Shown here: positions 1 to 64,000 of the stretch, in pieces
How the letters are laid out: each line of letters opens with the position of its first letter
How positions within the stretch are numbered: the stretch's first letter is position 1
Assembly (NCBI GenBank): GCA_002718345.1
Contig: PBDA01000017.1
Coordinates: 17,884-81,883, forward strand
Direction: 5' to 3'
Length of the DNA: 64,000 nt
From: Rhodospirillaceae bacterium
GTDB lineage: Bacteria > Pseudomonadota > Gammaproteobacteria > Steroidobacterales > Rariloculaceae
The notes under the pieces: generated by a model
Databases searched by the model: none
What the model was told of the DNA's origin: nothing
Seen by the model: the letters and a program-made list of their open reading frames with translations, nothing else
Translations under genes and position numbers: made by a program

Positions 1-1233
1 TTTTTGCAAGGTTCTAACATCAGCTCCACTAGGGGCTTGAAAAATCTTTAGATCAAATTGGCCGCATTGAGCAAGAATGTGGTCGAAAATATCGGCTTGG
101 ATCCCTTCGTATGCGTTCCAATCAGTTGTATCCGTAAAGCAATATATTTCTATTGGGACGCCAGTTTCTCCAGGCTGTAATTGACGGACTAAAAGAGTCA
201 TGTCTCGGTGAATCTTTGGGTGGTTTTTCAAATAACTGTATATATATGCTCTAAATGTTCCCAGATTAGTAAGGCGCCTTAGGTTGACTTCAGCAACATT
301 TGAATCATTCAAATCAGTATTATGTTCTTGGAGTTCAGCTTTCTTTTCCGAAAGGTATTGGGTTAACAGAGAAAATTGCTCAAGGTTTTTAACCTCATTT
401 TCATTTAGAAACCGGACAGAGCTCACATCGATCTTAATTGATCGTTTAATTCTTCTTCCACCTGATTCTGACATTCCGCGCCAGTTTTTATAAGACTCAT
501 TTATCAACCGATGAGTTGGTATCGTGGTTATGGTTTTATCCCAGTTCTGCACCGTAACTGTATGCAGTGCAACATCAATGACATCTCCATCTGCGTTGTA
601 TTGAGGCATCTCAATCCAATCTCCAACCCTTACCATCGATAAACTTGTAAGTTGAATACTAGCTACAAGAGATAAGATTGTGTCCTTGAATATCAACAAA
701 ACAATGGCAGTCATAGCGCCGAGGCCTGTCAGAAGTACAACTGGTGATCTATCTATGAGAGCGGATACAATAAGGACTGAGCCCAATACATACACTATTA
801 TATTTACGACTTGGATATACCCTTTAATGGGCCTTTCTTTGGCTATCGGGTAAGTAGAGTAGATTGCATTTACAGCGGTTAGGGATGCGCCTATAGCAAG
901 AGTAACCATCAAGGCAAGATAAGCAAGGGCTATATTTCGAATGAGCAAAGAAAGCAATTCGCTTAGGCCTGGTACCAAAGGAACGCCGAAAAATATGATT
1001 AGTGCAGGGACAGTTTGGACAAGCCTGCCCAATACTTTGTGCTGCAGTAAAATATCATCCCATTGGAGAGTTGTTCTCTCTGCTACTGCAGCTACAAATT
1101 TAATCAGTTGCTTTTTTACAATTAAATCAGCAAGTAATGCCAGAATAAAAAGAGTGAAAATCCCACCAAAGGAATGTGCAAGTGCTGGTAGTTTGAACCA
1201 CCATTGAGACAAGTTTTGGGGTAAAGTTTCCAC
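1..1233 (-). CDS. ybdG: MscS-family mechanosensitive channel (YbdG/MscM-like); C-terminal end runs off the window
   Basis: Hand translation of the minus-strand frame gives ...GDWIEMPQYNADGDVIDVALHTVTVQNWDKTITTIPTHRLINESYKNWRGMSESGGRRIKRSI...NLRRLTNLGTFRAYIYSYLKNHPKIHRDMTLLVRQL..., collinear with E. coli YbdG as I recall it. GTG at 1233 is preceded by an in-frame TAA. The ORF is absent from the track because it is open at nt 1. Confidence 0.8.
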   Translation of the reverse strand, partial: METLPQNLSQWWFKLPALAHSFGGIFTLFILALLADLIVKKQLIKFVAAVAERTTLQWDDILLQHKVLGRLVQTVPALIIFFGVPLVPGLSELLSLLIRNIALAYLALMVTLAIGASLTAVNAIYSTYPIAKERPIKGYIQVVNIIVYVLGSVLIVSALIDRSPVVLLTGLGAMTAIVLLIFKDTILSLVASIQLTSLSMVRVGDWIEMPQYNADGDVIDVALHTVTVQNWDKTITTIPTHRLINESYKNWRGMSESGGRRIKRSIKIDVSSVRFLNENEVKNLEQFSLLTQYLSEKKAELQEHNTDLNDSNVAEVNLRRLTNLGTFRAYIYSYLKNHPKIHRDMTLLVRQLQPGETGVPIEIYCFTDTTDWNAYEGIQADIFDHILAQCGQFDLKIFQAPSGADVRTLQK

Positions 1234-1302
1234 TTAATGTTTTCTGTTTGCTAACGGTAGAGGAGGCACACGGTAAGTTTTATCTTATATGTATGCCGTG
1301 AT

Positions 1303-2364
1303 CTAAGGTCTGACACGCATGTATTTGCGCCCTTGACGGGGGCGAGGCTCTCCTGTGTATATATCACCATTGCGATCAACTGCTACAAACTCCGCACCAT
1401 TACCTATTGGAAGACGTGGATCTGCCCAAGGGAACATGACAAACTCGCTTACCCAGCCATGTTCAGCATCGCCTATTCGTATTCCCATCTCCCAACCAGG
1501 ATTTTGAAGATTATCTGACTCAGAATCGGCCACATAGATTTTGTCATTGTCATCAAAATAGATGCCACTAGGACGTCCAAACTGAGTCCAAGTTGCTATA
1601 TAGTTTCCTTCCTGATCAAAGAGCTGGATTCGGTTGTTGTATCTATCAGCAATAAAAAGCCTTCCTCTGGAATCCATCGCAATCGCATGTAGTTCATGAA
1701 ATTCCCCTGGCCCGTAACCAGTTTGTCCCCATGAGGTTATGAACGTGCCATCAGCTGTATATTTCATAACTCTATTATTGCCATCTGGAACATGACCATC
1801 TGTGATAAAAATATCACCGTTGTCAGCCGTAATCACATCACTTGGTGAGTTGAAGCTGTAATCGCCATTTCCTAGGATACCCGGCGTTCCAAGCGTCATT
1901 AGTAGCTCACCAGTTGGGCTAAACTTGTACACCGCATGGCCTCTCATGTCCCCCTCTGGTCTTCGGTTTTCTCTGACAGCATCTGTTGCCCAAATATTGC
2001 CATCATTATCAACGTGAATGCCATGAGGCCAAATAAACATTTCACTGCCAAAACTATCTACTAGATTTCCATCAAGATCGAACTTCATTATGGGGTCTAG
2101 GTCTGAGTCTAGGCATTCCCATCCAAATCTTTCAACCGGCGCATCACATCGGACAATAGCCCAGACATGATTGCCATCAAGGTCCATTGTTATATCACCA
2201 AAAGCTCCCATTTCTCTGCCTTCAGGCATTTGAGCCCAGCTATCGACCATTCGATATGGATTGGGTAGGGATTGACTATTAGCAGGAAGCACAATTAAAA
2301 CCCCGATGAACAATAAAGGTAATAAGGACAATCTATAGAGAGTTGTGTTTTTTATTGTGGTCAT
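1303..2364 (-). CDS. Secreted NHL-repeat six-bladed beta-propeller, peptidyl-alpha-hydroxyglycine alpha-amidating lyase (PAL)-like
   Basis: Repeated NHL-type blades are present (HGIHVDNDGNIWATD, DIFITDGHVPDGNNRVMKY, RGRLFIADRYNNRIQLFD, KIYVADSE). There is an N-terminal signal peptide. I prefer ATG at 2364 because it has a GGAGA Shine-Dalgarno, over the TTG at 2376 in the track. Confidence 0.7.
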   Translation of the reverse strand: MTTIKNTTLYRLSLLPLLFIGVLIVLPANSQSLPNPYRMVDSWAQMPEGREMGAFGDITMDLDGNHVWAIVRCDAPVERFGWECLDSDLDPIMKFDLDGNLVDSFGSEMFIWPHGIHVDNDGNIWATDAVRENRRPEGDMRGHAVYKFSPTGELLMTLGTPGILGNGDYSFNSPSDVITADNGDIFITDGHVPDGNNRVMKYTADGTFITSWGQTGYGPGEFHELHAIAMDSRGRLFIADRYNNRIQLFDQEGNYIATWTQFGRPSGIYFDDNDKIYVADSESDNLQNPGWEMGIRIGDAEHGWVSEFVMFPWADPRLPIGNGAEFVAVDRNGDIYTGEPRPRQGRKYMRVRP

Positions 2365-2403
2365 TGTTATCTCCAAAAACTATTTAATTTGCAGTCTGTT
2401 TTT

Positions 2404-3528
2404 TTAGGGTTCGCGTCCTGAGCTTGACTCAAGACAATCCCAGGGTCTAATGATTTCACCTGAAACCCATTCCCAGTTCATTCGCATGCTTATTGGTTGT
2501 TCCAAATATACAGGATCTGTCAGTGTTGCTTCCCAGAGTAGAGTATTACCATCAGAGCCTAGTGTAAAACGTTCATCAATTCGCATATTTTCACTTTTTG
2601 CAGTCCCGTTATCATCAAGGTAAGGATAACTGCTCTTGGTTGTTATAACGATCAGTGTGTTGTTTTCCCATTTACCAACTGAGTGTCCCATAATTGAGTT
2701 GGATATAGTTAATTCGTTATTAGCAGGTTGCATGTCAATAATACGTAACCCATCACTCTGTTCAATTCGCATATGAATTTGCTGTCCTTCGTCTATAAAC
2801 TCTACAGGTAGCGTTGTATCCATTATCACAGGCATCCCAACGGGATCACAATTCCACATCGGATGATCAGCCAATTCATCAAAACTCTCCTGTTTTGCAA
2901 GTGCAGCAGGTGTTAAAGGGAGTTCACCGGGACCTTCTCGGTCCGCCAAACTCCAGACACGGAACAAACCCATATCTTGTCCATTTTCATTTGTGGGATT
3001 ATTTGGTTCTGCTGCTGCGTTAATACCTATAACAGCCTCATCCGGAAAGACAGGATCAGATCCTGGTCTGAGTACTGCTTGAGTTCCATCTCCAAGTGAA
3101 ATGCTTTCGCCAAGTAACGTGCCTGGTCTTCGGTTAGAGGGTCGGACAGCAGCACGTACGGTTTGTCCTATTTGAAAAAGATCACCCACAACTCCTTTAC
3201 GGACTAATTGATTTACTGCAGACCAAGATTCGACCTCCCATAGTTCACTTTCACCGGCATCATTGCTTACATTCAGAGTAAGAACCGGGTGCGGATTACG
3301 CCAGGCAATTTCAACAATTTGGCCCTCTATTTCTTCAATCTCATTTGAGAATTCTGCTCGAGAATGATGAGTGGACCCAACAGCAGGTAGAGTTAATAGT
3401 GTATATAAAAGGTATTTTATAGTTCTACCAAACTTATTAGTTTTAAATAGATTTCCAGTTGGCGAAATAACGCTGTTTATGCAAATACCTAAAGTTTTTA
3501 CAATATTTGATTTAATTGAGCATTCCAT
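2404..3528 (-). CDS. Secreted fusion protein: N-terminal HHS/NPH module (DUF6152-like) plus C-terminal family X domain
   Basis: The predicted signal peptide is followed by HHSRAEFS...WRNPH...WEVESW. The C-terminal half carries NCDPVGMPV, GKWENNTLIV, IDERFTL..LLWEATLTDPVYLEQP and a terminal Cys, all shared with ORFs at 21.5-28.6 kb. Confidence 0.6.
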   Translation of the reverse strand: MECSIKSNIVKTLGICINSVISPTGNLFKTNKFGRTIKYLLYTLLTLPAVGSTHHSRAEFSNEIEEIEGQIVEIAWRNPHPVLTLNVSNDAGESELWEVESWSAVNQLVRKGVVGDLFQIGQTVRAAVRPSNRRPGTLLGESISLGDGTQAVLRPGSDPVFPDEAVIGINAAAEPNNPTNENGQDMGLFRVWSLADREGPGELPLTPAALAKQESFDELADHPMWNCDPVGMPVIMDTTLPVEFIDEGQQIHMRIEQSDGLRIIDMQPANNELTISNSIMGHSVGKWENNTLIVITTKSSYPYLDDNGTAKSENMRIDERFTLGSDGNTLLWEATLTDPVYLEQPISMRMNWEWVSGEIIRPWDCLESSSGREP

Positions 3529-3854
3529 AATTTTTTTCTGTGCGGCTAATTTCGTGGTGATACAAACAGGTTTTAAGTTAATAGATCTCTTTAATTATAA
3601 AAATCGATTCTTAAACTAATGAACTTACTCTACCAGATAAGACTTTGCACTTTCTTTTTTAAACAAAAGAAAGCCTAGACTAGGGCGCATTAAGAAATAA
3701 CGTATAGGACTAGGGTAGCACCACTATTTTTACAGAAATCTACTAATTGCGATTAAACATTGTTCAACTCTCTTGACACTTTCGTCTGCAAAAGCGACAG
3801 TAACGAGCTATTTCCATGATGTGTATGGAGAAAATAATAATCAAGGGGAGAAAA

Positions 3855-4997
3855 ATGAGACGCACCCTATTTCTAATCGTGCTTTCGGCTTGTTTAAGCC
3901 CGATTTCGTTATCAGCACAAAATGCCATGAGCAGTGTTGAGCCTTTCAAGCTGGGGACATTTGAAATTCACGGCGAAGGTGATAAGACAATTGGCATTGT
4001 TTTACGGGATCAGCTTATTGTAGAGCTTGATGCTGCTAATATGGCTCTTGAAAAAAGCCCCGATTACCCAGCTATTCCTATGCCTGGAAATATGCGGGAA
4101 TTAATCAGTCGTTATGAATATGGCTTGAAGTACCGGCTTTATGAGCTTGTTAACTATGTTGTAAATAATGATCGCTTGAGTGCGCGTAATCGTGCTGATT
4201 TTGTGCATGATGTAGGCGATATTCGGACGTTGGCACCACTTATGCCAGGTAAGATGTTAAATGCGGCTGTTAATTTTTACAGTCATGTTCAAGAATCCGG
4301 TACTACATTTGAAGAGCAGGCAGCTGCAGCTGCAGAACGGCGTGCAAATCGAGGCATCCCTTATCTATTTATCAAGCCAACTGAGGGAGCTGTGATAGGG
4401 CAGGGCGATGCAGTTGTTTTGCCTTATGGTCGAGATCGTATTGACTGGGAAGTTGAATTGGCAGTGGTCATAGGGCGAACAGCCAAGTATGTGTCTGCGG
4501 ATGATGCAGAAGACTATATCTTTGGTTACATGGTGAGTTTAGATATTTCAGATCGTGGAGGGCGCCCACCTAATTCAAGGCCTGGCTCAGATTGGTTGGT
4601 TGGTAAGGGCCATGACACATTTGCACCACTTGGTCCATGGATTGTGCCTAAAGAGTTTTATGGCGACCCTATGGAGAACCTTGAGCAGGTGCTTGAACTA
4701 GATGGCGAAGTGATGCAACGAGCAGGACCTGGGGACATGATTCATTCAATTTACGAGTTAATTGAGTATGGAACTTCGATTATCACAATGTATCCTGGCG
4801 ATGTTTTAAATAACGGCACCTCAGGCGGCACCGGAAATGGTACTGCTTATCGTGAACGACGTTTCTTACAACCAGGAGAAACAATAGAAGCATCCATCGA
4901 GGGGATTGGAACTTTAGTTTTGCCTGTCGCGGCTGAAGAAATTCCACCTGAGAGAACAGGATCATTCTTGCCGCCAGTTGCAAGTTACGCTCCCTAA
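3855..4997 (+). CDS. Fumarylacetoacetate hydrolase (FAH) family protein with an N-terminal signal peptide and about 150-aa N-terminal extension
   Basis: The C-terminal half matches the FAH fold pattern (IDWEVELAVVIGRTAKYVS..DYIFGYMVSLDISDRG, GDVLNNGTSGG). ATG at 3855 has an AAGGGGAG Shine-Dalgarno and gives MRRTLFLIVLSACLSPISLSAQ. Confidence 0.7.
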   Translation: MRRTLFLIVLSACLSPISLSAQNAMSSVEPFKLGTFEIHGEGDKTIGIVLRDQLIVELDAANMALEKSPDYPAIPMPGNMRELISRYEYGLKYRLYELVNYVVNNDRLSARNRADFVHDVGDIRTLAPLMPGKMLNAAVNFYSHVQESGTTFEEQAAAAAERRANRGIPYLFIKPTEGAVIGQGDAVVLPYGRDRIDWEVELAVVIGRTAKYVSADDAEDYIFGYMVSLDISDRGGRPPNSRPGSDWLVGKGHDTFAPLGPWIVPKEFYGDPMENLEQVLELDGEVMQRAGPGDMIHSIYELIEYGTSIITMYPGDVLNNGTSGGTGNGTAYRERRFLQPGETIEASIEGIGTLVLPVAAEEIPPERTGSFLPPVASYAP

Positions 4998-5030
4998 AAA
5001 GATTAATTATTTAGACTAGTAGTAGTTAAT

Positions 5031-5060
5031 GGGCCCCTTAATTTAGGGGCCCATTTTTTA
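5031..5060 (+). terminator. Rho-independent terminator after the FAH-family gene
   Basis: Perfect 8-bp GC stem gggcccct/aggggccc with a 6-nt loop, followed by attttttat. Confidence 0.7.
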
Positions 5061-5133
5061 TAAACAAGTTAACGTAATATCTAAAGATTAACTGTCCCTA
5101 TCTTTAAAGGAAACGTGTAACCTTTGCATAATT

Positions 5134-5601
5134 ATGATCCCAGTAACTCTAACCTTAAATGGTAAAGTAGTATCGGCTGATATAGAGCCACGGACACTCC
5201 TTGTTCAGCTAATCCGAGATCATTTTCATTTGACCGGAACACATGTGGGCTGTGATACCAGCCAATGTGGCGCATGTGTGGTTCACGTAGATGGTGTTTC
5301 GGTTAAAAGTTGTACGATGTTAGCAGTTCAGGTAGATGGAGCCAAAGTACAGACTATCGAGAGTCTTGCAGATAAAGAGAGACTTCATCCTATGCAGCAA
5401 GCGTTCAAGGATCATCATGGATTACAGTGTGGTTTTTGTACCCCCGGTATAATTATGAGCGCATTGAATTTGATTGCAAAAAACCCCAATCCGAGTGAAT
5501 CAGACATACGAGATTGGTTAGAAGGAAATTTATGTCGCTGTACTGGATACCACAACATTGTTAAAGCAATCAGTGCTGGCGCAGAAGCGATGAAAAGTTA
5601 A
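5134..5601 (+). CDS. (2Fe-2S)-binding small subunit of a molybdopterin hydroxylase (CoxS/XdhC-type)
   Basis: Shows the CDTSQCGAC and CGFCTPG...CRCTGY cysteine clusters typical of CoxS-like proteins, at about 155 aa. Confidence 0.85.
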
Positions 5602-5606
5602 CTATT

Positions 5607-6401
5607 ATGTATGACTTTTCCTACAAGCGACCAACTTCCCTATCTGATGCGGCTGAAATGTCTGAACAAGCAGAAGATGGGTCATTTTTGGCAGGTGGCA
5701 TGACATTGATTCCAGCATTAAAGCTACGTCTTGCAAGCCCTTCTATTTTGATAGACCTCGGAGGCGTGCAAGATTTAACTGGCATTAGCCAGGAAAATAA
5801 TACTTTAACAGTGCGAGCAATGACGAAACATGCTGACGTAGCTGTATCATCAGAGGTTAAAAATGCTATACCTGCTTTATCTGAGGTAGCTGAATCTATT
5901 GGAGACCCTCAAGTTAGAAACAGAGGAACCATCGGTGGGTCTATCTCAAATGCTGACCCTGCAGCAGATTATCCAGCAGCACTACTTGGACTTGGAGCAA
6001 CGGTTGAAACCAACAGCCGTACCATAGGTTCTGATGATTTTTTTACTGGATTATTCGGAACTGCTTTAAATGCTAATGAATTAGTAGTTGCGGTTCATTT
6101 TCCCATTCCTAAACGAGCTGTTTATATGAAATTTCCAAACCCTGCATCTCGCTATGCCATTGTTGGTGTTATGGTTGCAGAGTGTAGTGATGAAATTAGA
6201 GTGGCTGTTACTGGCGCAGGACCGAGTGTTTTTCGTGTTTTTGAAATGGAAGAAGCACTACAGAAAAACTTTTCCCCTAACTCCATTCAAGACATGATAG
6301 TTTCAGCTGATGGTTTAAATGAAGACATGCATGCTTCTGCAGATTATCGTGCTCATCTGATTACAGTAATGGCCAAACGTGCTGTAGCTAAACTTATCTA
6401 G
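5607..6401 (+). CDS. FAD-binding medium subunit of a molybdopterin hydroxylase (CoxM-like)
   Basis: Contains LAGGMTLIP, RNRGTIGGS and the C-terminal ASADYRAHL motifs. It begins 5 nt after the small-subunit gene. Confidence 0.8.
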   Translation: MYDFSYKRPTSLSDAAEMSEQAEDGSFLAGGMTLIPALKLRLASPSILIDLGGVQDLTGISQENNTLTVRAMTKHADVAVSSEVKNAIPALSEVAESIGDPQVRNRGTIGGSISNADPAADYPAALLGLGATVETNSRTIGSDDFFTGLFGTALNANELVVAVHFPIPKRAVYMKFPNPASRYAIVGVMVAECSDEIRVAVTGAGPSVFRVFEMEEALQKNFSPNSIQDMIVSADGLNEDMHASADYRAHLITVMAKRAVAKLI

Positions 6402-7734
6402 AGTTTTTCTTTTTTTTAGACCACCAAGCTAGTCGCTCAGCTATCATTTTTTCAAAGCCTCTATTAGTCGGTTTATACCAGTTTGCGCCTTGAAGTGCTT
6501 CTGGGAGAAATTTTTGGCCAGTAGCATGACCGCCTTCAGCATGGTCATAACGATAGTCTGCACCATAACCTATGTCTTTCATTAAGGCAGTAGGCGCATT
6601 TCTGAGATGCTTTGGCACTTGTTCTGCAGGGTATTTTTGTGCTGCCTTTTGAGCTTTGTTCCAAGCTTCATATATCCGATTAGATTTTGGCGCTGTAGCT
6701 AAATATATTACTGCTTCAGCTAATGATAATTCGCCCTCAGGAGTACCAAGAAAATGATAGGCATCCTTTGCTTGTAATGTTATTTGAAGGGCTCTTGGGT
6801 CAGCAAGGCCAATGTCCTCCGATGCTATTCTGACTAGTCGACGAGCAAGATACATACGATCTTCTCCTCCTTCTATCATTCGGGCCAACCAGTATAGTGC
6901 GCCTTCAACATCGCTACCTCGCACTGATTTATGCAGCGCCGAGATTAAGTTGTAGTGTTCCTCTCCAGACTTATCGTATCTGGGAATCCTTCTGTCAAGA
7001 ACAGATTCTATGAGTTCCGCTGTTATGTTCGATGGACTATCTTTAGTTGTAATTGCATGGTTCCAGATAGCTTCAATTGCGTTGAGTGCACGACGAGCAT
7101 CACCATCTGCATAGTGAGCAAGAAGTAAAATGGCTTCTTCCGATACGGTGACTAATGACTTTTCTTTGAGTAAATCATCAGAAAGGCATGAGATTGCATT
7201 TCTGACAATCGATATGATGTCTTCCAATTGTAGTGGTTCAAGTACATACACTCGAAGTCTTGACAGTAATGCAGAATTAAGTTCAAAGGATGGATTTTCA
7301 GTAGTTGCACCAACTAGAGTGATTATTCCTTCCTCTACCGAAGGTAAAAATGCATCCTGCTGTGCTTTGTTAAAATGATGAATTTCATCGCAAAATAATA
7401 TTGTTTTTCGATCGTCACTGGCACGATTAGTTTGAGCTTCTTTTAAGATTTCTCTTACACGAGGAATGCCTTCCGTAACAGCACTGAAAGGTACAAATAT
7501 GCTGTCGGTGTAATGTGCAATTAAGCGTGCTAATGTTGTTTTTCCTGATCCGGGCGGCCCCCAAAAAACCATGCTTCCCACAATTCCTTTTTCTATAGCC
7601 TCGCGAAGTGGTTTGTTTTTCCCGAGAAGTTTTTCTTGACCAAGAAAATCGTCTAATTTTTGGGGTCTCATACGGTTTGCGAGGGGCGAACTTTCGCTCC
7701 CCTTCGAAGAGAACAATGACAAATTTGAAGTCAT
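6394..7734 (-). CDS. rarA: Replication-associated recombination protein A (AAA+ ATPase)
   Basis: Has Walker [10 protein letters not shown], a DEIHHFNK box and the MgsA C-terminal region ([19 protein letters not shown]). Its 3' end overlaps the convergent coxM-like gene by 8 nt. Confidence 0.9.
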
Positions 7735-7755
7735 CAGGAGTTTTATCTCCTCAGT

Positions 7756-8469
7756 TTAGAAGGTGTACTCCAGAGAAATTGCTGTGAAGGTGTCTGTATT
7801 TTGGGAACCGGGTAGCACATCTGAATTGCTTTTAAGTGTAAATGAAGTAACAAGCGCAAGATTTTCACGGACATTTGTACTTATAGAAGAGGAGGATTCT
7901 AAGAAAATGTTGTTCGATCCTCCCTCAACCGCAAGAAGTTGATTAAATTCTGATCTATTACTAATTATCCACCGATAGTCACCACTCCAACGCAGTATTG
8001 CCTCATCTTGACTTGTTTTATTTCTTAGTTCAGCTTGCCTTGACCCAATTCCTACCTCAACGTTCAAAACATGGTTTTCACTATCAATGAATCTTCTGCC
8101 ATATCCGATAGCTTCGCGAACTTGTTGGTCGTAACTGCTAAATCTATCTTCATCCATAGCTACAATACCGTAGACGTAGTCTGTTTCATTAATAGCATAA
8201 TCACTTTGCCATGAAATGCCGATATTATCAGCTGTAGTCGCTCCTGAAGTTGTAGATCTGATGGCTTGTGCATTGAGCGCATGTCGCCAAGTATCAAAAT
8301 TAAGCCACATATCAACGTGACCATTAAGGTTTTGTGTGTCGGAATTTCCTCCCGTTGACAAAAAACCTAGACCAGCACGACCAGAAAATCCCTCTTCGTC
8401 TTGTGCATAAGTAACAGGGACAGAGGCTACTAATAAAATAAAGCAGATAAACTTATGTATTTTATCCAC
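7756..8469 (-). CDS. DUF481-type outer-membrane beta-barrel protein (YdiY-like)
   Basis: Signal peptide, GFLSTGGNSDTQNLNG motif, alternating beta-strand pattern and a C-terminal ...SLEYTF. Confidence 0.6.
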   Translation of the reverse strand: MDKIHKFICFILLVASVPVTYAQDEEGFSGRAGLGFLSTGGNSDTQNLNGHVDMWLNFDTWRHALNAQAIRSTTSGATTADNIGISWQSDYAINETDYVYGIVAMDEDRFSSYDQQVREAIGYGRRFIDSENHVLNVEVGIGSRQAELRNKTSQDEAILRWSGDYRWIISNRSEFNQLLAVEGGSNNIFLESSSSISTNVRENLALVTSFTLKSNSDVLPGSQNTDTFTAISLEYTF

Positions 8470-8665
8470 AAAAAATCCTTCTCTTGCGGTTGAACTAAGT
8501 ATCGTGTGTCAAAGGATAGCTCATAAAGTATAAATATACGAAGGTAATTCGTTGTAGGTTTACTTCATCTATAACAGCCTATTTAGTAGTTCTCTGAATG
8601 AAATATATGCATAACTGATAAAATGAACTGAGATACCAGTAGCAAAGCATTAAAAGCGAGATCAA

Positions 8666-10030
8666 TTGAGGTTAATACGAACCATATTTTCGGAGGGCAT
8701 TACCTACGGTATGGTGATGTGTTTTCTCATTGGTTCTCTTTTAGGGGCACTTCTTTTTATTAAGTTTTATTTAATGGATGTTGTAATTTCAGTAATGCCT
8801 GAAATTCCTGAAATTACGCTCCCAGAGCTTCCGCCTACATGGAGCCAATCTGCCTATGATGCCTATATTAATGGAATAGATTATGGTTTAGATGGAGATC
8901 ATGAACTCTCTATAGAGCAACACATGGTGGCGGTGCAGGAGGATCCAGGTTTTTCTCTTGCATGGGCTGCATTATCACGAGCACATAGTGCGATGTTTTT
9001 TGCTGGGACTGACCCTACTGACGAGCGATTAATTATGGCTCGTGATGCAGTAGACCGAGCATTTCAGTTGGATGCGAATTTGCCAGAAGCTCATCTCGCA
9101 CTAGCCTATTTTTTTTATCAAGGAACCCATGATTATCAACGAGCACTTGAACAGTTAGCGATTGCTGAACCTCATTTTCCAAATAACACAAATCTCTTAA
9201 AAATACGTGCGTATATTTATCGCAGCATTGGAGAGTGGAATGCAGCGATATATGAGTTTGAACGAGCTTCGGATATTGAATCTCAGAATTTAGAACTGAT
9301 TCAAGACCAGGCTTTTACGCATTTAATGAGGCGTGATTATTTTTTAGCAGAATCATTTTTTGATCGTGTGCTAGGTCAGGATCCGAATCATGAGGTAGCA
9401 CAAATTCAAAAAGCAATGATTCAATTGCATCAGGAAGGCAATCCAGCGTCACTTGCTAGTTTAGCCCAAAGCGCTCTAGGTTCTGGAAGACCCTGGATGG
9501 GATGGCTTGCTGCATTTATACAAAGAGATTATTTGGCAGCGAGGGAGGTGTTAGATGAAACAGTTAGTAATACATTAATTTGGAATAAGGGCTATATGCC
9601 TAAAACTTTCGCCTATGGATTGACGCATCATTTAGATGGCAATTTTGAAATTGCACAACACTATTTTCAGGATGCGCGTGAGGTATTAGAGCTCGATCTT
9701 GAAACAGATCCAGATAATGCTGATTTGTTAATAGCGTTAGGCGAAGTTCTTGCTTATGAAGGGGCACATCAATCGGCCGCTCTTTTAGCAAACCGTGTTA
9801 TGGAGTTGCCAATAGTGGCTAATAATCAGTTTGTATCTCCCTATTACAGATTATCTGCAGCAAGAGTTCTGACGGCAGCTGGAGAATATGATGCAGCTAT
9901 TAATGAGCTCGAAACATACCTGTCTTTTCCAGGAAGATATTCAATAGATGGAATTTCAGCGGATCCTCGTTTTGAGGTTCTTCTAACAAATATACGATTC
10001 CAAACATTAGTTAATCGTTATAAGCGATAA
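8666..10030 (+). CDS. Membrane-anchored TPR-repeat protein
   Basis: One N-terminal TM segment is followed by helical-repeat sequence with TPR-like periodicity (AWAALSRAH.., EAHLALAYFFYQ.., LLIALGEVLAY..). The TTG start is uncertain. Confidence 0.5.
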   Translation: MRLIRTIFSEGITYGMVMCFLIGSLLGALLFIKFYLMDVVISVMPEIPEITLPELPPTWSQSAYDAYINGIDYGLDGDHELSIEQHMVAVQEDPGFSLAWAALSRAHSAMFFAGTDPTDERLIMARDAVDRAFQLDANLPEAHLALAYFFYQGTHDYQRALEQLAIAEPHFPNNTNLLKIRAYIYRSIGEWNAAIYEFERASDIESQNLELIQDQAFTHLMRRDYFLAESFFDRVLGQDPNHEVAQIQKAMIQLHQEGNPASLASLAQSALGSGRPWMGWLAAFIQRDYLAAREVLDETVSNTLIWNKGYMPKTFAYGLTHHLDGNFEIAQHYFQDAREVLELDLETDPDNADLLIALGEVLAYEGAHQSAALLANRVMELPIVANNQFVSPYYRLSAARVLTAAGEYDAAINELETYLSFPGRYSIDGISADPRFEVLLTNIRFQTLVNRYKR

Positions 10031-10035
10031 AAGTT

Positions 10036-11559
10036 CTATCTTACTAATTTGTCCTCAAACAGAATTTCGCCATCAACCCCATGATTACGGAGAGTTAAGC
10101 TTGGCGAGTCATCTTCCCTGTCTGCTGTAACAGACAAAAATCCACCTACTACATTAACGTATAGGTGCTCAGGGCGAATGTCACCCTGGGTCCAGGTTCC
10201 AGCATGGGCATCGCTTGCTGCTCCTGTTGCATACTCACGCAGCCCCGTTTCGTCGTGTACGGAGACATATTGCCAATGCCGGTCGCCGGTAATGACAATC
10301 ATATCGTTCTCAACCAAAAAGGCCCGTAAGTCTCGTGCTTCTGTGCCGAAAGACTCGGTGGCGTGGCTATCAAACTTAAGGGGTGTGTCCGGACCGACAA
10401 AAGGTGTCGGACTGATGAGGATTCGGAACGTTGCATCGGACGCTTCAACGGTTTCCTTAAACCAGCTTGTTTGCTCCGCACCCCAGATAGTTTTTGTTGG
10501 CCCATCAGGGTCTGAATTAGCGCTTCGATAGTCCCGTCCCTCCACAAGCCAGATCTGCAAGTCTTTTCCCCAGCGGAATGTTCGGTATGTGGGCTCACTC
10601 ATGGGGGTCTGTTCCTTGAATATTTCGATTCCTTCTAGGAACGTGAAGTCACCCATGTACGTGCTTTCTAGTGTTGGCCAGGCATCGTCTTGCCATGTGT
10701 CGTGATCATCCTTCATGAAATATGTGGGGATCCGGCGGTGGAAATCAAAATTGGTGGGGAGACTGAACATCCGTGCCCATCCCCAACGGGCGAGCTCAAT
10801 GTTTTTGGCATACTCGTCGTAATAGAGAATGTCGCCCGTATGGACGAAAAAGTCTACATTCATGTCCAACATTGTTCTATGGATCTGGAACCCTCCTTCG
10901 GGCGTATCTTGATCTTCGTAATCGGTGCCTGTCGTCGAGGCAAAAACAACTCGCGCGGGCTTATCAGGCGGTGGAGCGGTGCGAAAGCTACCATCAAGGG
11001 ATGAGCCGATAGTATTGTCCCCTATTAGTCTACCCTCTGTGCGCAGTTCGTACTCGGTGCCAGCTACAAGTCCGGTGAGATTGAACTGGTGGGTGAAATC
11101 GCGCTGAGCGTCCACAGCCTCCCAGTCGGTTAAGAGCCAGTCTGTTGCGCCCGCCGGGCGATACAAGACGCGGGTCTCCCCCGTCGACCCGATCACGGCA
11201 CCTTCGATATATGTGATGGAGGACCCTTCATCATAGAGAACTATCGGTACCCAGTCGTCCGGCCGCCGACCATAGGTTCGAACCCTTCCTGGTGGGGCTT
11301 CTTGCAGCTCATCAAAGCCAGGAGCGTGATAGAGAAATGTTGGCATCGGCGCCTCAGTACCGACTCGCTTGGGATCTGAAGTTAAGCGGGTCCAAATGAC
11401 AGCTTCATTATCCGTGACTTCTCCGATTTTAAAACCAGTTGCCTGATAGGGGCCTTCTGATTGGTTGTTTGATTGTTGAGTGCAACCAATCACATTAATA
11501 ATGAGAATGAACAAACTTATATAGCTAATGCTGTGAATAGTTATTTTTAGCATTTTCAT
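10036..11559 (-). CDS. phoD: PhoD-family alkaline phosphatase/phosphodiesterase, lipoprotein
   Basis: Lipobox INVIGC, metallophosphatase motifs (FFVHTGDILYYDEY, MKDDHDTWQDD, VITGDRHW) and an N-terminal PhoD_N-like beta domain. Confidence 0.8.
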   Translation of the reverse strand: MKMLKITIHSISYISLFILIINVIGCTQQSNNQSEGPYQATGFKIGEVTDNEAVIWTRLTSDPKRVGTEAPMPTFLYHAPGFDELQEAPPGRVRTYGRRPDDWVPIVLYDEGSSITYIEGAVIGSTGETRVLYRPAGATDWLLTDWEAVDAQRDFTHQFNLTGLVAGTEYELRTEGRLIGDNTIGSSLDGSFRTAPPPDKPARVVFASTTGTDYEDQDTPEGGFQIHRTMLDMNVDFFVHTGDILYYDEYAKNIELARWGWARMFSLPTNFDFHRRIPTYFMKDDHDTWQDDAWPTLESTYMGDFTFLEGIEIFKEQTPMSEPTYRTFRWGKDLQIWLVEGRDYRSANSDPDGPTKTIWGAEQTSWFKETVEASDATFRILISPTPFVGPDTPLKFDSHATESFGTEARDLRAFLVENDMIVITGDRHWQYVSVHDETGLREYATGAASDAHAGTWTQGDIRPEHLYVNVVGGFLSVTADREDDSPSLTLRNHGVDGEILFEDKLVR

Positions 11560-11645
11560 TATGCTGATTCTATTGGTATATAGGCGTATTCTCCATCACA
11601 ATTGGGGCTAACCCGCTGTATAGTTACAGAATAAAATTCTAGAGT

Positions 11646-11722
11646 GCGCCCGTAGCTCAGCTGGATAGAGTACCTGGCTTCGAACCAGGTGGTCGGGAGT
11701 TCGAATCTCTCCGGGCGCGCCA
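11646..11722 (+). tRNA. tRNA-Arg, anticodon TCG
   Basis: A 77-nt cloverleaf folded by hand: acceptor GCGCCCG/CGGGCGC, D arm GCTC..GAGT, anticodon stem CCTGG/CCAGG with loop CTTCGAA, T arm GGGAG TTCGAAT CTCTC, and encoded CCA. Confidence 0.9.
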
Positions 11723-11783
11723 ACTTTTCTGAGTATTCTGAATTATTAAGTTTGATGAAGACATTAGGTATAGGAGGCAACTA

Positions 11784-12278
11784 ATGAACAAGGTCAAGTA
11801 TGTATTGATAGTCCTAACATTGGCTGTAGCTGCTTGCTCGCCACCCTCTTCTGAAACGGTGCAATCAAATATCTCAACTTCTGGCGTTAGCGGAGATGTT
11901 TCAGCATTAGTCATGGCAGCAGTTCCTGATATTACTATTTTGGGTGGAGAACTTAATGCTAGTGGCGATCAATATGAGGTAACAGGCACTTTGCCGAACG
12001 GTGATGAGCTTGAGATCGACATGGTGCAAGCTGATGGAGTTTGGACCATAATTGAAATTCAGCGCGATATTGAGTGGTCTACTGTTCCTCAGTTAGTTCA
12101 GGCTGCAGTTGCAGCAATTCCCAATTCCTTCGAGCCAGTTCGAGTGATTGAAAGTAAACAGGCTGTGGACGGTTCAGTTGTTTATGAATTATTTGAAGCC
12201 TTTGGAGATGGAACCCCTTACGGAGGGCCAGACTTGGAAGTACGTTGGCATGAAGGGAATGCGGAGTTAATTCCTTGA
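11784..12278 (+). CDS. Hypothetical lipoprotein, possibly two PepSY-like repeats
   Basis: AGGAGG Shine-Dalgarno, lipobox LAVAAC, and two internally similar segments (..YEVTGTLPNGDELEIDM.. / ..VVYELFEAFGDG..). The family assignment is weak. Confidence 0.45.
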   Translation: MNKVKYVLIVLTLAVAACSPPSSETVQSNISTSGVSGDVSALVMAAVPDITILGGELNASGDQYEVTGTLPNGDELEIDMVQADGVWTIIEIQRDIEWSTVPQLVQAAVAAIPNSFEPVRVIESKQAVDGSVVYELFEAFGDGTPYGGPDLEVRWHEGNAELIP

Positions 12279-12334
12279 AACCGATGTATAAATAAATCGG
12301 AATAAAATCTCCAATAAGAAGTGCAAATATTTTT

Positions 12335-13843
12335 ATGAAAAATATTTTTATTTCTAGTGTTGTTTGTTTGCTGGGATTTTTATCGTTAAGTACATTTGCA
12401 CAGAATTCTGTAAAGCCCAATGTGCTTGTAATAATCGTAGATGATCTTCGTCCAAAAATAGCAGCCTATGGGGATCAAATTGCCGTCACACCTAATATCG
12501 ATTATCTAGCAGAGACTGGCGTGCTTTTCGAAAATGCATTTACAGCGGTGCCTGTTTGTGGAGCTTCCAGAGCAGCCTTGCTATCGGGGAAAAAACCCAC
12601 TACTAATCGATTTGTTGATTATAACTCGCGATTAGATGTTGATTTTCCTGATGCTGAGAGTTTGCCTAACTATTTTAAAGATAATGGGTACTACACTATC
12701 AGTAATGGAAAAGTTTTCGATGCCACCCTTGATTCTGAATCCGCATGGAGTGAACCTGCATGGAATCCAGAGGGCGAATGGACAAGCGTTTTGTTTGTTA
12801 GAGGACGCGAGTTACCAGCACGCAACGCACGAAGAGACGATTTACAACGTGCATATCTGGATCACCAACTAGGTATTATCGGACCCGCATTCGAAAGATT
12901 AGAGGCAGCTGATACAGATTATCCGGACGGCAGAGTTGCAGAGAAAACAATTGAGGATCTGAGGCGGTTAAGTGGTTTAGACACGCCCTTTTTTCTAGTT
13001 GCCGGATTTCGGAAACCACATCTTCCGTTTACTGCTCCTGAGAGATACTGGTCATTATATGATTCAACAGATTTCGTTTTGCCATCTACCTATTATGAAA
13101 CACCATTTGGAGTGCCTTCCAACCCTATCCATAACTCTTTTGAGCTGCGTCAATCATATGCGGATATTCCACAAGAAGGGCTATTGGAGGAGACACAAGC
13201 ACTACATCTTATTCATGCTTATCACGCGGCTGTAAGCTATGCAGATGCTCAAGTTGGAAAAGTACTTAATGCTCTCACGGACCTTGGTATTGAAGACGAG
13301 ACAATCGTGGTTCTACTTGGAGACCATGGATGGAGTCTTGGTGAACATACGATGTGGAATAAACATGCTTTATTTGATATTGCTTTACGGACACCCCTCA
13401 TTATTCGTGCCCCTAATCACTTGAGTAGTCGTAATAATGCGGTGGTAAGCCTTCTAGATTTGTTTCCCACATTAACAGAACTGAGCGGATTACCACTCCC
13501 GCAAAACTTAGATGGGGTAAGTCTTGTGCCAATATTAAGCAATTCTCAGGTGGGAGTTAGAACTGCAGCAATAAGCCGTTGGTTTGATGGAGCCTCAGCT
13601 CGTACCGATCAATATCGCTATACAGATTGGCGTGATGAATCAGGACAGATTGAAGCAAGAATGCTTTACGATTTAAGTGTCGATCCGGATGAGACAAGAA
13701 ATGTCGCGGAAGAAGATCGATATAAGGATGTCGTCTTTGAGCTAAGTACATTTATAACTTCAGATGACAGTGGCCAACCATGGTCTCCAATGGTACGAGA
13801 CCATGTTGAAGCCAGAAAAAGCATGCAGACTTTGGTCGAATGA
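12335..13843 (+). CDS. Secreted sulfatase (iduronate-2-sulfatase-like)
   Basis: Contains PNVLVIIVDDLRP, active-site segment VCGASRAALLSGK (C-x-A-x-R variant) and LLGDHGWSLGEH, plus a signal peptide. Confidence 0.85.
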   Translation: MKNIFISSVVCLLGFLSLSTFAQNSVKPNVLVIIVDDLRPKIAAYGDQIAVTPNIDYLAETGVLFENAFTAVPVCGASRAALLSGKKPTTNRFVDYNSRLDVDFPDAESLPNYFKDNGYYTISNGKVFDATLDSESAWSEPAWNPEGEWTSVLFVRGRELPARNARRDDLQRAYLDHQLGIIGPAFERLEAADTDYPDGRVAEKTIEDLRRLSGLDTPFFLVAGFRKPHLPFTAPERYWSLYDSTDFVLPSTYYETPFGVPSNPIHNSFELRQSYADIPQEGLLEETQALHLIHAYHAAVSYADAQVGKVLNALTDLGIEDETIVVLLGDHGWSLGEHTMWNKHALFDIALRTPLIIRAPNHLSSRNNAVVSLLDLFPTLTELSGLPLPQNLDGVSLVPILSNSQVGVRTAAISRWFDGASARTDQYRYTDWRDESGQIEARMLYDLSVDPDETRNVAEEDRYKDVVFELSTFITSDDSGQPWSPMVRDHVEARKSMQTLVE

Positions 13844-13889
13844 CTCTTCACGAATGCTTGAATAGCTTGGATTGACTGTACAACAGCTT

Positions 13890-16166
13890 TTAAAACCGGA
13901 AGGTATAGTTAAATTTTATAGCCAGATCAGCAAGTGTTGATTTAAAGCGATTATTCAATTCAAGATCCTGAAGGTTATGGTTTAAGACAATAATTCCTTC
14001 CTGGCCAGCTTTAGGAATCCAGTGCAGTCTTGTATTTATTCCTACTGTATCTGTGAGATTGTCGTATTGAAGTAGCGTGCTCCAAGACATGGTTGAGGAG
14101 AAAATGATGTCATTTCTTAATTGAAGTAATTCGGTATCAAAATCCCCATAAGGTAGTTGTACATCGTTTACGGTGTAATTGAGAGTCAATTGAAAGTGCA
14201 TAGAAGGGCGCCATCCGATACCCGCGGTTTTTTGTTGTCTATTACCGCTATAGAACTCTCCTGATCTATACCCAAGTGTTCCCCATATTTCACGTACCTG
14301 TCCCGACTCAAGTTTAAATTCGGCTTCATTAAATGAATAGTCGCCAGTGGGGATGACTACCTTATTAGCTCCTTGTGCCCAGATTTCATATGGCTTAATC
14401 AAGGATTCTTTTGTTTCATGAATTCTAATCCAACCTTGATCTCGAGTATGCGATTCAAACTCAAAAGCTCTAAGGGTTAAAACCTGAGTTTGCAGATCAC
14501 CTTTTATGAGATTGATTCGTTCTGCATCCATTCCAAAGTATAGGGTTCGAAAAAATGGATGAGACACGCGAAGGCCATAGCCGGTCTCTAGTGTATGGTC
14601 ACGAATGCCAGAACGACTGACATAGCCTAAAGCAGGGGAGAAGTTTTCCTCAATTTGCTTGACTCCAACTCCACCTCGCCAGCCAAGTCTATTTGGGGCT
14701 GTAAGCCTTAATCCATAGGCACGTTGATCTTCCTCAACACCCTCTGTATTCGATTCTTGGTACCAAGCTTCGCCTTGTAGTGAGCGGTTGTTGGCTAATC
14801 TTGTATTGTTATAGAGAAAATCGAAGCCCATTAATGTGTTATCAAGGTTTGATCTTGGATCACCACTGGTCGCAATAACGCCAACAGCAGATTCTGCTAG
14901 CACATTAGTGGACAGACGAGTAACAAAAATATCGCTGGCGTTAATGTCTCCATATTGTTCCTGCTGTATGGCCAATGCCCCAACATTCCAGCGTCCAATC
15001 CGACCGCTTAACTTCGTGCCAGCACTAAGATCCACAGGCTGTCCATTTGCACTTAATCCGATTCGGCGAGAAAAATAAGGGCGACCATTTTCAAGGTTTG
15101 ATGGTGAGATGGTACTGGTGCCGGTAAGTCCACCTCTTACTCTTCCTCCGATACGTGCATAACGGAACATATCTGAGTCTCTAAGAAAAAACGTACGCTT
15201 TTCCGGAAAGAATAAACTGAAGCGAGTGAGTTCAACCTGACGATCATCAACCTCTGTAGCAGAAAAGTCTGTGTTTAATGTAAGTGCGGCATTGAACGCA
15301 GGGGTAATTTTATAAAACAGATCGAGCGATGGTTCAGTACTGGAGTTATTTGATGAGGGGTTATAGTCCTTGTTTGTTTTTAGAGTGAGGGAAGGAACAA
15401 TATCGAGTCCTCTGCCAACTTGAAGGTCTTCGAACCCGGTGACTTCACCGGCAATACTGGGGTCTTGAATGGAATCCCGAGAGAACCAGCCAATTCGTTC
15501 ATCATTACGGCCAATATTTCGTTGAAAATTAATACCCCAAGTATCGCTACTAGGATCAAAAGACAGGGTTTTGAAGGGAATTTCAATCTCAGCGGTCCAT
15601 CCTGCTTCATCTCTACTTGTAGCGCCATGCCAGATACCATTCCAGTTCCAGTCGGTTCCGGTTGTTTGATAAAACAGGGATTCCATTCGAATCGCATTAG
15701 GGTTTATGAGGAACCGATAGCCTGTACGTTTGTCATTAAAGGGATGAAGATTGATTGAAATGAAATCATCGCCCCATACCATGGCTCCTTGTCTTAGGAC
15801 ATTTGCGTTTATTTCCTCTGCTGCAGAGTCATGCATTCTTGCGCCAATGTAGAGCGCATCATCACCGTAGTAGATACGGATTTCCATTGGCTCGGAGGGC
15901 TCTGTATATTCGAAGGGTATTATTTGATGAAAATCATCTATTAATGTTGCTTGTGTCCAGTCTGCCTCATTAAGTTGCCCATCAACAATAGGCGTCTCAC
16001 CCCGTCCTATGGAAACAGATTTTAGATCTGATTGATTTGGTTCTTCATCTTCTTGGCCTAAAGACAGCTGACAAACGATCAATAAAAATAGAGAAGAGCT
16101 CACAGAAAAGCATTTAGATTTTTTATTTGTTTTCACTTTTTTATTTAGTGAATTTCCCCTAAACAT
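13890..16166 (-). CDS. Outer-membrane protein with N-terminal CBM9-like/DOMON-like domain and large beta-barrel (DUF5916-like), copy 1
   Basis: Signal peptide, DGQLNEADW..F.Q..P..YGDDALYIGARM, WDPSSDTWGINF, and C-terminal ...KFNYTFRF. It is a paralog of 19270..21522. Confidence 0.65.
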   Translation of the reverse strand: MFRGNSLNKKVKTNKKSKCFSVSSSLFLLIVCQLSLGQEDEEPNQSDLKSVSIGRGETPIVDGQLNEADWTQATLIDDFHQIIPFEYTEPSEPMEIRIYYGDDALYIGARMHDSAAEEINANVLRQGAMVWGDDFISINLHPFNDKRTGYRFLINPNAIRMESLFYQTTGTDWNWNGIWHGATSRDEAGWTAEIEIPFKTLSFDPSSDTWGINFQRNIGRNDERIGWFSRDSIQDPSIAGEVTGFEDLQVGRGLDIVPSLTLKTNKDYNPSSNNSSTEPSLDLFYKITPAFNAALTLNTDFSATEVDDRQVELTRFSLFFPEKRTFFLRDSDMFRYARIGGRVRGGLTGTSTISPSNLENGRPYFSRRIGLSANGQPVDLSAGTKLSGRIGRWNVGALAIQQEQYGDINASDIFVTRLSTNVLAESAVGVIATSGDPRSNLDNTLMGFDFLYNNTRLANNRSLQGEAWYQESNTEGVEEDQRAYGLRLTAPNRLGWRGGVGVKQIEENFSPALGYVSRSGIRDHTLETGYGLRVSHPFFRTLYFGMDAERINLIKGDLQTQVLTLRAFEFESHTRDQGWIRIHETKESLIKPYEIWAQGANKVVIPTGDYSFNEAEFKLESGQVREIWGTLGYRSGEFYSGNRQQKTAGIGWRPSMHFQLTLNYTVNDVQLPYGDFDTELLQLRNDIIFSSTMSWSTLLQYDNLTDTVGINTRLHWIPKAGQEGIIVLNHNLQDLELNNRFKSTLADLAIKFNYTFRF

Positions 16167-16200
16167 ACATTTGTTAGTGGTTATTAGGGGTAAAAACTAT

Positions 16201-16881
16201 CTATGTATTTGCCCAAAATCGTAAAAGATTATGGTAGATACCGGCAAGTGTTACTAATGATGGATGTTCAGGGACATCAACTCCTAAATGTTGTATAGCT
16301 TTATCTAATTGAAACAATGTTTCACGTTGAGCGTTATCTCTTACCATGCTTTCAATCCAGAAAAATGCAGCCAAACGAACTCCACTTGTTACAGCTTTTA
16401 TCTGATGGATGCTTGTTCCAGGGTAAAGCACCATATCTCCAGCCGACAGCTTTATAGTTTGTTCCCCAAACGTATCGCGTACAATTAATTCACCGCCTTC
16501 ATAGGTATCAGGGTTACTGAGAAAAAGGGTTGCTGATAAATCAGTACGAATTCTATGCTGGCCTCCAGCCACTGGCCGAATTGCCCCATCTATATGGCCA
16601 CCGTACGATTCACCATCGGTATAGCGATTAAAAAGAGGCGGCAAAACTTTGAGTGGAAGAGCAGCTGCAGTAAAAATAGGATGATTTTGAAGAGCTTTTA
16701 GGATTGTTTCTCCAAGTTTTACAGCAATAGGATCATCATCGGGCAATTGCTGATTATTTTTGACTCCTTGGGATAGGTATCCAGCACTATGGCGCCCATC
16801 TGCCCAAGATGCATTGTTTAGCTTGAGCCGAGCTTCTTCAACTTCATTTGGTGTTAAAACACCTTCTATGCTTATCAGCAT
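16201..16881 (-). CDS. ybiX: Fe(II)/2-oxoglutarate-dependent PKHD-type hydroxylase (YbiX/PiuC family)
   Basis: 226 aa, with MLISIEGVLTP.., HxD-type segment GGHIDGA, DLSATLFL and YPGTSIHQI. It lies 4 nt downstream of the TonB-dependent receptor, as in E. coli fiu-ybiX and Pseudomonas piuA-piuC. Confidence 0.8.
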   Translation of the reverse strand: MLISIEGVLTPNEVEEARLKLNNASWADGRHSAGYLSQGVKNNQQLPDDDPIAVKLGETILKALQNHPIFTAAALPLKVLPPLFNRYTDGESYGGHIDGAIRPVAGGQHRIRTDLSATLFLSNPDTYEGGELIVRDTFGEQTIKLSAGDMVLYPGTSIHQIKAVTSGVRLAAFFWIESMVRDNAQRETLFQLDKAIQHLGVDVPEHPSLVTLAGIYHNLLRFWANT

Positions 16882-16885
16882 GACT

Positions 16886-19147
16886 TTAGAAGATTACATT
16901 GAGCGCTAAAGTTGCTGTGCGACCAGGTCCTGGAACAATGTGCCAAGGGTGTGACTGATCGAAATAATATTCATTAGTTAGGTTGGTGATGTTCATTTTT
17001 ATAGAAATAGTATCTGTCAAAATAAAACGTCCCATGGCATCTACAAGTTGATAGCTTGGCACTGATTTGCCGCTTCCTTTGTTTGTGGCTAATAGTTCTG
17101 AAATATGCCGTGCTCCAATTCCAAAGTCTAGGCGATCGTTGAATTGATAATTAAACCAAAGAGAAAGGGAGTGCTCAGGAGCATTTGCTAATTCTGCACC
17201 AGTAGCAGCTCCTGGAGCTGCTTTTACTACCTCTGTGTCTAAGTAGGTGTATCCTGCTGTCAGGTATAGTCCATTAGAAATCATGCCGTTCATGTCTAAT
17301 GAAAGACCTCTGACCTGATGTTCTCCACCCAGAGTGTTAAAACCAGGGTTATCTGGGTCTGGTACTCGTGCGTTCTTTTTTATGATTTCAAATATGGCAC
17401 CTGCAAAAGAAAGGGCACCTTCATTAAGATCAATTTTTACGCCAGCCTCAAGACTTTCATTTTTCTCTGGGTCCAGTAACTGATTCCCTAAAGCTAGTCC
17501 ACGGCCGCTGGTAAGCAAAGACAAGCTCTGAGCAGATGGATTGAACGATGTGCTGCCAGCTAAATAAACACTGGATTCTAATGTTGGCTTATATACTAAA
17601 GCTGCACGATAACTTCCTTCTTTGTCAGTCTGGTTAAATGTTTCTTTCCCTTCAGATTTTCCATCATTAAAAGGCGTTGCTGGTCCTTTGAATCTTGTTG
17701 CGTTGTAGTCTGTTTCAAACTTGTCCCAACGACCTCCGAGGGTTAATTGCCAATTATCATTTAGTTTGATCGTGTCCAAGACATAAAGAGCAAAGGTTTC
17801 GCCGGTTGTGTCTGATATTACTCTAGGGTCTGTGCTGCCTGTAAAAGGCATTTTAGAGTTTGGGTTTAAAAGATTAGTTCCTGATGCACCTATTCCAAAA
17901 GCAAAGGTTGGTTCTGAAGTTTCTTTAGTAAATTCTATGCCTCCAGCTATAACATGTTCCAAGTTACCGGTTTCAGTTTCCCACGTAACGTTAGCCTGTG
18001 TGGTAAAAAGAGTTTCTTCGCTGTTCCCTAAAAAAACATTTCTAAATATAGATACGTCGTTAAGTGATGCACCAGAAGCAATAGTTTCCGTAATTAGTGG
18101 TTCTGTGATGCGGCTATCACGCTCGTAGTGCGCATATCTGGCTATTGCGTCTAAATTAAGCGTACTACTAAATGTGTGCGCCATATGACCAGTAAAAATG
18201 TCTGCATCTGTTTCCAGAAAGTCACTATCAAAGCCATAAAAGTTTTGACGAGATACCGGAGCAGGTTTCCCGTTAAGCCAGGGTAAACCATAGTCTGGCC
18301 TATCATCTGCCGTCTGTTTCATATAGCTTAAGGTGAACTGTGTGTCTGATTCCAAACCAAACGTTACACTGGGCGCAAATCCGAATCGCTTGGCTTCAGC
18401 TCCATCTCTGTCTGCTATTTCCCCCTGATGTGCCAGAATATTGAATCGGAAAGCTGCTTCGCTTCCCAATAATGAAGCGGGACGTGATATGTCTGCTGTT
18501 GCCCGGACAGTTTCATCTGATCCTAGGTTAACGCTAAAATCGGTTATTGAATCAAGGGTTGGTCTTTTTGACACTTGATTGATGGCACCACCTGTAGAGC
18601 CTCTCCCAAATAAGATTGATGAAGGCCCAAGCATTACTTCGAGTGACTCTAAATTGAATGGATCGCGGGGATAACTTCCAAAGTCTCGCATGCCATCTAA
18701 GTACATATCGTCCCTAGCACTAAATCCTCTAATATTAGGAGCGTTACCTTGCCATGCAAATTCACCTGCCCCAAGGGTGATTCCTGGGATGGCGCGTAGG
18801 GCATCATTTAAGCTATTGAGCCCACGGTCTTCGAGTAGCTCGCGGGACATTGTTTTAACTGTTTGTGGGGTATCTAGAAGACCTTCTGTTAATTTAGATA
18901 GTGAACTTTGATCAGCGCGATATCTTTCTGACTGTCTTTCAACAACTCTAACTTCTTCCATATTCTGGTTTGTGTTTGAAGTTGTGTCCTCATTTTCTGA
19001 GGACTGGGCAATCGCTAAATTCGAAAATGTAAGACTAATTCCTGCGCCAACAAGAGCTTGAGTAACTGCTTGAGCAATGGGAGTCAGAGCCCCAAAATCA
19101 TGCCTAACAACTTCAGAATAATTAACCTTTCTGAGTGATTTTTTCAT
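16886..19147 (-). CDS. fiu: TonB-dependent receptor, catecholate-siderophore (Fiu/PiuA) type
   Basis: Plug motifs DTPQTVKTMSRELLEDRG, IRGFSARDDMYLDGMRD, LEVMLGPSSILFGRGSTGGAINQVSKRP, followed by a long barrel ending ...LALNVIF. Confidence 0.8.
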   Translation of the reverse strand: MKKSLRKVNYSEVVRHDFGALTPIAQAVTQALVGAGISLTFSNLAIAQSSENEDTTSNTNQNMEEVRVVERQSERYRADQSSLSKLTEGLLDTPQTVKTMSRELLEDRGLNSLNDALRAIPGITLGAGEFAWQGNAPNIRGFSARDDMYLDGMRDFGSYPRDPFNLESLEVMLGPSSILFGRGSTGGAINQVSKRPTLDSITDFSVNLGSDETVRATADISRPASLLGSEAAFRFNILAHQGEIADRDGAEAKRFGFAPSVTFGLESDTQFTLSYMKQTADDRPDYGLPWLNGKPAPVSRQNFYGFDSDFLETDADIFTGHMAHTFSSTLNLDAIARYAHYERDSRITEPLITETIASGASLNDVSIFRNVFLGNSEETLFTTQANVTWETETGNLEHVIAGGIEFTKETSEPTFAFGIGASGTNLLNPNSKMPFTGSTDPRVISDTTGETFALYVLDTIKLNDNWQLTLGGRWDKFETDYNATRFKGPATPFNDGKSEGKETFNQTDKEGSYRAALVYKPTLESSVYLAGSTSFNPSAQSLSLLTSGRGLALGNQLLDPEKNESLEAGVKIDLNEGALSFAGAIFEIIKKNARVPDPDNPGFNTLGGEHQVRGLSLDMNGMISNGLYLTAGYTYLDTEVVKAAPGAATGAELANAPEHSLSLWFNYQFNDRLDFGIGARHISELLATNKGSGKSVPSYQLVDAMGRFILTDTISIKMNITNLTNEYYFDQSHPWHIVPGPGRTATLALNVIF

Positions 19148-19184
19148 TTTTTTAACAATATACGCCTAATTTTTAAAATTAATG

Positions 19185-19205
19185 TCCCTTAAGGGATTTT
19201 AAGGG
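19185..19205. promoter_or_regulatory. Palindrome TCCCTTAAGGGA overlapping a 10-bp-spaced direct repeat TTAAGGG in the 122-nt spacer upstream of the receptor gene
   Basis: Read directly: tcccttaaggga at 19185-19196, and ttaaggg at 19189-19195 and 19199-19205. It could be an operator, or a weak hairpin ending the upstream gene. Confidence 0.2.
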
Positions 19206-19269
19206 GGTAGTGTTTCAGAGCGAGTGTAAATTACTATTATTTTATTACAAAATTGTTACGACTAGGACC

Positions 19270-21522
19270 TCAGAAGCGAAAGGTGTAATTAAGTTTTATG
19301 GCAAGATCACTTAAAGTGGATTCAAACCGGTTGTTCAGGTCCATATCTTGAAGATTGTGGTTAAAAACAATAAAAAATTCTTTTCCCGCTTCAGGAATCC
19401 AATGAAGCCTAGAATTTAGTCCCGCTGTTTCGGTGACATTATCGTACTGTATTAACGTAAGCCAAGAGACTTTATTGGAAAAGATTATGTCGGTTCTAAA
19501 TCCAACAAGCCGAGTATTAAAAATGCCATTTGGAAGTTCTACATCATTAAAATCATAGTTAAGTCGAAATTGAAAATGATTGCTTGGACGCCAGCCAATG
19601 GATGTTCCAATTCTTGTGCGCGTTCCACCATAAAAATCCCCGGTTCGATAATTAGCACTTCCCCATATCCTTCTAAAATCACCAGTAGAGAATGATAATT
19701 CTGTTTCATTGAATGCATAGCTATCAGGTGGAACTATTATTTTTTCAGAACCTTTTTTCCAGATCACATAGGGTTCAGTGAGAACTTCTTTAGTAGAATG
19801 GAAACGAAGATGTCCTCTATCACGAAGATGAGACTCTAGTTCTAGCGCGCGAAGGGTAACTACCTGCGATTGTAAACCACCACTAATTAAATCCACTCGA
19901 TGCGCGTCAACAGCACTGTAGACTGTTCTTAAAAACTCTCCACCAACTCGTCGACTGTAGCCAAGCTCAAATGTTTGGTCACGAATACCAGCTCTATTGA
20001 CAAAACCTAGAGCTGGGAAAAAATTTTCTTCGATTTGTTTGACACCAATGCCACCACGCCATCCTAAAACATTTGTGGCACGGATTCGCATGCCATAGGC
20101 GCTTTGGTTTTCATTGATTCCATCGGTTCTTGATTCTTGGTACCAAGCCTCTCCTTGTATCGACTTTCCTCCGGGTAATCTGGTGTTGTTATATAGAAAA
20201 TCAAACCCACCAACACTATTTCCTACGTTGGACCTAGGATCGCCATCTGTGATTAGAATACCGGCAGAAGATTCCTCTAAAACATTTGCTGTTATCCGTC
20301 CGACAAAGATATCACTAGCATGAATGTTCTCATACTGGTCCTGTCTGATAGCAAGTGCTCCCACATTCCAGCGACCTACTCTGCCACTAAGTTTAGCTCC
20401 AGCATCTATATCTACTGGTTGGCCAGCCGAACCTAAACCAATTCTTCTTGAGAAGTATGGCCTACCATTTTCTAAGTCTGGTTGTGAAAAGGAACTAGTC
20501 CCAGTCAGACCGAATCCAAGTCTCCCACCAACTCTGGCATAACGAAAAATATCGGCATCTCTCAAAAAAAATGTACGTTTCTCAGGAAAAAAAAGACTAA
20601 ACCGGGTGAGTTCCAATTGACGGGTATCAACCTCAGTAGCGGAAAAGTCTGTATTCAGAGTGACTGCTCCGTTAAGGGATGGCGTGATCTTATAGAATAG
20701 ATCTAGTGAAGGCTCAGCATTAGTTTCATTTGAAGATATATCAAAGTCCTTTTTCTCCTTTAAGGTTACTGATGGAACAATGTCGATACCTTTGCCTAAT
20801 TGGAGTTGCTCGAAGCCAACGGCCTCACCTGCAATGCTTGGGTCTTGGCTTGAGTTTCTAGAAACCCACCCACTCATTTCACTTATGCGCCCGAGATCTC
20901 TGGTGAAATTAATGCCCCAAGTGTCATTTTGCGGATTGAATGAAAGTGTTTTGAAAGGAATTGATATTTCGGCTACCCATCCAGATTCATTTCTGCTTAC
21001 AGCCCCATACCAAATGCCATTCCAGTTCCAGTCTTGTCCACTAGTGTCATAGAACAGCATTTCCATCCTGACGCCATTAGGGTTAATTTGAAAACGATAG
21101 CCATTTCTTTTGTCATTAAATGGCGCAACAATAACCGACAGATAATCGTCACCCCAAAAATGAGCTCCCTGTCTCAGGGTATTAGCGTTCATAGTCTCTG
21201 GTTGTGAGTCAAAAAGTTTTGCTCCGATGTAAAGCGCATCATCATCGTAAAAAATACGGATCTCAGTATTTTCTGTTGGTGAGTCATACTCAATGGGCCT
21301 TATCTGATGAAGGTCATTAATCATTGCAGCCGATTCCCAAGCTTCTTCATCAAGCTGTCCATCAATCGTTGGAGTTTGGTCACGATTAATAGATACAGTT
21401 TTTGTTTCTTGTTCTGTAGACGGCGTAATCTGGGAGTATGCAAGCCCTGTATAAAGTATTGGCAATAGACTAATAGCGATCATACACAACATTTCAAATG
21501 CTCTTGTGGTGTATTTTTTCAT
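19270..21522 (-). CDS. Outer-membrane protein with CBM9-like/DOMON-like domain and beta-barrel (DUF5916-like), copy 2
   Basis: Collinear with 13890..16166 over the full length, roughly two-thirds identical by eye. Both share FSATEVD.RQ.ELTRFSLFFPEKRTFFLRD and end ...NYTFRF. Confidence 0.65.
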   Translation of the reverse strand: MKKYTTRAFEMLCMIAISLLPILYTGLAYSQITPSTEQETKTVSINRDQTPTIDGQLDEEAWESAAMINDLHQIRPIEYDSPTENTEIRIFYDDDALYIGAKLFDSQPETMNANTLRQGAHFWGDDYLSVIVAPFNDKRNGYRFQINPNGVRMEMLFYDTSGQDWNWNGIWYGAVSRNESGWVAEISIPFKTLSFNPQNDTWGINFTRDLGRISEMSGWVSRNSSQDPSIAGEAVGFEQLQLGKGIDIVPSVTLKEKKDFDISSNETNAEPSLDLFYKITPSLNGAVTLNTDFSATEVDTRQLELTRFSLFFPEKRTFFLRDADIFRYARVGGRLGFGLTGTSSFSQPDLENGRPYFSRRIGLGSAGQPVDIDAGAKLSGRVGRWNVGALAIRQDQYENIHASDIFVGRITANVLEESSAGILITDGDPRSNVGNSVGGFDFLYNNTRLPGGKSIQGEAWYQESRTDGINENQSAYGMRIRATNVLGWRGGIGVKQIEENFFPALGFVNRAGIRDQTFELGYSRRVGGEFLRTVYSAVDAHRVDLISGGLQSQVVTLRALELESHLRDRGHLRFHSTKEVLTEPYVIWKKGSEKIIVPPDSYAFNETELSFSTGDFRRIWGSANYRTGDFYGGTRTRIGTSIGWRPSNHFQFRLNYDFNDVELPNGIFNTRLVGFRTDIIFSNKVSWLTLIQYDNVTETAGLNSRLHWIPEAGKEFFIVFNHNLQDMDLNNRFESTLSDLAIKLNYTFRF

Positions 21523-21536
21523 AGCCTGTACTAATG

Positions 21537-22553
21537 TTACTGAAGCGTGAATTGACTCGCGTTATTTGGGTCACAATCAAATCCAAGCATTGGGAAATGC
21601 GGGGCATAATGCCAAATCACTGTACCTGTGAATGGTGTTTCCAAATATTCTGGGTCTTCGAGAACATAATCGATGTGTAGTTCGGTGCCATCTTCGTTCA
21701 AGGTGAACCGTTCAGTTACGTGTTTATTTATGCCAGAGGGCACGCCACTACCTATCACTGGAGATCGGTGAGGTTCAAATAGGGAAGTTTCTACCACTAA
21801 AGTTTCTCCTTCCCACCTTCCAATTGAGTAGCCTTGGTTACTGTAAGGCTCTTCTGCTGGTTGTTCTCTTCCATCAATATAGATAGCACGTTCAACATTG
21901 AAACGTTCATTACGAATAATCAATGAATTTTCAGTAATCTTAATCTCATTTAAATTGGGAGATATCAGGCTAGCCGGACTAGGAATCGCTATGCATTGTG
22001 CCTGAGGACTGTCAGATATAACGCTATAATCAGCGCGAGCAGCAATGCCCCTATCAGTAAGCATTGCTTCTCCCCAATTCTCATAGAACTGAATAAAGTC
22101 GGAATAGCCAAGTTCCCAAATCCCAGATATATCAGATGCGCTCGATCTTAAGTCCATGTCATCTGTCTTTCTGAGAAAATAAGAACGAGCTGAAAGAGTT
22201 TCGGTTTCCGTTGAGATTGATACTAAAAGAGCATGTTTGTGTTCTATTCGTTTGTCCGGATAAGCACGAACCAAAACTTGATCTCCGGGCATCAATGATG
22301 TTGATGTCCATCCACTTCTTGTCAAAATTGGCGTTGCGTCAGTCTCAACTTCCCACTCAACAAGCTCACCATTTTCCGTTTGCGTTTCCACATAGATATA
22401 TACGTGTGGATTAGTCCAGGTAAAGCGTGTGACCTTTCCTTGAAAGACAGTTACCGCAGTTCTATCAAAAATAGTTGCACTATGATGACTTAGGGCAGGC
22501 GATAAGCCTAAAAGTGCTGTTGTTGTGATAGAAATAATTAGAGGTTTTACCAC
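21537..22553 (-). CDS. Secreted fusion protein: HHS/NPH module (DUF6152-like) plus family X domain
   Basis: I prefer GTG at 22553 because it has an AGGAG Shine-Dalgarno; it gives MVKPLIISITTTALLGLSPALS then HHSATIFD...WTNPH...WEVETD. The C-terminal half has ISGIW, GRWEGETLVVETS, VTERFTL and LEDPEYLETPF. Confidence 0.65.
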   Translation of the reverse strand: MVKPLIISITTTALLGLSPALSHHSATIFDRTAVTVFQGKVTRFTWTNPHVYIYVETQTENGELVEWEVETDATPILTRSGWTSTSLMPGDQVLVRAYPDKRIEHKHALLVSISTETETLSARSYFLRKTDDMDLRSSASDISGIWELGYSDFIQFYENWGEAMLTDRGIAARADYSVISDSPQAQCIAIPSPASLISPNLNEIKITENSLIIRNERFNVERAIYIDGREQPAEEPYSNQGYSIGRWEGETLVVETSLFEPHRSPVIGSGVPSGINKHVTERFTLNEDGTELHIDYVLEDPEYLETPFTGTVIWHYAPHFPMLGFDCDPNNASQFTLQ

Positions 22554-22810
22554 GAAATGACTCCTAGAATTACTGTCCAAACTTATCAGGATATCAGTGC
22601 TTTAAAAGTAGATAAGATTATAGAGAATCATTTTATCTCAGCTATTCGATATCTAAAACTTTGGGTATCGGAATATCCTTGTTAAAAATAAGTTTGCATT
22701 ATTAGACTCTTTGTAAGAGTTTCTATAATAAGACAACACAAAATCAAAGGATATTTCGTAGCTTTTAAATAGAAAAATTGCAAATAAAGAGAAATATAAA
22801 CAGATTTTTT

Positions 22811-23293
22811 TTAAGGAAATCCAATTAGTCGACCACAGACTGAGATACAACCCCAAAGAGAGAGGGAAATTAAAGCAATTGTTTTTTTCTTGTTCTGTGA
22901 CGTGTTTGCATTAAGTAATGCTGCTTTCCTAATAGTAAAAGTAAATGTGATAGCTGAAATAAGAGCAATTAGTTTCACCCAAAAAGCACTCAGATAATAA
23001 TACTTTGTAGCAAAACACATAAAAAGCGGAAGCCCAGTCAACCCCATGATGAGAATTCCCGTAATTTGCAAACGTTCTATTTCACGCGCAATTTGATGAG
23101 TAGGTTGATTTGCTAGCCCATAGCCCATCAAGCTCAGATCTCCCAATAATACAGCACCACCTACTACGACAAGGCCGAACAAATGGACAGTTGCAATAGT
23201 TGGGAAAAGCCATAGCGAACTTCGCATTTCAACTAGTAAAGGCAAATGCTCAATCATATGGCATATTTCCAATAGAGACATTAGCCAAACCAA
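22811..23293 (-). CDS. 4-TM inner-membrane protein, tandem paralog 2
   Basis: Four hydrophobic segments. It shares TVH....VVGG....GDL.L.G and a C-terminal GRLIG with the upstream ORF. Start is ATG 23293 or ATG 23281 (TAATG junction). Confidence 0.55.
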   Translation of the reverse strand: MVWLMSLLEICHMIEHLPLLVEMRSSLWLFPTIATVHLFGLVVVGGAVLLGDLSLMGYGLANQPTHQIAREIERLQITGILIMGLTGLPLFMCFATKYYYLSAFWVKLIALISAITFTFTIRKAALLNANTSQNKKKTIALISLSLWGCISVCGRLIGFP

Positions 23294-23778
23294 TACTGCT
23301 GATAGGGAATAAATCGACCAGTAGTAATAATCCCCATCCAGAGCGCTAGTCCTAAACCACCAGTGAGTCTAGCGCTAACCGGCGGCATTGGAGCTTGATC
23401 CCATTCCGCAAGATTACGACAAACAAATTTTAGAAATAGGAAGACATTTATACCCGCTAATATCAACATGGCTATCTTTGCTCGAAAAAATATATTGTCG
23501 TATTTATCTACTGGTGATGCATAAAACATTAAAAACCCAGTAATTGTCATTATTGCGAAACCTAACATGTTCCATGAAATGAGACGTTTCATCACCACAG
23601 ATGTTGGTATATACCTCATCATTAAGCCCAAGAGTCTTAAGTCAATAATCAGCGCTGTTCCTCCAAACACAGTTAAAGTGAGCACATGAAGCGTAAGAAT
23701 AAAAAGATACACGTAATGAGATTCGTGAAGTGAAACACTCCACGAAGTCAATGCTAGCCATTCTAGGAAGCTAACCAA
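23281..23778 (-). CDS. 4-TM inner-membrane protein, tandem paralog 1
   Basis: Four hydrophobic segments, with motifs TLHVLTLTVFGGTALIIDLRLLG and TGRFIPY. I could not assign a family. Confidence 0.55.
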   Translation of the reverse strand: MVSFLEWLALTSWSVSLHESHYVYLFILTLHVLTLTVFGGTALIIDLRLLGLMMRYIPTSVVMKRLISWNMLGFAIMTITGFLMFYASPVDKYDNIFFRAKIAMLILAGINVFLFLKFVCRNLAEWDQAPMPPVSARLTGGLGLALWMGIITTGRFIPYQQYWFG

Positions 23779-23879
23779 CTAAATCATCTCTATTTGCAAA
23801 GGGTCCGATTAACTATCTGGGATTAAAGTTGCCCGATTACCATACCGCAGCAAGGGATTTGCAAAATGGTTCGAAAATA

Positions 23880-24305
23880 TCAGCGGTTAGGCCGTGGGTT
23901 GCCGTCTGCACCTGGAGCAGATCCCCCCATGAATACCTTTCGTCCATCAAGATATTCAAAGAAAACTGCCACACCTTTGTTTTCACCGCTTTTTGCTTGA
24001 TAAGCAAAAACCCGTATTTCTGATCCCTCGGGCAGAGTGTCTTTGCTAACTCCATTGCGAAATAAGTTAACAGGAGGTCCTCCTTCAAAGCCCCAATTCG
24101 TAACTGTTCCATCTTCGCTAGTAACATCTACCCAGAGCCAGGAATGGGGGTTTGTAAGTTCAACCCTTGTTACTACCCCCTCCATATTGAGAGGTTTGTT
24201 TTCATCATAAGCTGCCGCAAAGGAATGGTGAGCTTGTGTTGGTAAAACCAATAGAAACGACACAGCGCAAATTATCTTCAGGAGTAATGCAATTGTTATT
24301 CTCAT
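23880..24305 (-). CDS. Small secreted HHS/NPH protein (DUF6152-like), stand-alone copy 1
   Basis: MRITIALLLKIICAVSFLLVLPTQA then HHSFAAAYDENKP..VELTNPHSWLWVDV..WGFEGGPPVNL. Size (141 aa) and motifs match my recollection of DUF6152. Confidence 0.7.
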   Translation of the reverse strand: MRITIALLLKIICAVSFLLVLPTQAHHSFAAAYDENKPLNMEGVVTRVELTNPHSWLWVDVTSEDGTVTNWGFEGGPPVNLFRNGVSKDTLPEGSEIRVFAYQAKSGENKGVAVFFEYLDGRKVFMGGSAPGADGNPRPNR

Positions 24306-24319
24306 GGCGTCAATTCCCC

Positions 24320-25468
24320 CTACCTTGATTCAATTTTTTGGGCAGCTTGGTACTCTGCTGCACGGGTTCTAGCCCCTCTAAGTACATTAATAATGCCATA
24401 GTTTTGTTCATGGCAGGCGAATTCAAATAGCCAACCAGGAGAATCCATCATTGGCCAAGGGACTTCTATACTCCATGGAGTTTCCCAAGTGCTGGGATCC
24501 GTTAATGTAGCTTCATAGAGTAGAGTTTGATCATCAATTCTTGTAAAGCGTTCTTCTAGCTGTAGTCCTTCGCTAGAGCCATTCCACTTTCGGTTTTTAT
24601 GAAAATTTGTAGTTTCAACAACTAAGGTATTGTTTTCCCAATGACCTCTAGAATCCCCTAAGTAACTTCGAACAGTTTCTGGAGCATGATTGGAACCGTT
24701 TAAATGAAAGATGCGGACATCACTATTGGCTTGCGTAATTAATATCACGTGATTAGGGGTTTGAATGATTTGGGATTGACCTATATTTTGCACAAATGGA
24801 ATCCCCGGCGGGCCTTGATTTCCTTGTATGCAACGTTCATAGAGTCCTCTGGATTCAAGTGTGTGTCGACGAGCTTGGGCTTCATGTCTTGTTTGCCCTT
24901 CAGGCGTAAGTTTTGGCACACGCCCATTCAAAGGATTTGTTATAAGCGAAGTGCGGCGATTGGGCCGTATTGGGCTTTGCCAATTATCCATTCCAAACTC
25001 AGTCCAGTCGTAGTGAACGGTGGCTGGATCTACTGAAGCATCCTGTGTTGCTCGATGCACAAAAGCGGATATTGCTTCTTCCCTAGTATAAAAAGGTTTG
25101 TTTATGTTTTCTTCTGAGCGCTCAAGGGGCGTGTAGGCTACATTTAACCAATAACCGGCGATATCAGGGTCTCCCCAAGAAGTTTTCGAAGTAGGTGAGC
25201 GGGGGGTTGAGGGATCCCAAATTATTTCAGTTGCACTTTCAAGAAAGGCCTCAGCTTCTTCCTGAAAGTAGGCATAGGTTGAGTCAGATGTGTGTGGGGA
25301 AGCTGCTCGCGCTGCCTCAAGGGTTTCTTGTGAACGCTGGTTGATAAGTGCCGAGGGAGGTGGCGTAGTTTGGCTCTCTGCAAGAGTAGTAACAGCTAAA
25401 ACGATTGCTGAGGACACTATTACACGTATTTTTAAGGTTTTTCCTGACAGTAAAATTATTTGCGACAT
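24320..25468 (-). CDS. Secreted family X protein (382 aa)
   Basis: Signal peptide, PDIAGYW, ERCIQGNQGPPGIP, GHWENNTLVVETT, LEERFT..LLYEATLTDPSTWETPW and FEFAC. Confidence 0.6.
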   Translation of the reverse strand: MSQIILLSGKTLKIRVIVSSAIVLAVTTLAESQTTPPPSALINQRSQETLEAARAASPHTSDSTYAYFQEEAEAFLESATEIIWDPSTPRSPTSKTSWGDPDIAGYWLNVAYTPLERSEENINKPFYTREEAISAFVHRATQDASVDPATVHYDWTEFGMDNWQSPIRPNRRTSLITNPLNGRVPKLTPEGQTRHEAQARRHTLESRGLYERCIQGNQGPPGIPFVQNIGQSQIIQTPNHVILITQANSDVRIFHLNGSNHAPETVRSYLGDSRGHWENNTLVVETTNFHKNRKWNGSSEGLQLEERFTRIDDQTLLYEATLTDPSTWETPWSIEVPWPMMDSPGWLFEFACHEQNYGIINVLRGARTRAAEYQAAQKIESR

Positions 25469-25482
25469 TTAGAAACCTTAGT

Positions 25483-26367
25483 TTAGGGATCGTTCGATAC
25501 ATCTTCCTCATAAAAACCAAGTGGCTTGTAAAACATGGGTTCTACTATTGGAACGCAATTAAATTCTTTTAGTTCAGCATTCTCCTCTATGTGTTTATAT
25601 AGAATAAAACTCATTTTCCAGGGGCGGGTAAACACATTTGGATCTTCTATAGTTGCTTCATACTTCATGTGGTAAGGGCTGAGAGGCGTCCATCTTTCTG
25701 TAACATGAAGGTCATCGCTGGCAAAATTACCCTCTCGATCTAACCATGTATGCTCATTGAATCCTTTCACATCCACAACTAGGGTATTTCCTTCCCAGTG
25801 TCCGTTAGATGTACCCATCCAAGATGCGTCAAGTGCTGGTCTTTCTTCGTCCATATAAATTGTTCTATAGGCGCCTTTGTACTCATAGACAATAAGTATT
25901 TGATCAGCAGTCTGAAATATCTGAAATGGGTATGGCATATAGTTCGCACGTGGAACACCCGCACGGAAACACAATAGCTCAGGATCACCTGTATCAAATC
26001 TGGTTGGGTCATTTGCAGCAGTTACTACAGCGCGTGTTTCATAATTTCTCTGTTGTTCTGCAACTGCCCATTCTTGGTATGGCAATTCATTTCCTTCAAC
26101 AATTCCATAGCCTGCGCGTCCCGCTCCCCAAGCACCTGACTGCTCAGCGAAGGGGCCAGCCTGAACAGGGTGAGACAAGATATTCCAATTCGCTGTAGTG
26201 AATGATTGCCAGATACCAGATATATCTGGTGTCCCATGTGGGGTACGGGGTGGTGTATATTCCGGAAACAGATCTTGATCGGGTAGCTCTTGCGCTAACC
26301 CTAAAACGCTATAAAACGAAAAAATTACTAGAAAAATAAATCGCTTGTTTAGTCGCAGGTCTTTCAA
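25483..26367 (-). CDS. Secreted family X protein (294 aa)
   Basis: Signal peptide, PDISGIWQ, LLCFRAGVPRANYMPYPFQI, GHWEGNTLVVDV, VTERWT..YEATIEDPNVFTRPW and EFNC. TTG start. Confidence 0.6.
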   Translation of the reverse strand: MKDLRLNKRFIFLVIFSFYSVLGLAQELPDQDLFPEYTPPRTPHGTPDISGIWQSFTTANWNILSHPVQAGPFAEQSGAWGAGRAGYGIVEGNELPYQEWAVAEQQRNYETRAVVTAANDPTRFDTGDPELLCFRAGVPRANYMPYPFQIFQTADQILIVYEYKGAYRTIYMDEERPALDASWMGTSNGHWEGNTLVVDVKGFNEHTWLDREGNFASDDLHVTERWTPLSPYHMKYEATIEDPNVFTRPWKMSFILYKHIEENAELKEFNCVPIVEPMFYKPLGFYEEDVSNDP

Positions 26368-26487
26368 AATTTTCGCCCCCCAGTTTACTAGCTACTATTC
26401 TTTTTTGTATTAGTCTGAGCCTACCACTGTCCGCCTTATTAGAGCATATTATTGTAGAGATAGTTATTTGTTCGGGTTATTAAAGCA

Positions 26488-27219
26488 CTATTCATTTGTT
26501 TGCGTCATTTCCATGTAAGCATAGCATTCATATTCCAGAATTTGCGCATGGTCTTCTTTTCGTCGATATAACGGCATACGAACTGTCCAGGGTTCCGAAT
26601 AGATTTTTGGGTCCTCAATAGTTGCCGCATAAAGTATGTGGTCCGGTCCGGAAAGGGTATAGCGTTCAGTCACATGGAGGTCTTCACTATGGTAATTTCC
26701 CGAGCGGTCGAACCAAGTTTGATCTGTGAAGTGGATAACATCGACTACCAAAGTATCACCTTCCCAGTGTGCTCGCGAATCTCCCATCCACCATTGAATA
26801 GGGCCTGGCGGATGATCACTGTCTAAATAAATATTGCGAAAAGTATGTATATATTCATACAAGATCGTAACTTGGTTGTTCGTCTGCATTATCTGAAATG
26901 GGTAAGGCATGTAGGTGATCCGCGGGACACCAACCATAAAACACTTTGCTTCAGGGTCCTCAGTTAATCTATTACTAAAATTCTCTTTGCGTTTTTGTAT
27001 TGCATCCTCTCTATAGGGCAGTTTGCCAGTGTCTATATTCCCATGTCCTGCTGGAATGCCCAGTTCAGCAGGATGATCTTCTATGTTCCAAACGGCGCTA
27101 CTAATCGTTTGCCATATACCTCTAAGATCAGGTCGTCCATCTTTCATACGTGGAATCTCGTGGGCCCAGCCCACTACTGAGACTGTAAGAGTCATTACAC
27201 AAAGCACGATTCTGAACAT
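26488..27219 (-). CDS. Secreted family X protein (243 aa, minimal form)
   Basis: Signal peptide, PDLRGIWQ, KCFMVGVPRITYMPYPFQI, AHWEGDTLVVDV, VTERYT..YAATIEDPKIYSEPW and EYEC. An AGGAGA Shine-Dalgarno lies inside the upstream gene. Confidence 0.65.
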   Translation of the reverse strand: MFRIVLCVMTLTVSVVGWAHEIPRMKDGRPDLRGIWQTISSAVWNIEDHPAELGIPAGHGNIDTGKLPYREDAIQKRKENFSNRLTEDPEAKCFMVGVPRITYMPYPFQIMQTNNQVTILYEYIHTFRNIYLDSDHPPGPIQWWMGDSRAHWEGDTLVVDVIHFTDQTWFDRSGNYHSEDLHVTERYTLSGPDHILYAATIEDPKIYSEPWTVRMPLYRRKEDHAQILEYECYAYMEMTQTNE

Positions 27220-27221
27220 CC

Positions 27222-27626
27222 CTATCTTTCTCCTGGACGATTCCCACCAAATAAAGTTCGTCCATCCGGTAACTTTGTCTCACCCCCATACAATTCCTTG
27301 GAGCCATCCCTTGCAGGAAAACCACTAACAGTAATCATAGCTCCTATAGGCAAATCGTCAGCACGCCAACCTCTCCTGAATAGGTTGTTGGCACTACTGA
27401 ACCAGATAGTCCAAATTTCAGTGTTATTTTCATTAAGTCTCTCGACAAACATGCGAGCATGTGGATTTATAAAATCCATTTCTTTTATAGTGGCAGTCAG
27501 CAGGGTCTCAGAATCCATATCAAACCCTGCTGCAATAGAATGGTGGCAGTAAGCATCATTTAAAAACAGCAGATAAAGTCCCGATAGTGCGATTAACCAG
27601 ACTATCGTATGCTTGGTTCTTATCAT
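27222..27626 (-). CDS. Small secreted HHS/NPH protein (DUF6152-like), stand-alone copy 2
   Basis: MIRTKHTIVWLIALSGLYLLFLNDAYC then HHSIAAGFD...FINPHARMFV...WTIWF. ATG at 27626 forms an ATGA overlap with the stop of the upstream gene. Confidence 0.65.
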   Translation of the reverse strand: MIRTKHTIVWLIALSGLYLLFLNDAYCHHSIAAGFDMDSETLLTATIKEMDFINPHARMFVERLNENNTEIWTIWFSSANNLFRRGWRADDLPIGAMITVSGFPARDGSKELYGGETKLPDGRTLFGGNRPGER

Positions 27627-28567
27627 TGCCTTTGCTCCCAAGCTATTTTTAGCTGTCTTGCTTCTGCGCCCGTAATACCCGGGTAAAGCATGTAGCCATT
27701 ATTTAGAAATAGTCTCATTTGTTCCTTATTGTTTTCATAGCATGCTTCCTCCCAGATCTCTGGGTTTTCATCAGCATCTCTCCTGAAAGCAAAAGCAACG
27801 GTAAAAGGCCGTTTATAAACATTTGGATCCTCAAATGTTGCTGAGTAGTGAATTGTATTGTGATCTACCAGAGTCATTCGTTCAGTAATTGTTGCTTCCT
27901 CAGTTATAAAATGCCCTCTTTGGTCTAGTAGGTATTTAGCATTATGGTTTGGGGAATTGATGATTAATGTGTTCCCATCCCAATGACCTCTAGGATCACC
28001 ATTCCACATTAATATTTCAGCAGCATGAGGTCGTCCATCTAGAGGGATAATTCGGTATGGATGGGCAGTCAGTTGTTCTCCTACCATAATTAGGTATTGG
28101 TCATCTTGCTGGAACTGAAACCGACTAGTCATATACATTGTCCCTGCTGGTCCAGACAAAAAGCATGCAGCATTGTGGTGCAAGTAACGCTCTGCATTTT
28201 CTATACTTTTTTCTTTTGCCCAAGGTTGTATGGGGATTTTTCCATCTGGAGGATCTACTATTCCGCTAGTCCCGCCGAAATCATCTGCAGTCACTGGATG
28301 GGCTTCAAAATCTTCAAAAATCCATGCTCGACGTCGCCAATAGCCGCTGAAGTCAGGCCGATTATCTGCAGTTGTGAGCTGGGGCCTCAAGGCGGCTGCT
28401 TTGATTGCGCATGCATGGAAAATTGCATGTTCATTGCTTTGACAAATAGAGTTTTCAAAGCTTCCAAGAGAATTAATTTGACTAGAGACAGGCTGTAAAG
28501 ACAGCAGCAATATAGTAATAACTTGAGAAATTAATGGTATTGAAATTTTTAATTTAAATCGGTCCAT
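27623..28567 (-). CDS. Secreted family X protein (314 aa)
   Basis: Signal peptide, PDFSGYW, AACFLSGPAG, GHWDGNTLIINS, ITERMT..YSATFEDPNVYKRPF and EEAC. Confidence 0.6.
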   Translation of the reverse strand: MDRFKLKISIPLISQVITILLLSLQPVSSQINSLGSFENSICQSNEHAIFHACAIKAAALRPQLTTADNRPDFSGYWRRRAWIFEDFEAHPVTADDFGGTSGIVDPPDGKIPIQPWAKEKSIENAERYLHHNAACFLSGPAGTMYMTSRFQFQQDDQYLIMVGEQLTAHPYRIIPLDGRPHAAEILMWNGDPRGHWDGNTLIINSPNHNAKYLLDQRGHFITEEATITERMTLVDHNTIHYSATFEDPNVYKRPFTVAFAFRRDADENPEIWEEACYENNKEQMRLFLNNGYMLYPGITGAEARQLKIAWEQRQ

Positions 28568-28640
28568 TCAAGTTTTTGAGAAACAGATATATAAAATTTA
28601 GTTAGCTAAAACTTTTCGTCCATAAATTGTGAGTTGAAGT

Positions 28641-29849
28641 TTATTGGCGGTCCTGAATTAATTTAACTTGTTCATTAAAATTATCAGCTACTTCTTCCAT
28701 TGCTTCTATTCGTCTATTGTAATAGGAAGTTAGAAGTGCTGTTTCCTCTTTTCTTAATTCTCCCTCATCGATAAGTTCTGATAGACATTCAAGTTGTATA
28801 TTGGTACTTGCTACAAAATTACGAATCTCGGTCTGACCAATTATCATTTCTTCAATTGATGCTGATCTTCCGTCAGGCATAACTGGTATTGCTTCAGGAG
28901 TGCAGTGACCAGCAATCTCTTGAAGGCTAGGCATCATTGCTTGTGTGGCTTGGTTTTCCTCAGGATCTGGCACTATCGACAAGTATATTTTAAGAGCACT
29001 TGCATACCTAGGGTGAACATCTTTAGCTACACGCAAGTATTCCTCAAGAGAAGCTAGTGCCCTAGTTTCGTTTAAATTAGTTACCGCTGCTTCAGCTTCA
29101 ATAACTAATAGATCTGGGTTCATTGCACCACAGACATTTCTCATTTGCTGCGCCCAGAATAAAACAGCGGTTGAATCACCAGAGTCCAGTGCCGTTTGAA
29201 TTTCTGACCTAATTAAATCGGACCGTTCTGGAGGAGAAATATCACCATAGCGTTCCTCTTCGAGCCGAGTAACAGAATTTATTGAAATAAGCGGGTCAGG
29301 CACATCTGCAGGGAATACTCCACTAGGCCCAGTAGGAAGTTCTGCAATAGCATCAATAACTGAAATGCCTTCAATTACTTGTCCAAAGACAGTGTAACCA
29401 AGTTCTCGTCGAGTGGCATTGAGATCTTCGTTGTCACTTAGATTAATGAAGAATTGTGAAGACGCAGAATCAGGATCACTTGTTCTAGCTGCTGCTATAG
29501 TGCCACGCTCATTCTTGCGCTGATTCCGAGACTCATTTACAACAGGTGTTCTCGGTCTTTTTCCTCTCAAGTCTTTGTCAAAACCACCGCCTTGGACAAC
29601 AAACCCAGCTATAACTCGATGGAAAACTGTTCCGCCGTAAAATCCACGGTCTGTGTAATTAAGAAAATTTGCAACGTGTTGTGGTGCGTCATCATCAAAG
29701 AGTTCAATAACTACTCTTCCTAGGTCTGTACACATTGTTATATTTGTTGCGTTTGCAAAGGAGGCCCCAAAAAACGTCACAAGTGCACACATGTAATGCT
29801 GTCTTAATCTATAAAAAGGCTTTGTCATGTAAGACCTATGTACTGTCAT
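28641..29849 (-). CDS. Secreted cyclophilin-type peptidyl-prolyl isomerase with about 200-aa C-terminal helical extension
   Basis: The PPIase core reads VVIELFDDDAPQHVANFLNY..GFYGGTVFHRVIAGFVVQGGGF..SQFFINL..YTVFGQV. About 200 further residues have no motif I recognise. The true start may be an internal ATG. Confidence 0.75.
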   Translation of the reverse strand: MTVHRSYMTKPFYRLRQHYMCALVTFFGASFANATNITMCTDLGRVVIELFDDDAPQHVANFLNYTDRGFYGGTVFHRVIAGFVVQGGGFDKDLRGKRPRTPVVNESRNQRKNERGTIAAARTSDPDSASSQFFINLSDNEDLNATRRELGYTVFGQVIEGISVIDAIAELPTGPSGVFPADVPDPLISINSVTRLEEERYGDISPPERSDLIRSEIQTALDSGDSTAVLFWAQQMRNVCGAMNPDLLVIEAEAAVTNLNETRALASLEEYLRVAKDVHPRYASALKIYLSIVPDPEENQATQAMMPSLQEIAGHCTPEAIPVMPDGRSASIEEMIIGQTEIRNFVASTNIQLECLSELIDEGELRKEETALLTSYYNRRIEAMEEVADNFNEQVKLIQDRQ

Positions 29850-29869
29850 TTCTTCGTTTTATTTTTTTA

Positions 29870-31264
29870 TTAACTACCAGCTAAGCTATTTTTAAGGGCA
29901 ATTTTTTCTCTTTCTTCAATTAATCCGCGCATCTTTCTTTGATACTCGCGGCTAATAGGGTAACGCCACATTAAGCCAATGACTATTAGGTAAGCTATAA
30001 CCGGCATGCCAACGATTAGGTAACGCAAACGCTGTAGCGCAGTACTAGTATTTTCGGCTCCCATTTCAGGCATAAAATCAAGTATTCCAAGCACTGACAT
30101 GACAATAAAAATTGCTATCCCTGATGCCATTTTGCTAGATGTTTGAAGTAGCGAATAGTAAAGTCCCATTCTTTCTGAGCCACTTTGAATGTGATCATGG
30201 TCACACACGTCTGCCATCATTGCTCTAGGCAAAAATTCATTAGCTGATGAATTAAGCCCTACTAACAAAAAAATGATTGTAGTTAAGAGTATGGCATTTG
30301 GAGGTAGTACTAGAAGTAATAATGAAGTTATAGCTCCAGTAGTCACAGCCATTTGCATTGTATTGTGCTTGTTCCAACGTTCAGACAGCCAAATCCAAAA
30401 AGGGAGCCCTAGAAGACCACCAACCAAAAGAAAAATAAGAATAAATCCTTCACTATCTTCTAGGTTCAAAGTAAAGGCCACAAAGAAAACAAACAGCGCC
30501 TGAACAAAGTAGGTTGAGAATGAAATCATAAAATTTGCTAGTAGCAAGCGTAATAACGGCATATTTTTAAAAACTACACTAGCGCCTTTCTTAAAGCCGA
30601 TATGAGACCGGTTTGCTGTCTTTCTCTCGGGGACGCTTATCAGGCAAAAAATAACAGTTACAGGTAATACGACAAACATAAACCAGCTGATAACTGAGGC
30701 GGCTTCTTCAAGGGAGGGTACATTTTCTTGCAGTTGCATTATGGCCCAGCCACCTCCAATTAGAATGCCACCAATCATTGTCATTGCTTGGAGTAAGCCG
30801 GTTATGCGTGACCTACGATCATAATCACGCGACAATTCAAGAGCCCAAGATGTATGACTAATAGTCCAAGCACTCCACCCTACATACAAAGTGGCAAGCC
30901 ACATAAATAAATAAAGTCCCCCCGCATCTTCTGGCGGGTTGTATACCATGAAAATGGCTAGCATTAGTATTGGAGCTGATAGAGCAAGCCATGGTCTGCG
31001 TCTGCCCCAGCGAGTGCTGTAGCTGTCCATAAATAGCCCCCAAAGCGGTGCGGCAGTCATGTCAACAACTTTTGCAGCAAAAAAAATAGCCCCAACAGCG
31101 GCCCCTACACCTACATGATTAGCATAAAGCGGAGGTAAAAAAACAAAAACGGCGGTTACGAGCATATTTAAACCCAAAGAAGGCAGGGAAAATCCTGTCA
31201 TTCTCAAATTAGTAGCTCGTATTTCGCTCATACCTAAGCATAGTGTGTGTTGGCTGAGAAGCAA
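29870..31264 (-). CDS. MFS transporter of the glycoside-pentoside-hexuronide (GPH) symporter type
   Basis: About 12 hydrophobic segments and a DSYSTRWGRRRPW loop typical of MelB/GPH-type carriers. The start is uncertain (ATG 31264 or 31231). Confidence 0.65.
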   Translation of the reverse strand: MLLSQHTLCLGMSEIRATNLRMTGFSLPSLGLNMLVTAVFVFLPPLYANHVGVGAAVGAIFFAAKVVDMTAAPLWGLFMDSYSTRWGRRRPWLALSAPILMLAIFMVYNPPEDAGGLYLFMWLATLYVGWSAWTISHTSWALELSRDYDRRSRITGLLQAMTMIGGILIGGGWAIMQLQENVPSLEEAASVISWFMFVVLPVTVIFCLISVPERKTANRSHIGFKKGASVVFKNMPLLRLLLANFMISFSTYFVQALFVFFVAFTLNLEDSEGFILIFLLVGGLLGLPFWIWLSERWNKHNTMQMAVTTGAITSLLLLVLPPNAILLTTIIFLLVGLNSSANEFLPRAMMADVCDHDHIQSGSERMGLYYSLLQTSSKMASGIAIFIVMSVLGILDFMPEMGAENTSTALQRLRYLIVGMPVIAYLIVIGLMWRYPISREYQRKMRGLIEEREKIALKNSLAGS

Positions 31265-31289
31265 GAAAAATTAAAAACTTTTAAAGGCC

Positions 31290-31300
31290 GCTTATAAGAG
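31290..31300. repeat. 11-bp direct repeat GCTTATAAGAG, left copy (contains palindrome CTTATAAG)
   Basis: Exact 11-mer also found at 32192-32202. The two copies flank the only plus-strand gene in this neighbourhood. Confidence 0.5.
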
Positions 31301-31341
31301 GTTTGATATGATACTGGCTACCTGATCAGTGGAAAATTATT

Positions 31342-32178
31342 ATGCCAGTTCTATTTAATTATGACGAAGTTGAACCAGTTACCATTGGAAACGGAGTAAA
31401 AAAACAAGCTTTAATCACTCCAGAGCGAGTTAAAAACGACTGTATTTTGCTTGACCGTTTTATACTTGATGAAATGGCTATTATGGAGCTTGCAGTATCT
31501 AATACTGATTTAGCTTGGTTCCAGTTGCTTGAAGGAGATGCTGTGTTAGATGGGACTGAAGGTGCCCATGATCTAACAGTTTCAAATGTTGTATTTCTTC
31601 CTCCAGGCTTTGAAGGTAATCTTTCTACTACTAAGGGGGCCGTAGCTCTTTTTGGAGGTGTGCCTGATGCGGCTCGCTTTGATAAAAATTTTGGGGAGTC
31701 TTTAGAGTTTCGCTGTATCAATTGGCGGGCAGAGCCAGCACTTTCATCTGTTCATGATGAAAGAACGAGAATATATCTTGTAACACCAACACTTTTTGGC
31801 ACTAAAGCAGTAAAGGGTGAGATGATAATTTATCCGCCGGGCACTACCGCGGCACTGCATCATCATGAAGGCGCTGAGCATTTTCAGTACATCATCAGTG
31901 GAAGTGGGACGGCAATTCTCGGAGATGAAACAGCTCCCATAAGAGCAGGTGATACGCTTTATAACTATGAGTTTGAAAAGCATAATTTTATAAACGGTGA
32001 TGAAGAAGATTTGGTTTTTGTTGAGTATTTCGTGCCAGCAGAGTGCAGCACAATTTGGGTTAATCCCGCCATCGTTTGCTCATGGGAGCCAACAGGAATG
32101 AATGTTGATGGAGGTGATCCGTCAAGACATATAGATGCACATACTTCTGCAGAGACGGTTAACCCTGAAGGAGTGTAG
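31342..32178 (+). CDS. Bicupin-domain protein
   Basis: The second cupin has the metal motif ALHHHEGAEHFQYIISGSG. The first half has a cupin-like beta pattern. No signal peptide. Confidence 0.6.
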   Translation: MPVLFNYDEVEPVTIGNGVKKQALITPERVKNDCILLDRFILDEMAIMELAVSNTDLAWFQLLEGDAVLDGTEGAHDLTVSNVVFLPPGFEGNLSTTKGAVALFGGVPDAARFDKNFGESLEFRCINWRAEPALSSVHDERTRIYLVTPTLFGTKAVKGEMIIYPPGTTAALHHHEGAEHFQYIISGSGTAILGDETAPIRAGDTLYNYEFEKHNFINGDEEDLVFVEYFVPAECSTIWVNPAIVCSWEPTGMNVDGGDPSRHIDAHTSAETVNPEGV

Positions 32179-32191
32179 CTAGATTAGGTAG

Positions 32192-32202
32192 GCTTATAAG
32201 AG
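32192..32202. repeat. 11-bp direct repeat GCTTATAAGAG, right copy
   Basis: Exact match to 31290-31300. It is followed by GGGTTGAT, versus GGTTTGAT after the left copy. Confidence 0.5.
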
Positions 32203-32229
32203 CGCAGGGTTGATGCTTACTTAAGGCAT

Positions 32230-33300
32230 CTATGCAAACTTTAGTAGTGCATCATGGATGTTTGGTCGAATTGGGACCAATTTGGTATTATCCCTGGTTG
32301 GGTGTACCCGATTTGTTAATAGAACCACAAAAAAATCTTTCTCTCTATCTATCCATAATGAGGTTCCGGTAAAACCTGTGTGACCGAAGGAAGTTGCTGA
32401 AAACAAGTTCCCGCATGAGTTTCCGGGGCTGGCCGTATCCCAACCGAGAGCTCTTGTACTGCCTGTTACTAGATTAGTCCGAGTAGTAAAGAGGCGTGTG
32501 GTTTCAGCGGTAAAAACAGTGGTGCCACCCAAAGTCCCGTCACATAAAAACAACTGAGCGAGTGGAGCTATAGCACGGGCTGTTGAGAAAAGACCGGCAT
32601 GGGCTGCTACCCCTCCAATTCCAAAAGCATTTTCGTCATGTACTGAGCCCTGTAATAGAGGGCCTCGAAAGGTGTCTTCTTCAGTAGGAGCGATTTGATT
32701 ACGAATATTTTCGTCAGGATTATATTGAATGTTGTCCATTCTAAGTGGCTTAAAAATTTCATTATTAGCTAATTGATCCAAGGGTGAGTGCATCAGCCTT
32801 TCAATAATTTCCCCTAATAGTAGAAAGCCTAAATCTGAATAGACGGTATTTGAACGGGGGGTGTAGTCTAGTGGTAACGAACAAATTTTTTTAATGTATT
32901 CTTTTTTAATATTCGAGGAGTTTTTTTGTTGAGTCAGGAGGTATAGATCTGTCCACCAACGTACCCCACTACAATGAGCAAGGAGATCTAGAACTGATAC
33001 GCTATTTTTTCTCGGCCCTGAGAATTCTGGGATATATTTTTTTACAGGTGCTTCAAGCTCTAGCAGTCCACGTTCATATAAGATCATTGCCAAGGGTGTA
33101 GTTACAATAACCTTTGTTAGAGATGCTAGATCATAAATTGTATCCGCAGTTACTGAAGGCGAATTGGGTTTATATGTTAGATGACCAAGAGCTATTTCAT
33201 CACAGACTTGGTTGCTGTTTCCGGTTAAGCATACGGCCCCAGGTGTTGCACCGAAAGAGATGGCCTCAGTTAAAAGTTGTGTTGCAATTTCAGTACCCAC
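32230..33300 (-). CDS. Serine hydrolase, class C beta-lactamase/DD-peptidase family
   Basis: SxxK motif in YDLASLTKV, a YSD-type segment (VYSDLGF) and a C-terminal HTGFTGT box. Confidence 0.8.
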   Translation of the reverse strand: MGTEIATQLLTEAISFGATPGAVCLTGNSNQVCDEIALGHLTYKPNSPSVTADTIYDLASLTKVIVTTPLAMILYERGLLELEAPVKKYIPEFSGPRKNSVSVLDLLAHCSGVRWWTDLYLLTQQKNSSNIKKEYIKKICSLPLDYTPRSNTVYSDLGFLLLGEIIERLMHSPLDQLANNEIFKPLRMDNIQYNPDENIRNQIAPTEEDTFRGPLLQGSVHDENAFGIGGVAAHAGLFSTARAIAPLAQLFLCDGTLGGTTVFTAETTRLFTTRTNLVTGSTRALGWDTASPGNSCGNLFSATSFGHTGFTGTSLWIDREKDFFVVLLTNRVHPTRDNTKLVPIRPNIHDALLKFA

Positions 33301-33305
33301 ACGTT

Positions 33306-33569
33306 TTAACGATTATCGTCCCTCAATCTGGATAGAGCCAATAGTGCTGCTGAGTTATGTGATAACTCTGGTTTTCGACTAATCTCATAGTCTATAAGTC
33401 GTTTTGCTTGGTCTTTATCTCCGTGACAGGCTCGAATCAGGTCCGCCTCTATGTTTATTCCTAACATCTTTTGATTGTGTCTTGTTAGCAATTGCGATTT
33501 TAGTTTTTGATAGCCCCAAATCATCAGAATTATTGCTAGGCCAATCCAATAAAAAGGTATTTCAGTCAT
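33306..33569 (-). CDS. Hypothetical small membrane-anchored protein
   Basis: One N-terminal TM segment (FYWIGLAIILMIWGY) followed by a charged helical tail. It is tightly packed between neighbouring genes. Confidence 0.4.
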   Translation of the reverse strand: MTEIPFYWIGLAIILMIWGYQKLKSQLLTRHNQKMLGINIEADLIRACHGDKDQAKRLIDYEISRKPELSHNSAALLALSRLRDDNR

Positions 33570-33585
33570 TTTTTCTGCTTCATGT

Positions 33586-34374
33586 TTAATGTGTCATTGC
33601 ATAAATGATGTAATTGACCGCAAAACGGTAAGCAAGAGTAGTCATTGGGTTAGGGTACCAAGGGTCATCTGCATGCTCCCATGCATCTCCCATATCCATA
33701 TTAAAGTTAATGGCTACCAGTAGCCTTCCAGAGTGATCATAGATTCCTCTCCAATGGGGAGATCCTCCTGGCAAATTAGCGCGTATTTCTCCATTGGACC
33801 CTCGATAAAGGTGACGAGCTCCTGGAATCTGAGTGTTTCTATCTAAATCGTAGAGGACGTGAAGTAATGGGTCGTCATCAGGGATTTCAATTATTGGATG
33901 TTCCGGAAAAACGCGCTTAATCATTTCAAAAAAATTTGCCCAGTCACTATTGCCATGAAAGTCATCAACAACGAGAAATCCGCCACGCATCAGGTATTCT
34001 CTAAGACGATCTGTTTCTTCAGCAGACAGGGTCCATCGTCCAACCTGTTGTGCAAAAAGCCAAGGGTGATTAAATATTCGCTCATCAAGCGTTTCTATGT
34101 GAACGCTATCATTAGCAACTTCTAGTCGTGTAAGTCTTCTGAGACCTTGTGATAGATGATCTTCAGCTTCAGGCCAATCTATGGCGTACCACGGGCGCCA
34201 ACCACCGAGCATTGCTTGTGAGCCATTTGGCATTAGCCTTGCCATATGAAACTCAGCTTCTGGGGATGTCACTTCCCAGCCTTGAGCTTTTGCTATATTT
34301 TGACTGCCTGCAAAATAGGCGAAAACAGTTAATACTAAAAACTGAACCATGCTGCGTATTGTCTTATGGCTCAT
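33586..34374 (-). CDS. DUF4159-like secreted protein
   Basis: The REYLMRGGFLVVDDFHG..W..F..VFP segment matches my recollection of DUF4159. ATG at 34374 gives a plausible signal peptide. Confidence 0.5.
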   Translation of the reverse strand: MSHKTIRSMVQFLVLTVFAYFAGSQNIAKAQGWEVTSPEAEFHMARLMPNGSQAMLGGWRPWYAIDWPEAEDHLSQGLRRLTRLEVANDSVHIETLDERIFNHPWLFAQQVGRWTLSAEETDRLREYLMRGGFLVVDDFHGNSDWANFFEMIKRVFPEHPIIEIPDDDPLLHVLYDLDRNTQIPGARHLYRGSNGEIRANLPGGSPHWRGIYDHSGRLLVAINFNMDMGDAWEHADDPWYPNPMTTLAYRFAVNYIIYAMTH

Positions 34375-34414
34375 ATGTTCCAAGTATAAGTGGCGAAATA
34401 ACACAAAATGCTTT

Positions 34415-37192
34415 TTAGTTGCCTAATAACCTTTCCATTATCGCGTCTCTGATGACGTCTTGCGCTTCACGCAGAAGTATTTCTCCAAAATCCGGCAGAA
34501 TAATTGGTTCACTAGTCGTGCCACTAAGCTTTAATGGAATTGAATTGCCGACTGCACCATCAAGCGTATTGCATTGCGAAATGGAAATGGCCTCGGTCAT
34601 TTCTGCATCAACATCGTAGTTAAGATTCTTAGAAGCTAGATCCATTCCCCCTTCAGCAGTTATTTGCAGATTAGGAGTAGTGGCCACTAGTTCATTTGTA
34701 GTGGCAATTCCATCATTAACTAAGTTGTTTCCTCGAAGCAAAATAAATTCTGTGAAAGGATCTTGGGTTGGTTCAGGTCTGGGATAGTTTCTTAGCCGGT
34801 TAAAATTATCACACAAACTATGGTTAAGATTGAACCCGTAGATTGCTCCCTCTCGGACCGCTACATCTATGAAACCTGTGGCACTGGATAATGATTCTTT
34901 AAGGCTTTCTCCTTCCCCGCTAAGTTCAAGTTCCAATGTTCCTGACCCTGATATGGATGTTTCTCCTGATAAGTCTGCTGTCATCGATGCGAGATCAATT
35001 GAAACACCAGATCCATTTATTGAAAGCAAGGAAGCTCCTGCACGTGAATCAAGTTCAACGTCTCCATCTAATTGACCTCCGTAGAAATCAGCATTAGCAG
35101 AATTAATTCTGCCTACGCCATTTTCAATTAATAGGCTTGTTGAGATATTGGAAAAGCTTAATCCGATAGCGGTCAAATCAGATACTGAAATTTGACCATT
35201 TACTCTGACTTGGTCTAATGCATTTTCCGGTAACAGCAAATCTTCATTAGTATTCTGATTAGAGCTGATGGCTTCGTTATTTTCAGTAGGTGCTAAGTAC
35301 CGGTCAAGGTTCAGTTTGTCCAGTGTTAGGTTGAAGGAATATGTTGGTAGTTCAAAGTCCTCTACTGTTAGATTGCCAGTTACTGAAGTATCGTCCAGCT
35401 GCATTCGAATGTTTTTAAAAAAACCATTATCTGAGTTAATAGTTACGTTGGTATTTATAGTTGCTGAAGTTAGTGCTGAGCTATCTGATGTAGACGGTAA
35501 TTCTTTGCCAAGTCTTTCGAATAAATCTCTAGGTGAAAATTCCTGAATTCTAAGATTTCCAGTGGTTTCTGGGATGTTCGAAAAATTTTGCATACTTAAG
35601 CTACCTTCGACTTGTAATCCAAACGCGCCAGCACTTAAATCTTCAAGTTGTAGAGAGTCAGTTTCACTTCTGTAGTCAAAGGTTGTGTTTACGTTCACGA
35701 TACCTAGTGCATCTGAGCCTAAAATACCAGGGATAAGAAGCGGGAAAATTGCCGGTAAAATTCCTGCGTCAATATCACTTGTCTGAATCCTGCCACGTAA
35801 TCTGGCGCCATTTTCTAAGCGATCTAAAGCCCCGTTTACCGAAGCTCCTGGAATAGCAGCATTAAAGTTTCTTATAGACAAGACTTGGTTGGTGCCAATA
35901 AAAAACTCAGTATCAAGTGTTAAATTTTTTAATTCAGAAAAATGTACCTGTTCTAAGACTTCGTTTGAAAAAAGGTTTGTGATTGTTGTTGGATTAAAAG
36001 AATCAGTGTTCACAGCTCCACTTATTTCACCTTCAGCGGTGGAAAGAGCGCCCTCAAAGCTTATGCCTAATGCCGTTCCTCGGACATTTTCCAGAGCTAA
36101 ATATTTCGTGCCCATCTCCAATGTGAAGTTAGTGTAGAAGTCAAAATTGCCAATTTCCGAATCTGATTCCAGACTAACTTCAAAAAAATTAAAGGCATTC
36201 TGTAAAGGAGCATCATCAATTCTTGCTTCACCAATTAGCATTGGTGTATCGGTTAGGTTTAACGGTGATATCTCCCAGTTAGTTACAATGCCGCCGATGG
36301 TTGTGTTCAGCAATCCAATATCTAAAATCTGCCTTTCAAGATTAAAAGACACTCTTTCAGTATTTGCGTCTATAACTAGCTGATTAGGGCCTAATGGTGG
36401 GTTTGTGAGATCTGCCTCCAGCTGAGCAGAACTTATTTGAATGAGATTACTCTGTCCTGAAAATTCCACATTTCCTTGGGCTAGGCCCGTGGCGCGTTCA
36501 TCGTGTTGTCCGTCTTCTAGTACAAACTCAAATTCTACATTATTTGCCTCGTAGTTCTGTGAGTTTATATCGACTGAAGTGACGCTATGAGCGTTCACGA
36601 TGACAGAAAAGGCTGGACTGACACTTACTAGCTGAAAGTCTAAAGAAACACTAATAGGTTCATTTGTTGTTATAGACCCAGTTTCTAGCTCAAGTTCAGA
36701 AATTATATATTTCACCTCGTCAAGGTTTTCGCGCCAGAATACAATTCCATCTCTTATGCTGAGCCCGGCGATATTGAGACTTTGAATTAATGGGTTGCTG
36801 TTGGTTTCTTGTTCAGTTTCAGGAATATCACTTTGAGCTTGCGGTATAAAACTTTCCCAGTTCGTAATCCCAGCTTGATTACGCGCTAAATTTAACTCAA
36901 GTCCTGCTAATTCAATCGTATCTATCTCAACGCGTTTTTGAATCAGAGGAAATAAACGAACTCTTGCAATTAGTCTTGCAACACTCGCAAATGGCTGAAC
37001 TCCAAATCCCTCAGTATTTCCAAGATGAACATTACTAGCTTGAATGCCAAGCCATGGGAAAAAAGTCAGTTCTAAATCGTCTTCAATGATGAAGCTGCGC
37101 CCTGTCTGTTCTTCAATCAGATTTGATAGTTGATCCTTATAGTCGTTCGGGTCGAATAGAAATCCGACTGCAATAATGGCGCTAACCAACAA
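34415..37192 (-). CDS. asmA: AsmA-family outer-membrane biogenesis protein
   Basis: An N-terminal anchor is followed by DPNDYKDQLSNLIEEQTGRSFIIEDDLELTFFPWLGIQASNVHLGN, a long beta-rich repeat region and the AsmA C-terminal segment. The start codon is problematic (see findings). Confidence 0.75.
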   Translation of the reverse strand: MLVSAIIAVGFLFDPNDYKDQLSNLIEEQTGRSFIIEDDLELTFFPWLGIQASNVHLGNTEGFGVQPFASVARLIARVRLFPLIQKRVEIDTIELAGLELNLARNQAGITNWESFIPQAQSDIPETEQETNSNPLIQSLNIAGLSIRDGIVFWRENLDEVKYIISELELETGSITTNEPISVSLDFQLVSVSPAFSVIVNAHSVTSVDINSQNYEANNVEFEFVLEDGQHDERATGLAQGNVEFSGQSNLIQISSAQLEADLTNPPLGPNQLVIDANTERVSFNLERQILDIGLLNTTIGGIVTNWEISPLNLTDTPMLIGEARIDDAPLQNAFNFFEVSLESDSEIGNFDFYTNFTLEMGTKYLALENVRGTALGISFEGALSTAEGEISGAVNTDSFNPTTITNLFSNEVLEQVHFSELKNLTLDTEFFIGTNQVLSIRNFNAAIPGASVNGALDRLENGARLRGRIQTSDIDAGILPAIFPLLIPGILGSDALGIVNVNTTFDYRSETDSLQLEDLSAGAFGLQVEGSLSMQNFSNIPETTGNLRIQEFSPRDLFERLGKELPSTSDSSALTSATINTNVTINSDNGFFKNIRMQLDDTSVTGNLTVEDFELPTYSFNLTLDKLNLDRYLAPTENNEAISSNQNTNEDLLLPENALDQVRVNGQISVSDLTAIGLSFSNISTSLLIENGVGRINSANADFYGGQLDGDVELDSRAGASLLSINGSGVSIDLASMTADLSGETSISGSGTLELELSGEGESLKESLSSATGFIDVAVREGAIYGFNLNHSLCDNFNRLRNYPRPEPTQDPFTEFILLRGNNLVNDGIATTNELVATTPNLQITAEGGMDLASKNLNYDVDAEMTEAISISQCNTLDGAVGNSIPLKLSGTTSEPIILPDFGEILLREAQDVIRDAIMERLLGN

Positions 37193-37395
37193 AATAGCCA
37201 GCGTTATGAGAATTGTGGCAAATTTTCTAATGATGTTATTAATTTCCTATAGTATGTTGCCGTTCTGTACGGGCTAATTGTTACCTATTTTATTAGTGTA
37301 TCAATATAAATAGTAAGGGAAGATACTGTTTTAGTTCGTTCTCTCGGATTTTCAATCCATAAAAAATGTAGTAAGCAAACAGGTTAAATATAACT

Positions 37396-38787
37396 ATGAG
37401 TAATGAGTTCGCAAGTATTTCGGAAGCAGCATCAATGATAAGGAATGGCACTACTTCTGCCTTTGATCTAACCAGCCACATGTTAGATCGAATTGATAGC
37501 ATGAATGATGCTTTAAATGCTTATGTAACAATTACTGCTGAAAGTGCCCTCAAGGAGGCAAAAATAGCCGATGATGAGCTTGCCAATGGTTTTGATAGAG
37601 GGCCTCTTCATGGTATTCCTGTCGCTATAAAAGATCTGATCGATACAAGTGGTGTTCTTACGACTGGCGGGTCACTGCATTACAAAGATAGGGTTCCATC
37701 AAAAGATGCGGCTGTGGTTGATCGCCTGAAGGAAGCCGGTGCTGTTTTACTAGGAAAGACAGGGTTACATGAGTTGGCATTTGGATCTACTTCAATTAAT
37801 CCGTTTTTTGGTGCTATCTCCAATCCTTGGAATCTTGATTACCATCCGGGTGGATCAAGCGGTGGTTCGGCGGTAGCAGTTGCCTCAGGGTTGGCATATG
37901 CAGCGATCGGGACAGATACAGGATGTTCAGTTAGACAACCGGCTCAGTGTTGTGGGATTGTTGGGCACAAGCCCACTTTCGGAATAGTAAGTAAAGCCGG
38001 AGTCATGCCGCTTGTTTCTTCAATGGATCATGTTGGACCAATGACACGCTGTGTTCGTGATTCTGCACTTGTTTTACAGGCAATAGTCGGCGCAGATTAT
38101 AGTGATTCATTATCTTTTGGCGGACCCTTTGAAAACTTAATTAAAAATCTAGAAAAGCCAATTGCAGGCGCAGTAGTGGGGATTCCAAGGGATTATTTTT
38201 TTGAGGGAGGCGATGAAGAGGTGATAGGGGTTGTAGAAAAGGCAATTCAAGTTTTTTCTGATCTTGGAGCTACAGTGTGTGATGTGAACTTTCCTGATTG
38301 TAATGAAGCATATGAAGCAGCAGATGCAATATTTTCTGAAATTGCTGGCGCGAATGGTGATGCATTAAATAGCAATCCAGGTGGATTTAGCGAAGAGTTT
38401 AAAAGTCGTTATGAAAGTGTAACTAAACATATAGGCAAAAATTACGATGAAGCTCAAGAATTCCGAAGCCACTTTAAAGAGGAAGTAGAGTCTGTAATGA
38501 GCATATGCGATATTTTAGCAATGCCTACCTCAACAGTTACTGCCGCTTTGAAATCAGAACAGCCCTCAGATCATGCAAAAGAGCGTCGAAAGAATGCATG
38601 TATATTTAATTTTACAGGTCAGCCATCTATTTCTGTGCCATGCGGCTTCACTGGATCAGGGCTACCGGTGGGATTAATGTTGTCAGGTAAACTAATGAAT
38701 GACTCCGCAGTATTGCGCTTCGCGCATGCTTTTGAGTCCGTTACGCAATGGAATACACATCATCCTCCAGATTTAAAAGAGCAATAG
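37396..38787 (+). CDS. Amidase-signature family amidase (GatA-like)
   Basis: GGSSGGSAVAVASG amidase signature, with the Ser-cisSer-Lys context (PVAIKDLID, GTDTGCSVRQPA). Confidence 0.85.
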   Translation: MSNEFASISEAASMIRNGTTSAFDLTSHMLDRIDSMNDALNAYVTITAESALKEAKIADDELANGFDRGPLHGIPVAIKDLIDTSGVLTTGGSLHYKDRVPSKDAAVVDRLKEAGAVLLGKTGLHELAFGSTSINPFFGAISNPWNLDYHPGGSSGGSAVAVASGLAYAAIGTDTGCSVRQPAQCCGIVGHKPTFGIVSKAGVMPLVSSMDHVGPMTRCVRDSALVLQAIVGADYSDSLSFGGPFENLIKNLEKPIAGAVVGIPRDYFFEGGDEEVIGVVEKAIQVFSDLGATVCDVNFPDCNEAYEAADAIFSEIAGANGDALNSNPGGFSEEFKSRYESVTKHIGKNYDEAQEFRSHFKEEVESVMSICDILAMPTSTVTAALKSEQPSDHAKERRKNACIFNFTGQPSISVPCGFTGSGLPVGLMLSGKLMNDSAVLRFAHAFESVTQWNTHHPPDLKEQ

Positions 38788-38835
38788 TCTCATGTCTTTC
38801 TCTATACTTAAGTTAGTGCATAGTTGTAATGAACG

Positions 38836-40065
38836 GTGCTTATAGTGAAATTTGTTTTAGTTTTTTTTCTCCTAGGACTCCTGAGTGCATGTGCCGAGTC
38901 TATATTTGAAATTCAAGGACCAGAGATGCTCGCTAGCCCTGCGGGCTCTGGTAGCGCACAACCGCATCTTTCTATAAGCGCTGATAATGATCTTGTATTG
39001 AGTTGGCTCGAGCCGACGGGCTCTCGATATGCACTTAAATTTTCAACTAAACAAAATGGTCAATGGTTGCCACCAAGAGAATTGGCTTCTGGATCAAACT
39101 GGTTTGTAAACTGGGCTGATTTTCCTTCAGTTGTACCTATCAAAGGAAATCTTTGGGCCGCCCATTGGCTTGTAATTCAAGAGGATGGTTTTGGTTATGA
39201 CGTGGTGCTGTCGATTTCCCAAGATTCTGGCAATAGTTGGTCAGAGCCTATTCCTTTACATTTGGACGGCACCTTGACTGAACATGGTTTTGTAACTCTT
39301 TTTCCTATGTTATCAGGAATAGGAGCTGTGTGGCTTGATGGACGAAACTTCATTCAAAATGGAGAGTTTGCCTTTGAAACATCGACTGGAGAATTACTTG
39401 GGATGAGCCTTCGTTACGCGCAGTTTGATGCTAATGGGAGCCACGTGATAGCACAGGAGCTTAATGATTTTGTTTGTGATTGTTGTCAGACAGATGTTGC
39501 GTTGATCGAAGGAGATGCTTTATTGGTTTACAGAGGCCGAACAATTGAGGAGGTTCGTGATATTGTTTTTCAGCGCTTCAGTGATAACGAATGGAATTCA
39601 CCTGAGGTTCTTCATGATGATAACTGGGTTATAGCAGGTTGCCCCATAAATGGGCCTGCTATAGATGCAATGGACAGTAATGTGGCTGTAGCTTGGTTTA
39701 GTGCAGCGACAGACCGACCCTTGGTCCGCCTAGCGTGGTCAGACAATGGAGGAAGAGATTTCGCAGAACCTATTGATGTTGATTTAGATGGAAGTTTTGG
39801 TCATGTCGATGTGGCAGTTATTGGTGATGATCAAAGTGCAGTTAGCTGGTTGAGATCAGAAGAAGATGGGCTGAGCTTAATGGTGAGAACAGTTCATAAC
39901 TCTGGGGAAATGGGTCCTCCTAGACTGGTTGCCAATATTGGAAGTATGCGTCCTTTAGGGTTTCCCCAGATGGTTTTTGACGGGTCAAATTTAATTTTTG
40001 CCTGGACTGATCTTAGTGATACACAGCATGTAAGAACTGCGGTTGTTGGTATTACATCCCCATAA
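38836..40065 (+). CDS. BNR/Asp-box beta-propeller lipoprotein (sialidase-like fold)
   Basis: Lipobox LLSAC, and Asp-box motifs SQDSGNSWSEP and SDNGGRDFAEP. GTG start. Confidence 0.6.
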   Translation: MLIVKFVLVFFLLGLLSACAESIFEIQGPEMLASPAGSGSAQPHLSISADNDLVLSWLEPTGSRYALKFSTKQNGQWLPPRELASGSNWFVNWADFPSVVPIKGNLWAAHWLVIQEDGFGYDVVLSISQDSGNSWSEPIPLHLDGTLTEHGFVTLFPMLSGIGAVWLDGRNFIQNGEFAFETSTGELLGMSLRYAQFDANGSHVIAQELNDFVCDCCQTDVALIEGDALLVYRGRTIEEVRDIVFQRFSDNEWNSPEVLHDDNWVIAGCPINGPAIDAMDSNVAVAWFSAATDRPLVRLAWSDNGGRDFAEPIDVDLDGSFGHVDVAVIGDDQSAVSWLRSEEDGLSLMVRTVHNSGEMGPPRLVANIGSMRPLGFPQMVFDGSNLIFAWTDLSDTQHVRTAVVGITSP

Positions 40066-40071
40066 AAAATA

Positions 40072-40089
40072 ACCGCGCCTAAGCGCGGT
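40072..40089. terminator. Bidirectional hairpin between convergent genes
   Basis: accgcgc-ctaa-gcgcggt. On the minus strand it is followed by TATTTTTT, so it is the better terminator for the RRM gene. Confidence 0.6.
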
Positions 40090-40117
40090 CATCATTTATT
40101 TGCTAGTAAATAAATTT

Positions 40118-40405
40118 TTACCAGCGGCCACCACCACCACCACCTTCATTTCTTGGTCGCATTGGCTTGGCTTCATTTACTGTCATTGGTCGGCCATCGT
40201 AATCGGTGCCGTTCAGCGCCTCGATTGCTGCTTGTGATTCCGATTCAGTTGACATTTCAACAAATGCAAACCCTTTGCTTCGACCAGTATTACGGTCAAT
40301 GATAAGGTTTGCTGATTCTACTGTGCCGTGTGCAGCGAATTTAGATTCTAAATCTGATTCACCAACTGAATACGGCAAATTACCTACATACAGACGCTTA
40401 CCCAT
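40118..40405 (-). CDS. RRM-type RNA-binding protein with glycine-rich tail
   Basis: RNP-2 LYVGNL, RNP-1 KGFAFVEM, C-terminal GGGGGGRW, and an AGGAGG Shine-Dalgarno. Confidence 0.85.
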   Translation of the reverse strand: MGKRLYVGNLPYSVGESDLESKFAAHGTVESANLIIDRNTGRSKGFAFVEMSTESESQAAIEALNGTDYDGRPMTVNEAKPMRPRNEGGGGGGRW

Positions 40406-40525
40406 GATACCTCCTAGGTTTTGGGAACCGCTCGAGAGGATCTGGACACCCGTCCGGCGCTCAACTACTGCGGTCAGCTATAACCCGCCTATTTTAGCGT
40501 GAGAGATCGTGAAAGATAGGGTTTT

Positions 40526-40720
40526 TTAAAAATTCTTTGTTTTTTTATTTCCTTGATCCAATATTGCAAAAAGCATTTCTGGAGACTCGCCAAGTGGAAA
40601 ATCCTTTGGTTCCTCAAGTCCCAGATCATCAATGGATGGAACAGTCGATATCTCTGTGCCTGAGCAGGCGCTCAATAAAAATAGGAATAGTGCTTTTACA
40701 ATTAAACAAGGAAAATTCAT
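40526..40720 (-). CDS. Hypothetical small lipoprotein
   Basis: Lipobox LLSAC after a hydrophobic N-terminus. 64 aa, with no recognisable family. Confidence 0.4.
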   Translation of the reverse strand: MNFPCLIVKALFLFLLSACSGTEISTVPSIDDLGLEEPKDFPLGESPEMLFAILDQGNKKTKNF

Positions 40721-40888
40721 TTTTTAATTTTTCTAGTCACTCAACTTCTAATATAAAAGCCTACTAGTGCTTAGACATCATTTCAATTCAGAATAATTAG
40801 AATAGACCATTTATAAGTAATAAGGTTATTGATATTAGGTATGCTGTGCTGCATTGTGGCAAATAGTTGTATGTAAAGATTTAAAATC

Positions 40889-41761
40889 ATGGTTCGTTTG
40901 GCAGATACTGACGTGCTAACTCGTGAAGTACTTAGTTGGAAGGGGTTACATCTCCTTCATTACACTACTTCCAGTTGCTCTCAAAAGACTCGCATTGTGC
41001 TAAATATGAAAGGCATCAGGTGGGAATCACATTTAGTAGATATCAGCAAAAAACAGAATAATGATGAATGGTTTCTAGGCATCAATCCTAGGGGGTTACT
41101 GCCTACCTTAATTCATGATGGTGCAGTACATATAGAAAGTGACGATATCATTATGTACTTAGATCAGATATATCCTCAGCCCAAGTTGGTTCCTGAAGGG
41201 CGAGAGGATGAAATGATAAATATGCTTGAACACGAAGATAATTTGCACCTAGACCTTAGAAATTTAACGATGCGCTATTTGATACCAGTAGATGTGGTTG
41301 GAAAATCCCAAGAAGTGTTAGAAAAATATCGTAAATATGGTTCAGGTACAGTCCAAGGAGACTCTGATACGAGAAGGCCTATAGAGCTGGATTATTGGGA
41401 ACGTTTTAATGCTGAAGGCGGTATCAGTGATCGAGCTGTTAAATCATCTGCATTACGTTTTCATGAGGAATTTAATTTTTTTGAGAAAACCCTTTTAAAA
41501 CAAAAATTTTTATTTGATGACGTGATATCTCTTCTCGATGTTGCTTGGTTTGTTTATGTTACACGCATGAAATTAGTGTCGTATCCCATTAAGAAGCTAC
41601 ACCCTAGACTAGATGCTTGGTATGAAGGTCTTAAAAAGCGCCCTGAATTTTTTGCAGAAACTGTTGTCCCCGAGCATTTGCAAAAACAGTTGCTTAGCCG
41701 TCATGAGACAGATTTAACTAATGGGAAATCACTCATTCATTTGGCTGGATTTCATACTTGA
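40889..41761 (+). CDS. Glutathione S-transferase-like protein
   Basis: Thioredoxin-like N-domain pattern (SSCSQKTRIVL..GI..E...VD......EWFLGINPRGLLPTLIHDG..IESDDIIMYL) plus a helical C-domain. Confidence 0.6.
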   Translation: MVRLADTDVLTREVLSWKGLHLLHYTTSSCSQKTRIVLNMKGIRWESHLVDISKKQNNDEWFLGINPRGLLPTLIHDGAVHIESDDIIMYLDQIYPQPKLVPEGREDEMINMLEHEDNLHLDLRNLTMRYLIPVDVVGKSQEVLEKYRKYGSGTVQGDSDTRRPIELDYWERFNAEGGISDRAVKSSALRFHEEFNFFEKTLLKQKFLFDDVISLLDVAWFVYVTRMKLVSYPIKKLHPRLDAWYEGLKKRPEFFAETVVPEHLQKQLLSRHETDLTNGKSLIHLAGFHT

Positions 41762-41795
41762 GGTTTGCAGAGAGGGTGGTGTCAATGAGAAAGAC

Positions 41796-41921
41796 TTATT
41801 TCGTTTTACTGCAAGTTTCGCTTTGAGAGTTAAACCTAGGCGGTTCATCTTGTTCAAAAACAAGGAATCCAGTAGCCACAATTGCGGCAGTAATCATGAC
41901 TAGAGAGATATCTCTGATCAT
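41796..41921 (-). CDS. Candidate 41-aa single-TM small protein (not in ORF track)
   Basis: Hand translation gives MIRDISLVMITAAIVATGFLVFEQDEPPRFNSQSETCSKTK, preceded by GGAGAAAAATC-ATG. No other support. Confidence 0.25.
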   Translation of the reverse strand: MIRDISLVMITAAIVATGFLVFEQDEPPRFNSQSETCSKTK

Positions 41922-41966
41922 GATTTTTCTCCGGCAAGCACTCGGCTGCTTGTTTTTAATGAAACC

Positions 41967-42995
41967 TTATCGTGCAGTCAGTAACTGCTGTTCACCTAAA
42001 ACTGAGCTTACAAACTGAAGAATAGCTGCACTGAGCTGAGTATCCTGTGTCCCAATACTTGGGTTTGGCGAATAATGATTATGTTTCATTAGCTGTACGA
42101 TCCGTGGTAATTGCCCCGCTTTTTCTGCGTACTCATTAATCAAGGCTGCCGTACCTATCAGTGAAGTATTTAAGTCAAATTCTGAAACGGTGAACATCAC
42201 AGGCGTTTCAACGCTACTGACATTACCAATGGTTGATATTTCTGGCCATCTAGAGAAGTCATCACCAAAATAAGCTATACGATTTTCTGCTGCTCTGGAT
42301 ATATCGGCATCATAAGTGCCTGAAACCATAATTACCCCTGTTGCCATCTCTATTTCTGTATCAAGTAAATCAGGCCTAAAGACATAAGTGGCAGCGTGCG
42401 CAGCAGCTGCGGACTTTGCTACTACAAAAACTTGATTTGGATTTCCACCAAAGTCGGCAATATTTGCTTTTACCCATGCTACGGCTGCACCTAAATCATT
42501 AGCACCATCAGGCCATTTTGCTTCTGGGGCCAGGCGATAAGTAGCGTTAACTCCGACAAGCCCTAGGCTGGCAAAATAATCAGCCACATTGCGATTTCCA
42601 TCCTTATTGCCTCGAACAAACCCGCCTCCGTGAAAATAAATAATTACTGGCATTAGTGTGTCTGTGCTTCGAGATTCATGGGTGTGAACATCAAGTAAAT
42701 GGCGTTCATGAGGTCCATAAGAGAGGTTTTGTGCAACGTGAATTTTTCCTAGGTCATAAACTCTAGGTTGGGTGCTGTAAAGAGGGCTGGTATCCCTAAA
42801 ATGCGTACCCTGTTCGGTAACACGTTTGATATCAGCTTCAAGTGACACGGGCATTTCATCCCCAAGGTGTTTCACACTAAGCCAATAATTTCTAGGGTCA
42901 TCCTCAAGTGTTTGTGCAAAAACTTTCATAGGTAGACTTAGTACTATTAAGGTAAAAATTGAGTACCATTTAAAAAGGCTGTAGCGGCTAAACAT
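41967..42995 (-). CDS. Secreted alpha/beta hydrolase (HGGG-type esterase family), nucleophile elbow AKSAA
   Basis: VIIYFHGGGFVRGNK and GVNATYRLAPEAKWP. It is a paralog of 55109..56095, but has AKSAA where the GxSxG elbow is expected. Confidence 0.7.
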   Translation of the reverse strand: MFSRYSLFKWYSIFTLIVLSLPMKVFAQTLEDDPRNYWLSVKHLGDEMPVSLEADIKRVTEQGTHFRDTSPLYSTQPRVYDLGKIHVAQNLSYGPHERHLLDVHTHESRSTDTLMPVIIYFHGGGFVRGNKDGNRNVADYFASLGLVGVNATYRLAPEAKWPDGANDLGAAVAWVKANIADFGGNPNQVFVVAKSAAAAHAATYVFRPDLLDTEIEMATGVIMVSGTYDADISRAAENRIAYFGDDFSRWPEISTIGNVSSVETPVMFTVSEFDLNTSLIGTAALINEYAEKAGQLPRIVQLMKHNHYSPNPSIGTQDTQLSAAILQFVSSVLGEQQLLTAR

Positions 42996-43151
42996 ATTTA
43001 ATGCTCCCGTTTATTAGTTTTTTAGCTATTTTTAATCATTATACATAGGTAATAACTACACATTGAGCACAAAAGAAGTTGTAAGGGCTTCCTATGAAGC
43101 TTTTCTGACGCTAGGATGCATCGCTTATAAAAATGCTAGGGATGGTGGTTG

Positions 43152-43469
43152 ATGCCAAAGATTGTCTACATAGAGCCTGACGGAACTAAAAAAGAATTAG
43201 ATGTTGAGGTCGGGTACACCGTTATGGAGGGTGCCACCATGAATGGCATAGAAGGTGTAGAAGCTGAGTGCGGAGGTGCTTGCTCATGTGCGACCTGTCA
43301 TGCGTATATAGATGAATCTTGGTTAAATAAATTACCAGAAATGGAAGGAATGGAAGATTCTATGTTGGAGGCTGCTGTGGAACGTAAGTCAAACAGCAGA
43401 CTTACCTGTCAAATTCAGGTTACTGAAGAGCTAGATGGCTTGATTGTTGAAGTTGCTCCAATTTATTAA
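43152..43469 (+). CDS. [2Fe-2S] ferredoxin, adrenodoxin/putidaredoxin type
   Basis: CGGACSCATCH ... TCQ cysteine pattern, 105 aa. Confidence 0.85.
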   Translation: MPKIVYIEPDGTKKELDVEVGYTVMEGATMNGIEGVEAECGGACSCATCHAYIDESWLNKLPEMEGMEDSMLEAAVERKSNSRLTCQIQVTEELDGLIVEVAPIY

Positions 43470-43477
43470 AAGGGATT

Positions 43478-43512
43478 GGTAGGCAACAGACGTCATTTGT
43501 CTGTTGCCTACC
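43478..43512. terminator. Perfect 14-bp hairpin between convergent genes
   Basis: ggtaggcaacagac (43478-43491), a 7-nt loop, then gtctgttgcctacc (43499-43512). The T-tract is weak on both sides. Confidence 0.55.
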
Positions 43513-43519
43513 CTAAATT

Positions 43520-44569
43520 TTAAAAACTGAATTGATATCCCAGTGTCATCTGGTTTTCCAGTTTGAGTTGAGGTCCCTCTAGGTCTTGATGAATTGGTAC
43601 TAGATACTCTAAACCGATACGGTGACCATTCTCCATAGCAAAATTTAGTCCCAGACCGATGCTTATTATTTTGGCGCCATAGTTATCCGGGTCTGCTGTT
43701 TGTACAGGACCCATAATATTGGAATCCATGCCTTGAATTTTCGCTCTGTCAAAATATTCTAAGCGTGTTGACCAACTGAAATTGGATGCAAAGGATCTAC
43801 TATACCAACCATTAATGCGATGTTCGTCACCAAGTGTATAGCCCTCATCATTAGTATCAGTTCGAATGGTACTTAGCCATTGTCCACCCCAACTCCAACT
43901 ATCATAAAACCTTGAATAGGTTAGGCCGCCGATCACATCTGTAGTTCCTGAGCCAAGTTGCATACCGTAAGGAGCTCGTATTGTTGGATTCATTCCCATT
44001 GGGTTAAGAATCGTAGCTGTCTGGTCAAGTTCACCAGTTGGCAATGAAATTCCTGCTGTGATATGCAGTCTATCTGACTGTGTTTCACGAACTCTGATTA
44101 AAGAACTAAGCTTTGTATCTCCTATGCCGCTGGTTTGTGTGGTGAAGCTACCACGGACTGTTGTTCCCATCATTCCCTTATATGTCAAATGAGACATTTC
44201 ATTTTCTAATTTGTTGATCATTACCATTAGGGTTAGCCAGTCGGTAGGAGCGAACATGGCTCCCAGCATATGCATGTTCATTGTCATTTCGGTAGGTACA
44301 ATGCGCAGAGTCGGTGGTTGACCTTCCATAGATGAGAATCGATTGGGTATTGTTGAAGCTATTAGGTCTGATGATATTTTGCTAGTGCCTAGTTGACTCT
44401 CTTTCATAGTCATTGGCATATAACGATACGAAATCATAAATTCGCCGGCCTCATGATAATGGTCTCCCATAATACTTATAGGCGCATGATCATCAGCACG
44501 AACCTGTGAAAACGTTTCTTTAGTTACGCTGTTAAAAAACATAACAGTAATTATTAAAAATAACCGCAT
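43520..44569 (-). CDS. Outer-membrane beta-barrel 'transporter' family protein (MetA-pathway/Phenol_MetA_deg-like)
   Basis: Signal peptide from ATG 44569 (AAGGA Shine-Dalgarno), DHAPISIMGDHYHEAGEFMISYRYMPMTM, alternating strands, and C-terminal ...LGYQFSF. Confidence 0.6.
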   Translation of the reverse strand: MRLFLIITVMFFNSVTKETFSQVRADDHAPISIMGDHYHEAGEFMISYRYMPMTMKESQLGTSKISSDLIASTIPNRFSSMEGQPPTLRIVPTEMTMNMHMLGAMFAPTDWLTLMVMINKLENEMSHLTYKGMMGTTVRGSFTTQTSGIGDTKLSSLIRVRETQSDRLHITAGISLPTGELDQTATILNPMGMNPTIRAPYGMQLGSGTTDVIGGLTYSRFYDSWSWGGQWLSTIRTDTNDEGYTLGDEHRINGWYSRSFASNFSWSTRLEYFDRAKIQGMDSNIMGPVQTADPDNYGAKIISIGLGLNFAMENGHRIGLEYLVPIHQDLEGPQLKLENQMTLGYQFSF

Positions 44570-44646
44570 TTTTATTCCTTTATAAAAATACAACACACGA
44601 AAATCGGCCTGTTGCAAAGCCTGTAAGTAGTGATTTGATGGTGTAT

Positions 44647-45051
44647 CTAAATAAAGAAGGGCGGGGCCCGGGATAGAAAGCCACTAAGATATGATGAGTG
44701 TAGCCTGGTTTGGGTTAAATTTTTTTGTGTGCTGAGTATAAATTGTGGAATCAGGAAACGAATACTTGGTGTTAAAATAGTTGTATCGGCCAACGCACCA
44801 AATGGACAATGTTCCCAAAGCAAATTATGGTTTTGATTGCCTTCAGAATCATGATGATGATCATGGTGAGATTCGCTAGAAACGTCTGAGGGGATTCCCG
44901 TAGGACACAGAATTACTGGTCCCCCTTTGTCCCAAGGTGCAGCCATATAGCCAACGGGGATTAGAACACGGCACGAAAGCGCTACATACGTAAATAATAA
45001 AAGTAAGCGCCTAGCGTTCTTAAGAAATCGGTTGTTGAATTCCCGAACCAT
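44647..45051 (-). CDS. DUF2946-like small membrane/periplasmic protein with His-rich tract
   Basis: An N-terminal hydrophobic segment is followed by ILCPTG...SESHHDHHHDSEGNQNHN...EHCPFG. It starts 9 nt after the dctM stop. Confidence 0.5.
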   Translation of the reverse strand: MVREFNNRFLKNARRLLLLFTYVALSCRVLIPVGYMAAPWDKGGPVILCPTGIPSDVSSESHHDHHHDSEGNQNHNLLWEHCPFGALADTTILTPSIRFLIPQFILSTQKNLTQTRLHSSYLSGFLSRAPPFFI

Positions 45052-45060
45052 AAAAATGAT

Positions 45061-46344
45061 TTACAGAACCCCAAGCATAGTCGGTACGACCAAGGAAACC
45101 CATGGGATATACGTAACAATAATTAAAACACTAAAAAGCACTACCAGCCATGGTACTGCTGCCCTTATAACTTCTTCCATAGGCGTTTTTGCAACACTAG
45201 CTGTTACAAAAAGGTTAAGCCCAACTGGCGGAGTAACAAGTCCAATCTGCATATTCAAAACCATCATAACACCTAAATGAATTGGGTCTATTCCCATTTG
45301 GGTTGCAATTGGAAAGATGATAGGTGTGAGTATAAGTACCACAGATGTTGGTTCCATAAAGTTACCAAATACTAATAACAAAATGTTTACAACTATGAGA
45401 AAGCCCCATGGCGGCAGCCCTAGACTGATAATCCATTCAGATGCAGCTTGGGGTATCTGTTCAGTTGTTAGAACAAATGCAAATAGATAGGCATTAGCAA
45501 TAATAAACATCAACATTGCAGTTGTTTTTGCACTTTCCGTTAATACTTTGGGTACATCCTTAAATCGTATGTCTCTGTAGACAAAAACGGCGATTAGAAA
45601 TGCATACACTGCTGAAACTGCCGCTGCCTCAGTCGGGGTAAATATGCCCGCATAGATTCCGCCTAAAATAATCAGAAGGAGAACAAGACCCCACAGAGCT
45701 TCCCATCCTGCTCGTATTAATTCCTTAAAGCTTGCCTTTGGTTGACGCGGCAGGTCCTGACGCCGTGCTATAAAAGCAACCGTCCCCATCATTGCCAGTG
45801 TCAAAATGAGTCCGGGCAGCATACCTGCAATAAAAAGGTTGCCGATTGAGGATTCGGTGACAGCACCGTAGATAACCATCACCAGTGATGGGGGAATCAA
45901 AATTCCTAACGTACCAGCATTACATATCACCCCTGAGGCGAATCTTGGTGAGTAGCCTGAATTGATCATTCCTCCAATCATGACGCTACCGACAGCAACT
46001 ACTGTTGCTGGCGCAGACCCAGAAACAGCAGAGAAAAATGCACAAGCAAGTAATGCTGCCATTGCCAGACCCCCACGAAAATGTCCGACTAAGGCATTAG
46101 CGAAATCAATCATTCGTTTTGCAACACCACCTGTGGTCATAAATGTTGCGGCTAATATAAAAAAGGGTACAGCTAGCAGCGGATAGATTTGCATAGTGTG
46201 AAAAAATCGTTGAGCTAGCGACAAGAGACTCTGATCAGCAAAAAGAAGAATTGTGGATATGCTGGCAAGCCCTAAAGAAATTGCTACTGGAATGCCGACA
46301 GCCAGACATGTGAAAAGAATTATGAGTAAAAAAATTGCGCTCAT
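45061..46344 (-). CDS. dctM: TRAP transporter large permease
   Basis: 427 aa, about 12 TM, with the typical DctM sequence pattern (PFFILAATFMTTGG, LGILIPPS). Confidence 0.9.
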   Translation of the reverse strand: MSAIFLLIILFTCLAVGIPVAISLGLASISTILLFADQSLLSLAQRFFHTMQIYPLLAVPFFILAATFMTTGGVAKRMIDFANALVGHFRGGLAMAALLACAFFSAVSGSAPATVVAVGSVMIGGMINSGYSPRFASGVICNAGTLGILIPPSLVMVIYGAVTESSIGNLFIAGMLPGLILTLAMMGTVAFIARRQDLPRQPKASFKELIRAGWEALWGLVLLLIILGGIYAGIFTPTEAAAVSAVYAFLIAVFVYRDIRFKDVPKVLTESAKTTAMLMFIIANAYLFAFVLTTEQIPQAASEWIISLGLPPWGFLIVVNILLLVFGNFMEPTSVVLILTPIIFPIATQMGIDPIHLGVMMVLNMQIGLVTPPVGLNLFVTASVAKTPMEEVIRAAVPWLVVLFSVLIIVTYIPWVSLVVPTMLGVL

Positions 46345-46353
46345 CTTTCTATG

Positions 46354-46878
46354 TCATTCTTCATTGCGGTTAGCGGCACCATGATCTGCTGTCAGACCGG
46401 TTTCGGTGCCCTTATTGATTGCCCATGCAAGTTCTATAAATCTGTAGGCTAGTAGTGTAAATGCTATTGGCATAATGCCAGTCAAGACCCATCGTGGAAG
46501 CGGAATATCTCGTGCATTGTTGCCAAGGGTCATTAACCGATCAACAAATATACTGCCTCCGTAAAACATAAACCCGCAGTACAACAAACATAGTCCGACT
46601 GCTATTAATGCCACAATTCGTCGTATATGAGGCGGTAGCTTTCTTGCGAACAGGTCAACAGCGATATGACTTTTAGTACGCACGCCATAGGACATTCCAA
46701 CCAACACCATCCATGCAAAGGTATAAGTAGTTGCTTCTAGTGACCAGACCCAGCCAGCTCCGAATTCACGAAGAACAACCTGCGTAAAAGTTAGTAATGT
46801 CATAAAAGCTAGGGCCAAGGCCATAAAGCCCTCTTCTAGACGGTCTATAGTATTTTTAATTAATGTGGCTATGGACAT
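46354..46878 (-). CDS. dctQ: TRAP transporter small permease
   Basis: 174 aa, 4 TM, located between the dctP-like and dctM genes. Confidence 0.8.
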   Translation of the reverse strand: MSIATLIKNTIDRLEEGFMALALAFMTLLTFTQVVLREFGAGWVWSLEATTYTFAWMVLVGMSYGVRTKSHIAVDLFARKLPPHIRRIVALIAVGLCLLYCGFMFYGGSIFVDRLMTLGNNARDIPLPRWVLTGIMPIAFTLLAYRFIELAWAINKGTETGLTADHGAANRNEE

Positions 46879-46905
46879 TCTATGCTGGGGGCTTGTTAAT
46901 CTTTG

Positions 46906-47928
46906 CTAAAGCGCTGCCGCTGCCTCAATACGTTCAACACCAATTTGTTCTTCGAATTGTTGCCATACAGGCGCCATTGATTCTCGCCATGCAGAAAGTT
47001 CTTCACTGTTCAGCGTCACAATTTCGCTGCGTCCAGATGTCGCTACGCTTTGTCTTGCTTCCTGATTTATTTGTTCTGATTGAGCATTGCCCCAAGCAGT
47101 TGCCTCTTTGAGCGCCTCTTCTACTCCAGATCGTATATCTTCAGGAAGTGATCCCCAGAAATCTGGATTCACTGCTACGAAGTAGCCGATATAACCATGA
47201 TTTGTTTCCATAACATATGGCTGTACTTCAAAAAATTTAGAAGAAAAAATGTTGGACCATGTATTTTCCTGTGCATCAATTGCGCCAGTTTGAAGCGCTT
47301 GATAAACCTCTCCCAAAGCCATTTTTTGAGGATTACCTCCAATCGCTTGAACTTGAGCCTGCAACACATCAGATTCCATTATTCGGAATTTTAAGCCACG
47401 AGCATCTTCTGGAATACGTAAAGGCTCGGGACCAGAAAACTGTTTCATGCCGTTATGCCAAAAGGCGAGCCCTAAGAAACCTTTATCCGTGATGACATTT
47501 AGTAGGTCCTGCCCAGCTGGGCTAGCTTGAAACTCTTCAACTTTATTTAGATCTGAGAATAAAAAAGGCAAATCGAAAATCTGGAACGCTTGAGTAAGGC
47601 GATCAAACTTAGAGAGTGAGACCGCAATCATTTGAATTTCTCCAAAAGCTAGTGCTTCGAGAGAGTCATCATCATTCATAAGTTGACTAGAGGGGTAAAC
47701 TTCTACTGAAACTCGATCGGGATATCGAGCTTCAACAAGCTCTTTAAACCGCTGGGCAGTTTGTCCTTTTGGTGTACCAGGTGCAGTAACATGCGGGAAT
47801 TTAATGAGGTAAGAATCTTGGGTTGTTTGACCTCCATCCATCCCGCCACTGCAGGCATACAACATTAAGGTCATTGCCACCAAAGTAACGATTCGTGCGT
47901 GATTCCAAAAATCAATTAGGTTCTGCAT
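46906..47928 (-). CDS. dctP: TRAP transporter substrate-binding protein
   Basis: DctP-family pattern (PKGQTAQRFKELVE.., FWHNGMKQF, RIMES.V). ATG 47928 gives a signal/lipobox-like MLYACSGG. The track start at 47988 is an alternative. Confidence 0.85.
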   Translation of the reverse strand: MQNLIDFWNHARIVTLVAMTLMLYACSGGMDGGQTTQDSYLIKFPHVTAPGTPKGQTAQRFKELVEARYPDRVSVEVYPSSQLMNDDDSLEALAFGEIQMIAVSLSKFDRLTQAFQIFDLPFLFSDLNKVEEFQASPAGQDLLNVITDKGFLGLAFWHNGMKQFSGPEPLRIPEDARGLKFRIMESDVLQAQVQAIGGNPQKMALGEVYQALQTGAIDAQENTWSNIFSSKFFEVQPYVMETNHGYIGYFVAVNPDFWGSLPEDIRSGVEEALKEATAWGNAQSEQINQEARQSVATSGRSEIVTLNSEELSAWRESMAPVWQQFEEQIGVERIEAAAAL

Positions 47929-48150
47929 TTTTTTACCTTTGTTGCTGTCTGTCATCAAATTAATGTTATCTTTTATTTTTTCTAGCACTAACTATATAAA
48001 CCCTATTATTCCAGATTCTGATGTATATAGCGTATATAGTTATAACTTTAGTTACTAATTAGCACTTATCCTGATTTGCTGGAATCAAATAGGAACCCAT
48101 TTTTATTGAAACCTTGATGAATAAGTCGGTTATTTGTATGAGCGATTACT

Positions 48151-48903
48151 TTGGGTGAACTAACCTGGGATGCTTGGTTAATTGTTGCTTTTGCGCTTGC
48201 TGCGGGAGGGTTAACAAAAGGAATTACGGGGTTAGGGTTGCCGGCGGTTGCGGTGCCTATAATGGCAAGTTTTCTTGGCGTTAAGGATGCAGTGATGATT
48301 ATGCTGTTTCCTACGCTAATCACTAACGCTTGGTTATCTTGGAGAGAACGAGATACTCGCTTTGAAATTCCTGAATTACCGTGGCTTCTATTGGCTGGAA
48401 TCCCGGGTATCGGGCTTGGAGCAGCTATTTTGTTTGTTGCTAGTCCAAGACTTCTAGCGACAGTATTATCTGTTTGGGTACTGGTTTATCTTGCGTTAAG
48501 GATTTTGCACCCGGAACTCCAATTATCAACAAAAGCACGTCTTGGGTTTGCTCCTCCTGTGGGATTTGCTTGTGGTGCTCTTCAGGGCGCAACGGGTATC
48601 TGTGCTCCTGTAATTGTGCCTTATGTGGATGCATTGGGAGTAGGCCCACGCACCTATGTTTTTGCGTTTTCAACGGTTTTTATGTTTTTGGGGTTTGGCC
48701 ATATCACAATTCTTGGAGTGCTTGGGGCATATCCTCAGGAACAACTAATTCAAAGTTTGATTGCTGTAGTTCCAGCTATGTTTTTTGTGCCAATTGGAAG
48801 AAGGTTGCGGAATTACATCCATCCAGATACTTTTGGGCTATTGATCAGGGTCGTGCTTTTTGTAACAGCAGTTAGACTATTTCATGGGGCTTGGTTTGCC
48901 TGA
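48151..48903 (+). CDS. TauE/SafE (TSUP) family anion exporter
   Basis: About 8 TM with duplicated GG.TKGITGLG / GALQGATGI motifs. TTG start. Confidence 0.7.
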   Translation: MGELTWDAWLIVAFALAAGGLTKGITGLGLPAVAVPIMASFLGVKDAVMIMLFPTLITNAWLSWRERDTRFEIPELPWLLLAGIPGIGLGAAILFVASPRLLATVLSVWVLVYLALRILHPELQLSTKARLGFAPPVGFACGALQGATGICAPVIVPYVDALGVGPRTYVFAFSTVFMFLGFGHITILGVLGAYPQEQLIQSLIAVVPAMFFVPIGRRLRNYIHPDTFGLLIRVVLFVTAVRLFHGAWFA

Positions 48904-49007
48904 TATCCGCTAAGTGTAGCTAATAGTTCAGATTATTTGAGTCAGTTTATCAATTAGCCAACTTCTTTTTGGGCTACACTACACGCTTGAAACAGTAGGA
49001 AATCCAG

Positions 49008-49331
49008 ATGCCAACGTATGTTTATGAATCAATTCCTCTAGGAGATGAGCTGCCAGATCGTTTCGAGCTTGTTCAGGGCATGAATGATGAGCCAATATCA
49101 TCTCACCCTGAAACTGGTAGGCCGGTAAGGCGCGTTATAACAGGCGGACTAGGGGTTATGGGTAAACCAATACGCCGGAGTACAGTGATTAATAAATCTT
49201 TAGCAGCAGCCACCCCTTGCGGGTGCAGTAGAGATACATTAGCTCAGAGCGTTCGTCCACAACACGATAAACCACGCTTAACTTCGGCTAAAGTTTGTAA
49301 TAGTCACGGTTCTCGCCCGCACCGTCACTAA
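49008..49331 (+). CDS. FmdB-like small protein lacking the zinc-ribbon cysteines
   Basis: The N-terminus MPTYVYES...RFELVQGMNDEPISSHPETGRPVRRVIT parallels the FmdB CxxC_CxxC_SSSS pattern MPxYEYxCxxCG..FE..Q...D.P...CPxCGG.V.R.IS, but without the four Cys. Confidence 0.55.
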   Translation: MPTYVYESIPLGDELPDRFELVQGMNDEPISSHPETGRPVRRVITGGLGVMGKPIRRSTVINKSLAAATPCGCSRDTLAQSVRPQHDKPRLTSAKVCNSHGSRPHRH

Positions 49332-49416
49332 AGTGTTAATAAATTGATTGCGCCTATCATCACTATCTTGCGTTGATTAATAAGCAGTCATTTTAAATGA
49401 TGAGAATGAGGAAATT

Positions 49417-50688
49417 ATGACAACGAACGAGATATCTCCAAACTGGAGCTGGGACAGGCCAATAGCTGCTCCTGGGGCTATGTCTGTGGATTTTGAAGAG
49501 CGCGTAAATTTTGATCGCCTTCGCGATTACCGGGTGGCTCGAACCCGTGCTGCCCTGCAAAACTCATCGTTGGGCGCAGTTTTGTGTTTTGATAACAATA
49601 ATATTCGATATATTACCAGTAGTGTGATTGGCGAGTGGTCTAGAGATAAGATCTGTCGGTACGCACTATTTACAGGTAACTCTGATCCCTATTTGTGGGA
49701 TTTTGGTTCGGCCGCAACTCATCATCGTCTTTTTGCCCCATGGTTAGATCCCGATAGATGCAAGGCCGGTATGTTGGGATTGCGTGGTTCAGTAGCAGAG
49801 GAGGCCGGCCTATTTAGGCAGGCTGCTGAGGAAATTAAACAGTTATTGCAGGTCGAAGGTGTAGCGGATATGCCGCTAGGTGTTGATATCTGTGAGCCTC
49901 CAATGATGTTCGCATTACAAGCGGTTGGACTTGAGGTTCGGGATGGTCAGCAAATGATGCTGGATGCTCGTCAAATCAAGAGTATGGACGAGATAATTTT
50001 GTTAAACCAATCAGCTGCAATAGTCGATGGAGCTTATCAGGGTATTGCGGAAGCACTAAAACCCGGTGCAAGAGAAAATCAAATGGTCGCTTTGGCTAAT
50101 AAGTTGCTATATGAAAATGGCTCAGATGATGTTGAGGCTATAAATGCAGTTTCCGGGGAACGTTGTAGTCCGCACCCACACAATTTCACAGATCGTATGT
50201 ATAGACCTGGAGATCAGGCTTTCTTCGATATTATTCAGTCTTACCTAGGTTATCGGACTTGTTATTACCGTACTTTAAACGTTGGCTTGGCAACAACTGC
50301 TCAGCAGGATGCCTATCGTCGTGCTAGGGAGTGGATTGATATTGCTATTGATATGGTTAGGCCTGGTGTTACAACTGATAAAATCGCAGAGAAATGGCCA
50401 GCAGCAACGGAATTTGGCTTCGCTAATGAGATGGAAGCCTTTGGGTTACAGTTTGGTCATGGGGTAGGACTTGCGTTACATGAGCGGCCAATTATTAGCC
50501 GACTTGTGTCTTTTGATAACCCATTTGAGATACAAGAAGGAATGGTATTTGCCCTTGAAACATATTGTCCAGCTGCTGATGGAAATGGAGCGGCACGCAT
50601 TGAGGAAGAGGTTGTTGTAACTCCAGATGGGTGTCGAGTTATTACTCTATTCCCAGCTCAAGATCTATTTATAGCAAACCAATACTAA
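49417..50688 (+). CDS. M24-family (creatinase/prolidase fold) hydrolase with non-canonical metal ligand
   Basis: Creatinase_N-like NIRYITS, and a pita-bread core GDQAFFDIIQSYLGYRTCYYRT, GHGVGLALHERP, GMVFALE, RIEEEVVVT. Confidence 0.75.
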   Translation: MTTNEISPNWSWDRPIAAPGAMSVDFEERVNFDRLRDYRVARTRAALQNSSLGAVLCFDNNNIRYITSSVIGEWSRDKICRYALFTGNSDPYLWDFGSAATHHRLFAPWLDPDRCKAGMLGLRGSVAEEAGLFRQAAEEIKQLLQVEGVADMPLGVDICEPPMMFALQAVGLEVRDGQQMMLDARQIKSMDEIILLNQSAAIVDGAYQGIAEALKPGARENQMVALANKLLYENGSDDVEAINAVSGERCSPHPHNFTDRMYRPGDQAFFDIIQSYLGYRTCYYRTLNVGLATTAQQDAYRRAREWIDIAIDMVRPGVTTDKIAEKWPAATEFGFANEMEAFGLQFGHGVGLALHERPIISRLVSFDNPFEIQEGMVFALETYCPAADGNGAARIEEEVVVTPDGCRVITLFPAQDLFIANQY

Positions 50689-50726
50689 TTAGTCTTATCC
50701 CCTTCATTTAGAGCAATTCTACTGTT

Positions 50727-52154
50727 ATGAAAACTGAACTTTTTATTGGAGGCAATTGGGTCTCCGCATCCGATGGAGAAACATTTCCTGTCGAGGATCC
50801 AGCAACGGAACAAACCATTGCTCACGTGGCTAGCGCGTCTGTTGATGATGTAACGAAAGCTGTGGACGTGGCTCATGAGCAGGGAATTGAATGGGCAAGA
50901 CGGAAACCCCGAGAGAGAGCCGAGGTGCTCCGTTGTGCTTGGGAAATGCTAAGTTCTCGACGAGAGAAAATTGCAGAATTAATAGTACGGGAAAATGGTA
51001 AAGCTCTTAATGATGCGTATGGTGAAACAGACTATGCAATTGAGTTTTTTCGGTGGTACTCAGAAGAGGCTGTTAGAAATTATGGCGAAATCTTAGATTC
51101 ACCCTTAGGTAATAATCGAATAGTGGTAGTCAATCAGCCCATTGGAGTTAGCGTGCTTGTCACGCCATGGAATTATCCAGCTGCGATGGCTACCAGGAAA
51201 ATTGCTCCTGCTCTTGCGGCAGGTTGTCCGGTAATTCTAAAGCCAGCTTCAGATACTCCCTTGACTGCGCTCTTTGTGGCTGAAATTCTAACAGAAGCAG
51301 GGGTTCCTTCTGGTGTTATGAATGTAGTGCCATCTAGGCGATCAAGTGAGGTTGTTAGTGCGCTTCTTCATAATCCGCTTGTTCGTAAACTGTCCTTTAC
51401 TGGTTCAACAGAAGTTGGGCGTGCTCTTTTACGAGAAGCGTCTGATTGTATTGTAGATTGCTCAATGGAATTGGGGGGTAATGCACCTTTTCTGGTATTT
51501 GATGATGCTGATATTGATGCGGCGGTAAGTGGCGCAATGATTGCTAAAATGAGAAATGGTGGTGAGGCTTGCACAGCCGCTAATCGTTTCTATGCTCATG
51601 AGAACATATACGAGGAATTCACTGAAAAGTTTTCCGCTGCCATGGCAGCAATGAAAGTAGGGCCTGGGCTTGAATCTGGTGTCGAGCTTGGTCCTATGGT
51701 CAATGCATGGGCGATTAAGGACATTGATCGCTTAGTAGAGGATGCAAAAAGTAAGGGGTCAGACGTGATTACTGGCGGTGCACCTTTGGATCGCACTGGT
51801 CATTTTTACCCGCCTACTGTATTAGCTGGTGTGCCAAACGAAGCAGATATCCTAACAGAGGAAGTATTCGGGCCTGTCGCTCCGGTTGTTGCTTTCAGCG
51901 ATGAAGATGAAGTAATTAATGCAGCGAATAATACGGAGTATGGTTTGGTTTCTTACTTGTACACAGGAAATTTGGAAAGAGGTATGGCTATTTCAGAGAG
52001 GCTAGACGCAGGCATGATTGGTTTGAATCGAGGGCTAGTATCAGATCCAGCGGCACCATTTGGCGGTACCAAACAAAGTGGCTTGGGTCGAGAAGGTTCA
52101 CACGAGGGGATGATGGAATATATGGAGAAAAAGTACATCGCTGTTGAATGGTAG
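50727..52154 (+). CDS. NAD(P)-dependent aldehyde dehydrogenase, succinate-semialdehyde dehydrogenase-like
   Basis: VTPWNYP, FTGSTEVG, ELGGNAP and the catalytic-Cys segment GEACTAANR. Confidence 0.85.
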   Translation: MKTELFIGGNWVSASDGETFPVEDPATEQTIAHVASASVDDVTKAVDVAHEQGIEWARRKPRERAEVLRCAWEMLSSRREKIAELIVRENGKALNDAYGETDYAIEFFRWYSEEAVRNYGEILDSPLGNNRIVVVNQPIGVSVLVTPWNYPAAMATRKIAPALAAGCPVILKPASDTPLTALFVAEILTEAGVPSGVMNVVPSRRSSEVVSALLHNPLVRKLSFTGSTEVGRALLREASDCIVDCSMELGGNAPFLVFDDADIDAAVSGAMIAKMRNGGEACTAANRFYAHENIYEEFTEKFSAAMAAMKVGPGLESGVELGPMVNAWAIKDIDRLVEDAKSKGSDVITGGAPLDRTGHFYPPTVLAGVPNEADILTEEVFGPVAPVVAFSDEDEVINAANNTEYGLVSYLYTGNLERGMAISERLDAGMIGLNRGLVSDPAAPFGGTKQSGLGREGSHEGMMEYMEKKYIAVEW

Positions 52155-52188
52155 TAAATCAAATTTTTTGATTGGGTTAGCATGAAGT

Positions 52189-53178
52189 TTGTTTCATTAT
52201 GTTCATTTGAATTTTTTACAAAGAGTTGGGGTATTAGTAGTGGTTAATTCTGATAATTCGCTTCAGCAATACACAATTGGCTGGATTGGTGCGGGTCGCA
52301 TGGGCTATCCGATGGCAAAGCGTCTGCTTGAAAATGGTTATGACGTATCCATTTACAATAGGACACGTAGTAAAGCAGAGCCACTGGAAGAATTTGGAGG
52401 AAAGATAGTAAATACTCCTAGTGAACTAGGGGATCGCGATATTGTTTTTACTATGGTTTCAACTTCAGATGATCTTGTTGCGGTCACATTTGGAGACAAT
52501 GGCCTGCTTACAGGTAGTTCTGTTCCCAGGTTGTTAGTTGAGTGTTCTAGTGTATCTGAGGAGGCATCAGCTCAAGTTAGATCACAAGCAGCTGGCATAG
52601 GAGTCGATATGTTGGCTTCCCCGGTCAGTGGTAATGGTAAGGTTGTAAAAGCGGGTAAGCTGACCATTGTGTCTTCAGGTCCGAAGGCTGCTTTCGACAT
52701 GGCAGAACCCTATTTAAATGCTATTGGTCGTGGTGTGACCTATGTTGGTGAGGGAGAGTTAGCGCGTATGGTAAAGATTTGCCATAACTTGCTGTTAGGG
52801 GTTTACACGCAGTGCCTTGCAGAAATTACCGTTCTTGCAGAAAAGGGTGGTGTATCAAGAAATGCATTTCTTGATTTCATAAATAACAGTGTGATGGGTG
52901 CAATGTTTTCGCGCTATAAAACACCAACCTTTGTGAACCTGGATATGACGCCTACATTTACGCCAGAATTATTGCGAAAGGATTTAGATCTTGGGCTAAA
53001 GGCTGGAGAATCTCTTGGGGTGCCGCTACCGGTTACCCAACTCACACGGGATATGGTACAGGCTACAATCGATGCCGGGCATAGTGGCCGAGATTTTGCT
53101 GTGCTATTAGAGGAGCAAGCAAAAGCATCGGGACTTGAGCTTAAATCAGAGAATGTTGAGGTGAGTGATGGTCTTTAA
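52189..53178 (+). CDS. NAD-binding beta-hydroxyacid dehydrogenase (3-hydroxyisobutyrate dehydrogenase family)
   Basis: Rossmann IGWIGAGRMGYPMA, plus the family central and C-terminal helices. The true start is probably GTG near 52240. Confidence 0.75.
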   Translation: MFHYVHLNFLQRVGVLVVVNSDNSLQQYTIGWIGAGRMGYPMAKRLLENGYDVSIYNRTRSKAEPLEEFGGKIVNTPSELGDRDIVFTMVSTSDDLVAVTFGDNGLLTGSSVPRLLVECSSVSEEASAQVRSQAAGIGVDMLASPVSGNGKVVKAGKLTIVSSGPKAAFDMAEPYLNAIGRGVTYVGEGELARMVKICHNLLLGVYTQCLAEITVLAEKGGVSRNAFLDFINNSVMGAMFSRYKTPTFVNLDMTPTFTPELLRKDLDLGLKAGESLGVPLPVTQLTRDMVQATIDAGHSGRDFAVLLEEQAKASGLELKSENVEVSDGL

Positions 53179-53208
53179 CAAACGACATAAAATTAGTTTT
53201 TGGTTTGC

Positions 53209-54450
53209 ATGAAATTTAAAAAACTTCTAGCCATAGGGCCTGGGTTGCTTTTAGCCGCTACTGGAGTAGGTGGTGGCGATCTCGCAACAGGTACCTTTGT
53301 TGGAAGCATGTTGGGTACTGCAGTTCTCTGGGCGGTGCTAGTAGGCGCACTTATGAAGTTTGTAACTACTGAGGGTCTAGCTCGTTGGCAACTTGCAACT
53401 GGCAACACTTTTTTGGAGGGGTTAGTAGATAAGATAGGTCCGGCCATTATTTGGGTGTTCTTGCCTTACTTATTACTTTTTTCTTTTTTCGTTGGGTCCG
53501 CTCAAATGAGTGCAGTAGGGGTAGCACTAGTGGCTTTGTTTCCAGTGTTCGAGGACCCGGATCAAGGGAAAATAGTTTTTGGTATGGCGGCTAGCCTCGT
53601 AGGACTAGCTTTGGTTCTAAGGGGAGGGGATAGCCTTTTCGAAAAAGTTATGGGTGTCTGTATAGCGATTATGTTTGTAACAGTTGTTGTTACTGCGGTA
53701 GCGCTTTGGCCTGGAACAAATCAAGTAATCCAAGGGTTGTTTATACCACGGATCCCTGACTTTAGCGGAATTGGTTTGACTTGGACTGTAGCTTTAGTAG
53801 GTGGTGTTGGAGGAACTCTGACAATCATGTGTTATGGCTATTGGTTGAGAGAAGAGGAAGTCACTGATGCAGCCGACCTCACTACTTGTCGAATTGATCT
53901 TGGAACAGGTTATCTTATGACGGCAGTCTTTGGGGTAGCTATGGTAATTGTGGGGAGTACTGTTGAAATTGAAGGTCAGGGTACGACCTTACTTGTAAGC
54001 TTGGCAGACAGACTTGAGGGCCCCCTGGGCATGTGGGGACGAGCTCTTTTTCTTATCGGTGCCTTTGGCGCTGTTTTTAGCAGTTTACTAGGTGTATGGC
54101 AGTCTATTCCCTATCTGTTTGCAGATAGTTGGCGTTTGATCACTAAGCCTTTCGATTCAGATGCAAAAGAACCAGTAGACACCAAGGGATTACCCTACCG
54201 AGGATTTATGATTGCCCTTGGCATTATTCCAATGATTGGCCTATTTTGGGGCTTTCAGCAAGTTCAAAAACTCTATACTGTCACTGGAGCTTTATTTTTT
54301 CCGTTTCTCGCTATTGGCCTTTTAGTTTGGAATGGTCGCTCAGATTGGGTGGGAGCTCAGTACAAAAATCGTCCGATTACTTCTATTGCATTGATTGGGA
54401 TTTTGATTTTTTTCTCATGGTTGGCGGCAAGAACAGTTTTTGGCCTTTAA
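53209..54450 (+). CDS. NRAMP-superfamily transporter lacking canonical metal-binding motifs
   Basis: About 11 TM. TM1 reads IGPGLLLAATGVGGGDLATG where MntH has DPGN. TM6 reads TIMCYGYW where MntH has MPH. Confidence 0.6.
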   Translation: MKFKKLLAIGPGLLLAATGVGGGDLATGTFVGSMLGTAVLWAVLVGALMKFVTTEGLARWQLATGNTFLEGLVDKIGPAIIWVFLPYLLLFSFFVGSAQMSAVGVALVALFPVFEDPDQGKIVFGMAASLVGLALVLRGGDSLFEKVMGVCIAIMFVTVVVTAVALWPGTNQVIQGLFIPRIPDFSGIGLTWTVALVGGVGGTLTIMCYGYWLREEEVTDAADLTTCRIDLGTGYLMTAVFGVAMVIVGSTVEIEGQGTTLLVSLADRLEGPLGMWGRALFLIGAFGAVFSSLLGVWQSIPYLFADSWRLITKPFDSDAKEPVDTKGLPYRGFMIALGIIPMIGLFWGFQQVQKLYTVTGALFFPFLAIGLLVWNGRSDWVGAQYKNRPITSIALIGILIFFSWLAARTVFGL

Positions 54451-54468
54451 AAACAGAAGGCATGCTGA

Positions 54469-55083
54469 ATGTTTTATGAGCCCAAGAATGGTCATGGATT
54501 AGCCCGAGATCCAATTAAGGCTTGTGTTGTTCCTCGACCAATTGGATGGATTTCAACAATCAGTATCGATGGTATCCATAATCTGGCTCCCTTTAGCTAT
54601 TCAAACTTGGTTGGTAGTGAGCCACCGATGTTCATGTTTTCTGCAAACGGAGCTCATCTTGATGGGGGGGTCAAGGATAGTGCCTTGAATGCTCGTGAAA
54701 CAGGGGAGTTTGTCTACAATCTTGCAACCTGGGAAACAAGGGATGAGATGAATAGTACGTCTTTGCATGTTAATCGTGGTATGGATGAGTTTGATTTATC
54801 AGGCTTGACGAAAGTGGATTCTATAATTGTAACTCCACCAAGGGTAGCGGAATCACCGATCAGTTTTGAATGTAAAACATGGAAATTAATTGATTTGCCG
54901 GCAGCAACTACCGGCGCTCATAATGTCATGGTTATCGGAGAAGTAGTTGGCGTCCATATAACAGATGATGCGCTCAAAGAAAAAGGTTATGTAGATGTTA
55001 CCTTGCTTAGACCACTTGCAAGATTAGGGTACTTGGATTATTCCGTGGTTGATGATGTTTTTACAATGGCTCGACCGAAGTAA
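54469..55083 (+). CDS. Flavin reductase-like FMN-binding split-barrel protein
   Basis: VVPRPIGWISTIS.DG..NLAPFSYSN pattern, 204 aa. Confidence 0.8.
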   Translation: MFYEPKNGHGLARDPIKACVVPRPIGWISTISIDGIHNLAPFSYSNLVGSEPPMFMFSANGAHLDGGVKDSALNARETGEFVYNLATWETRDEMNSTSLHVNRGMDEFDLSGLTKVDSIIVTPPRVAESPISFECKTWKLIDLPAATTGAHNVMVIGEVVGVHITDDALKEKGYVDVTLLRPLARLGYLDYSVVDDVFTMARPK

Positions 55084-55108
55084 AGCTAAGAGTTTTTTGG
55101 AGGAACAT

Positions 55109-56095
55109 ATGATGAATTTCTTTGATCGTTTAATTTATTCATACGTTATTTTGCTGGCTGGTTTTATTTTGAGTCTAACAAGCTTGAGTGCTTATGGTGA
55201 GGATGAGAATGCCTATGCAAAGGTACAGGCCGGTGTGGCAAAGCTTGGCAAGCAGTGGAATGGCAATGTAAATGTTGCAACAACGGATTTATTTATTGAA
55301 TTACATAAATCATCGGACCAATCTGGTGTGACGGTAGCTCCCGATATTAGTTATGGTGCTCACGAATTGCAGGTATTGGATATAGTTTCACAAGAAAGTA
55401 AGCGAGAGGAGTTACTACCTGTCATAGTGTTTTTTCATGGGGGTGCCTTGGTTAGGGGCAATAAAGTTCTCGCTTCAACGGATTTGATGCTCACTAACAT
55501 ACCGGTATTTTTTGCACGAAATGGAATGATAGGAGTAAATGCGAATTATCGTCTTGCGCCTGAGGTTAGTTGGCCTGCTGGTCCAGAAGATGTGAGAGAT
55601 GTGTTGGCATGGCTTCGGGAAAATATCGATGAATATGGTGGCGATCCTCAGAGACTTTTCGTCATGGGTAATTCAGCTGGGGGGAGAATTGTGGCGAGTT
55701 ACCTTTTTCACGAGCCGTTTCATTTTGTTGATGGACCTGGAGTAAGTGGAGCCTTATTAAGTTCCGCTTCTTTTGGAAGTAGCGATTCACAAATTCAAAG
55801 AGATTATTATGGTGAAGATCCTGAAGTACGCGATGCGCTAGTCCCTTTAGGGTTAGTTGATTACTATTTTGGGCCACAGGTTCCGCTTTTTATGTGGAGT
55901 GCAGAATTTGATCCACCTCGGATCGAGGGACCCATAGCTGCAATGTATTCTAAACTGTGTGAAAAATACGAAGACTGCCCACGTTTTACCCAGTTTCAAG
56001 GGCATAATCATGTCTCTCATATTTTTAGCCTAAATTCAGTGAATGAAGAGGTGGGTCAGGAGCTTTTGGACTTTATATACTCGATCGTGGATTAG
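55109..56095 (+). CDS. Secreted alpha/beta hydrolase (HGG-type esterase family), canonical GNSAG elbow
   Basis: A GGAGGAACAT-ATG start gives a signal peptide. Motifs are VIVFFHGGALVRGNK, GVNANYRLAPEVSWP and FVMGNSAGG. Confidence 0.75.
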   Translation: MMNFFDRLIYSYVILLAGFILSLTSLSAYGEDENAYAKVQAGVAKLGKQWNGNVNVATTDLFIELHKSSDQSGVTVAPDISYGAHELQVLDIVSQESKREELLPVIVFFHGGALVRGNKVLASTDLMLTNIPVFFARNGMIGVNANYRLAPEVSWPAGPEDVRDVLAWLRENIDEYGGDPQRLFVMGNSAGGRIVASYLFHEPFHFVDGPGVSGALLSSASFGSSDSQIQRDYYGEDPEVRDALVPLGLVDYYFGPQVPLFMWSAEFDPPRIEGPIAAMYSKLCEKYEDCPRFTQFQGHNHVSHIFSLNSVNEEVGQELLDFIYSIVD

Positions 56096-56171
56096 CATAA
56101 ATAAAGAAAACGAAATATCTATATCATTAGATGAACTTTCTCCTGATAGCAAAAAAGCCAAAACTTTTTAA

Positions 56172-57221
56172 ATGCAATTTGTATCTGTTGATCAGCTAGC
56201 CTTATTTATCAGTAAGTGCTTTATCGCAGTAGGCATTTCGAAGCGTGAAGCACAGGTCGTTGCTGGGCTTATGGCAGAATCAGATCTGAATGGTTCTGAT
56301 GGGCATGGAGTTTTTCGCTTACCACAATATATTGATCGGATTCAGAGTGATGGTATAAATCTCAAGCCTAACATTCGTATTATTGAAGACAAAGGCGCTA
56401 TGGCAGTGGTGGATGGAGACAATGCGCTTGGGCATCTGGTTATGCATCATGCAACTGAAATTGCGATCAATCGTGCTGTAGAGCATGGCGTTTCGTGGAT
56501 TGGAGTTAGACATAGTAACCATGCTGGCCCTGCCGCACTCTATGCGAAGATGCCTTTAAAGAAAGACATGATTGGTATTTACGTGGCAGTCGGAAGTGCA
56601 AACCATCTTCCTCCATGGGGCGGTACTGAGTTGTTGCTAAGTACAAACCCCATTGCTGTAGCTATTCCAGCTCTTGAAGAACAGCCAATAGTATTGGATA
56701 TGGCAACTACCGTAGCAGCTTACGGCAAAATAAAAACAGCTGCTCAGCGTGGCGAGTCAATTCCAGAAGGATGGATGATTGATGGGGAAGGCAACCCGCT
56801 AACTGACCCTGCCAAATCACATGAAGGGTTTCTTTTGCCGATCGGTGGTCCGAAAGGCTATGGGCTCTCTTTGGTTTTTGGATTGCTTGCAGGTACTTTA
56901 AATGGAGCTGCCTTTGGGAAGAATGTTGTTGATTTTAATGCAGACTCGACGTCTTTCACAAATACAGGGCAGTTCATCGTGGCCTTATCAGTGGAATCAT
57001 TTGGAAATTTAAAGCTATTTAAAAAGAATGTTGATGAGGTAATTCGCAGTATGAGAGCTTCGCCAAAATTACCTGGTTTTGATGCAATAAGGGTTCCCGG
57101 AGAACGTAGTTTTCAAACCAAATGCCAACGAGAGCAATCGGGCATACCCATACCAGATGAGTTATTTGAGGTGCTGAACACTCTTGCAGATAACCTAAAA
57201 ATAGAGCCTCTTAGGTTGTAG
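56172..57221 (+). CDS. Ldh_2 family (malate/L-lactate/ureidoglycolate dehydrogenase type 2) oxidoreductase
   Basis: GSDGHGVFRLPQY, RHSNHAGPAALY and GGPKGYGLS motifs. Confidence 0.8.
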   Translation: MQFVSVDQLALFISKCFIAVGISKREAQVVAGLMAESDLNGSDGHGVFRLPQYIDRIQSDGINLKPNIRIIEDKGAMAVVDGDNALGHLVMHHATEIAINRAVEHGVSWIGVRHSNHAGPAALYAKMPLKKDMIGIYVAVGSANHLPPWGGTELLLSTNPIAVAIPALEEQPIVLDMATTVAAYGKIKTAAQRGESIPEGWMIDGEGNPLTDPAKSHEGFLLPIGGPKGYGLSLVFGLLAGTLNGAAFGKNVVDFNADSTSFTNTGQFIVALSVESFGNLKLFKKNVDEVIRSMRASPKLPGFDAIRVPGERSFQTKCQREQSGIPIPDELFEVLNTLADNLKIEPLRL

Positions 57222-57251
57222 TTCATCGTGTTGTTAGGTGACAATCACGTT

Positions 57252-58388
57252 ATGGCAAAAATAATTGATTTAAAAGATAGATTTCGAGCTAACCTGAGCG
57301 TGCCTATTTTATTGGCATTAGCCATTGCGGGCTGTGGTTCTGAATCAACTACAATGGATAGCTCTGCACCATCAACGGGATATTATGATGGTGAGACAGT
57401 AACATTAATTATGGGTCTTGATGCCTCTGCTGGCGGCACAACCGTTGGACGTTTACTTGCCAAACACTTGGAGTCTTCTCTTGAAGGTAATCCAAATGTG
57501 ATTGTTAAAAATATGCCTGGCGCTTCTATGATGAATGCGCACCTTTTTGTGTTATTGAAAGCACCGAAGGATGGAACAACTGTATATTATGGACCTAGAT
57601 CTTCATTGGGTGAGCTGTTGGATTTTCCCGGGCACTCTTTCAAATATTCTCAATTCACTGTGCTAGGAGGAGTCCAGCTAGCACCCCTAGTAACTTATAT
57701 GCGTAAAGACATGTTAGAAGACGGCATTCAGTCGCCCGCGGATGTTCTAAGGGCCGAAGGGCTAGTTTTTGGAGGTATATCTGCTGAGCATGGTCGAATG
57801 ATAGCTAGCACAATGGGCCTCGATCTCATTGGAGCTGAATACCATTTTGTCGGAGGTTATCCTGGTAGCGGCAAGATCAGAGCAGCCGTTCTTGGTGGTG
57901 AAGTTAATATGGCTACAGATGCGGCTCATGCATATCTTAACGAGGTTGTTCCTACACTTGAGCAACAAAACTTGAATGCTCCTTTATTTAGTTTGCCATT
58001 GTTGTCTGAACAAGGCGATCTTGTTAGGAGTCCTCTAGTGCCAGATATTCCAACAATTAACGAGCTCTATGAAGATATTTATGGGAAACCGCCATCAGGT
58101 ATTAACTGGGATGCCATTTTGACCATGCTGAAGATAGATCAAACTATGCAGCACGTTTTTTTAGGTCCGCCTGGAATGGATGAAAGAGCTGTTGAAGCAT
58201 TTCGATCAGCAATTGCTCCAGCCATGGCCACAGAAAGTTTTGCAAATGAAGCTACTCGTATTCTGAGTTATGTTCCTGATTCTGTAGATGCTCAAAGAGC
58301 TACGGAGGTTTTAAGTGAAACTGGACAGGTGACACCTGAAATCCAAGAGTTCATAAGAGCTCAAATCGTTCGTAATAGTACCTATTAA
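57252..58388 (+). CDS. TctC/Bug-like substrate-binding lipoprotein of a tripartite tricarboxylate transporter (divergent)
   Basis: Lipobox LAIAGC. AGGTTVGRLLAKHL...VIVKNMPGAS resembles the Bug-family N-lobe. It is longer (378 aa) than a typical TctC. Confidence 0.5.
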   Translation: MAKIIDLKDRFRANLSVPILLALAIAGCGSESTTMDSSAPSTGYYDGETVTLIMGLDASAGGTTVGRLLAKHLESSLEGNPNVIVKNMPGASMMNAHLFVLLKAPKDGTTVYYGPRSSLGELLDFPGHSFKYSQFTVLGGVQLAPLVTYMRKDMLEDGIQSPADVLRAEGLVFGGISAEHGRMIASTMGLDLIGAEYHFVGGYPGSGKIRAAVLGGEVNMATDAAHAYLNEVVPTLEQQNLNAPLFSLPLLSEQGDLVRSPLVPDIPTINELYEDIYGKPPSGINWDAILTMLKIDQTMQHVFLGPPGMDERAVEAFRSAIAPAMATESFANEATRILSYVPDSVDAQRATEVLSETGQVTPEIQEFIRAQIVRNSTY

Positions 58389-58429
58389 AAACTTGATGCC
58401 AAGATTATTAAAGATCTAGTAACTTTGGT

Positions 58430-59209
58430 CTAACGTCCTGGGTACCAGGCAGCGTCCCTAAATTCAATTCCTTCTCCTGCAATTGCATTTTGAAAAGTCT
58501 CAATTGTTGCTGGTGTGTTCTGAACATCAGGGGGCGGTTCACCTTGTGGGTTATTAAGCCATCCAGCATAAATACGGTCATAATGGTTCAGATAAACAAT
58601 ACTAGGTTTGAAGGTTTTTACGCACTCAGCTACAGGGATAGGCCGCATTCTATCTACAGGAAGGTTCATGGGCATGACTGCAACATCAATATTTTCTAGT
58701 GCTTGAATTTCTGGAATACATTCACCCACACCAGAGAAAAAGAGACGTTTACCTCCAAGATTGATCACGTATCCGTTAGCTTCACCTTTCGGATGATAAG
58801 GAAGCCCCGGGGTCATATCGTATGCACCAACTGCCTCAATTAGAATATCTGCAAATGTGCCGCTTTCGCCATTGGCAAGAACAATGCCATCAGAAAATTT
58901 TGAATATGCAGTTTGGGTTAATACAACAGGCGCTTCGGGTTTCCTTAGGCTGATAATTGCTTCCGGGTCCAGATGATGTCCGGGATCATCTGTAATTAAA
59001 ATCAGATCCGCAGGCTTCGCGTTCGACAAATCGCCCGCACTCCATGGGTCGATGTGAATAACTTTTCCTGCATATTCGACTTGAGCGCTTGAATGAATGA
59101 TTGGGGTTATAATAATTTCACCCTTGTCACCATCAATTGTGTTTTGTGTTTGAGCTAAGCCGATGATTGTTGCTGACATAGTCGCAATTGCCAATAAAAA
59201 TAATCTCAT
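58430..59209 (-). CDS. Secreted MBL-fold (Lactamase_B_3-like) hydrolase with degenerate HxHxDH box
   Basis: Signal peptide. DLILITDDPGHHLD occupies the place of ..ITHxHxDH... The overall beta-lactamase-fold pattern is present. Confidence 0.55.
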   Translation of the reverse strand: MRLFLLAIATMSATIIGLAQTQNTIDGDKGEIIITPIIHSSAQVEYAGKVIHIDPWSAGDLSNAKPADLILITDDPGHHLDPEAIISLRKPEAPVVLTQTAYSKFSDGIVLANGESGTFADILIEAVGAYDMTPGLPYHPKGEANGYVINLGGKRLFFSGVGECIPEIQALENIDVAVMPMNLPVDRMRPIPVAECVKTFKPSIVYLNHYDRIYAGWLNNPQGEPPPDVQNTPATIETFQNAIAGEGIEFRDAAWYPGR

Positions 59210-59330
59210 TGATAAAGCACCTTAAAAACGGTTTCCCTGAGTGTCGCTCGACAATTAATTTAATTCAAGGAATTTTAACTTGGTATCTTAAGGTTGGTAT
59301 TAACTTGATTGGGTATAAAAAGTAGTTTTT

Positions 59331-61367
59331 TTAGATAATGAGCCACTCAGGAACGACGCCTGGCAAGACTGATTGCAGCCAGACTGTCAAGTAAGAGGGA
59401 TGAAATAGAAGACCCATTATCTCACCATACATAAAGACCAAAATTGCCCAACCTGTAATTGCATAGCTTATGGCAAAACGTTTTCTGTATTGCCCCCACC
59501 TCACTAGATAAATACCAATGAAAATTGGCAAGGCAAGTTTTTGACCAATAAGAACTGTTAGCAAAAGCATGCCAATTAAATAACCGAAAAAAGGTAAAGA
59601 ATCTTCTAACCAAGCATCTTGGCGAGCTTTCAATATGCTTCCTTTCCATGTTCCTATTTTAATTTTTTCCTTTGATAAATTCATTATGTCTTGTGCAGAT
59701 AAAACAAGTGACAAAATAAAACCTGGAATACAAATAACTATTGGAAATTGACGAACTGCTGGCGGCCAATTAAGTGAGTTATAGCCAGCCCACGCAAATA
59801 GCAAGCAAAGGCCAATTGAGAAGGGTAATGATATGGCTGGGTTTTTTTCAGAATCAACTGCAGTCGGTTTGTTAGTTGTGAGTTTTTGTTTTGTAATTCC
59901 TCTTCCGGCAAAGAAAAGTGTTAAGAAAATAACTACTGCAAGAAAAATCACAATTGGTCTTTGCAGCCAATCAATGCCTTGATAGACCCGCATACTAATT
60001 TGAAATGACCCCTCCAGAATCCCTCCTAATACAAGTGCCAGAACAACAGGAGGTCTTGGCCAACCCCCACGTTTCATGAAAAAACCTAGTGCTCCAAAAA
60101 ATGTACAACTCACCCAGTCCCCAAAAGATGCGCCGCCTAACCAAGCTCCCATGTATACAAATAACAAAACGCCAGGGACAACCATATGACCAGGAAGTAG
60201 AGCAACCTTTGAAACTTGTTCCACGCTCATTAACAAAATTAGCGTTGCAATTACACTGGCAAAGGCAATCATCCAAACAAAGCTAAAAGTCATGGGAAGT
60301 TCTGTATCTAGCATGCTTGGCCCAGGACGTAGTCCTAACATGATAAGGGCACCCATAAGGACAGCTGTACCAACACTGCCAGGAATTCCCATTGTTACAG
60401 TAGGTATTAGAGCTCCACCACGCAATGCATTATTTGCTGCTTCAGGAGCTAAAACACCCCTAACATCGCCTTTACCAAATTTTGATTTGTCCTTCGCACC
60501 TTGCATCGCATGCCCATACGTAACCCATCCTACAATTGAAGCGCCAAGTCCGGGTAACATGCCAATATAAGCACCAATTACACTGCAACGTACAACCAGC
60601 CACCATTGTTTCAGAGCCTCACGTACACCAACTAAGAGTCCTCGACGAGTATCAGTACTTTCACCTGTTCTAGAGATAGAGACATTTTTTATTGAAAGTT
60701 CGGCGATCTCAGGAATAGCAAAAAGGCCAAGCAAAACAGGAATTAGCGGTAATTGATCGAGAAGATAAAGAGTGCCAAAAGTGTATCTCGGTATGGCTTG
60801 CGATTCAGGAAATCCAACCATAGCTAGTAGAAGCCCTAAAATTGCTGCAGCAACGCCTTTCATAATAGAGCTTCCTGATAGCGAGCCAACCATAGTTAGG
60901 CCTAACATCGCAAGCATAAAAGTTTCAGGAGATTCGAAAGCTAATATCACCGGGAGTATAAGTGGTAGTGAAATACCTAGGGCCGCGGCACCACAAACCC
61001 CGCCAATTGCAGAAGATGTGAAAGCAGCTCCAAGTGCGCGTGCAGATTCTCCACTTTTTGCCATGGGATAGCCATCTAGAACAGTGGCTTGTGATGCAGC
61101 AGTAGCGGGGATGCCTAAGAGAACTGAGGTTATTGCGCCACTCGTAGATGTCGATGCCCAAGATGCTAGAAGAAGGGCAAAAGCTGATACAGGCTCCATG
61201 CCAAAGGTAAATGGTAAAAGCAGTACCAAACCAATTGCTCCGCCAAGCCCCGGTATAGCGCCTAAAATAATTCCAACTACACAGCCTATTATGAAATAAG
61301 CTAAAACGTGCCATTGGAAAATTAAGCCTAGCCCGGAAAATAGGGCTTCAAACATGATTTGTAGCAT
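59331..61367 (-). CDS. tctA: Tripartite tricarboxylate transporter permease, TctA with C-terminal TctB-like extension
   Basis: The N-terminal approximately 490 aa have TctA motifs (GAIPGLGGAIGLVLLLPFTF, LGIPATAASQATVLDGYPMA). An extra approximately 180 aa carries 4-5 hydrophobic segments. Confidence 0.75.
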   Translation of the reverse strand: MLQIMFEALFSGLGLIFQWHVLAYFIIGCVVGIILGAIPGLGGAIGLVLLLPFTFGMEPVSAFALLLASWASTSTSGAITSVLLGIPATAASQATVLDGYPMAKSGESARALGAAFTSSAIGGVCGAAALGISLPLILPVILAFESPETFMLAMLGLTMVGSLSGSSIMKGVAAAILGLLLAMVGFPESQAIPRYTFGTLYLLDQLPLIPVLLGLFAIPEIAELSIKNVSISRTGESTDTRRGLLVGVREALKQWWLVVRCSVIGAYIGMLPGLGASIVGWVTYGHAMQGAKDKSKFGKGDVRGVLAPEAANNALRGGALIPTVTMGIPGSVGTAVLMGALIMLGLRPGPSMLDTELPMTFSFVWMIAFASVIATLILLMSVEQVSKVALLPGHMVVPGVLLFVYMGAWLGGASFGDWVSCTFFGALGFFMKRGGWPRPPVVLALVLGGILEGSFQISMRVYQGIDWLQRPIVIFLAVVIFLTLFFAGRGITKQKLTTNKPTAVDSEKNPAISLPFSIGLCLLFAWAGYNSLNWPPAVRQFPIVICIPGFILSLVLSAQDIMNLSKEKIKIGTWKGSILKARQDAWLEDSLPFFGYLIGMLLLTVLIGQKLALPIFIGIYLVRWGQYRKRFAISYAITGWAILVFMYGEIMGLLFHPSYLTVWLQSVLPGVVPEWLII

Positions 61368-61443
61368 TGAATGGCCTTAAAATTTTTTCTATCAGGGACA
61401 GATTAAGAGGATAATAGCACTGCCTTTAACTAGGAGATAAATA

Positions 61444-61920
61444 ATGGCAAATCCAATTCCACTCAAGGTGCTTCTTAGCCTTAAAGATGCAAATGTTATT
61501 GTTGATGAAGCACTCCGTATTGCTAGGGAAAATAATATGCAACCAATGACCATAGTAGTTTTGGACACTGGAGGACATCAGATTGCTTTGAAACGTGAAG
61601 ATGGTAGTGGAATCATTCGAGTTCAGGTTGCTTGCGCTAAAGCTTATGGGGCCTTAGGGATGGGAAAGTCTAGTCGCGATTTGGGTGACCATGTTTCAGA
61701 TCGACCACTTTTTGGTAACTCACTAAGCGTAATATCTGGGGGGCGGTTTGCTACGGTTCCCGGGGGTGTTCTGATTCTAGATGATGCTGATTTAGTTATC
61801 GGAGCCGTTGGTGTAACTGGGGATACTTCTGCAAGGGATGAATATGCTGCCATCGGAGGGATTAGAGCTGCGGGTCTAAAATCTTCTCCAGGTCAGGCAG
61901 CACCTGACTGGAACGGATAG
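61444..61920 (+). CDS. GlcG/HbpS-like (DUF336) heme-binding/degrading-fold protein
   Basis: 158 aa, VVLDTGGH..AL.R.DG and IGAVGVTGDTSARDE pattern, with an AGGAGA Shine-Dalgarno. Confidence 0.7.
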   Translation: MANPIPLKVLLSLKDANVIVDEALRIARENNMQPMTIVVLDTGGHQIALKREDGSGIIRVQVACAKAYGALGMGKSSRDLGDHVSDRPLFGNSLSVISGGRFATVPGGVLILDDADLVIGAVGVTGDTSARDEYAAIGGIRAAGLKSSPGQAAPDWNG

Positions 61921-61964
61921 AACTGAAATTGTTTGTAAAGCTAAGCTGAGGTGGCTATAGGGAA

Positions 61965-63071
61965 ATGGCAAAGAAACGAGTAAAACCCCTAGGTGGTCGA
62001 GTAATTACATTGGAATACAACTCGAAACTCCTGAAAGGTAATCCTTTAGGAGATCCCTATGTGCGTCAGTTAGATATTTGGTTGCCCCCAGGGTATGACG
62101 AGGGAAAAAGCAAAGGACTTGGTAAACGGTATCCTGTTTTGTTTGATCTGGTTGGCTATACAGGCTCAGGAAAGTCACATACTAATTGGAGAAATTTTGA
62201 CGAAAATGTGCCGGAACGTGCTGCACGACTAGTTCACGAAAAGAAAATGGGCGAATGCATTATTGTTTTTCCCGACTGCTTCACAGCACTTGGCGGAAAC
62301 CAATATATCAATTCATCTGCATTAGGGCCTTATGCTCATTATTTAACTAAGGAACTGGTTCCATTTGTTGATAAAGAATTACGGACGCTAGCTACTAGGG
62401 ATCATAGGGGTTGTTTTGGAAAATCATCGGGTGGTTATGGGGCTATGCTCCATGGGATGAAGTATTCAAAGTATTGGGGAGCTATTGCTAACCATTCAGG
62501 AGATGCCTATTTTGATTTTATTTATCGTTGCGATTGGCCTAGTGTTTTAGATTGTCTTTCGTCTCATAGGCGTCGTAAGCGAAAGTCAGGGGTTATTGAG
62601 GTTTCTAGGGAGGAAAGAAATTGCGCGATTGGCTTTGATGATGGCCGTGTAAGTCGTTTTCTGCGTTATGTTTGGAGTACTAATAAATTAACCAATTCTG
62701 AAATTTTAAGTCTTATGATGGTTGCTATGGCTGCCAGCTATGATCCTGACCCAAAAGCACCAAATGGTTTTAGGCTGCCTTTTAATCTGGAAACCGGTGA
62801 AATCATTGCTGAGCGCTGGCAAGAGTGGTTGAAAAGCGATCCTATTAATCTTGTGTCACGTTACAAGAAAAATTTAAATTCGCTTAATGGAATTTTTATC
62901 GATTGCGGTTGGCATGATCAATATCGTATTCATTACGGAACTAGAATACTTTCAAAGAGGTTGGTAAAAGCAGGCATCAGGCATCGTTACGAGGAATTTC
63001 CTGATACGCATTCGGGGATTGATTATCGTATGGACCGGAGCTTGCCGTTTCTATATCAGTCGGTAAAGTGA
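61965..63071 (+). CDS. Esterase-D/enterochelin-esterase-fold 'putative esterase'
   Basis: YPVLFDLVGYTGSG and nucleophile elbow GKSSGGYGA. No signal peptide. Confidence 0.65.
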   Translation: MAKKRVKPLGGRVITLEYNSKLLKGNPLGDPYVRQLDIWLPPGYDEGKSKGLGKRYPVLFDLVGYTGSGKSHTNWRNFDENVPERAARLVHEKKMGECIIVFPDCFTALGGNQYINSSALGPYAHYLTKELVPFVDKELRTLATRDHRGCFGKSSGGYGAMLHGMKYSKYWGAIANHSGDAYFDFIYRCDWPSVLDCLSSHRRRKRKSGVIEVSREERNCAIGFDDGRVSRFLRYVWSTNKLTNSEILSLMMVAMAASYDPDPKAPNGFRLPFNLETGEIIAERWQEWLKSDPINLVSRYKKNLNSLNGIFIDCGWHDQYRIHYGTRILSKRLVKAGIRHRYEEFPDTHSGIDYRMDRSLPFLYQSVK

Positions 63072-63076
63072 TACTT

Positions 63077-63523
63077 ATGAAAAATATTTTGTTTGTTATT
63101 TTTGCTACCTTTGCTGCGCCTGTTCTGTCTCAGCAAAGCGAAAAAAATTCAAATACTCTTTTAGATGAGGTCGAAGAGATTCCAATTGATTTTGATGCAC
63201 CACCTGCAAGTGAGGCGGGTTGTTTTAGCGTTAGAGGAATTCGAAATTTCTCATCACTGCATGATTCGTATTTGTATGTAGAGGGACGCGGAAACACTCA
63301 CTATTTACTTACTATGAACAGAGTGTGTCTGGGGCTGAGAAATGCCCAGGCTGTAGCAATTCAGAACCACAGAGATCGCGTATGCTCTAATAGCCAGGCT
63401 AGTGTTTCTTATCGGGGGGTAGGTGGCCGCATGGAAATCTGTGACATTAAAACAATAGAAAAATTGGAAGATGAGAAAGCAGTGCGTACTCTAGTAAATA
63501 TTCGTACGCGCAGCGGACGGTAA
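63077..63523 (+). CDS. Hypothetical secreted protein with four cysteines
   Basis: ATG 63077 gives MKNILFVIFATFAAPVLS followed by a mature domain with C..C..C..C spacing. I could not confirm a family. Confidence 0.45.
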   Translation: MKNILFVIFATFAAPVLSQQSEKNSNTLLDEVEEIPIDFDAPPASEAGCFSVRGIRNFSSLHDSYLYVEGRGNTHYLLTMNRVCLGLRNAQAVAIQNHRDRVCSNSQASVSYRGVGGRMEICDIKTIEKLEDEKAVRTLVNIRTRSGR

Positions 63524-63578
63524 AATTTAAAAATCTGCCACTTGGTGACAGGTAACTAATAATAAGATGGAGAAAGTT

Positions 63579-64000
63579 ATGCGTAAGTTTATCTTTGGTG
63601 TCGGTGTTGTTTCAGTTCTTGCGGCTTTTTATCTTGGGCGTTTATCTGCTCAGGGTACTGCCACAGGCCCAGCGCCTAGTTGCAACATGTGTGAAGCGGA
63701 TTTTGTTCCCAAAGAGGAACTAGACTCCTATGAGGCGATTTCCGTTGCACAATCGCTTACAGATCAGCAAGTACGTTCTATTGATATCGGCAATGCTAAT
63801 ATTCAAATAGCACTTGCTCGACGAGGGGCACTAGAAAACCCGAATCCCCGTTCTGTTGCTGAACATTCACTTGTTACTGAAGTGTATTATGTGCTGAGTG
63901 GTTCAGGCACTAATAAACTAGGTCCGGATCTAGTTGATAGGCAGCAGCGGCCTGATGACAATAGGGCAGTCCAATTTTTAAATGGCCCCGGGAGTAATTC
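63579..64000 (+). CDS. Hypothetical secreted protein (possible cupin), 3' end off-window
   Basis: Hand translation from the GGAGAAAGTT-ATG start gives MRKFIFGVGVVSVLAAFYLGRLSAQG...TEVYYVLSGSGT.... The ORF is open to nt 64000. Confidence 0.45.
   Translation, partial: MRKFIFGVGVVSVLAAFYLGRLSAQGTATGPAPSCNMCEADFVPKEELDSYEAISVAQSLTDQQVRSIDIGNANIQIALARRGALENPNPRSVAEHSLVTEVYYVLSGSGTNKLGPDLVDRQQRPDDNRAVQFLNGPGSN

Follow-up and report, generated by a model that had tools for sequence, protein, structure and literature searches.

A gammaproteobacterial array of envelope genes beside a Fiu–YbiX-type pair and its possible organization in separable modules

Fiu–YbiX, PiuA–PiuC and CciT–CciO are described iron-acquisition pairs. 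CciT and CciO are widely conserved together and contribute to iron acquisition (PMC12004947, PMC12004943), and they also tie iron uptake to copper resistance (PMC12004943). In the window analysed here (the whole 64-kb stretch of DNA), a pair of this published type, g13–g14, lies within a run of 15 consecutive ORFs, all on the minus strand (13890–31264). Plus-strand genes for a sulfatase (12335–13843) and a cupin (31342–32178) flank the array. Three of the Pfam families met below, DUF6152, DUF6644 and DUF5916, are named in no paper found by our literature search.

Extent and products of the array

The features of the array, in order of transcription, and of a related pair outside it are as follows.

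29870..31264, minus strand: g01, MFS_2 (GPH-like) inner-membrane permease, about 10–12 TM segments (Pfam MFS_2, 230 bits)
28641..29849, minus strand: g02, secreted cyclophilin-type PPIase (Pro_isomerase at residues 37–191, E 2e-42)
27623..28567, minus strand: g03, family X paralogue X1, first gene of trio 1 (matches X2, E 7e-32)
27222..27641, minus strand: g04, DUF6152 OB-fold protein of trio 1 (PF19649, 76.6 bits; predicted mature N-terminus HHS)
26488..27219, minus strand: g05, family X paralogue X2, third gene of trio 1 (AF2 pLDDT 85.9)
25483..26367, minus strand: g06, family X paralogue X3, trio 2 (41% identical to X2)
24320..25468, minus strand: g07, family X paralogue X4, trio 2 (blastp to X1–X3, E 1e-15 to 1e-19)
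23880..24305, minus strand: g08, DUF6152 OB-fold protein of trio 2 (PF19649, 101.6 bits; predicted mature N-terminus HHS)
23281..23778, minus strand: g09, DUF6644 4-TM inner-membrane protein a (PF20349, 60 bits)
22811..23293, minus strand: g10, DUF6644 4-TM inner-membrane protein b (PF20349, 64.5 bits; overlaps g09)
21537..22580, minus strand: g11, DUF6152–X fusion (PF19649 at residues 27–111; C-terminal half matches X2, E 6e-11)
19270..21522, minus strand: g12, CBM9_1+DUF5916 outer-membrane protein a (Pfam; C-terminus ...NYTFRF)
19186..19205, minus strand: predicted terminator-like hairpin in the 122-nt g12–g13 gap (consensus match only)
16886..19147, minus strand: g13, Fiu/PiuA/CciT-type TonB-dependent receptor (plug and barrel domains)
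16201..16881, minus strand: g14, YbiX/PiuC/CciO-type Fe(II)/2OG dioxygenase, cytoplasmic (NF003975, 339.7 bits; cut-off 180)
13890..16166, minus strand: g15, CBM9_1+DUF5916 outer-membrane protein b (Pfam; 63% identical to g12)
2404..3528, minus strand: second DUF6152–X fusion, outside the array (phmmer to g11, E 1e-21; PF19649, 48 bits)
1303..2376, minus strand: NHL-repeat beta-propeller, immediately downstream of the second fusion

The initial annotation had described this run from the sequence alone, and its junctions of 20, 73, −4, 2, 120, 14, 14, 101, overlap, about 257, 14, 122, 4 and 34 nt were all reproduced. The −4 (ATGA) and 257-nt values depend on gene-caller starts on identical metagenome contigs (134 aa for g04, 338 aa for g11); with longest-ORF starts they become a 19-nt overlap and 230 nt, respectively. 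For g04 the likely start is 27626, which shares an ATGA with the X1 stop codon. The gene-by-gene family reading of the initial annotation agreed with Pfam and NCBIfam and its paralogies with blastp, and a signal-like hydrophobic N-terminal segment or multiple TM segments were found in 14 of the 15 products, all except YbiX, as judged by a Kyte–Doolittle heuristic and direct sequence reading only. The statement that the array holds no recognizable catalytic enzyme, by contrast, misses two enzymes, the cyclophilin PPIase and the YbiX dioxygenase.

Fifteen co-directional genes in a row are in themselves nothing unusual in a bacterium. The 230-nt and 122-nt gaps, together with the terminator-like hairpin upstream of g13, point to several transcription units, the predicted hairpin being a likely boundary between g12 and g13. 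Neither a Fur box better than chance nor a riboswitch was found. One RNA contig (29686–29929) bridges the g01/g02 junction and a small one (17085–17307) lies within g13.

The receptor g13 passes the TIGR01783 cut-off (278.8 bits); its best equivalog is Fiu, at 388.8 bits under a cut-off of 686. The dioxygenase g14 starts 4 nt after g13 and carries a PKHD_C domain and an HxD...H motif, the latter read directly. At the other end of the array, the permease g01 scores 165 bits against TIGR00792 gph, under the cut-off of 231, and the cyclophilin g02, which has a C-terminal extension of about 200 aa, has a PpiA-like score of 168 bits, below the equivalog cut-off.

Family X, DUF6152 and DUF6644

Family X has no model in Pfam or NCBIfam, and comprises about 18,000 clusters at 50% identity. 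The four paralogues of the array match one another in blastp (E 1e-15 to 1e-72), X4 having a longer N-terminal region. Only FABP/CRABP barrels were retrieved by Foldseek with the AF2 model of X2; the topology, a strand, a helix-turn-helix and nine strands, is FABP-like. Family X members model as secreted FABP-like beta-barrel proteins. The residues invariant over all X paralogues (G, W, P, C, Q, E, T, Y and D) include no His, so that X itself bears no metal signature, and the conserved residues in the barrels are largely polar. The two invariant Cys (C93 and C232 in X2) may form a disulfide. X2 is the most conserved member, with 63–80% identity among its 119 best database matches, and the loci related to it are drawn from several phyla. 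This is unusually high for a passive binder, and X2 may therefore be an enzyme or part of an obligate complex.

The proteins first called ‘HHS modules’, three in the array, belong to DUF6152 (PF19649). Among 87 DUF6152 ORFs, HH is present in 79, an AXA-like cleavage site immediately precedes it in 74, and an NPH motif places its His at exactly +28 in 65. Signal-peptide cleavage, as predicted from these sequences, should leave DUF6152 with a His-His N-terminus, and this tip is a probable metal-binding site. OB folds were the only Foldseek matches for DUF6152, the N-terminal segment being of low confidence in the AF2 model. In the fusion g11, which is preceded by an AT-rich gap (230/257 nt), the AF2 model combines an OB fold and a FABP-like barrel (pLDDT 87.7, pTM 0.81). 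This model and that of X2 are confident, but the fold matches obtained by Foldseek were weak (E 1e-3 to 1e-4, TM 0.5–0.6). Such fusions form a family of 332 database clusters.

The two 4-TM proteins, g09 and g10, belong to DUF6644 (PF20349) and are 28% identical to each other in blastp. Conserved features of g09 include a His in TM1, a DLRLLG motif, a Lys and GR; its homologues give weak side matches to DUF2214 and CopD, below threshold. The initial view that family X and the 4-TM proteins match nothing characterized was upheld.

Conservation in related and distant genomes

Only four related lineages of marine gammaproteobacteria retain the full arrangement; in them the DUF5916–TBDR–YbiX genes adjoin the DUF6152/DUF6644/fusion block (53–94% aa identity) and whole modules have been gained or lost. 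L090 and L093 keep the whole gene order, L091/L092 most of it. The adjacency is conserved in related genomes, which speaks against the chance juxtaposition that the initial annotation had allowed for. Synteny among these four lineages could nevertheless reflect shared ancestry, not function; in L093 unrelated flanks are conserved too.

The pattern differs along the array. The DUF5916–TBDR–YbiX order is kept in L090, L092 and L093; orthologues of g15 are 84–94% identical in L090 and L093, and none follows YbiX in L092. In L094 a DUF5916 protein (54% identity) occurs without TBDR/YbiX. Orthologues of g08, which sits directly upstream of the DUF6644 pair, are 84–90% identical in L090, L091 and L093. 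The pair itself is kept in these three and in L014 and L076, and the order DUF6152, DUF6644, DUF6644 recurs in the window, L090, L091, L093 and L014. X3 has orthologues in L090 and L091 (84% identical), X4 in L090 and L093. The MFS gene g01 is present in L090 and missing from L091. The X1–DUF6152–X2 triad is absent from L090, the closest syntenic relative with the upstream part covered, and stands alone elsewhere. A tandem gene for a ModA-like binding protein, gained or lost between lineages, is an indel relative to the window.

What is widely conserved is a trio, made up of two family X proteins and one DUF6152 protein and found repeatedly in Acidobacteriota, Gammaproteobacteria, Gemmatimonadota and further phyla. 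Among 80 loci from other genomes, 76 hold at least two X genes and 52 a DUF6152 gene within 2.5 kb; none has a Fiu-like receptor, YbiX, MFS or cyclophilin near X/DUF6152. The X and DUF6152 genes are translationally coupled (4-nt overlap and 2-nt gap), and an X1-type gene precedes DUF6152 in nine loci (L007, L008, L011, L012, L015, L016, L032, L051 and L063). Over about 83 loci (the 80 genome loci and L007–L009), the trio adjoins TonB-type barrels in 30, PQQ dehydrogenases in 21 (same-strand and adjacent in at least seven) and cytochrome c in 10. A same-strand PQQ dehydrogenase follows the trio in L011, L015, L026, L028, L062, L070 and L081. NHL propellers recur in 13 loci, with the fusion and NHL pair of the window also found in L007; further recurrent neighbours are SGL propellers, MBL, Amidohydro_2 and SDR, and DM13 is another redox neighbour. 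No copper- or iron-specific gene was found in the trio neighbourhoods, and no PQQ enzyme within the window. TonB-type barrels and quinoproteins are believed to form large paralogous families in Acidobacteriota, so some of this adjacency may be chance.

Possible roles of the modules

In the initial annotation all 15 genes were read as one system with fiu–ybiX as core, possibly a metal (Fe/Cu) capture or redox relay feeding a catecholate-type receptor. Co-directionality, the many short junctions, the order shared with L090, L093 and largely L091/L092, the DUF6152 N-terminal His-His and the CciT/CciO link between iron uptake and copper resistance (PMC12004943) speak for it. Nonetheless we judge it unlikely, given the X/DUF6152 loci of other phyla that lack its supposed core, the triad and ModA-like indels, the long gaps and the hairpin that parts g12 from g13, the L094 DUF5916 protein and the lack of a Fur box. 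The metal component receives some support from the invariant mature His-His of DUF6152, but none from context, where no Fur box, riboswitch or copper-specific neighbour appeared. The other initial proposal was glycoside or polymer uptake, with CBM9-like domains binding glycan and a GPH symporter importing the product. It was drawn from the CBM9_1 matches in g12 and g15 and the MFS_2/GPH-like permease, to which the flanking sulfatase can be added, and appears very improbable: CBM9-like domains are part of a broader DOMON-type fold that is also haem-binding, the permease misses the GPH subfamily cut-off and is not retained along with the module, the receptor is siderophore-type, and no glycoside hydrolase, SusD-like protein or sugar kinase was found in the array or any related locus.

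The trio could instead be a non-metal carrier or presentation complex for poorly soluble organics, feeding periplasmic enzymes, its adjacency to fiu–ybiX being inherited synteny. Substrates might be alcohols, lactones, aromatics or lipids, and recipients PQQ dehydrogenases, cytochromes c, lactonase-like propellers or hydrolases. The FABP-like fold of X, the seven same-strand PQQ dehydrogenases, the other enzymatic neighbours, the fusion and NHL pair of the window itself (1303–3528) and the MFS_2-type permease are consistent with such a role. It seems unlikely, however, as it leaves the near-invariant mature His-His...His29 of DUF6152 and the DUF6644 pair unexplained, the conserved barrel residues are largely polar and the window holds no PQQ enzyme. 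A purely inferential idea, and a distinctly improbable one, is that the trio is itself an enzyme, in which a histidine-brace-like centre (Cu or other metal) of DUF6152 on X barrels oxidizes a barrel-bound small molecule. Electrons might come from neighbouring quinoproteins or cytochromes c. The invariance and fixed spacing of His1-His2-His29, the high X2-type identity among the best database matches with related loci in several phyla, the many conserved polar residues of these subunits, the tight translational coupling of the three genes and the redox neighbours would suit it. Against it, we know of no His-brace protein with an OB fold, a full-text search joining ‘histidine brace’, ‘OB-fold’ and ‘periplasmic’ gave no paper, copper-handling neighbours are lacking and the N-terminal segment is modelled with low confidence.

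We tentatively prefer to see the region as a clade-conserved neighbourhood of separable envelope modules, not one 15-gene machine. Module A (g13–g14) joins a TonB-dependent receptor for iron chelates to a cytoplasmic Fe(II)/2OG dioxygenase and is bracketed by the two paralogous CBM9/DUF5916 outer-membrane proteins. Module B (g03–g11) consists of the two trios followed by the DUF6644 4-TM pair and the DUF6152–X fusion, and module C (g01–g02), MFS permease and periplasmic cyclophilin, would be accessory and lineage-specific. With low confidence, module B may serve periplasmic capture and hand-off of cargo imported across the outer membrane, probably metal-centred. A small cargo, probably a metal chelate, would cross the outer membrane via the TonB receptor or the DUF5916 proteins and be captured in the periplasm by the X barrels. 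DUF6152, closely coupled to the X pair, would take or hold a metal ion at its N-terminal His site. Transfer of the cargo across the inner membrane would fall to the DUF6644 pair (distantly DUF2214/CopD-like) or to the MFS permease, and YbiX would act in the cytoplasm. Module B is new, and its X family is very large. Where the trio occurs in other phyla, it would work with different outer-membrane importers and with periplasmic quinoprotein or cytochrome c enzymes.

Gene content of the array

The initial annotation had proposed a single 17-kb envelope system built around a fiu-ybiX core. Its description of the genes was borne out on reanalysis. Fifteen consecutive minus-strand ORFs (g01 to g15, in the order of transcription) occupy positions 13890-31264, the junction lengths were all reproduced, every family call was confirmed with Pfam and NCBIfam, and all claimed paralogies were confirmed with blastp. 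Two of the junction values ('-4 ATGA' and 'about 257') derive from start codons picked by gene callers on identical metagenome contigs, and longest-ORF starts give instead a 19-nt overlap and a 230-nt gap. The array and the two genes bounding it are as follows.

12335-13843, plus strand: sulfatase, bounding the array on one side
31342-32178, plus strand: cupin protein, bounding the array on the other side
g01, minus strand: MFS_2/GPH-like permease (Pfam MFS_2, 230 bits, passing the cut-off)
g02, 28641-29849, minus strand: secreted cyclophilin with a C-terminal extension of about 200 aa
g03, g05, g06, g07 and C-terminal half of g11, minus strand: family X (blastp paralogy; no Pfam or NCBIfam match)
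g04, g08 and N-terminus of g11, minus strand: DUF6152 (Pfam PF19649), named 'HHS module' in the initial annotation
g09 and g10, minus strand: DUF6644 (Pfam PF20349), initially named '4-TM proteins'
g12 and g15, minus strand: CBM9_1 and DUF5916 (Pfam)
g13, minus strand: TonB-dependent receptor
g14, minus strand: YbiX

As claimed initially, signal-like N-terminal or TM segments were found in 14 of the 15 products, as judged by a heuristic check only. The absence of any recognisable catalytic enzyme could not be upheld, since the cyclophilin and YbiX are both recognisable enzymes. The C-terminal region of g02 (about 200 residues) has no family match and is kept with 72% identity in L090 (GCA_002712225.1), a locus from a related genome. 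Outside the array, a tRNA-Arg gene (anticodon TCG) is located at 11646-11722 on the plus strand, some 2 kb away from the array end, with a PhoD-like phosphatase gene on one side and a 164-aa ORF on the other.

The family X-DUF6152 trio and DUF6644

What is conserved as a unit is a trio of two family X genes and one DUF6152 gene rather than the 15-gene array. At least 596 loci were found when one genome per species was scanned. The best 80 were examined, and their six-frame ORFs were searched with the 15 window proteins. These 80 loci belong to Acidobacteriota (Vicinamibacterales and Bryobacterales, in multiple copies per genome), Gammaproteobacteria, Gemmatimonadota, Rhodospirillaceae, Acidimicrobiia and Myxococcales MAGs. 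Of the 80, 76 contain two or more X genes and 52 a DUF6152 gene no further than 2.5 kb from an X gene, both features being combined in 50, with X1-DUF6152-X2 and DUF6152-X2-X1 as dominant orders. Coupling is tight, with 0-4-nt junctions in the window and in two comparison loci (L007 and L008), and DUF6152-X fusions form a family of their own (332 clusters). With the trio as the conserved unit, the window can be read as two trios (g03-g05 and g06-g08) and one fusion (g11). A second DUF6152-X fusion, missed initially, is located 10 kb outside the reported array (2404-3528, minus strand, 374 aa; PF19649, 48.1 bits). It is directly followed by an NHL-repeat beta-propeller gene (1303-2376, minus strand, 357 aa), and this pair is also found in L007. 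DUF6644 occurs near the trio in L014, L071 and L076, and DUF5916 in L028, L043, L068 and L072. Fiu-like receptors, YbiX, MFS and cyclophilin were found in none of the 80 loci from other genomes, which argues against fiu-ybiX as the core of one system. An apparent sulfatase-X1 fusion in L006 (segment 1-6927) was rejected as a probable chimeric assembly, since the contig is 100.000% identical to window positions 24013-28214 (4,202 bp) and then switches abruptly and in frame, inside X1, to a sulfatase ORF with a lipoprotein-like signal, at 2.7x coverage.

The remaining neighbours in these 80 loci and in L007-L009 were clustered and representatives were run through Pfam and NCBIfam. TonB-type OMP_b-brl_4 barrels were observed near the trio in 30 loci and PQQ dehydrogenases in 21, at least seven of which have the dehydrogenase gene immediately following the trio on the same strand. 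NHL propellers were present in 13 loci and dihaem cytochromes c in 10. Metallo-beta-lactamase-fold proteins, Vgb/SGL-type propellers, Amidohydro_2, SDR, multihaem cytochromes c and OmpR-type regulators were also recurrent. Clusters c2, c4, c5, c7, c10 and c11, with no Pfam match, were set aside as probable antisense ORFs of high-GC genes. PQQ dehydrogenases follow or lie beside DUF6152-X-X trios in L011, L015, L026, L028, L062, L070 and L081 (Acidobacteriota and Gammaproteobacteria), and divergent ones are found in L018, L021, L039, L044, L054 and L089. These enzymes belong either to the methanol/ethanol family or to the soluble glucose/quinate type, with additional sub-threshold matches to an 'acido-empty-quinoprotein' model. 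Since these phyla are believed to carry greatly expanded sets of TonB-type barrels and quinoproteins, and the counts are raw with respect to copy number, part of this adjacency may be due to chance. The link between PQQ dehydrogenases and the trio may be functional or may reflect paralogue abundance.

Family X itself is large. Some 8,000 clusters at 90% identity were retrieved by a word-indexed search, all 'hypothetical' and without Pfam domain, the best 119 matches to X2 being 63-83% identical. In a profile search against 1.84 billion representatives, the family comprised 18,357 clusters (50% identity) at an E threshold of 1e-3 and 10,246 at one of 1e-10. Members are abundant in soil Acidobacteriota and marine Gammaproteobacteria. 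In agreement with the initial view that family X has no characterised match, it was not matched by NCBIfam, its profile found nothing among PDB sequences at E up to 10, and a Pfam scan of 102 members at E up to 1 gave no lipocalin or FABP match, the sole matches being three unrelated, single-member ones (E 0.06-1). Despite its size family X is uncatalogued, and it ranks among the larger protein families without a model or a name. DUF6152, DUF6644 and DUF5916 are catalogued yet unstudied, no paper on any of the three having been found in our literature search. A lanthanide/XoxF study reporting small hypothetical proteins near xoxF3 was discarded, as it draws no link to these families.

AlphaFold2 models were obtained for X2 (pLDDT 85.9, pTM 0.82) and for the g11 fusion (pLDDT 87.7, pTM 0.81). 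In both, the X barrel is composed of one strand, a helical insert and nine strands, an order that fits a ten-strand barrel with a helix-turn-helix lid after strand A. Foldseek matches in the PDB were restricted to FABP, CRABP and CRBP (TM 0.5-0.63 normalised to the target; E 1e-3 to 1e-4). The models and these exclusive matches suggest that X is a distant, larger and secreted calycin/iLBP-like barrel, a resemblance at the level of the fold and not a family membership. With FABP/CRABP and calycins such as bacterial lipocalins and siderocalin-type binders, the modelled X protein would share the barrel strand order and a GxW motif, located on the first strand. In contrast to these proteins, X is about 100 residues larger, is secreted, carries two invariant cysteines that could form a disulfide, comes in paralogous pairs accompanied by an OB-fold protein and shows no membership at the sequence level.

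The DUF6152 domain (PF19649, cut-off 27) scored 76.6 bits in g04, 101.6 in g08 and 87.7 in g11, and has no NCBIfam match. In the g11 model it matches OB folds, those of LysRS anticodon-binding domains and SSB. Of 87 DUF6152-type ORFs in related loci, 79 carry a His-His pair, with an AXA-like signal-peptidase site right before it in 74. Position three is occupied by Ser in 57 ORFs and by Ala in 16, and in 65 a third His, within an N-P-H motif, lies exactly 28 residues past His1. The window copies read ...YC/HHS, ...TQA/HHS and ...ALS/HHS (the slash marking the putative cleavage site). A mature N-terminal His-His together with a fixed third His would be the pattern expected of a metal site.

DUF6644 (PF20349, cut-off 27) was detected in g09 (60.3 bits) and g10 (64.5 bits), whose genes overlap and whose products are 28% identical. 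Alignment with homologues revealed a conserved His in TM1, a DLRLLG motif, a Lys and a C-terminal GR. The family has no NCBIfam match and a PDB sequence search was without meaningful result. Neither g09 nor g10 matched the CopD and DUF2214 Pfam models. Sub-threshold matches of DUF6644 homologues to DUF2214 (23.1 and 16.4 bits for a cut-off of 34.1; E 8e-5 and 9e-3) and, over nearly the full length, to CopD (10.1 bits for a cut-off of 32.1; E 1.1) give a hint that DUF6644 could be distantly related to a CopD-like membrane module. The order DUF6152, DUF6644, DUF6644 is shared by the window, L090, L091, L093 and L014. CopC and YcnI are small secreted beta-sandwich proteins whose mature N-terminal His is a metal ligand. 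As in CopC-CopD and YcnI-YcnJ, the gene of a small secreted protein immediately precedes that of a polytopic inner-membrane partner, and the N-terminal His of DUF6152 may be a ligand as that of CopC is. However, DUF6152 models as an OB fold instead of a beta-sandwich, and no CopC Pfam domain was detected in the window DUF6152 proteins at E up to 0.1. The membrane partner consists here of two 4-TM proteins which by score are not of the CopD family, and the obligatory X barrel partners have no counterpart in CopCD.

Marine relatives and the receptor-dioxygenase pair

Identical or near-identical contigs are found in marine metagenomes, including Tara samples, and MAGs of uncultured marine Gammaproteobacteria are the closest relatives with a name. 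Gene adjacency, which the initial annotation allowed might be a chance juxtaposition, is conserved in related genomes (L090, L093 and L091/L092). The window arrangement is conserved within one clade only, with module-level indels. L090 (57-94% aa identity) carries AsmA, DUF4159, beta-lactamase-fold and cupin genes upstream, followed by MFS, cyclophilin, X3, X4, DUF6152, DUF6644, DUF6644, fusion, DUF5916, receptor, YbiX and DUF5916. It lacks the X1-DUF6152-X2 triad, and an additional tandem ModA-like binding protein is encoded between its fusion and DUF5916 genes. L093 (60-89% identity) shows the same order from X4 on, where the stored locus starts, including the ModA-like gene. L091/L092 (53-84% identity) include X1, DUF6152, X2, X3, DUF6152, DUF6644, DUF6644, two successive fusions and a DM13 gene, then about 8 kb of other genes before DUF5916, receptor, YbiX and an acyl-CoA dehydrogenase, with no second DUF5916, no MFS and no cyclophilin. 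L094 (54% identity) has DUF5916 alone. One fixed 15-gene, 17-kb system was therefore an overstatement, since modules are gained, lost and separated among relatives.

The triad shows a clean presence/absence between the window (27222-28567) and L090 (6224-6366), and stands alone among unrelated housekeeping genes in L007 and L008. It thus behaves as an insertable unit. L093 also shares the unrelated flanks of the window (sulfatase, PhoD, TPR, DUF481 and RarA), with 70-80% identity over the sulfatase and PhoD-like phosphatase flank (window 10036-13843, L093 12302-16091), so that some of what is conserved among the relatives simply reflects genome synteny. The ModA-like protein of the relatives (L090 11056-12552; L093 3056-4573; L091 14015-15532; L092 4035-5552) is about 500 aa long, is composed of two SBP_bac_11 halves 58% identical to each other and passes the TIGR01256 modA cut-off. 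No ABC transporter was found near these genes, and no ModA-like gene anywhere in the 64-kb window. In one marine lineage, a DM13-domain protein is encoded after the two tandem DUF6152-X fusions (L091 12125-12604; L092 2177-2632). The DM13 domain is usually discussed together with DOMON domains and electron transfer, and the CBM9-like domains of DUF5916 presumably share a broad fold class with DOMON.

The g13 product is a plug-and-barrel siderophore-type TonB receptor (TIGR01783, 278.8 bits for a cut-off of 223.5), with Fiu as its best equivalog (NF007349, 388.8 bits, below the 686 cut-off). The g14 product passes NF003975 (339.7 bits for a cut-off of 180), with PKHD_C and 2OG-FeII_Oxy_3 domains, and its sequence includes the HxD...H motif. 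The two genes are co-directional and separated by 4 nt. They very probably constitute the already known Fiu-YbiX (E. coli), PiuA-PiuC (Pseudomonas, Acinetobacter) or CciT-CciO (Caulobacter) pair, with which they share a siderophore-type TonB receptor, the PKHD/YbiX-type dioxygenase and the co-conserved arrangement (PMC12004947, PMC12004943). The published pair displays broad co-conservation and synteny in Proteobacteria, is Fur-regulated in Caulobacter and is needed for iron acquisition under chelation stress (PMC12004947), and it also alters copper resistance via iron import (PMC12004943). In contrast to the published systems, the window pair has no detected Fur box and no PepSY/PiuB-type partner, is bracketed by two DUF5916 proteins and adjoins the X/DUF6152/DUF6644 module, a combination for which no published description was found. 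The DUF5916 matches of g12 and g15 are marginal (25.2 and 34.1 bits for a cut-off of 22.6) and cover the N-terminal part of the model only. DUF5916 has no NCBIfam match and nothing meaningful was obtained from a PDB sequence search. As judged by a heuristic check, the DUF5916 proteins (...NYTFRF in g12) and the receptor carry OMP-type C-terminal Phe motifs.

A terminator-like hairpin (19186-19205) is present in the 122-nt g12-g13 gap (19148-19269), and the 230-nt gap before g11 (22581-22810) is AT-rich with promoter-like hexamers. Even allowing 3 mismatches, no match to the E. coli 19-mer Fur box was found in the window. Upstream of g13, the best site by hand alignment (12/19) is at chance level, this score class being reached 152 times in the window; the host's own motif may differ. 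Alignment of the g12-g13 intergenic region with three relatives revealed no conserved operator, and an Rfam search of the array found neither riboswitches nor sRNAs above noise. Two metatranscriptomes from sequence-bearing samples contained four small contigs (receptor, X1, cupin gene and MFS/cyclophilin junction), showing low in-situ expression. The junction contig (29686-29929) indicates co-transcription of g01 and g02.

Modular organisation and possible roles

Taken together, these results make it very probable that the region is modular. Module A comprises DUF5916, the TonB receptor, YbiX and DUF5916; module B the two X-X-DUF6152 trios, the DUF6644 pair and the fusion; and module C the MFS permease and the cyclophilin. 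We tentatively favour for module B a role as a periplasmic capture and hand-off complex. Its small cargo, having crossed the outer membrane, would probably be a chelated metal, or a metal together with an organic ligand. The organic moiety would sit in the X barrels and the metal at the N-terminus of DUF6152; DUF6644 or the MFS permease would provide the inner-membrane step and, in the window's clade, module B would serve the Fiu-type route. As a whole this mechanism is possible and falls somewhat short of probable. The clustered layout of an outer-membrane receptor, soluble periplasmic proteins and an inner-membrane component is that of FepA-FepB and FhuA-FhuD. Unlike these systems, the array includes no cluster-A/ABC-type binding protein, permease or ATPase, and its periplasmic folds are predicted to be calycin and OB. 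If true, the mechanism would represent TonB-linked uptake with novel periplasmic components.

Other roles have to be weighed against capture and hand-off. The PQQ dehydrogenases and cytochromes c found near the trio would also suit an organic-substrate carrier for periplasmic quinoprotein/cytochrome c oxidation; this assigns no metal role to the His pattern of DUF6152, and we consider it rather unlikely. The single Fe/Cu relay system proposed initially would be in line with the iron and copper phenotypes of the receptor-dioxygenase pair. It is unlikely, and no copper- or iron-specific genes were recurrent among the clustered neighbours of the trio. The DUF6152 pattern (cleavage site, H1-H2 and conserved H29), as read in the sequence, would be compatible with histidine-brace copper proteins (LPMO, CopC, PmoB-type), and a new metal-dependent enzyme with a histidine-brace-like centre would be categorically new. 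Such an enzyme is distinctly unlikely; the fold matched by the domain is OB, and our literature search found no paper joining a histidine brace with a periplasmic OB fold. Glycan uptake, suggested initially by the CBM9-like domains and the GPH-type permease, is very improbable. CBM9_1 passes its cut-off in g12 and g15 (48.3 and 39.0 bits for a cut-off of 23.4), and g01 remains below the TIGR00792 cut-off for GPH symporters (165.4 bits for 231.35).

A broader proposal would make the trio a very widespread, unrecognised periplasmic metalloprotein complex. Its OB-fold subunit would offer a histidine-brace-like N-terminal His-His/His29 centre to ligands of the FABP-like barrels, defining a new metal-dependent redox or transfer class associated with TonB-type importers and quinoprotein dehydrogenases, which in the marine clade would supply the missing periplasm-to-cytoplasm steps of Fiu/YbiX. 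This proposal is quite unlikely in its entirety. No description of the trio architecture was found in the literature searched, and the obligate X-DUF6152 partnership defines a concrete candidate complex that could be expressed. The region as a whole offers a large and coherent subject that is amenable to experiment. Cargo handling past the outer membrane in the Fiu/PiuA/CciT systems and the role of YbiX/PiuC/CciO are open questions, clinically relevant via cefiderocol uptake (PMC12004947). The window's clade puts candidate periplasmic and inner-membrane components right beside the receptor-dioxygenase pair. In Acidobacteriota, the link between the trio and PQQ dehydrogenases may bear on substrate, cofactor or metal supply to the expanded quinoproteins.

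Follow-up and report, generated by a model that had tools for sequence, protein, structure and literature searches.

Family X, a very large unnamed family of exported barrel proteins, and its recurrent partner DUF6152: a possible metal-dependent module of the periplasm

What are six related proteins of no recognized family doing in one stretch of bacterial DNA? The question arises from a window of 64,000 nucleotides (the whole stretch of DNA that was analysed), in which a preliminary description saw secreted paralogues sharing five ordered sequence blocks and two cysteines. All six open reading frames lie where that description placed them, on the minus strand, and an HMM scan of every open reading frame in the window finds exactly these six members of what is here called family X and no seventh. 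Four of them are X314 (27623..28567), X243 (26488..27219, the shortest), X294 (25483..26367), and X382 (24320..25468). In the other two, F347 (21537..22580) and F374 (2404..3528, 18 kb away from the main cluster), family X forms the C-terminal part, as judged by MAFFT, HMM, and BLASTP. The longest reading frame of F347 reaches a TTG at 22580, giving 347 aa; public gene calls start it at 22553, giving 338 aa.

All fifteen pairs amongst the six are significant by BLASTP, with E-values from 1e-4 to 9e-72 (computed at a database size of 20,000 residues), the last being that of X294 and X243, which are 41% identical. The likeness is therefore one of homology, not chance. In a MAFFT alignment of the six, fourteen columns are invariant (in 382-aa numbering W107, C213, R252, G271, W277, T281, L282, E306, R307, T309, D324, P325, P331, and C352), and these coincide with the five blocks. 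The claim of six paralogues within a single family is thus borne out, and their shared motif set survives a proper multiple alignment. Amongst 70 diverse members of the family, R128, E185, and R186 (243-aa numbering) are invariant, while both cysteines, G-x-W, G.W.G.TLV, and DP are kept in 90% or more. Neither a cofactor-binding motif nor an invariant His or Met was found in family X.

Some details of the blocks need amendment. Block 1 was said to occur in five of the six, just after the signal peptide. The count holds if one variant is allowed: four proteins have P-D-x-x-G-x-W and F347 has SDISGIW, leaving F374 with only DMGLFRVW. The position does not hold for the 314- and 382-aa proteins, where some 70-100 residues precede the block. 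Block 3 begins with G as described, except in the 243-aa protein, where its first residue is A. The C-terminal cysteine, placed within about 25 residues of the end, is actually 10-38 residues from it. A hydrophobic N-terminal leader, judged by eye, is present on each of the six, in keeping with secretion, and since these are exported proteins in which both cysteines reach 90% conservation or more, a disulfide between the two is plausible from the sequences. The AlphaFold model of X243 has low confidence at the C-terminal cysteine.

The family is very large. A profile search returned 18,771 clusters at 50% identity, 11,121 of them at E<=1e-10, from Acidobacteriota, Proteobacteria, and Gemmatimonadota. 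X243 has more than 8000 homologues, and not one carries a Pfam domain. The family X region of the window proteins has no Pfam or NCBIfam match at E<=1, nor does the family have a sequence match in the PDB, so that the preliminary failure to recognize a name has proved right. NCBI's PGAP labels the homologues "hypothetical protein", yet it names their DUF6152 and DUF6644 neighbors.

Can a predicted structure say what a sequence does not? The AlphaFold model of X243 (pLDDT 88, pTM 0.83) has nine DSSP strands: a strand A containing the G-x-W block, then a helical lid, then eight more strands. Block 1 falls in strand 34-37, G34 and W36 being at least 90% conserved amongst the 70 members, and helices 71-82 and 84-87 lie between that strand and strand 108-112. 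It is in this lid, between strands A and B, that the paralogues differ, as the preliminary description had it in placing the size differences between blocks 1 and 2; X382 has a large insertion there. Foldseek matches to the model are weak (best E about 2e-3, TM on target mostly 0.5-0.62) and are nearly all of one kind: 49 of the 50 PDB matches listed are intracellular lipid-binding proteins (iLBPs; CRABP2, CRBP1, and FABP3-7 amongst them), the best hits being CRABP2, FABP, and CRBP. From the layout of the model and these matches, the fold may therefore be called, weakly, calycin-like. This accords with the earlier impression of a beta-rich barrel rather than a hydrolase. Family X, then, is very large, has as yet no name, and consists of exported proteins predicted to form lipocalin/FABP-like barrels.

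The predicted likeness to iLBPs and to calycins such as lipocalins, bacterial Blc, and YceI extends to strand A with its G-x-W, the helix-turn-helix lid, and the antiparallel meander barrel. As in the FABPs that bind carboxylates, basic residues lie in the barrel strands: the invariant R/E/R falls in strands 4 and 7 of the X243 model. Calycins also have a basic residue in the last strand that packs on the Trp of G-x-W, and the Arg with which the family consensus ends that strand (PWTxxxPxxR) is a candidate for this role. In many lipocalins the tail is tethered by a C-terminal cysteine, and those of family X could act alike. At the level of sequence no relation to iLBPs or calycins is seen: Pfam is empty, no lipocalin or FABP profile appears amongst the weak Pfam matches of the 70 members, and hhalign against human FABP4 gives a probability of 4%. 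Unlike FABPs, family X proteins are exported, longer by about 100-250 residues, provided with a variable lid of far greater length, and accompanied by a second paralogue and a DUF6152 partner, sometimes being fused to DUF6152 or to cytochrome c. Identity as an intradiol dioxygenase (PF00775) was considered and rejected, since only 7 of the 70 members match, all below threshold (best E 0.0055), and the invariant His/Tyr set is lacking.

Family X keeps company that the preliminary description did not see. DUF6152 (PF19649) forms the N-terminal half of each fused protein and is also the product of two small genes inside the cluster, D139 (27222..27641) and D141 (23880..24305), both on the minus strand. 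All four exceed the Pfam gathering cut-off of 27 bits: F347 with 87.7 bits (residues 27-111, E 5.5e-25), F374 with 48.1 (residues 49-132, E 1.3e-12), D141 with 101.6 (E 2.6e-29), and D139 with 76.6 (E 1.6e-21). The window holds the partners in three forms. The first is X-D-X (27623-26488), beginning with X314, whose end D139 overlaps by 19 nt, X243 starting 2 nt after D139. The second is Xshort-Xlong-D-M-M (26367-22811), in which X294 and X382 are the short and long subunits and D141 is followed by two membrane proteins of the DUF6644 family (PF20349), M165 (23281..23778) and M160 (22811..23293), both on the minus strand and above the Pfam cut-off, the latter overlapping the former by 13 nt. 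The third is the single chain, F347 and F374. A metatranscriptome contig spans 28107-28275 within X314, and 17 public marine contigs encode a protein identical to X382 amid genes in the same order.

The same company is kept elsewhere. Of 80 genome loci, drawn from several phyla, 63 have DUF6152 no more than 3 kb from family X, and 70 have a second family X gene no more than 1.5 kb away. The X-DUF6152-X unit recurs amid otherwise unrelated housekeeping genes (loci L081 and L082, where 311- and 339-aa genes in the position of X314 encode proteins 63% and 56% identical to it). The five-gene unit with two DUF6644 genes recurs in other contexts, with extra genes interleaved in L100/L101. To the two fusions in the window are added seven in loci L003, L034, and L061, DUF6152 leading in every case, and a DUF6152 domain is found on a further 5 of the 70 diverse members. 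X-X-DUF6152 is thus a conserved module, with or without two DUF6644 proteins. What surrounds it varies: siderophore receptors, genes of beta-oxidation and ETF, sulfonate genes, PQQ dehydrogenases. In the window, O750 (19270..21522, minus strand; CBM9-like plus DUF5916 by Pfam) starts 14 nt after F347, and members of its family adjoin family X genes at two loci, L004 and L077, and come within about 4 kb in L017; it is tentatively a possible outer-membrane partner.

What does DUF6152 bring? In 38 of 38 aligned proteins and in all four copies of the window, two histidines directly follow an AxA-type leader (its cleavage site judged by eye), so that D141 has the predicted mature N-terminus HHSFAAAYDE. 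Across the 38, H26, H27, D34, N52-P53-H54, and W71 are invariant, and all four window copies keep the NPH as well. Placement of DUF6152 first in the fusions of the window and of L003, L034, and L061 fits a need for a free N-terminal histidine. The AlphaFold model of D141 (pLDDT 83.5) is matched by Foldseek to OB-fold proteins (SSB, PriB, the anticodon-binding domain of LysRS), and DUF6152 is predicted, from the model, to be an exported OB-fold protein with His-His at its mature N-terminus. His54 of the invariant NPH is a candidate second metal ligand; the N-terminal segment is modelled with a pLDDT of about 55. A histidine brace is formed by the amino group and a side-chain nitrogen of an N-terminal histidine plus a second histidine (PMC10952591). 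Membership of DUF6152 amongst the copper proteins that use one (CopC, YcnI, LPMO) is rejected: the OB-fold matches, in place of an immunoglobulin- or cupredoxin-like beta-sandwich, put it outside that group, and the comparison is therefore an analogy of mechanism only.

Then there is the association with redox proteins. A cytochrome c domain (CQACH) is fused to family X in 119 of the best 120 clusters at 90% identity around P0131; the cytochrome c-fused members make up a large subfamily. In all four such contexts examined, a second family X protein and DUF6152 are encoded as well; in three of them a gene of the PQQ-dehydrogenase family is the next gene or the next but one, and in the fourth it is 5.6 kb distant. 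In L100/L101 the DUF6644 genes are interspersed with genes for a tetraheme CytoC_RC protein and for one more cytochrome c. The DUF6644 proteins of the window have about 160 residues and, judged by eye, four transmembrane helices each; within their family a single His of the first predicted transmembrane segment is invariant, along with G, K, W, and GR. Of 18 scanned, five match DUF2214 (best E 3.2e-5), three CopD (3.6e-4), and two UPF0093 (0.03), weak matches expressed as best E-values. They suggest, weakly, that DUF6644 is remotely related to the CopD/DUF2214/HemJ superfamily. Since DUF6644 is present in only 15 of 80 loci and cytochrome c only in a subfamily, most units have no obvious electron route. 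The partnership with DUF6152 and the fusions to cytochrome c argue that family X does more than bind passively.

I propose, tentatively and at somewhat less than an even chance, that family X and DUF6152 form a periplasmic, metal-dependent module linked to electron transfer. The Sec-exported barrels, their C-terminal tails tied by a probable disulfide to the segment before strand B, would be partner subunits of DUF6152 in one physical complex. Each would hold a small ligand, anionic or hydrophobic, against Arg128 and Glu185-Arg186, while DUF6152 would provide a metal site on its free N-terminal histidine, much as in a histidine brace, with copper as the first guess. Electrons might pass in or out by way of the two CopD/HemJ-like DUF6644 proteins in the window's unit, and in other lineages by way of the cytochrome c domain carried on X or of multiheme cytochromes; whether the module catalyzes anything, like the direction of flow, is conjecture. 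The proposal draws on the linkage, the invariant HH and NPH, the cytochrome c fusions and the neighboring redox genes, the invariant His and the weak CopD-like matches of DUF6644, and the FABP-like barrel model with the invariant R/E/R within its strands. Against it count the OB-fold of DUF6152 and the low confidence at its N-terminus, the weakness of the DUF6644 and Foldseek matches, the lack in family X of a cofactor motif or invariant His or Met, the variety of contexts, the want of an obvious electron route in most units, and the lack of classical copper genes (CopA, CueO, PCuAC, Sco) in the Pfam- or product-annotated neighborhoods examined.

An unlikely alternative is that metal is acquired and handed on without catalysis. 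A TonB-dependent receptor would import a metallophore, the X barrel would bind the chelate through basic residues as siderocalin does, and the metal would pass to the histidine site of DUF6152 and on to the DUF6644 pair for import, the one role of cytochrome c being to reduce the metal so that it can be released. The N-terminal HH and the weak CopD and DUF2214 matches of DUF6644 speak for this, as does a precedent: YcnI and the CopC domain of YcnJ, next to a CopD importer, use N-terminal (mono)histidine braces to bind Cu(II), which they exchange (PMC8424229, PMC12362106). Family X lies directly beside TonB-dependent receptors in Croceibacterium, Novosphingobium humi, Novosphingobium sp. PP1Y, and Sphingobium, and in the window it shares an array with a Fiu-like catecholate siderophore receptor and a YbiX/PiuC dioxygenase (16201..19147, minus strand; Fiu E 4e-116, TIGR01783 above cut-off, YbiX-type dioxygenase E 7e-102). 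But these two make a standard fiu-ybiX pair set off from O750 by a terminator-like hairpin (19205-19186), and they may be mere neighbors. The window yielded no Fur-box-like site, most loci lack both a receptor and DUF6644, and PQQ dehydrogenases and multiheme cytochromes would be unexpected beside a simple importer.

The likeness to CopC/YcnI plus CopD (Pseudomonas CopCD; Bacillus subtilis YcnI and YcnJ) lies in a small exported protein with a first histidine encoded beside membrane proteins of a putatively CopD-like kind. YcnI, however, is described as having a cupredoxin fold (PMC8424229), not the OB-fold predicted for DUF6152. CopD is one large protein, whereas DUF6644 comes as a pair of about 160 residues each with only weak matches to CopD, and the copper systems lack calycin barrels, two of which are the commonest partners here.

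Several calycins are enzymes, and family X might be a cofactor-free periplasmic enzyme (an isomerase, hydratase, or cyclase, for example) or a substrate-channelling barrel, using its invariant Glu and Arg on a hydrophobic or carboxylated substrate in a catabolic route, with DUF6152 as an accessory. I consider this improbable. The placement of R128, E185, and R186 in barrel strands would suit it, and so would certain recurring neighbors: exported FAH-family hydrolases (3816-4997 in the window and in L098, with an FAH-family gene of unchecked export at the edge of L100/L101), NHL propellers (1303-2376 in the window and in L100), and the PQQ dehydrogenases, together with rare, weakly scoring SnoaL/NTF2-like C-terminal extensions. 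These links come from a handful of loci, no likeness of family X to any known enzyme family was found beyond the sub-threshold dioxygenase matches, and the invariant His-His of DUF6152 and the large cytochrome c-fused subfamily would go unexplained. Least probable of all is a passive YceI- or Blc-like carrier or buffer of lipid-like ligands, six copies serving ligand diversity and DUF6152 linked by co-regulation only, for although the calycin/FABP-like fold, a variable lid in which the paralogues mainly differ, and AsmA-family and other envelope genes elsewhere in the window would suit it, the frequent covalent fusions of X to DUF6152 and cytochrome c argue for a functional complex with redox input, and the X-X-D order is conserved across phyla.

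Two known systems are worth setting beside the proposed electron-transfer module. E. coli YceI is a periplasmic lipocalin-like barrel encoded beside YceJ, of the cytochrome b561 type, and there too a barrel stands next to a small histidine-containing four-helix protein of the respiratory membrane, as family X does to DUF6644. No sequence likeness was detected, the YceI system has no OB-fold partner, and YceJ and the CopD/HemJ-like DUF6644 belong to different membrane superfamilies. LPMOs supplied by the cytochrome domain of cellobiose dehydrogenase would, if the proposal is right, follow the same logic, an N-terminal-histidine metal site fed by a dedicated cytochrome. The fold is different, a polysaccharide context is absent here, and the cytochrome of the module is of c type and resides on the barrel subunit rather than on the one bearing the histidine.

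If a doubtful possibility is allowed, the X-X-DUF6152 unit, whether or not the DUF6644 pair or a cytochrome c goes with it, may be an undescribed, very widespread periplasmic metalloenzyme or metal relay, in which a histidine-brace-like center at the N-terminus of an OB-fold would be docked onto calycin barrels, with a new branch of the CopD/HemJ superfamily providing the connection to the respiratory chain.

As the preliminary description had it, there are six family X genes in the window; all of them lie on the minus strand, and the family HMM finds exactly these six members there. All 15 pairwise BLASTP comparisons of the proteins are significant (E from 1e-4 to 9e-72), and a MAFFT alignment of the six recovers the ordered blocks that had been described, with invariant columns W, C, R, G, W, T-L, E-R-x-T, D-P, P and C. 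The observation stands with cosmetic corrections: the start codon of the ORF at 21537-22580, variants of block 1 (PDxxGxW) in the two fused ORFs, and the distance from the last Cys to the C-terminus. No family name had been recognized, and indeed no Pfam or NCBIfam model matches the X domain of the six proteins (E<=1). Amongst 70 diverse relatives, R128, E185 and R186 (numbered as in the 243-aa protein, X243) are invariant, and the G-x-W of block 1, both Cys, G.W.G.TLV and D-P are kept in at least 90%. No His or Met is invariant in the family.

Profiles of 6 and 70 members found nothing real among PDB sequences, the matches to JAK1 (E 0.03) and to one leader peptide being due to chance. Seven of the 70 relatives match the intradiol Dioxygenase_C domain (best E 0.0055), which I put down to a resemblance limited to one hairpin, as family X has no conserved set of iron ligands. 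Extensions resembling SnoaL/NTF2 and methyltransferases are rare and too weak for use. Some members carry an extra N-terminal beta-rich domain of ~150 residues, which in representative P0162 opens with its own PDFSGTW-like motif, and others are X-X tandem fusions of ~520-545 aa (representatives P0162 and P0168; loci L023, L049 and L064).

A beta-rich ligand-binding barrel had been guessed at, and structure prediction agrees. The AlphaFold2 model of X243 (41 sequences; mean pLDDT 88, pTM 0.83) has a short strand at residues 34-37, where the G-x-W of block 1 lies, helices at 71-103, eight strands at 108-219 and a C-terminal helix, with the invariant Arg and Glu-Arg in strands 4 and 7. When this model is compared with the PDB by Foldseek, 49 of the 50 listed matches are CRABP2, CRBP1, FABP4/5/7, myelin P2 or intestinal FABP, all with weak scores (E about 2e-3, TM on target 0.55-0.62, 10% identity). 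Kinship with the FABPs at the level of sequence is ruled out (hhalign of the profile against FABP4, 4% probability). It is safe to say that family X is predicted to be a calycin-type barrel with an FABP-like order of strand, lid and barrel. The differences in size amongst paralogues, which had been placed between blocks 1 and 2, fall in the lid region in the alignment of the six. A disulfide joining the two Cys is plausible from their conservation, and is put no higher than that because the pLDDT of the model is about 59 around the C-terminal Cys.

The family is large. X243 has more than 8000 relatives in a database clustered at 90% identity, and the profile of six reaches 18,771 representatives of 50%-identity clusters, 11,121 of them with E<=1e-10. 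In species-representative genomes it is found in Acidobacteriota (Vicinamibacterales, Bryobacterales), Gemmatimonadota, Gammaproteobacteria (Methylomonas methanica, Pseudohongiella, Porticoccaceae, Steroidobacteraceae) and Burkholderiales (Derxia lacustris), often in several copies per genome, and a search of plasmids added Novosphingobium, Sphingobium and Croceibacterium. NCBI's PGAP calls the homologues on sphingomonad plasmids 'hypothetical protein', yet it names their DUF6152 and DUF6644 neighbors. The cluster of the window is present in identical form on 17 public contigs, one of them a Tara Oceans assembly; the DNA is marine.

The genes of family X, whose products are exported, are obligate genomic partners of DUF6152 genes and frequently fused to them. 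On the minus strand of the window, X314 (27623-28567) is followed by D139 (27222-27641), X243 (26488-27219), X294 (25483-26367), X382 (24320-25468), D141 (23880-24305), M165 (23281-23778), M160 (22811-23293) and the fusion F347 (21537-22580), then by a CBM9/DUF5916 gene, a Fiu-like receptor, YbiX and a second CBM9/DUF5916 gene. Many of the junctions measure only -19 to +14 nt. The two small ORFs D139 and D141 encode DUF6152 proteins (PF19649), and M165 and M160 are DUF6644 membrane proteins according to Pfam. The ORFs at 21537-22580 and 2404-3528 had been credited with a family X C-terminal half, correctly; overlooked was that their N-terminal halves are also DUF6152. Of 80 loci in other genomes, 63 have DUF6152 no more than 3 kb from a family X gene, 70 have a second family X gene no more than 1.5 kb away, and 15 have DUF6644 at up to 4 kb.

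Two units recur. The first, a family X gene of ~310-340 codons, DUF6152 and a family X gene of ~245-250 codons, turns up amid unrelated housekeeping genes. Its form in the window is X314-D139-X243, as shown by the 63% and 56% identity of X314 to the proteins encoded at the same place elsewhere. The second, a short and a long family X gene followed by DUF6152 and two DUF6644 genes (X294-X382-D141-M165-M160 in the window), was found in three further genomes through orthologues of D141; in the L100/L101 version, cytochrome and other genes are interleaved among the DUF6644 genes. Single-chain fusions number two in the window and seven in loci L003, L034 and L061, with DUF6152 first in all of them, and a DUF6152 domain is found in a further 5 of the 70 diverse members.

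A scan of the window for promoters and terminators gave fewer promoter-like sites than in shuffled sequence and one terminator-like hairpin, before the receptor gene. In four marine metatranscriptomes the only matches were a short contig on X314 and another on the receptor; the transcript is present, and these contigs are silent on operon structure. Within X314 there is an antisense 133-aa ORF (28097-28498, plus strand), an open frame only and probably spurious. A gene for an exported cyclophilin-type prolyl isomerase with a C-terminal extension of ~200 residues (28641-29849, minus strand) ends 73 nt upstream of X314, and is itself preceded by a gene for a GPH-family symporter (29870-31264).

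What might DUF6152 contribute? Family X and DUF6152 are unrelated to each other, judging by hhalign of their profiles (1.8%). In an alignment of 38 DUF6152 sequences, His-His directly after an AxA-type leader is invariant, so the mature protein is predicted to begin H-H-S; Asp, Asn-Pro-His and Trp are invariant as well, and all four copies in the window keep both the HH and the NPH. LPMOs, CopC and YcnI hold a metal by means of His1, through both its free amino group and its side chain, an arrangement called the histidine brace (PMC10952591, PMC8424229). Exported DUF6152 resembles these in its invariant N-terminal His and in always providing the N-terminal domain of fusions, but its fold differs, so this is analogy rather than membership. 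The AlphaFold model is a small barrel (pLDDT 83.5) that Foldseek places with the OB-fold proteins SSB, PriB and the anticodon-binding domain of LysRS (E about 3e-3, TM on target up to 0.67), and no sequence relative was found in the PDB.

Family X is also frequently associated with CopD-like membrane proteins and c-type cytochromes. In eighteen DUF6644 sequences the first predicted transmembrane segment has one His that never varies, and G, K, W and G-R are likewise constant. Scanned singly, five of them match DUF2214 (best 3.2e-5), three CopD (best 3.6e-4) and two UPF0093/HemJ, and because of these weak matches DUF6644 is probably a remote branch of the CopD-like superfamily. HemJ binds haem and belongs to the same group as CopD. 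By analogy, either CopD-type copper import or HemJ-type haem binding would fit DUF6644. CopD domains have been implicated in copper import, beside CopC or YcnI (PMC8424229, PMC12362106).

The cytochrome link is at times covalent. Representative P0131 has an N-terminal cytochrome c domain (CQACH) ahead of a complete X domain, and PF13442 is found in 119 of the 120 best 90%-identity clusters around it, down to 59% identity. All four contexts of such fusions that were examined contain a second family X gene and DUF6152; three have a gene of the PQQ-dehydrogenase family next door or one gene off, and the fourth has one 5.6 kb off. These PQQ proteins (L085, L086, L087, L089) match the methanol/ethanol and glucose/quinate subfamily models below cut-offs, and, also below threshold, an 'acido-empty-quinoprotein' model. 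In L100/L101, genes for a tetrahaem CytoC_RC-type cytochrome and another cytochrome c are interleaved with the DUF6644 genes. A link to peroxide, suggested by peroxiredoxin and CMD-like genes directly upstream of modules in two loci, was dropped because the former protein lacks a leader and the latter a clear CxxC.

Associations with the remaining neighbors (TonB receptors, FAH, NHL, CBM9/DUF5916) are drawn from few loci only. TonB-dependent receptors lie near family X in four sphingomonad loci and in the window. There the minus-strand genes at 16201-19147, in one array with the family X cluster, encode a catecholate siderophore receptor of the Fiu type (E 4e-116; match to TIGR01783 above cut-off) and, 4 nt on, a YbiX/PiuC Fe(II)-dependent dioxygenase, the classical fiu-ybiX arrangement. 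Searches of the window for Fur boxes, with up to 3 mismatches or with a hexamer-repeat pattern, gave no candidate site. On either side of the pair are genes for paralogous CBM9-like + DUF5916 proteins of ~750 aa (13890-16166 and 19270-21522, minus strand). In Acidobacteriota this architecture adjoins family X in loci L004 and L077 and comes within about 4 kb of it in L017; to give the CBM9-like domain a redox role would be speculation. Facing the fusion at 2404-3528 is an exported FAH-family hydrolase (3816-4997), whose signal peptide is unusual in that family; its orthologue in L098 (11625-12674) is exported too and has a similar mature N-terminus. After the same fusion comes an exported NHL propeller (1303-2376), and an NHL lipoprotein (752-2047) lies beside the module in L100. 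Subunits of the molybdopterin (CO/xanthine) dehydrogenase type, [2Fe-2S] and FAD-binding, are encoded at 5134-6401 (plus strand) with no adjoining large molybdopterin subunit, the flanks being the FAH-family hydrolase and an MgsA-type AAA ATPase. On a plasmid of Sphingobium sp. TomTYG65 (L097; 299627-303218), two alternating pairs of family X and DUF6152 genes and a divergent DUF6644 pair lie between TonB-dependent receptors, within a cluster of monooxygenase, TauD, SsuD-type and sulfonate-binding genes, a sulfur-scavenging context unlike that of other loci.

That family X is a periplasmic barrel working with DUF6152 is, I think, very probable. Tentatively, and with somewhat less than even confidence, I propose a redox module in which the two proteins would form a complex, the His-His/NPH site at the N-terminus of DUF6152 would carry a metal (copper being the first guess), the family X barrel would hold a small ligand against Arg128 and Glu185-Arg186, and electrons would pass via DUF6644 or cytochrome c. 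Chief among the alternatives is a metal relay of the CopC/CopD type, without catalysis and supplied by TonB-dependent receptors. The weak CopD matches of DUF6644 are consistent with it, and I consider it rather unlikely. A cofactor-free catabolic enzyme, which the invariant Arg and Glu-Arg might suit and which has the N-terminal His of DUF6152 beside it to account for, is less probable still. A passive carrier of a lipid-like ligand, despite the FABP-like layout, is the least probable. I make no firm call, because no copper genes were seen in the neighborhoods examined and no Fur box in the window, the outer gene contexts vary, family X lacks an invariant His or Met, and the evidence for its fold is predicted and weak.

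How much of this is new? The fold class is known already, and the logic of CopC/CopD is a partial precedent. For family X there is neither a curated model nor a solved relative, and nothing on it turned up in the full-text papers searched; the same papers gave nothing on DUF6152, DUF6644 or 'empty-quinoprotein'. As far as was searched, the combination is new: two calycin barrels, an OB-fold protein with an HH N-terminus, a CopD-like pair and cytochrome c. The chance that it will prove to be a novel kind of periplasmic metalloprotein system is fair, though well short of even.

Family X is amongst the larger protein families without a name, at home in soil Acidobacteriota, marine and soil Proteobacteria, and Gemmatimonadota. 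Once the uncharacterized Pfam families DUF6152 and DUF6644 are tied to it and to c-type cytochromes, four sets of 'hypothetical proteins' become a single system open to testing, and the hosts include cultured, tractable bacteria (Methylomonas methanica, Derxia lacustris, Pseudohongiella, Novosphingobium and Sphingobium). If DUF6152 does hold a metal at an N-terminal His, a site new to the OB fold, it would add to the small list of histidine-brace scaffolds. If that metal site is true, the system could reveal a common periplasmic step of redox or metal handling in abundant environmental bacteria.
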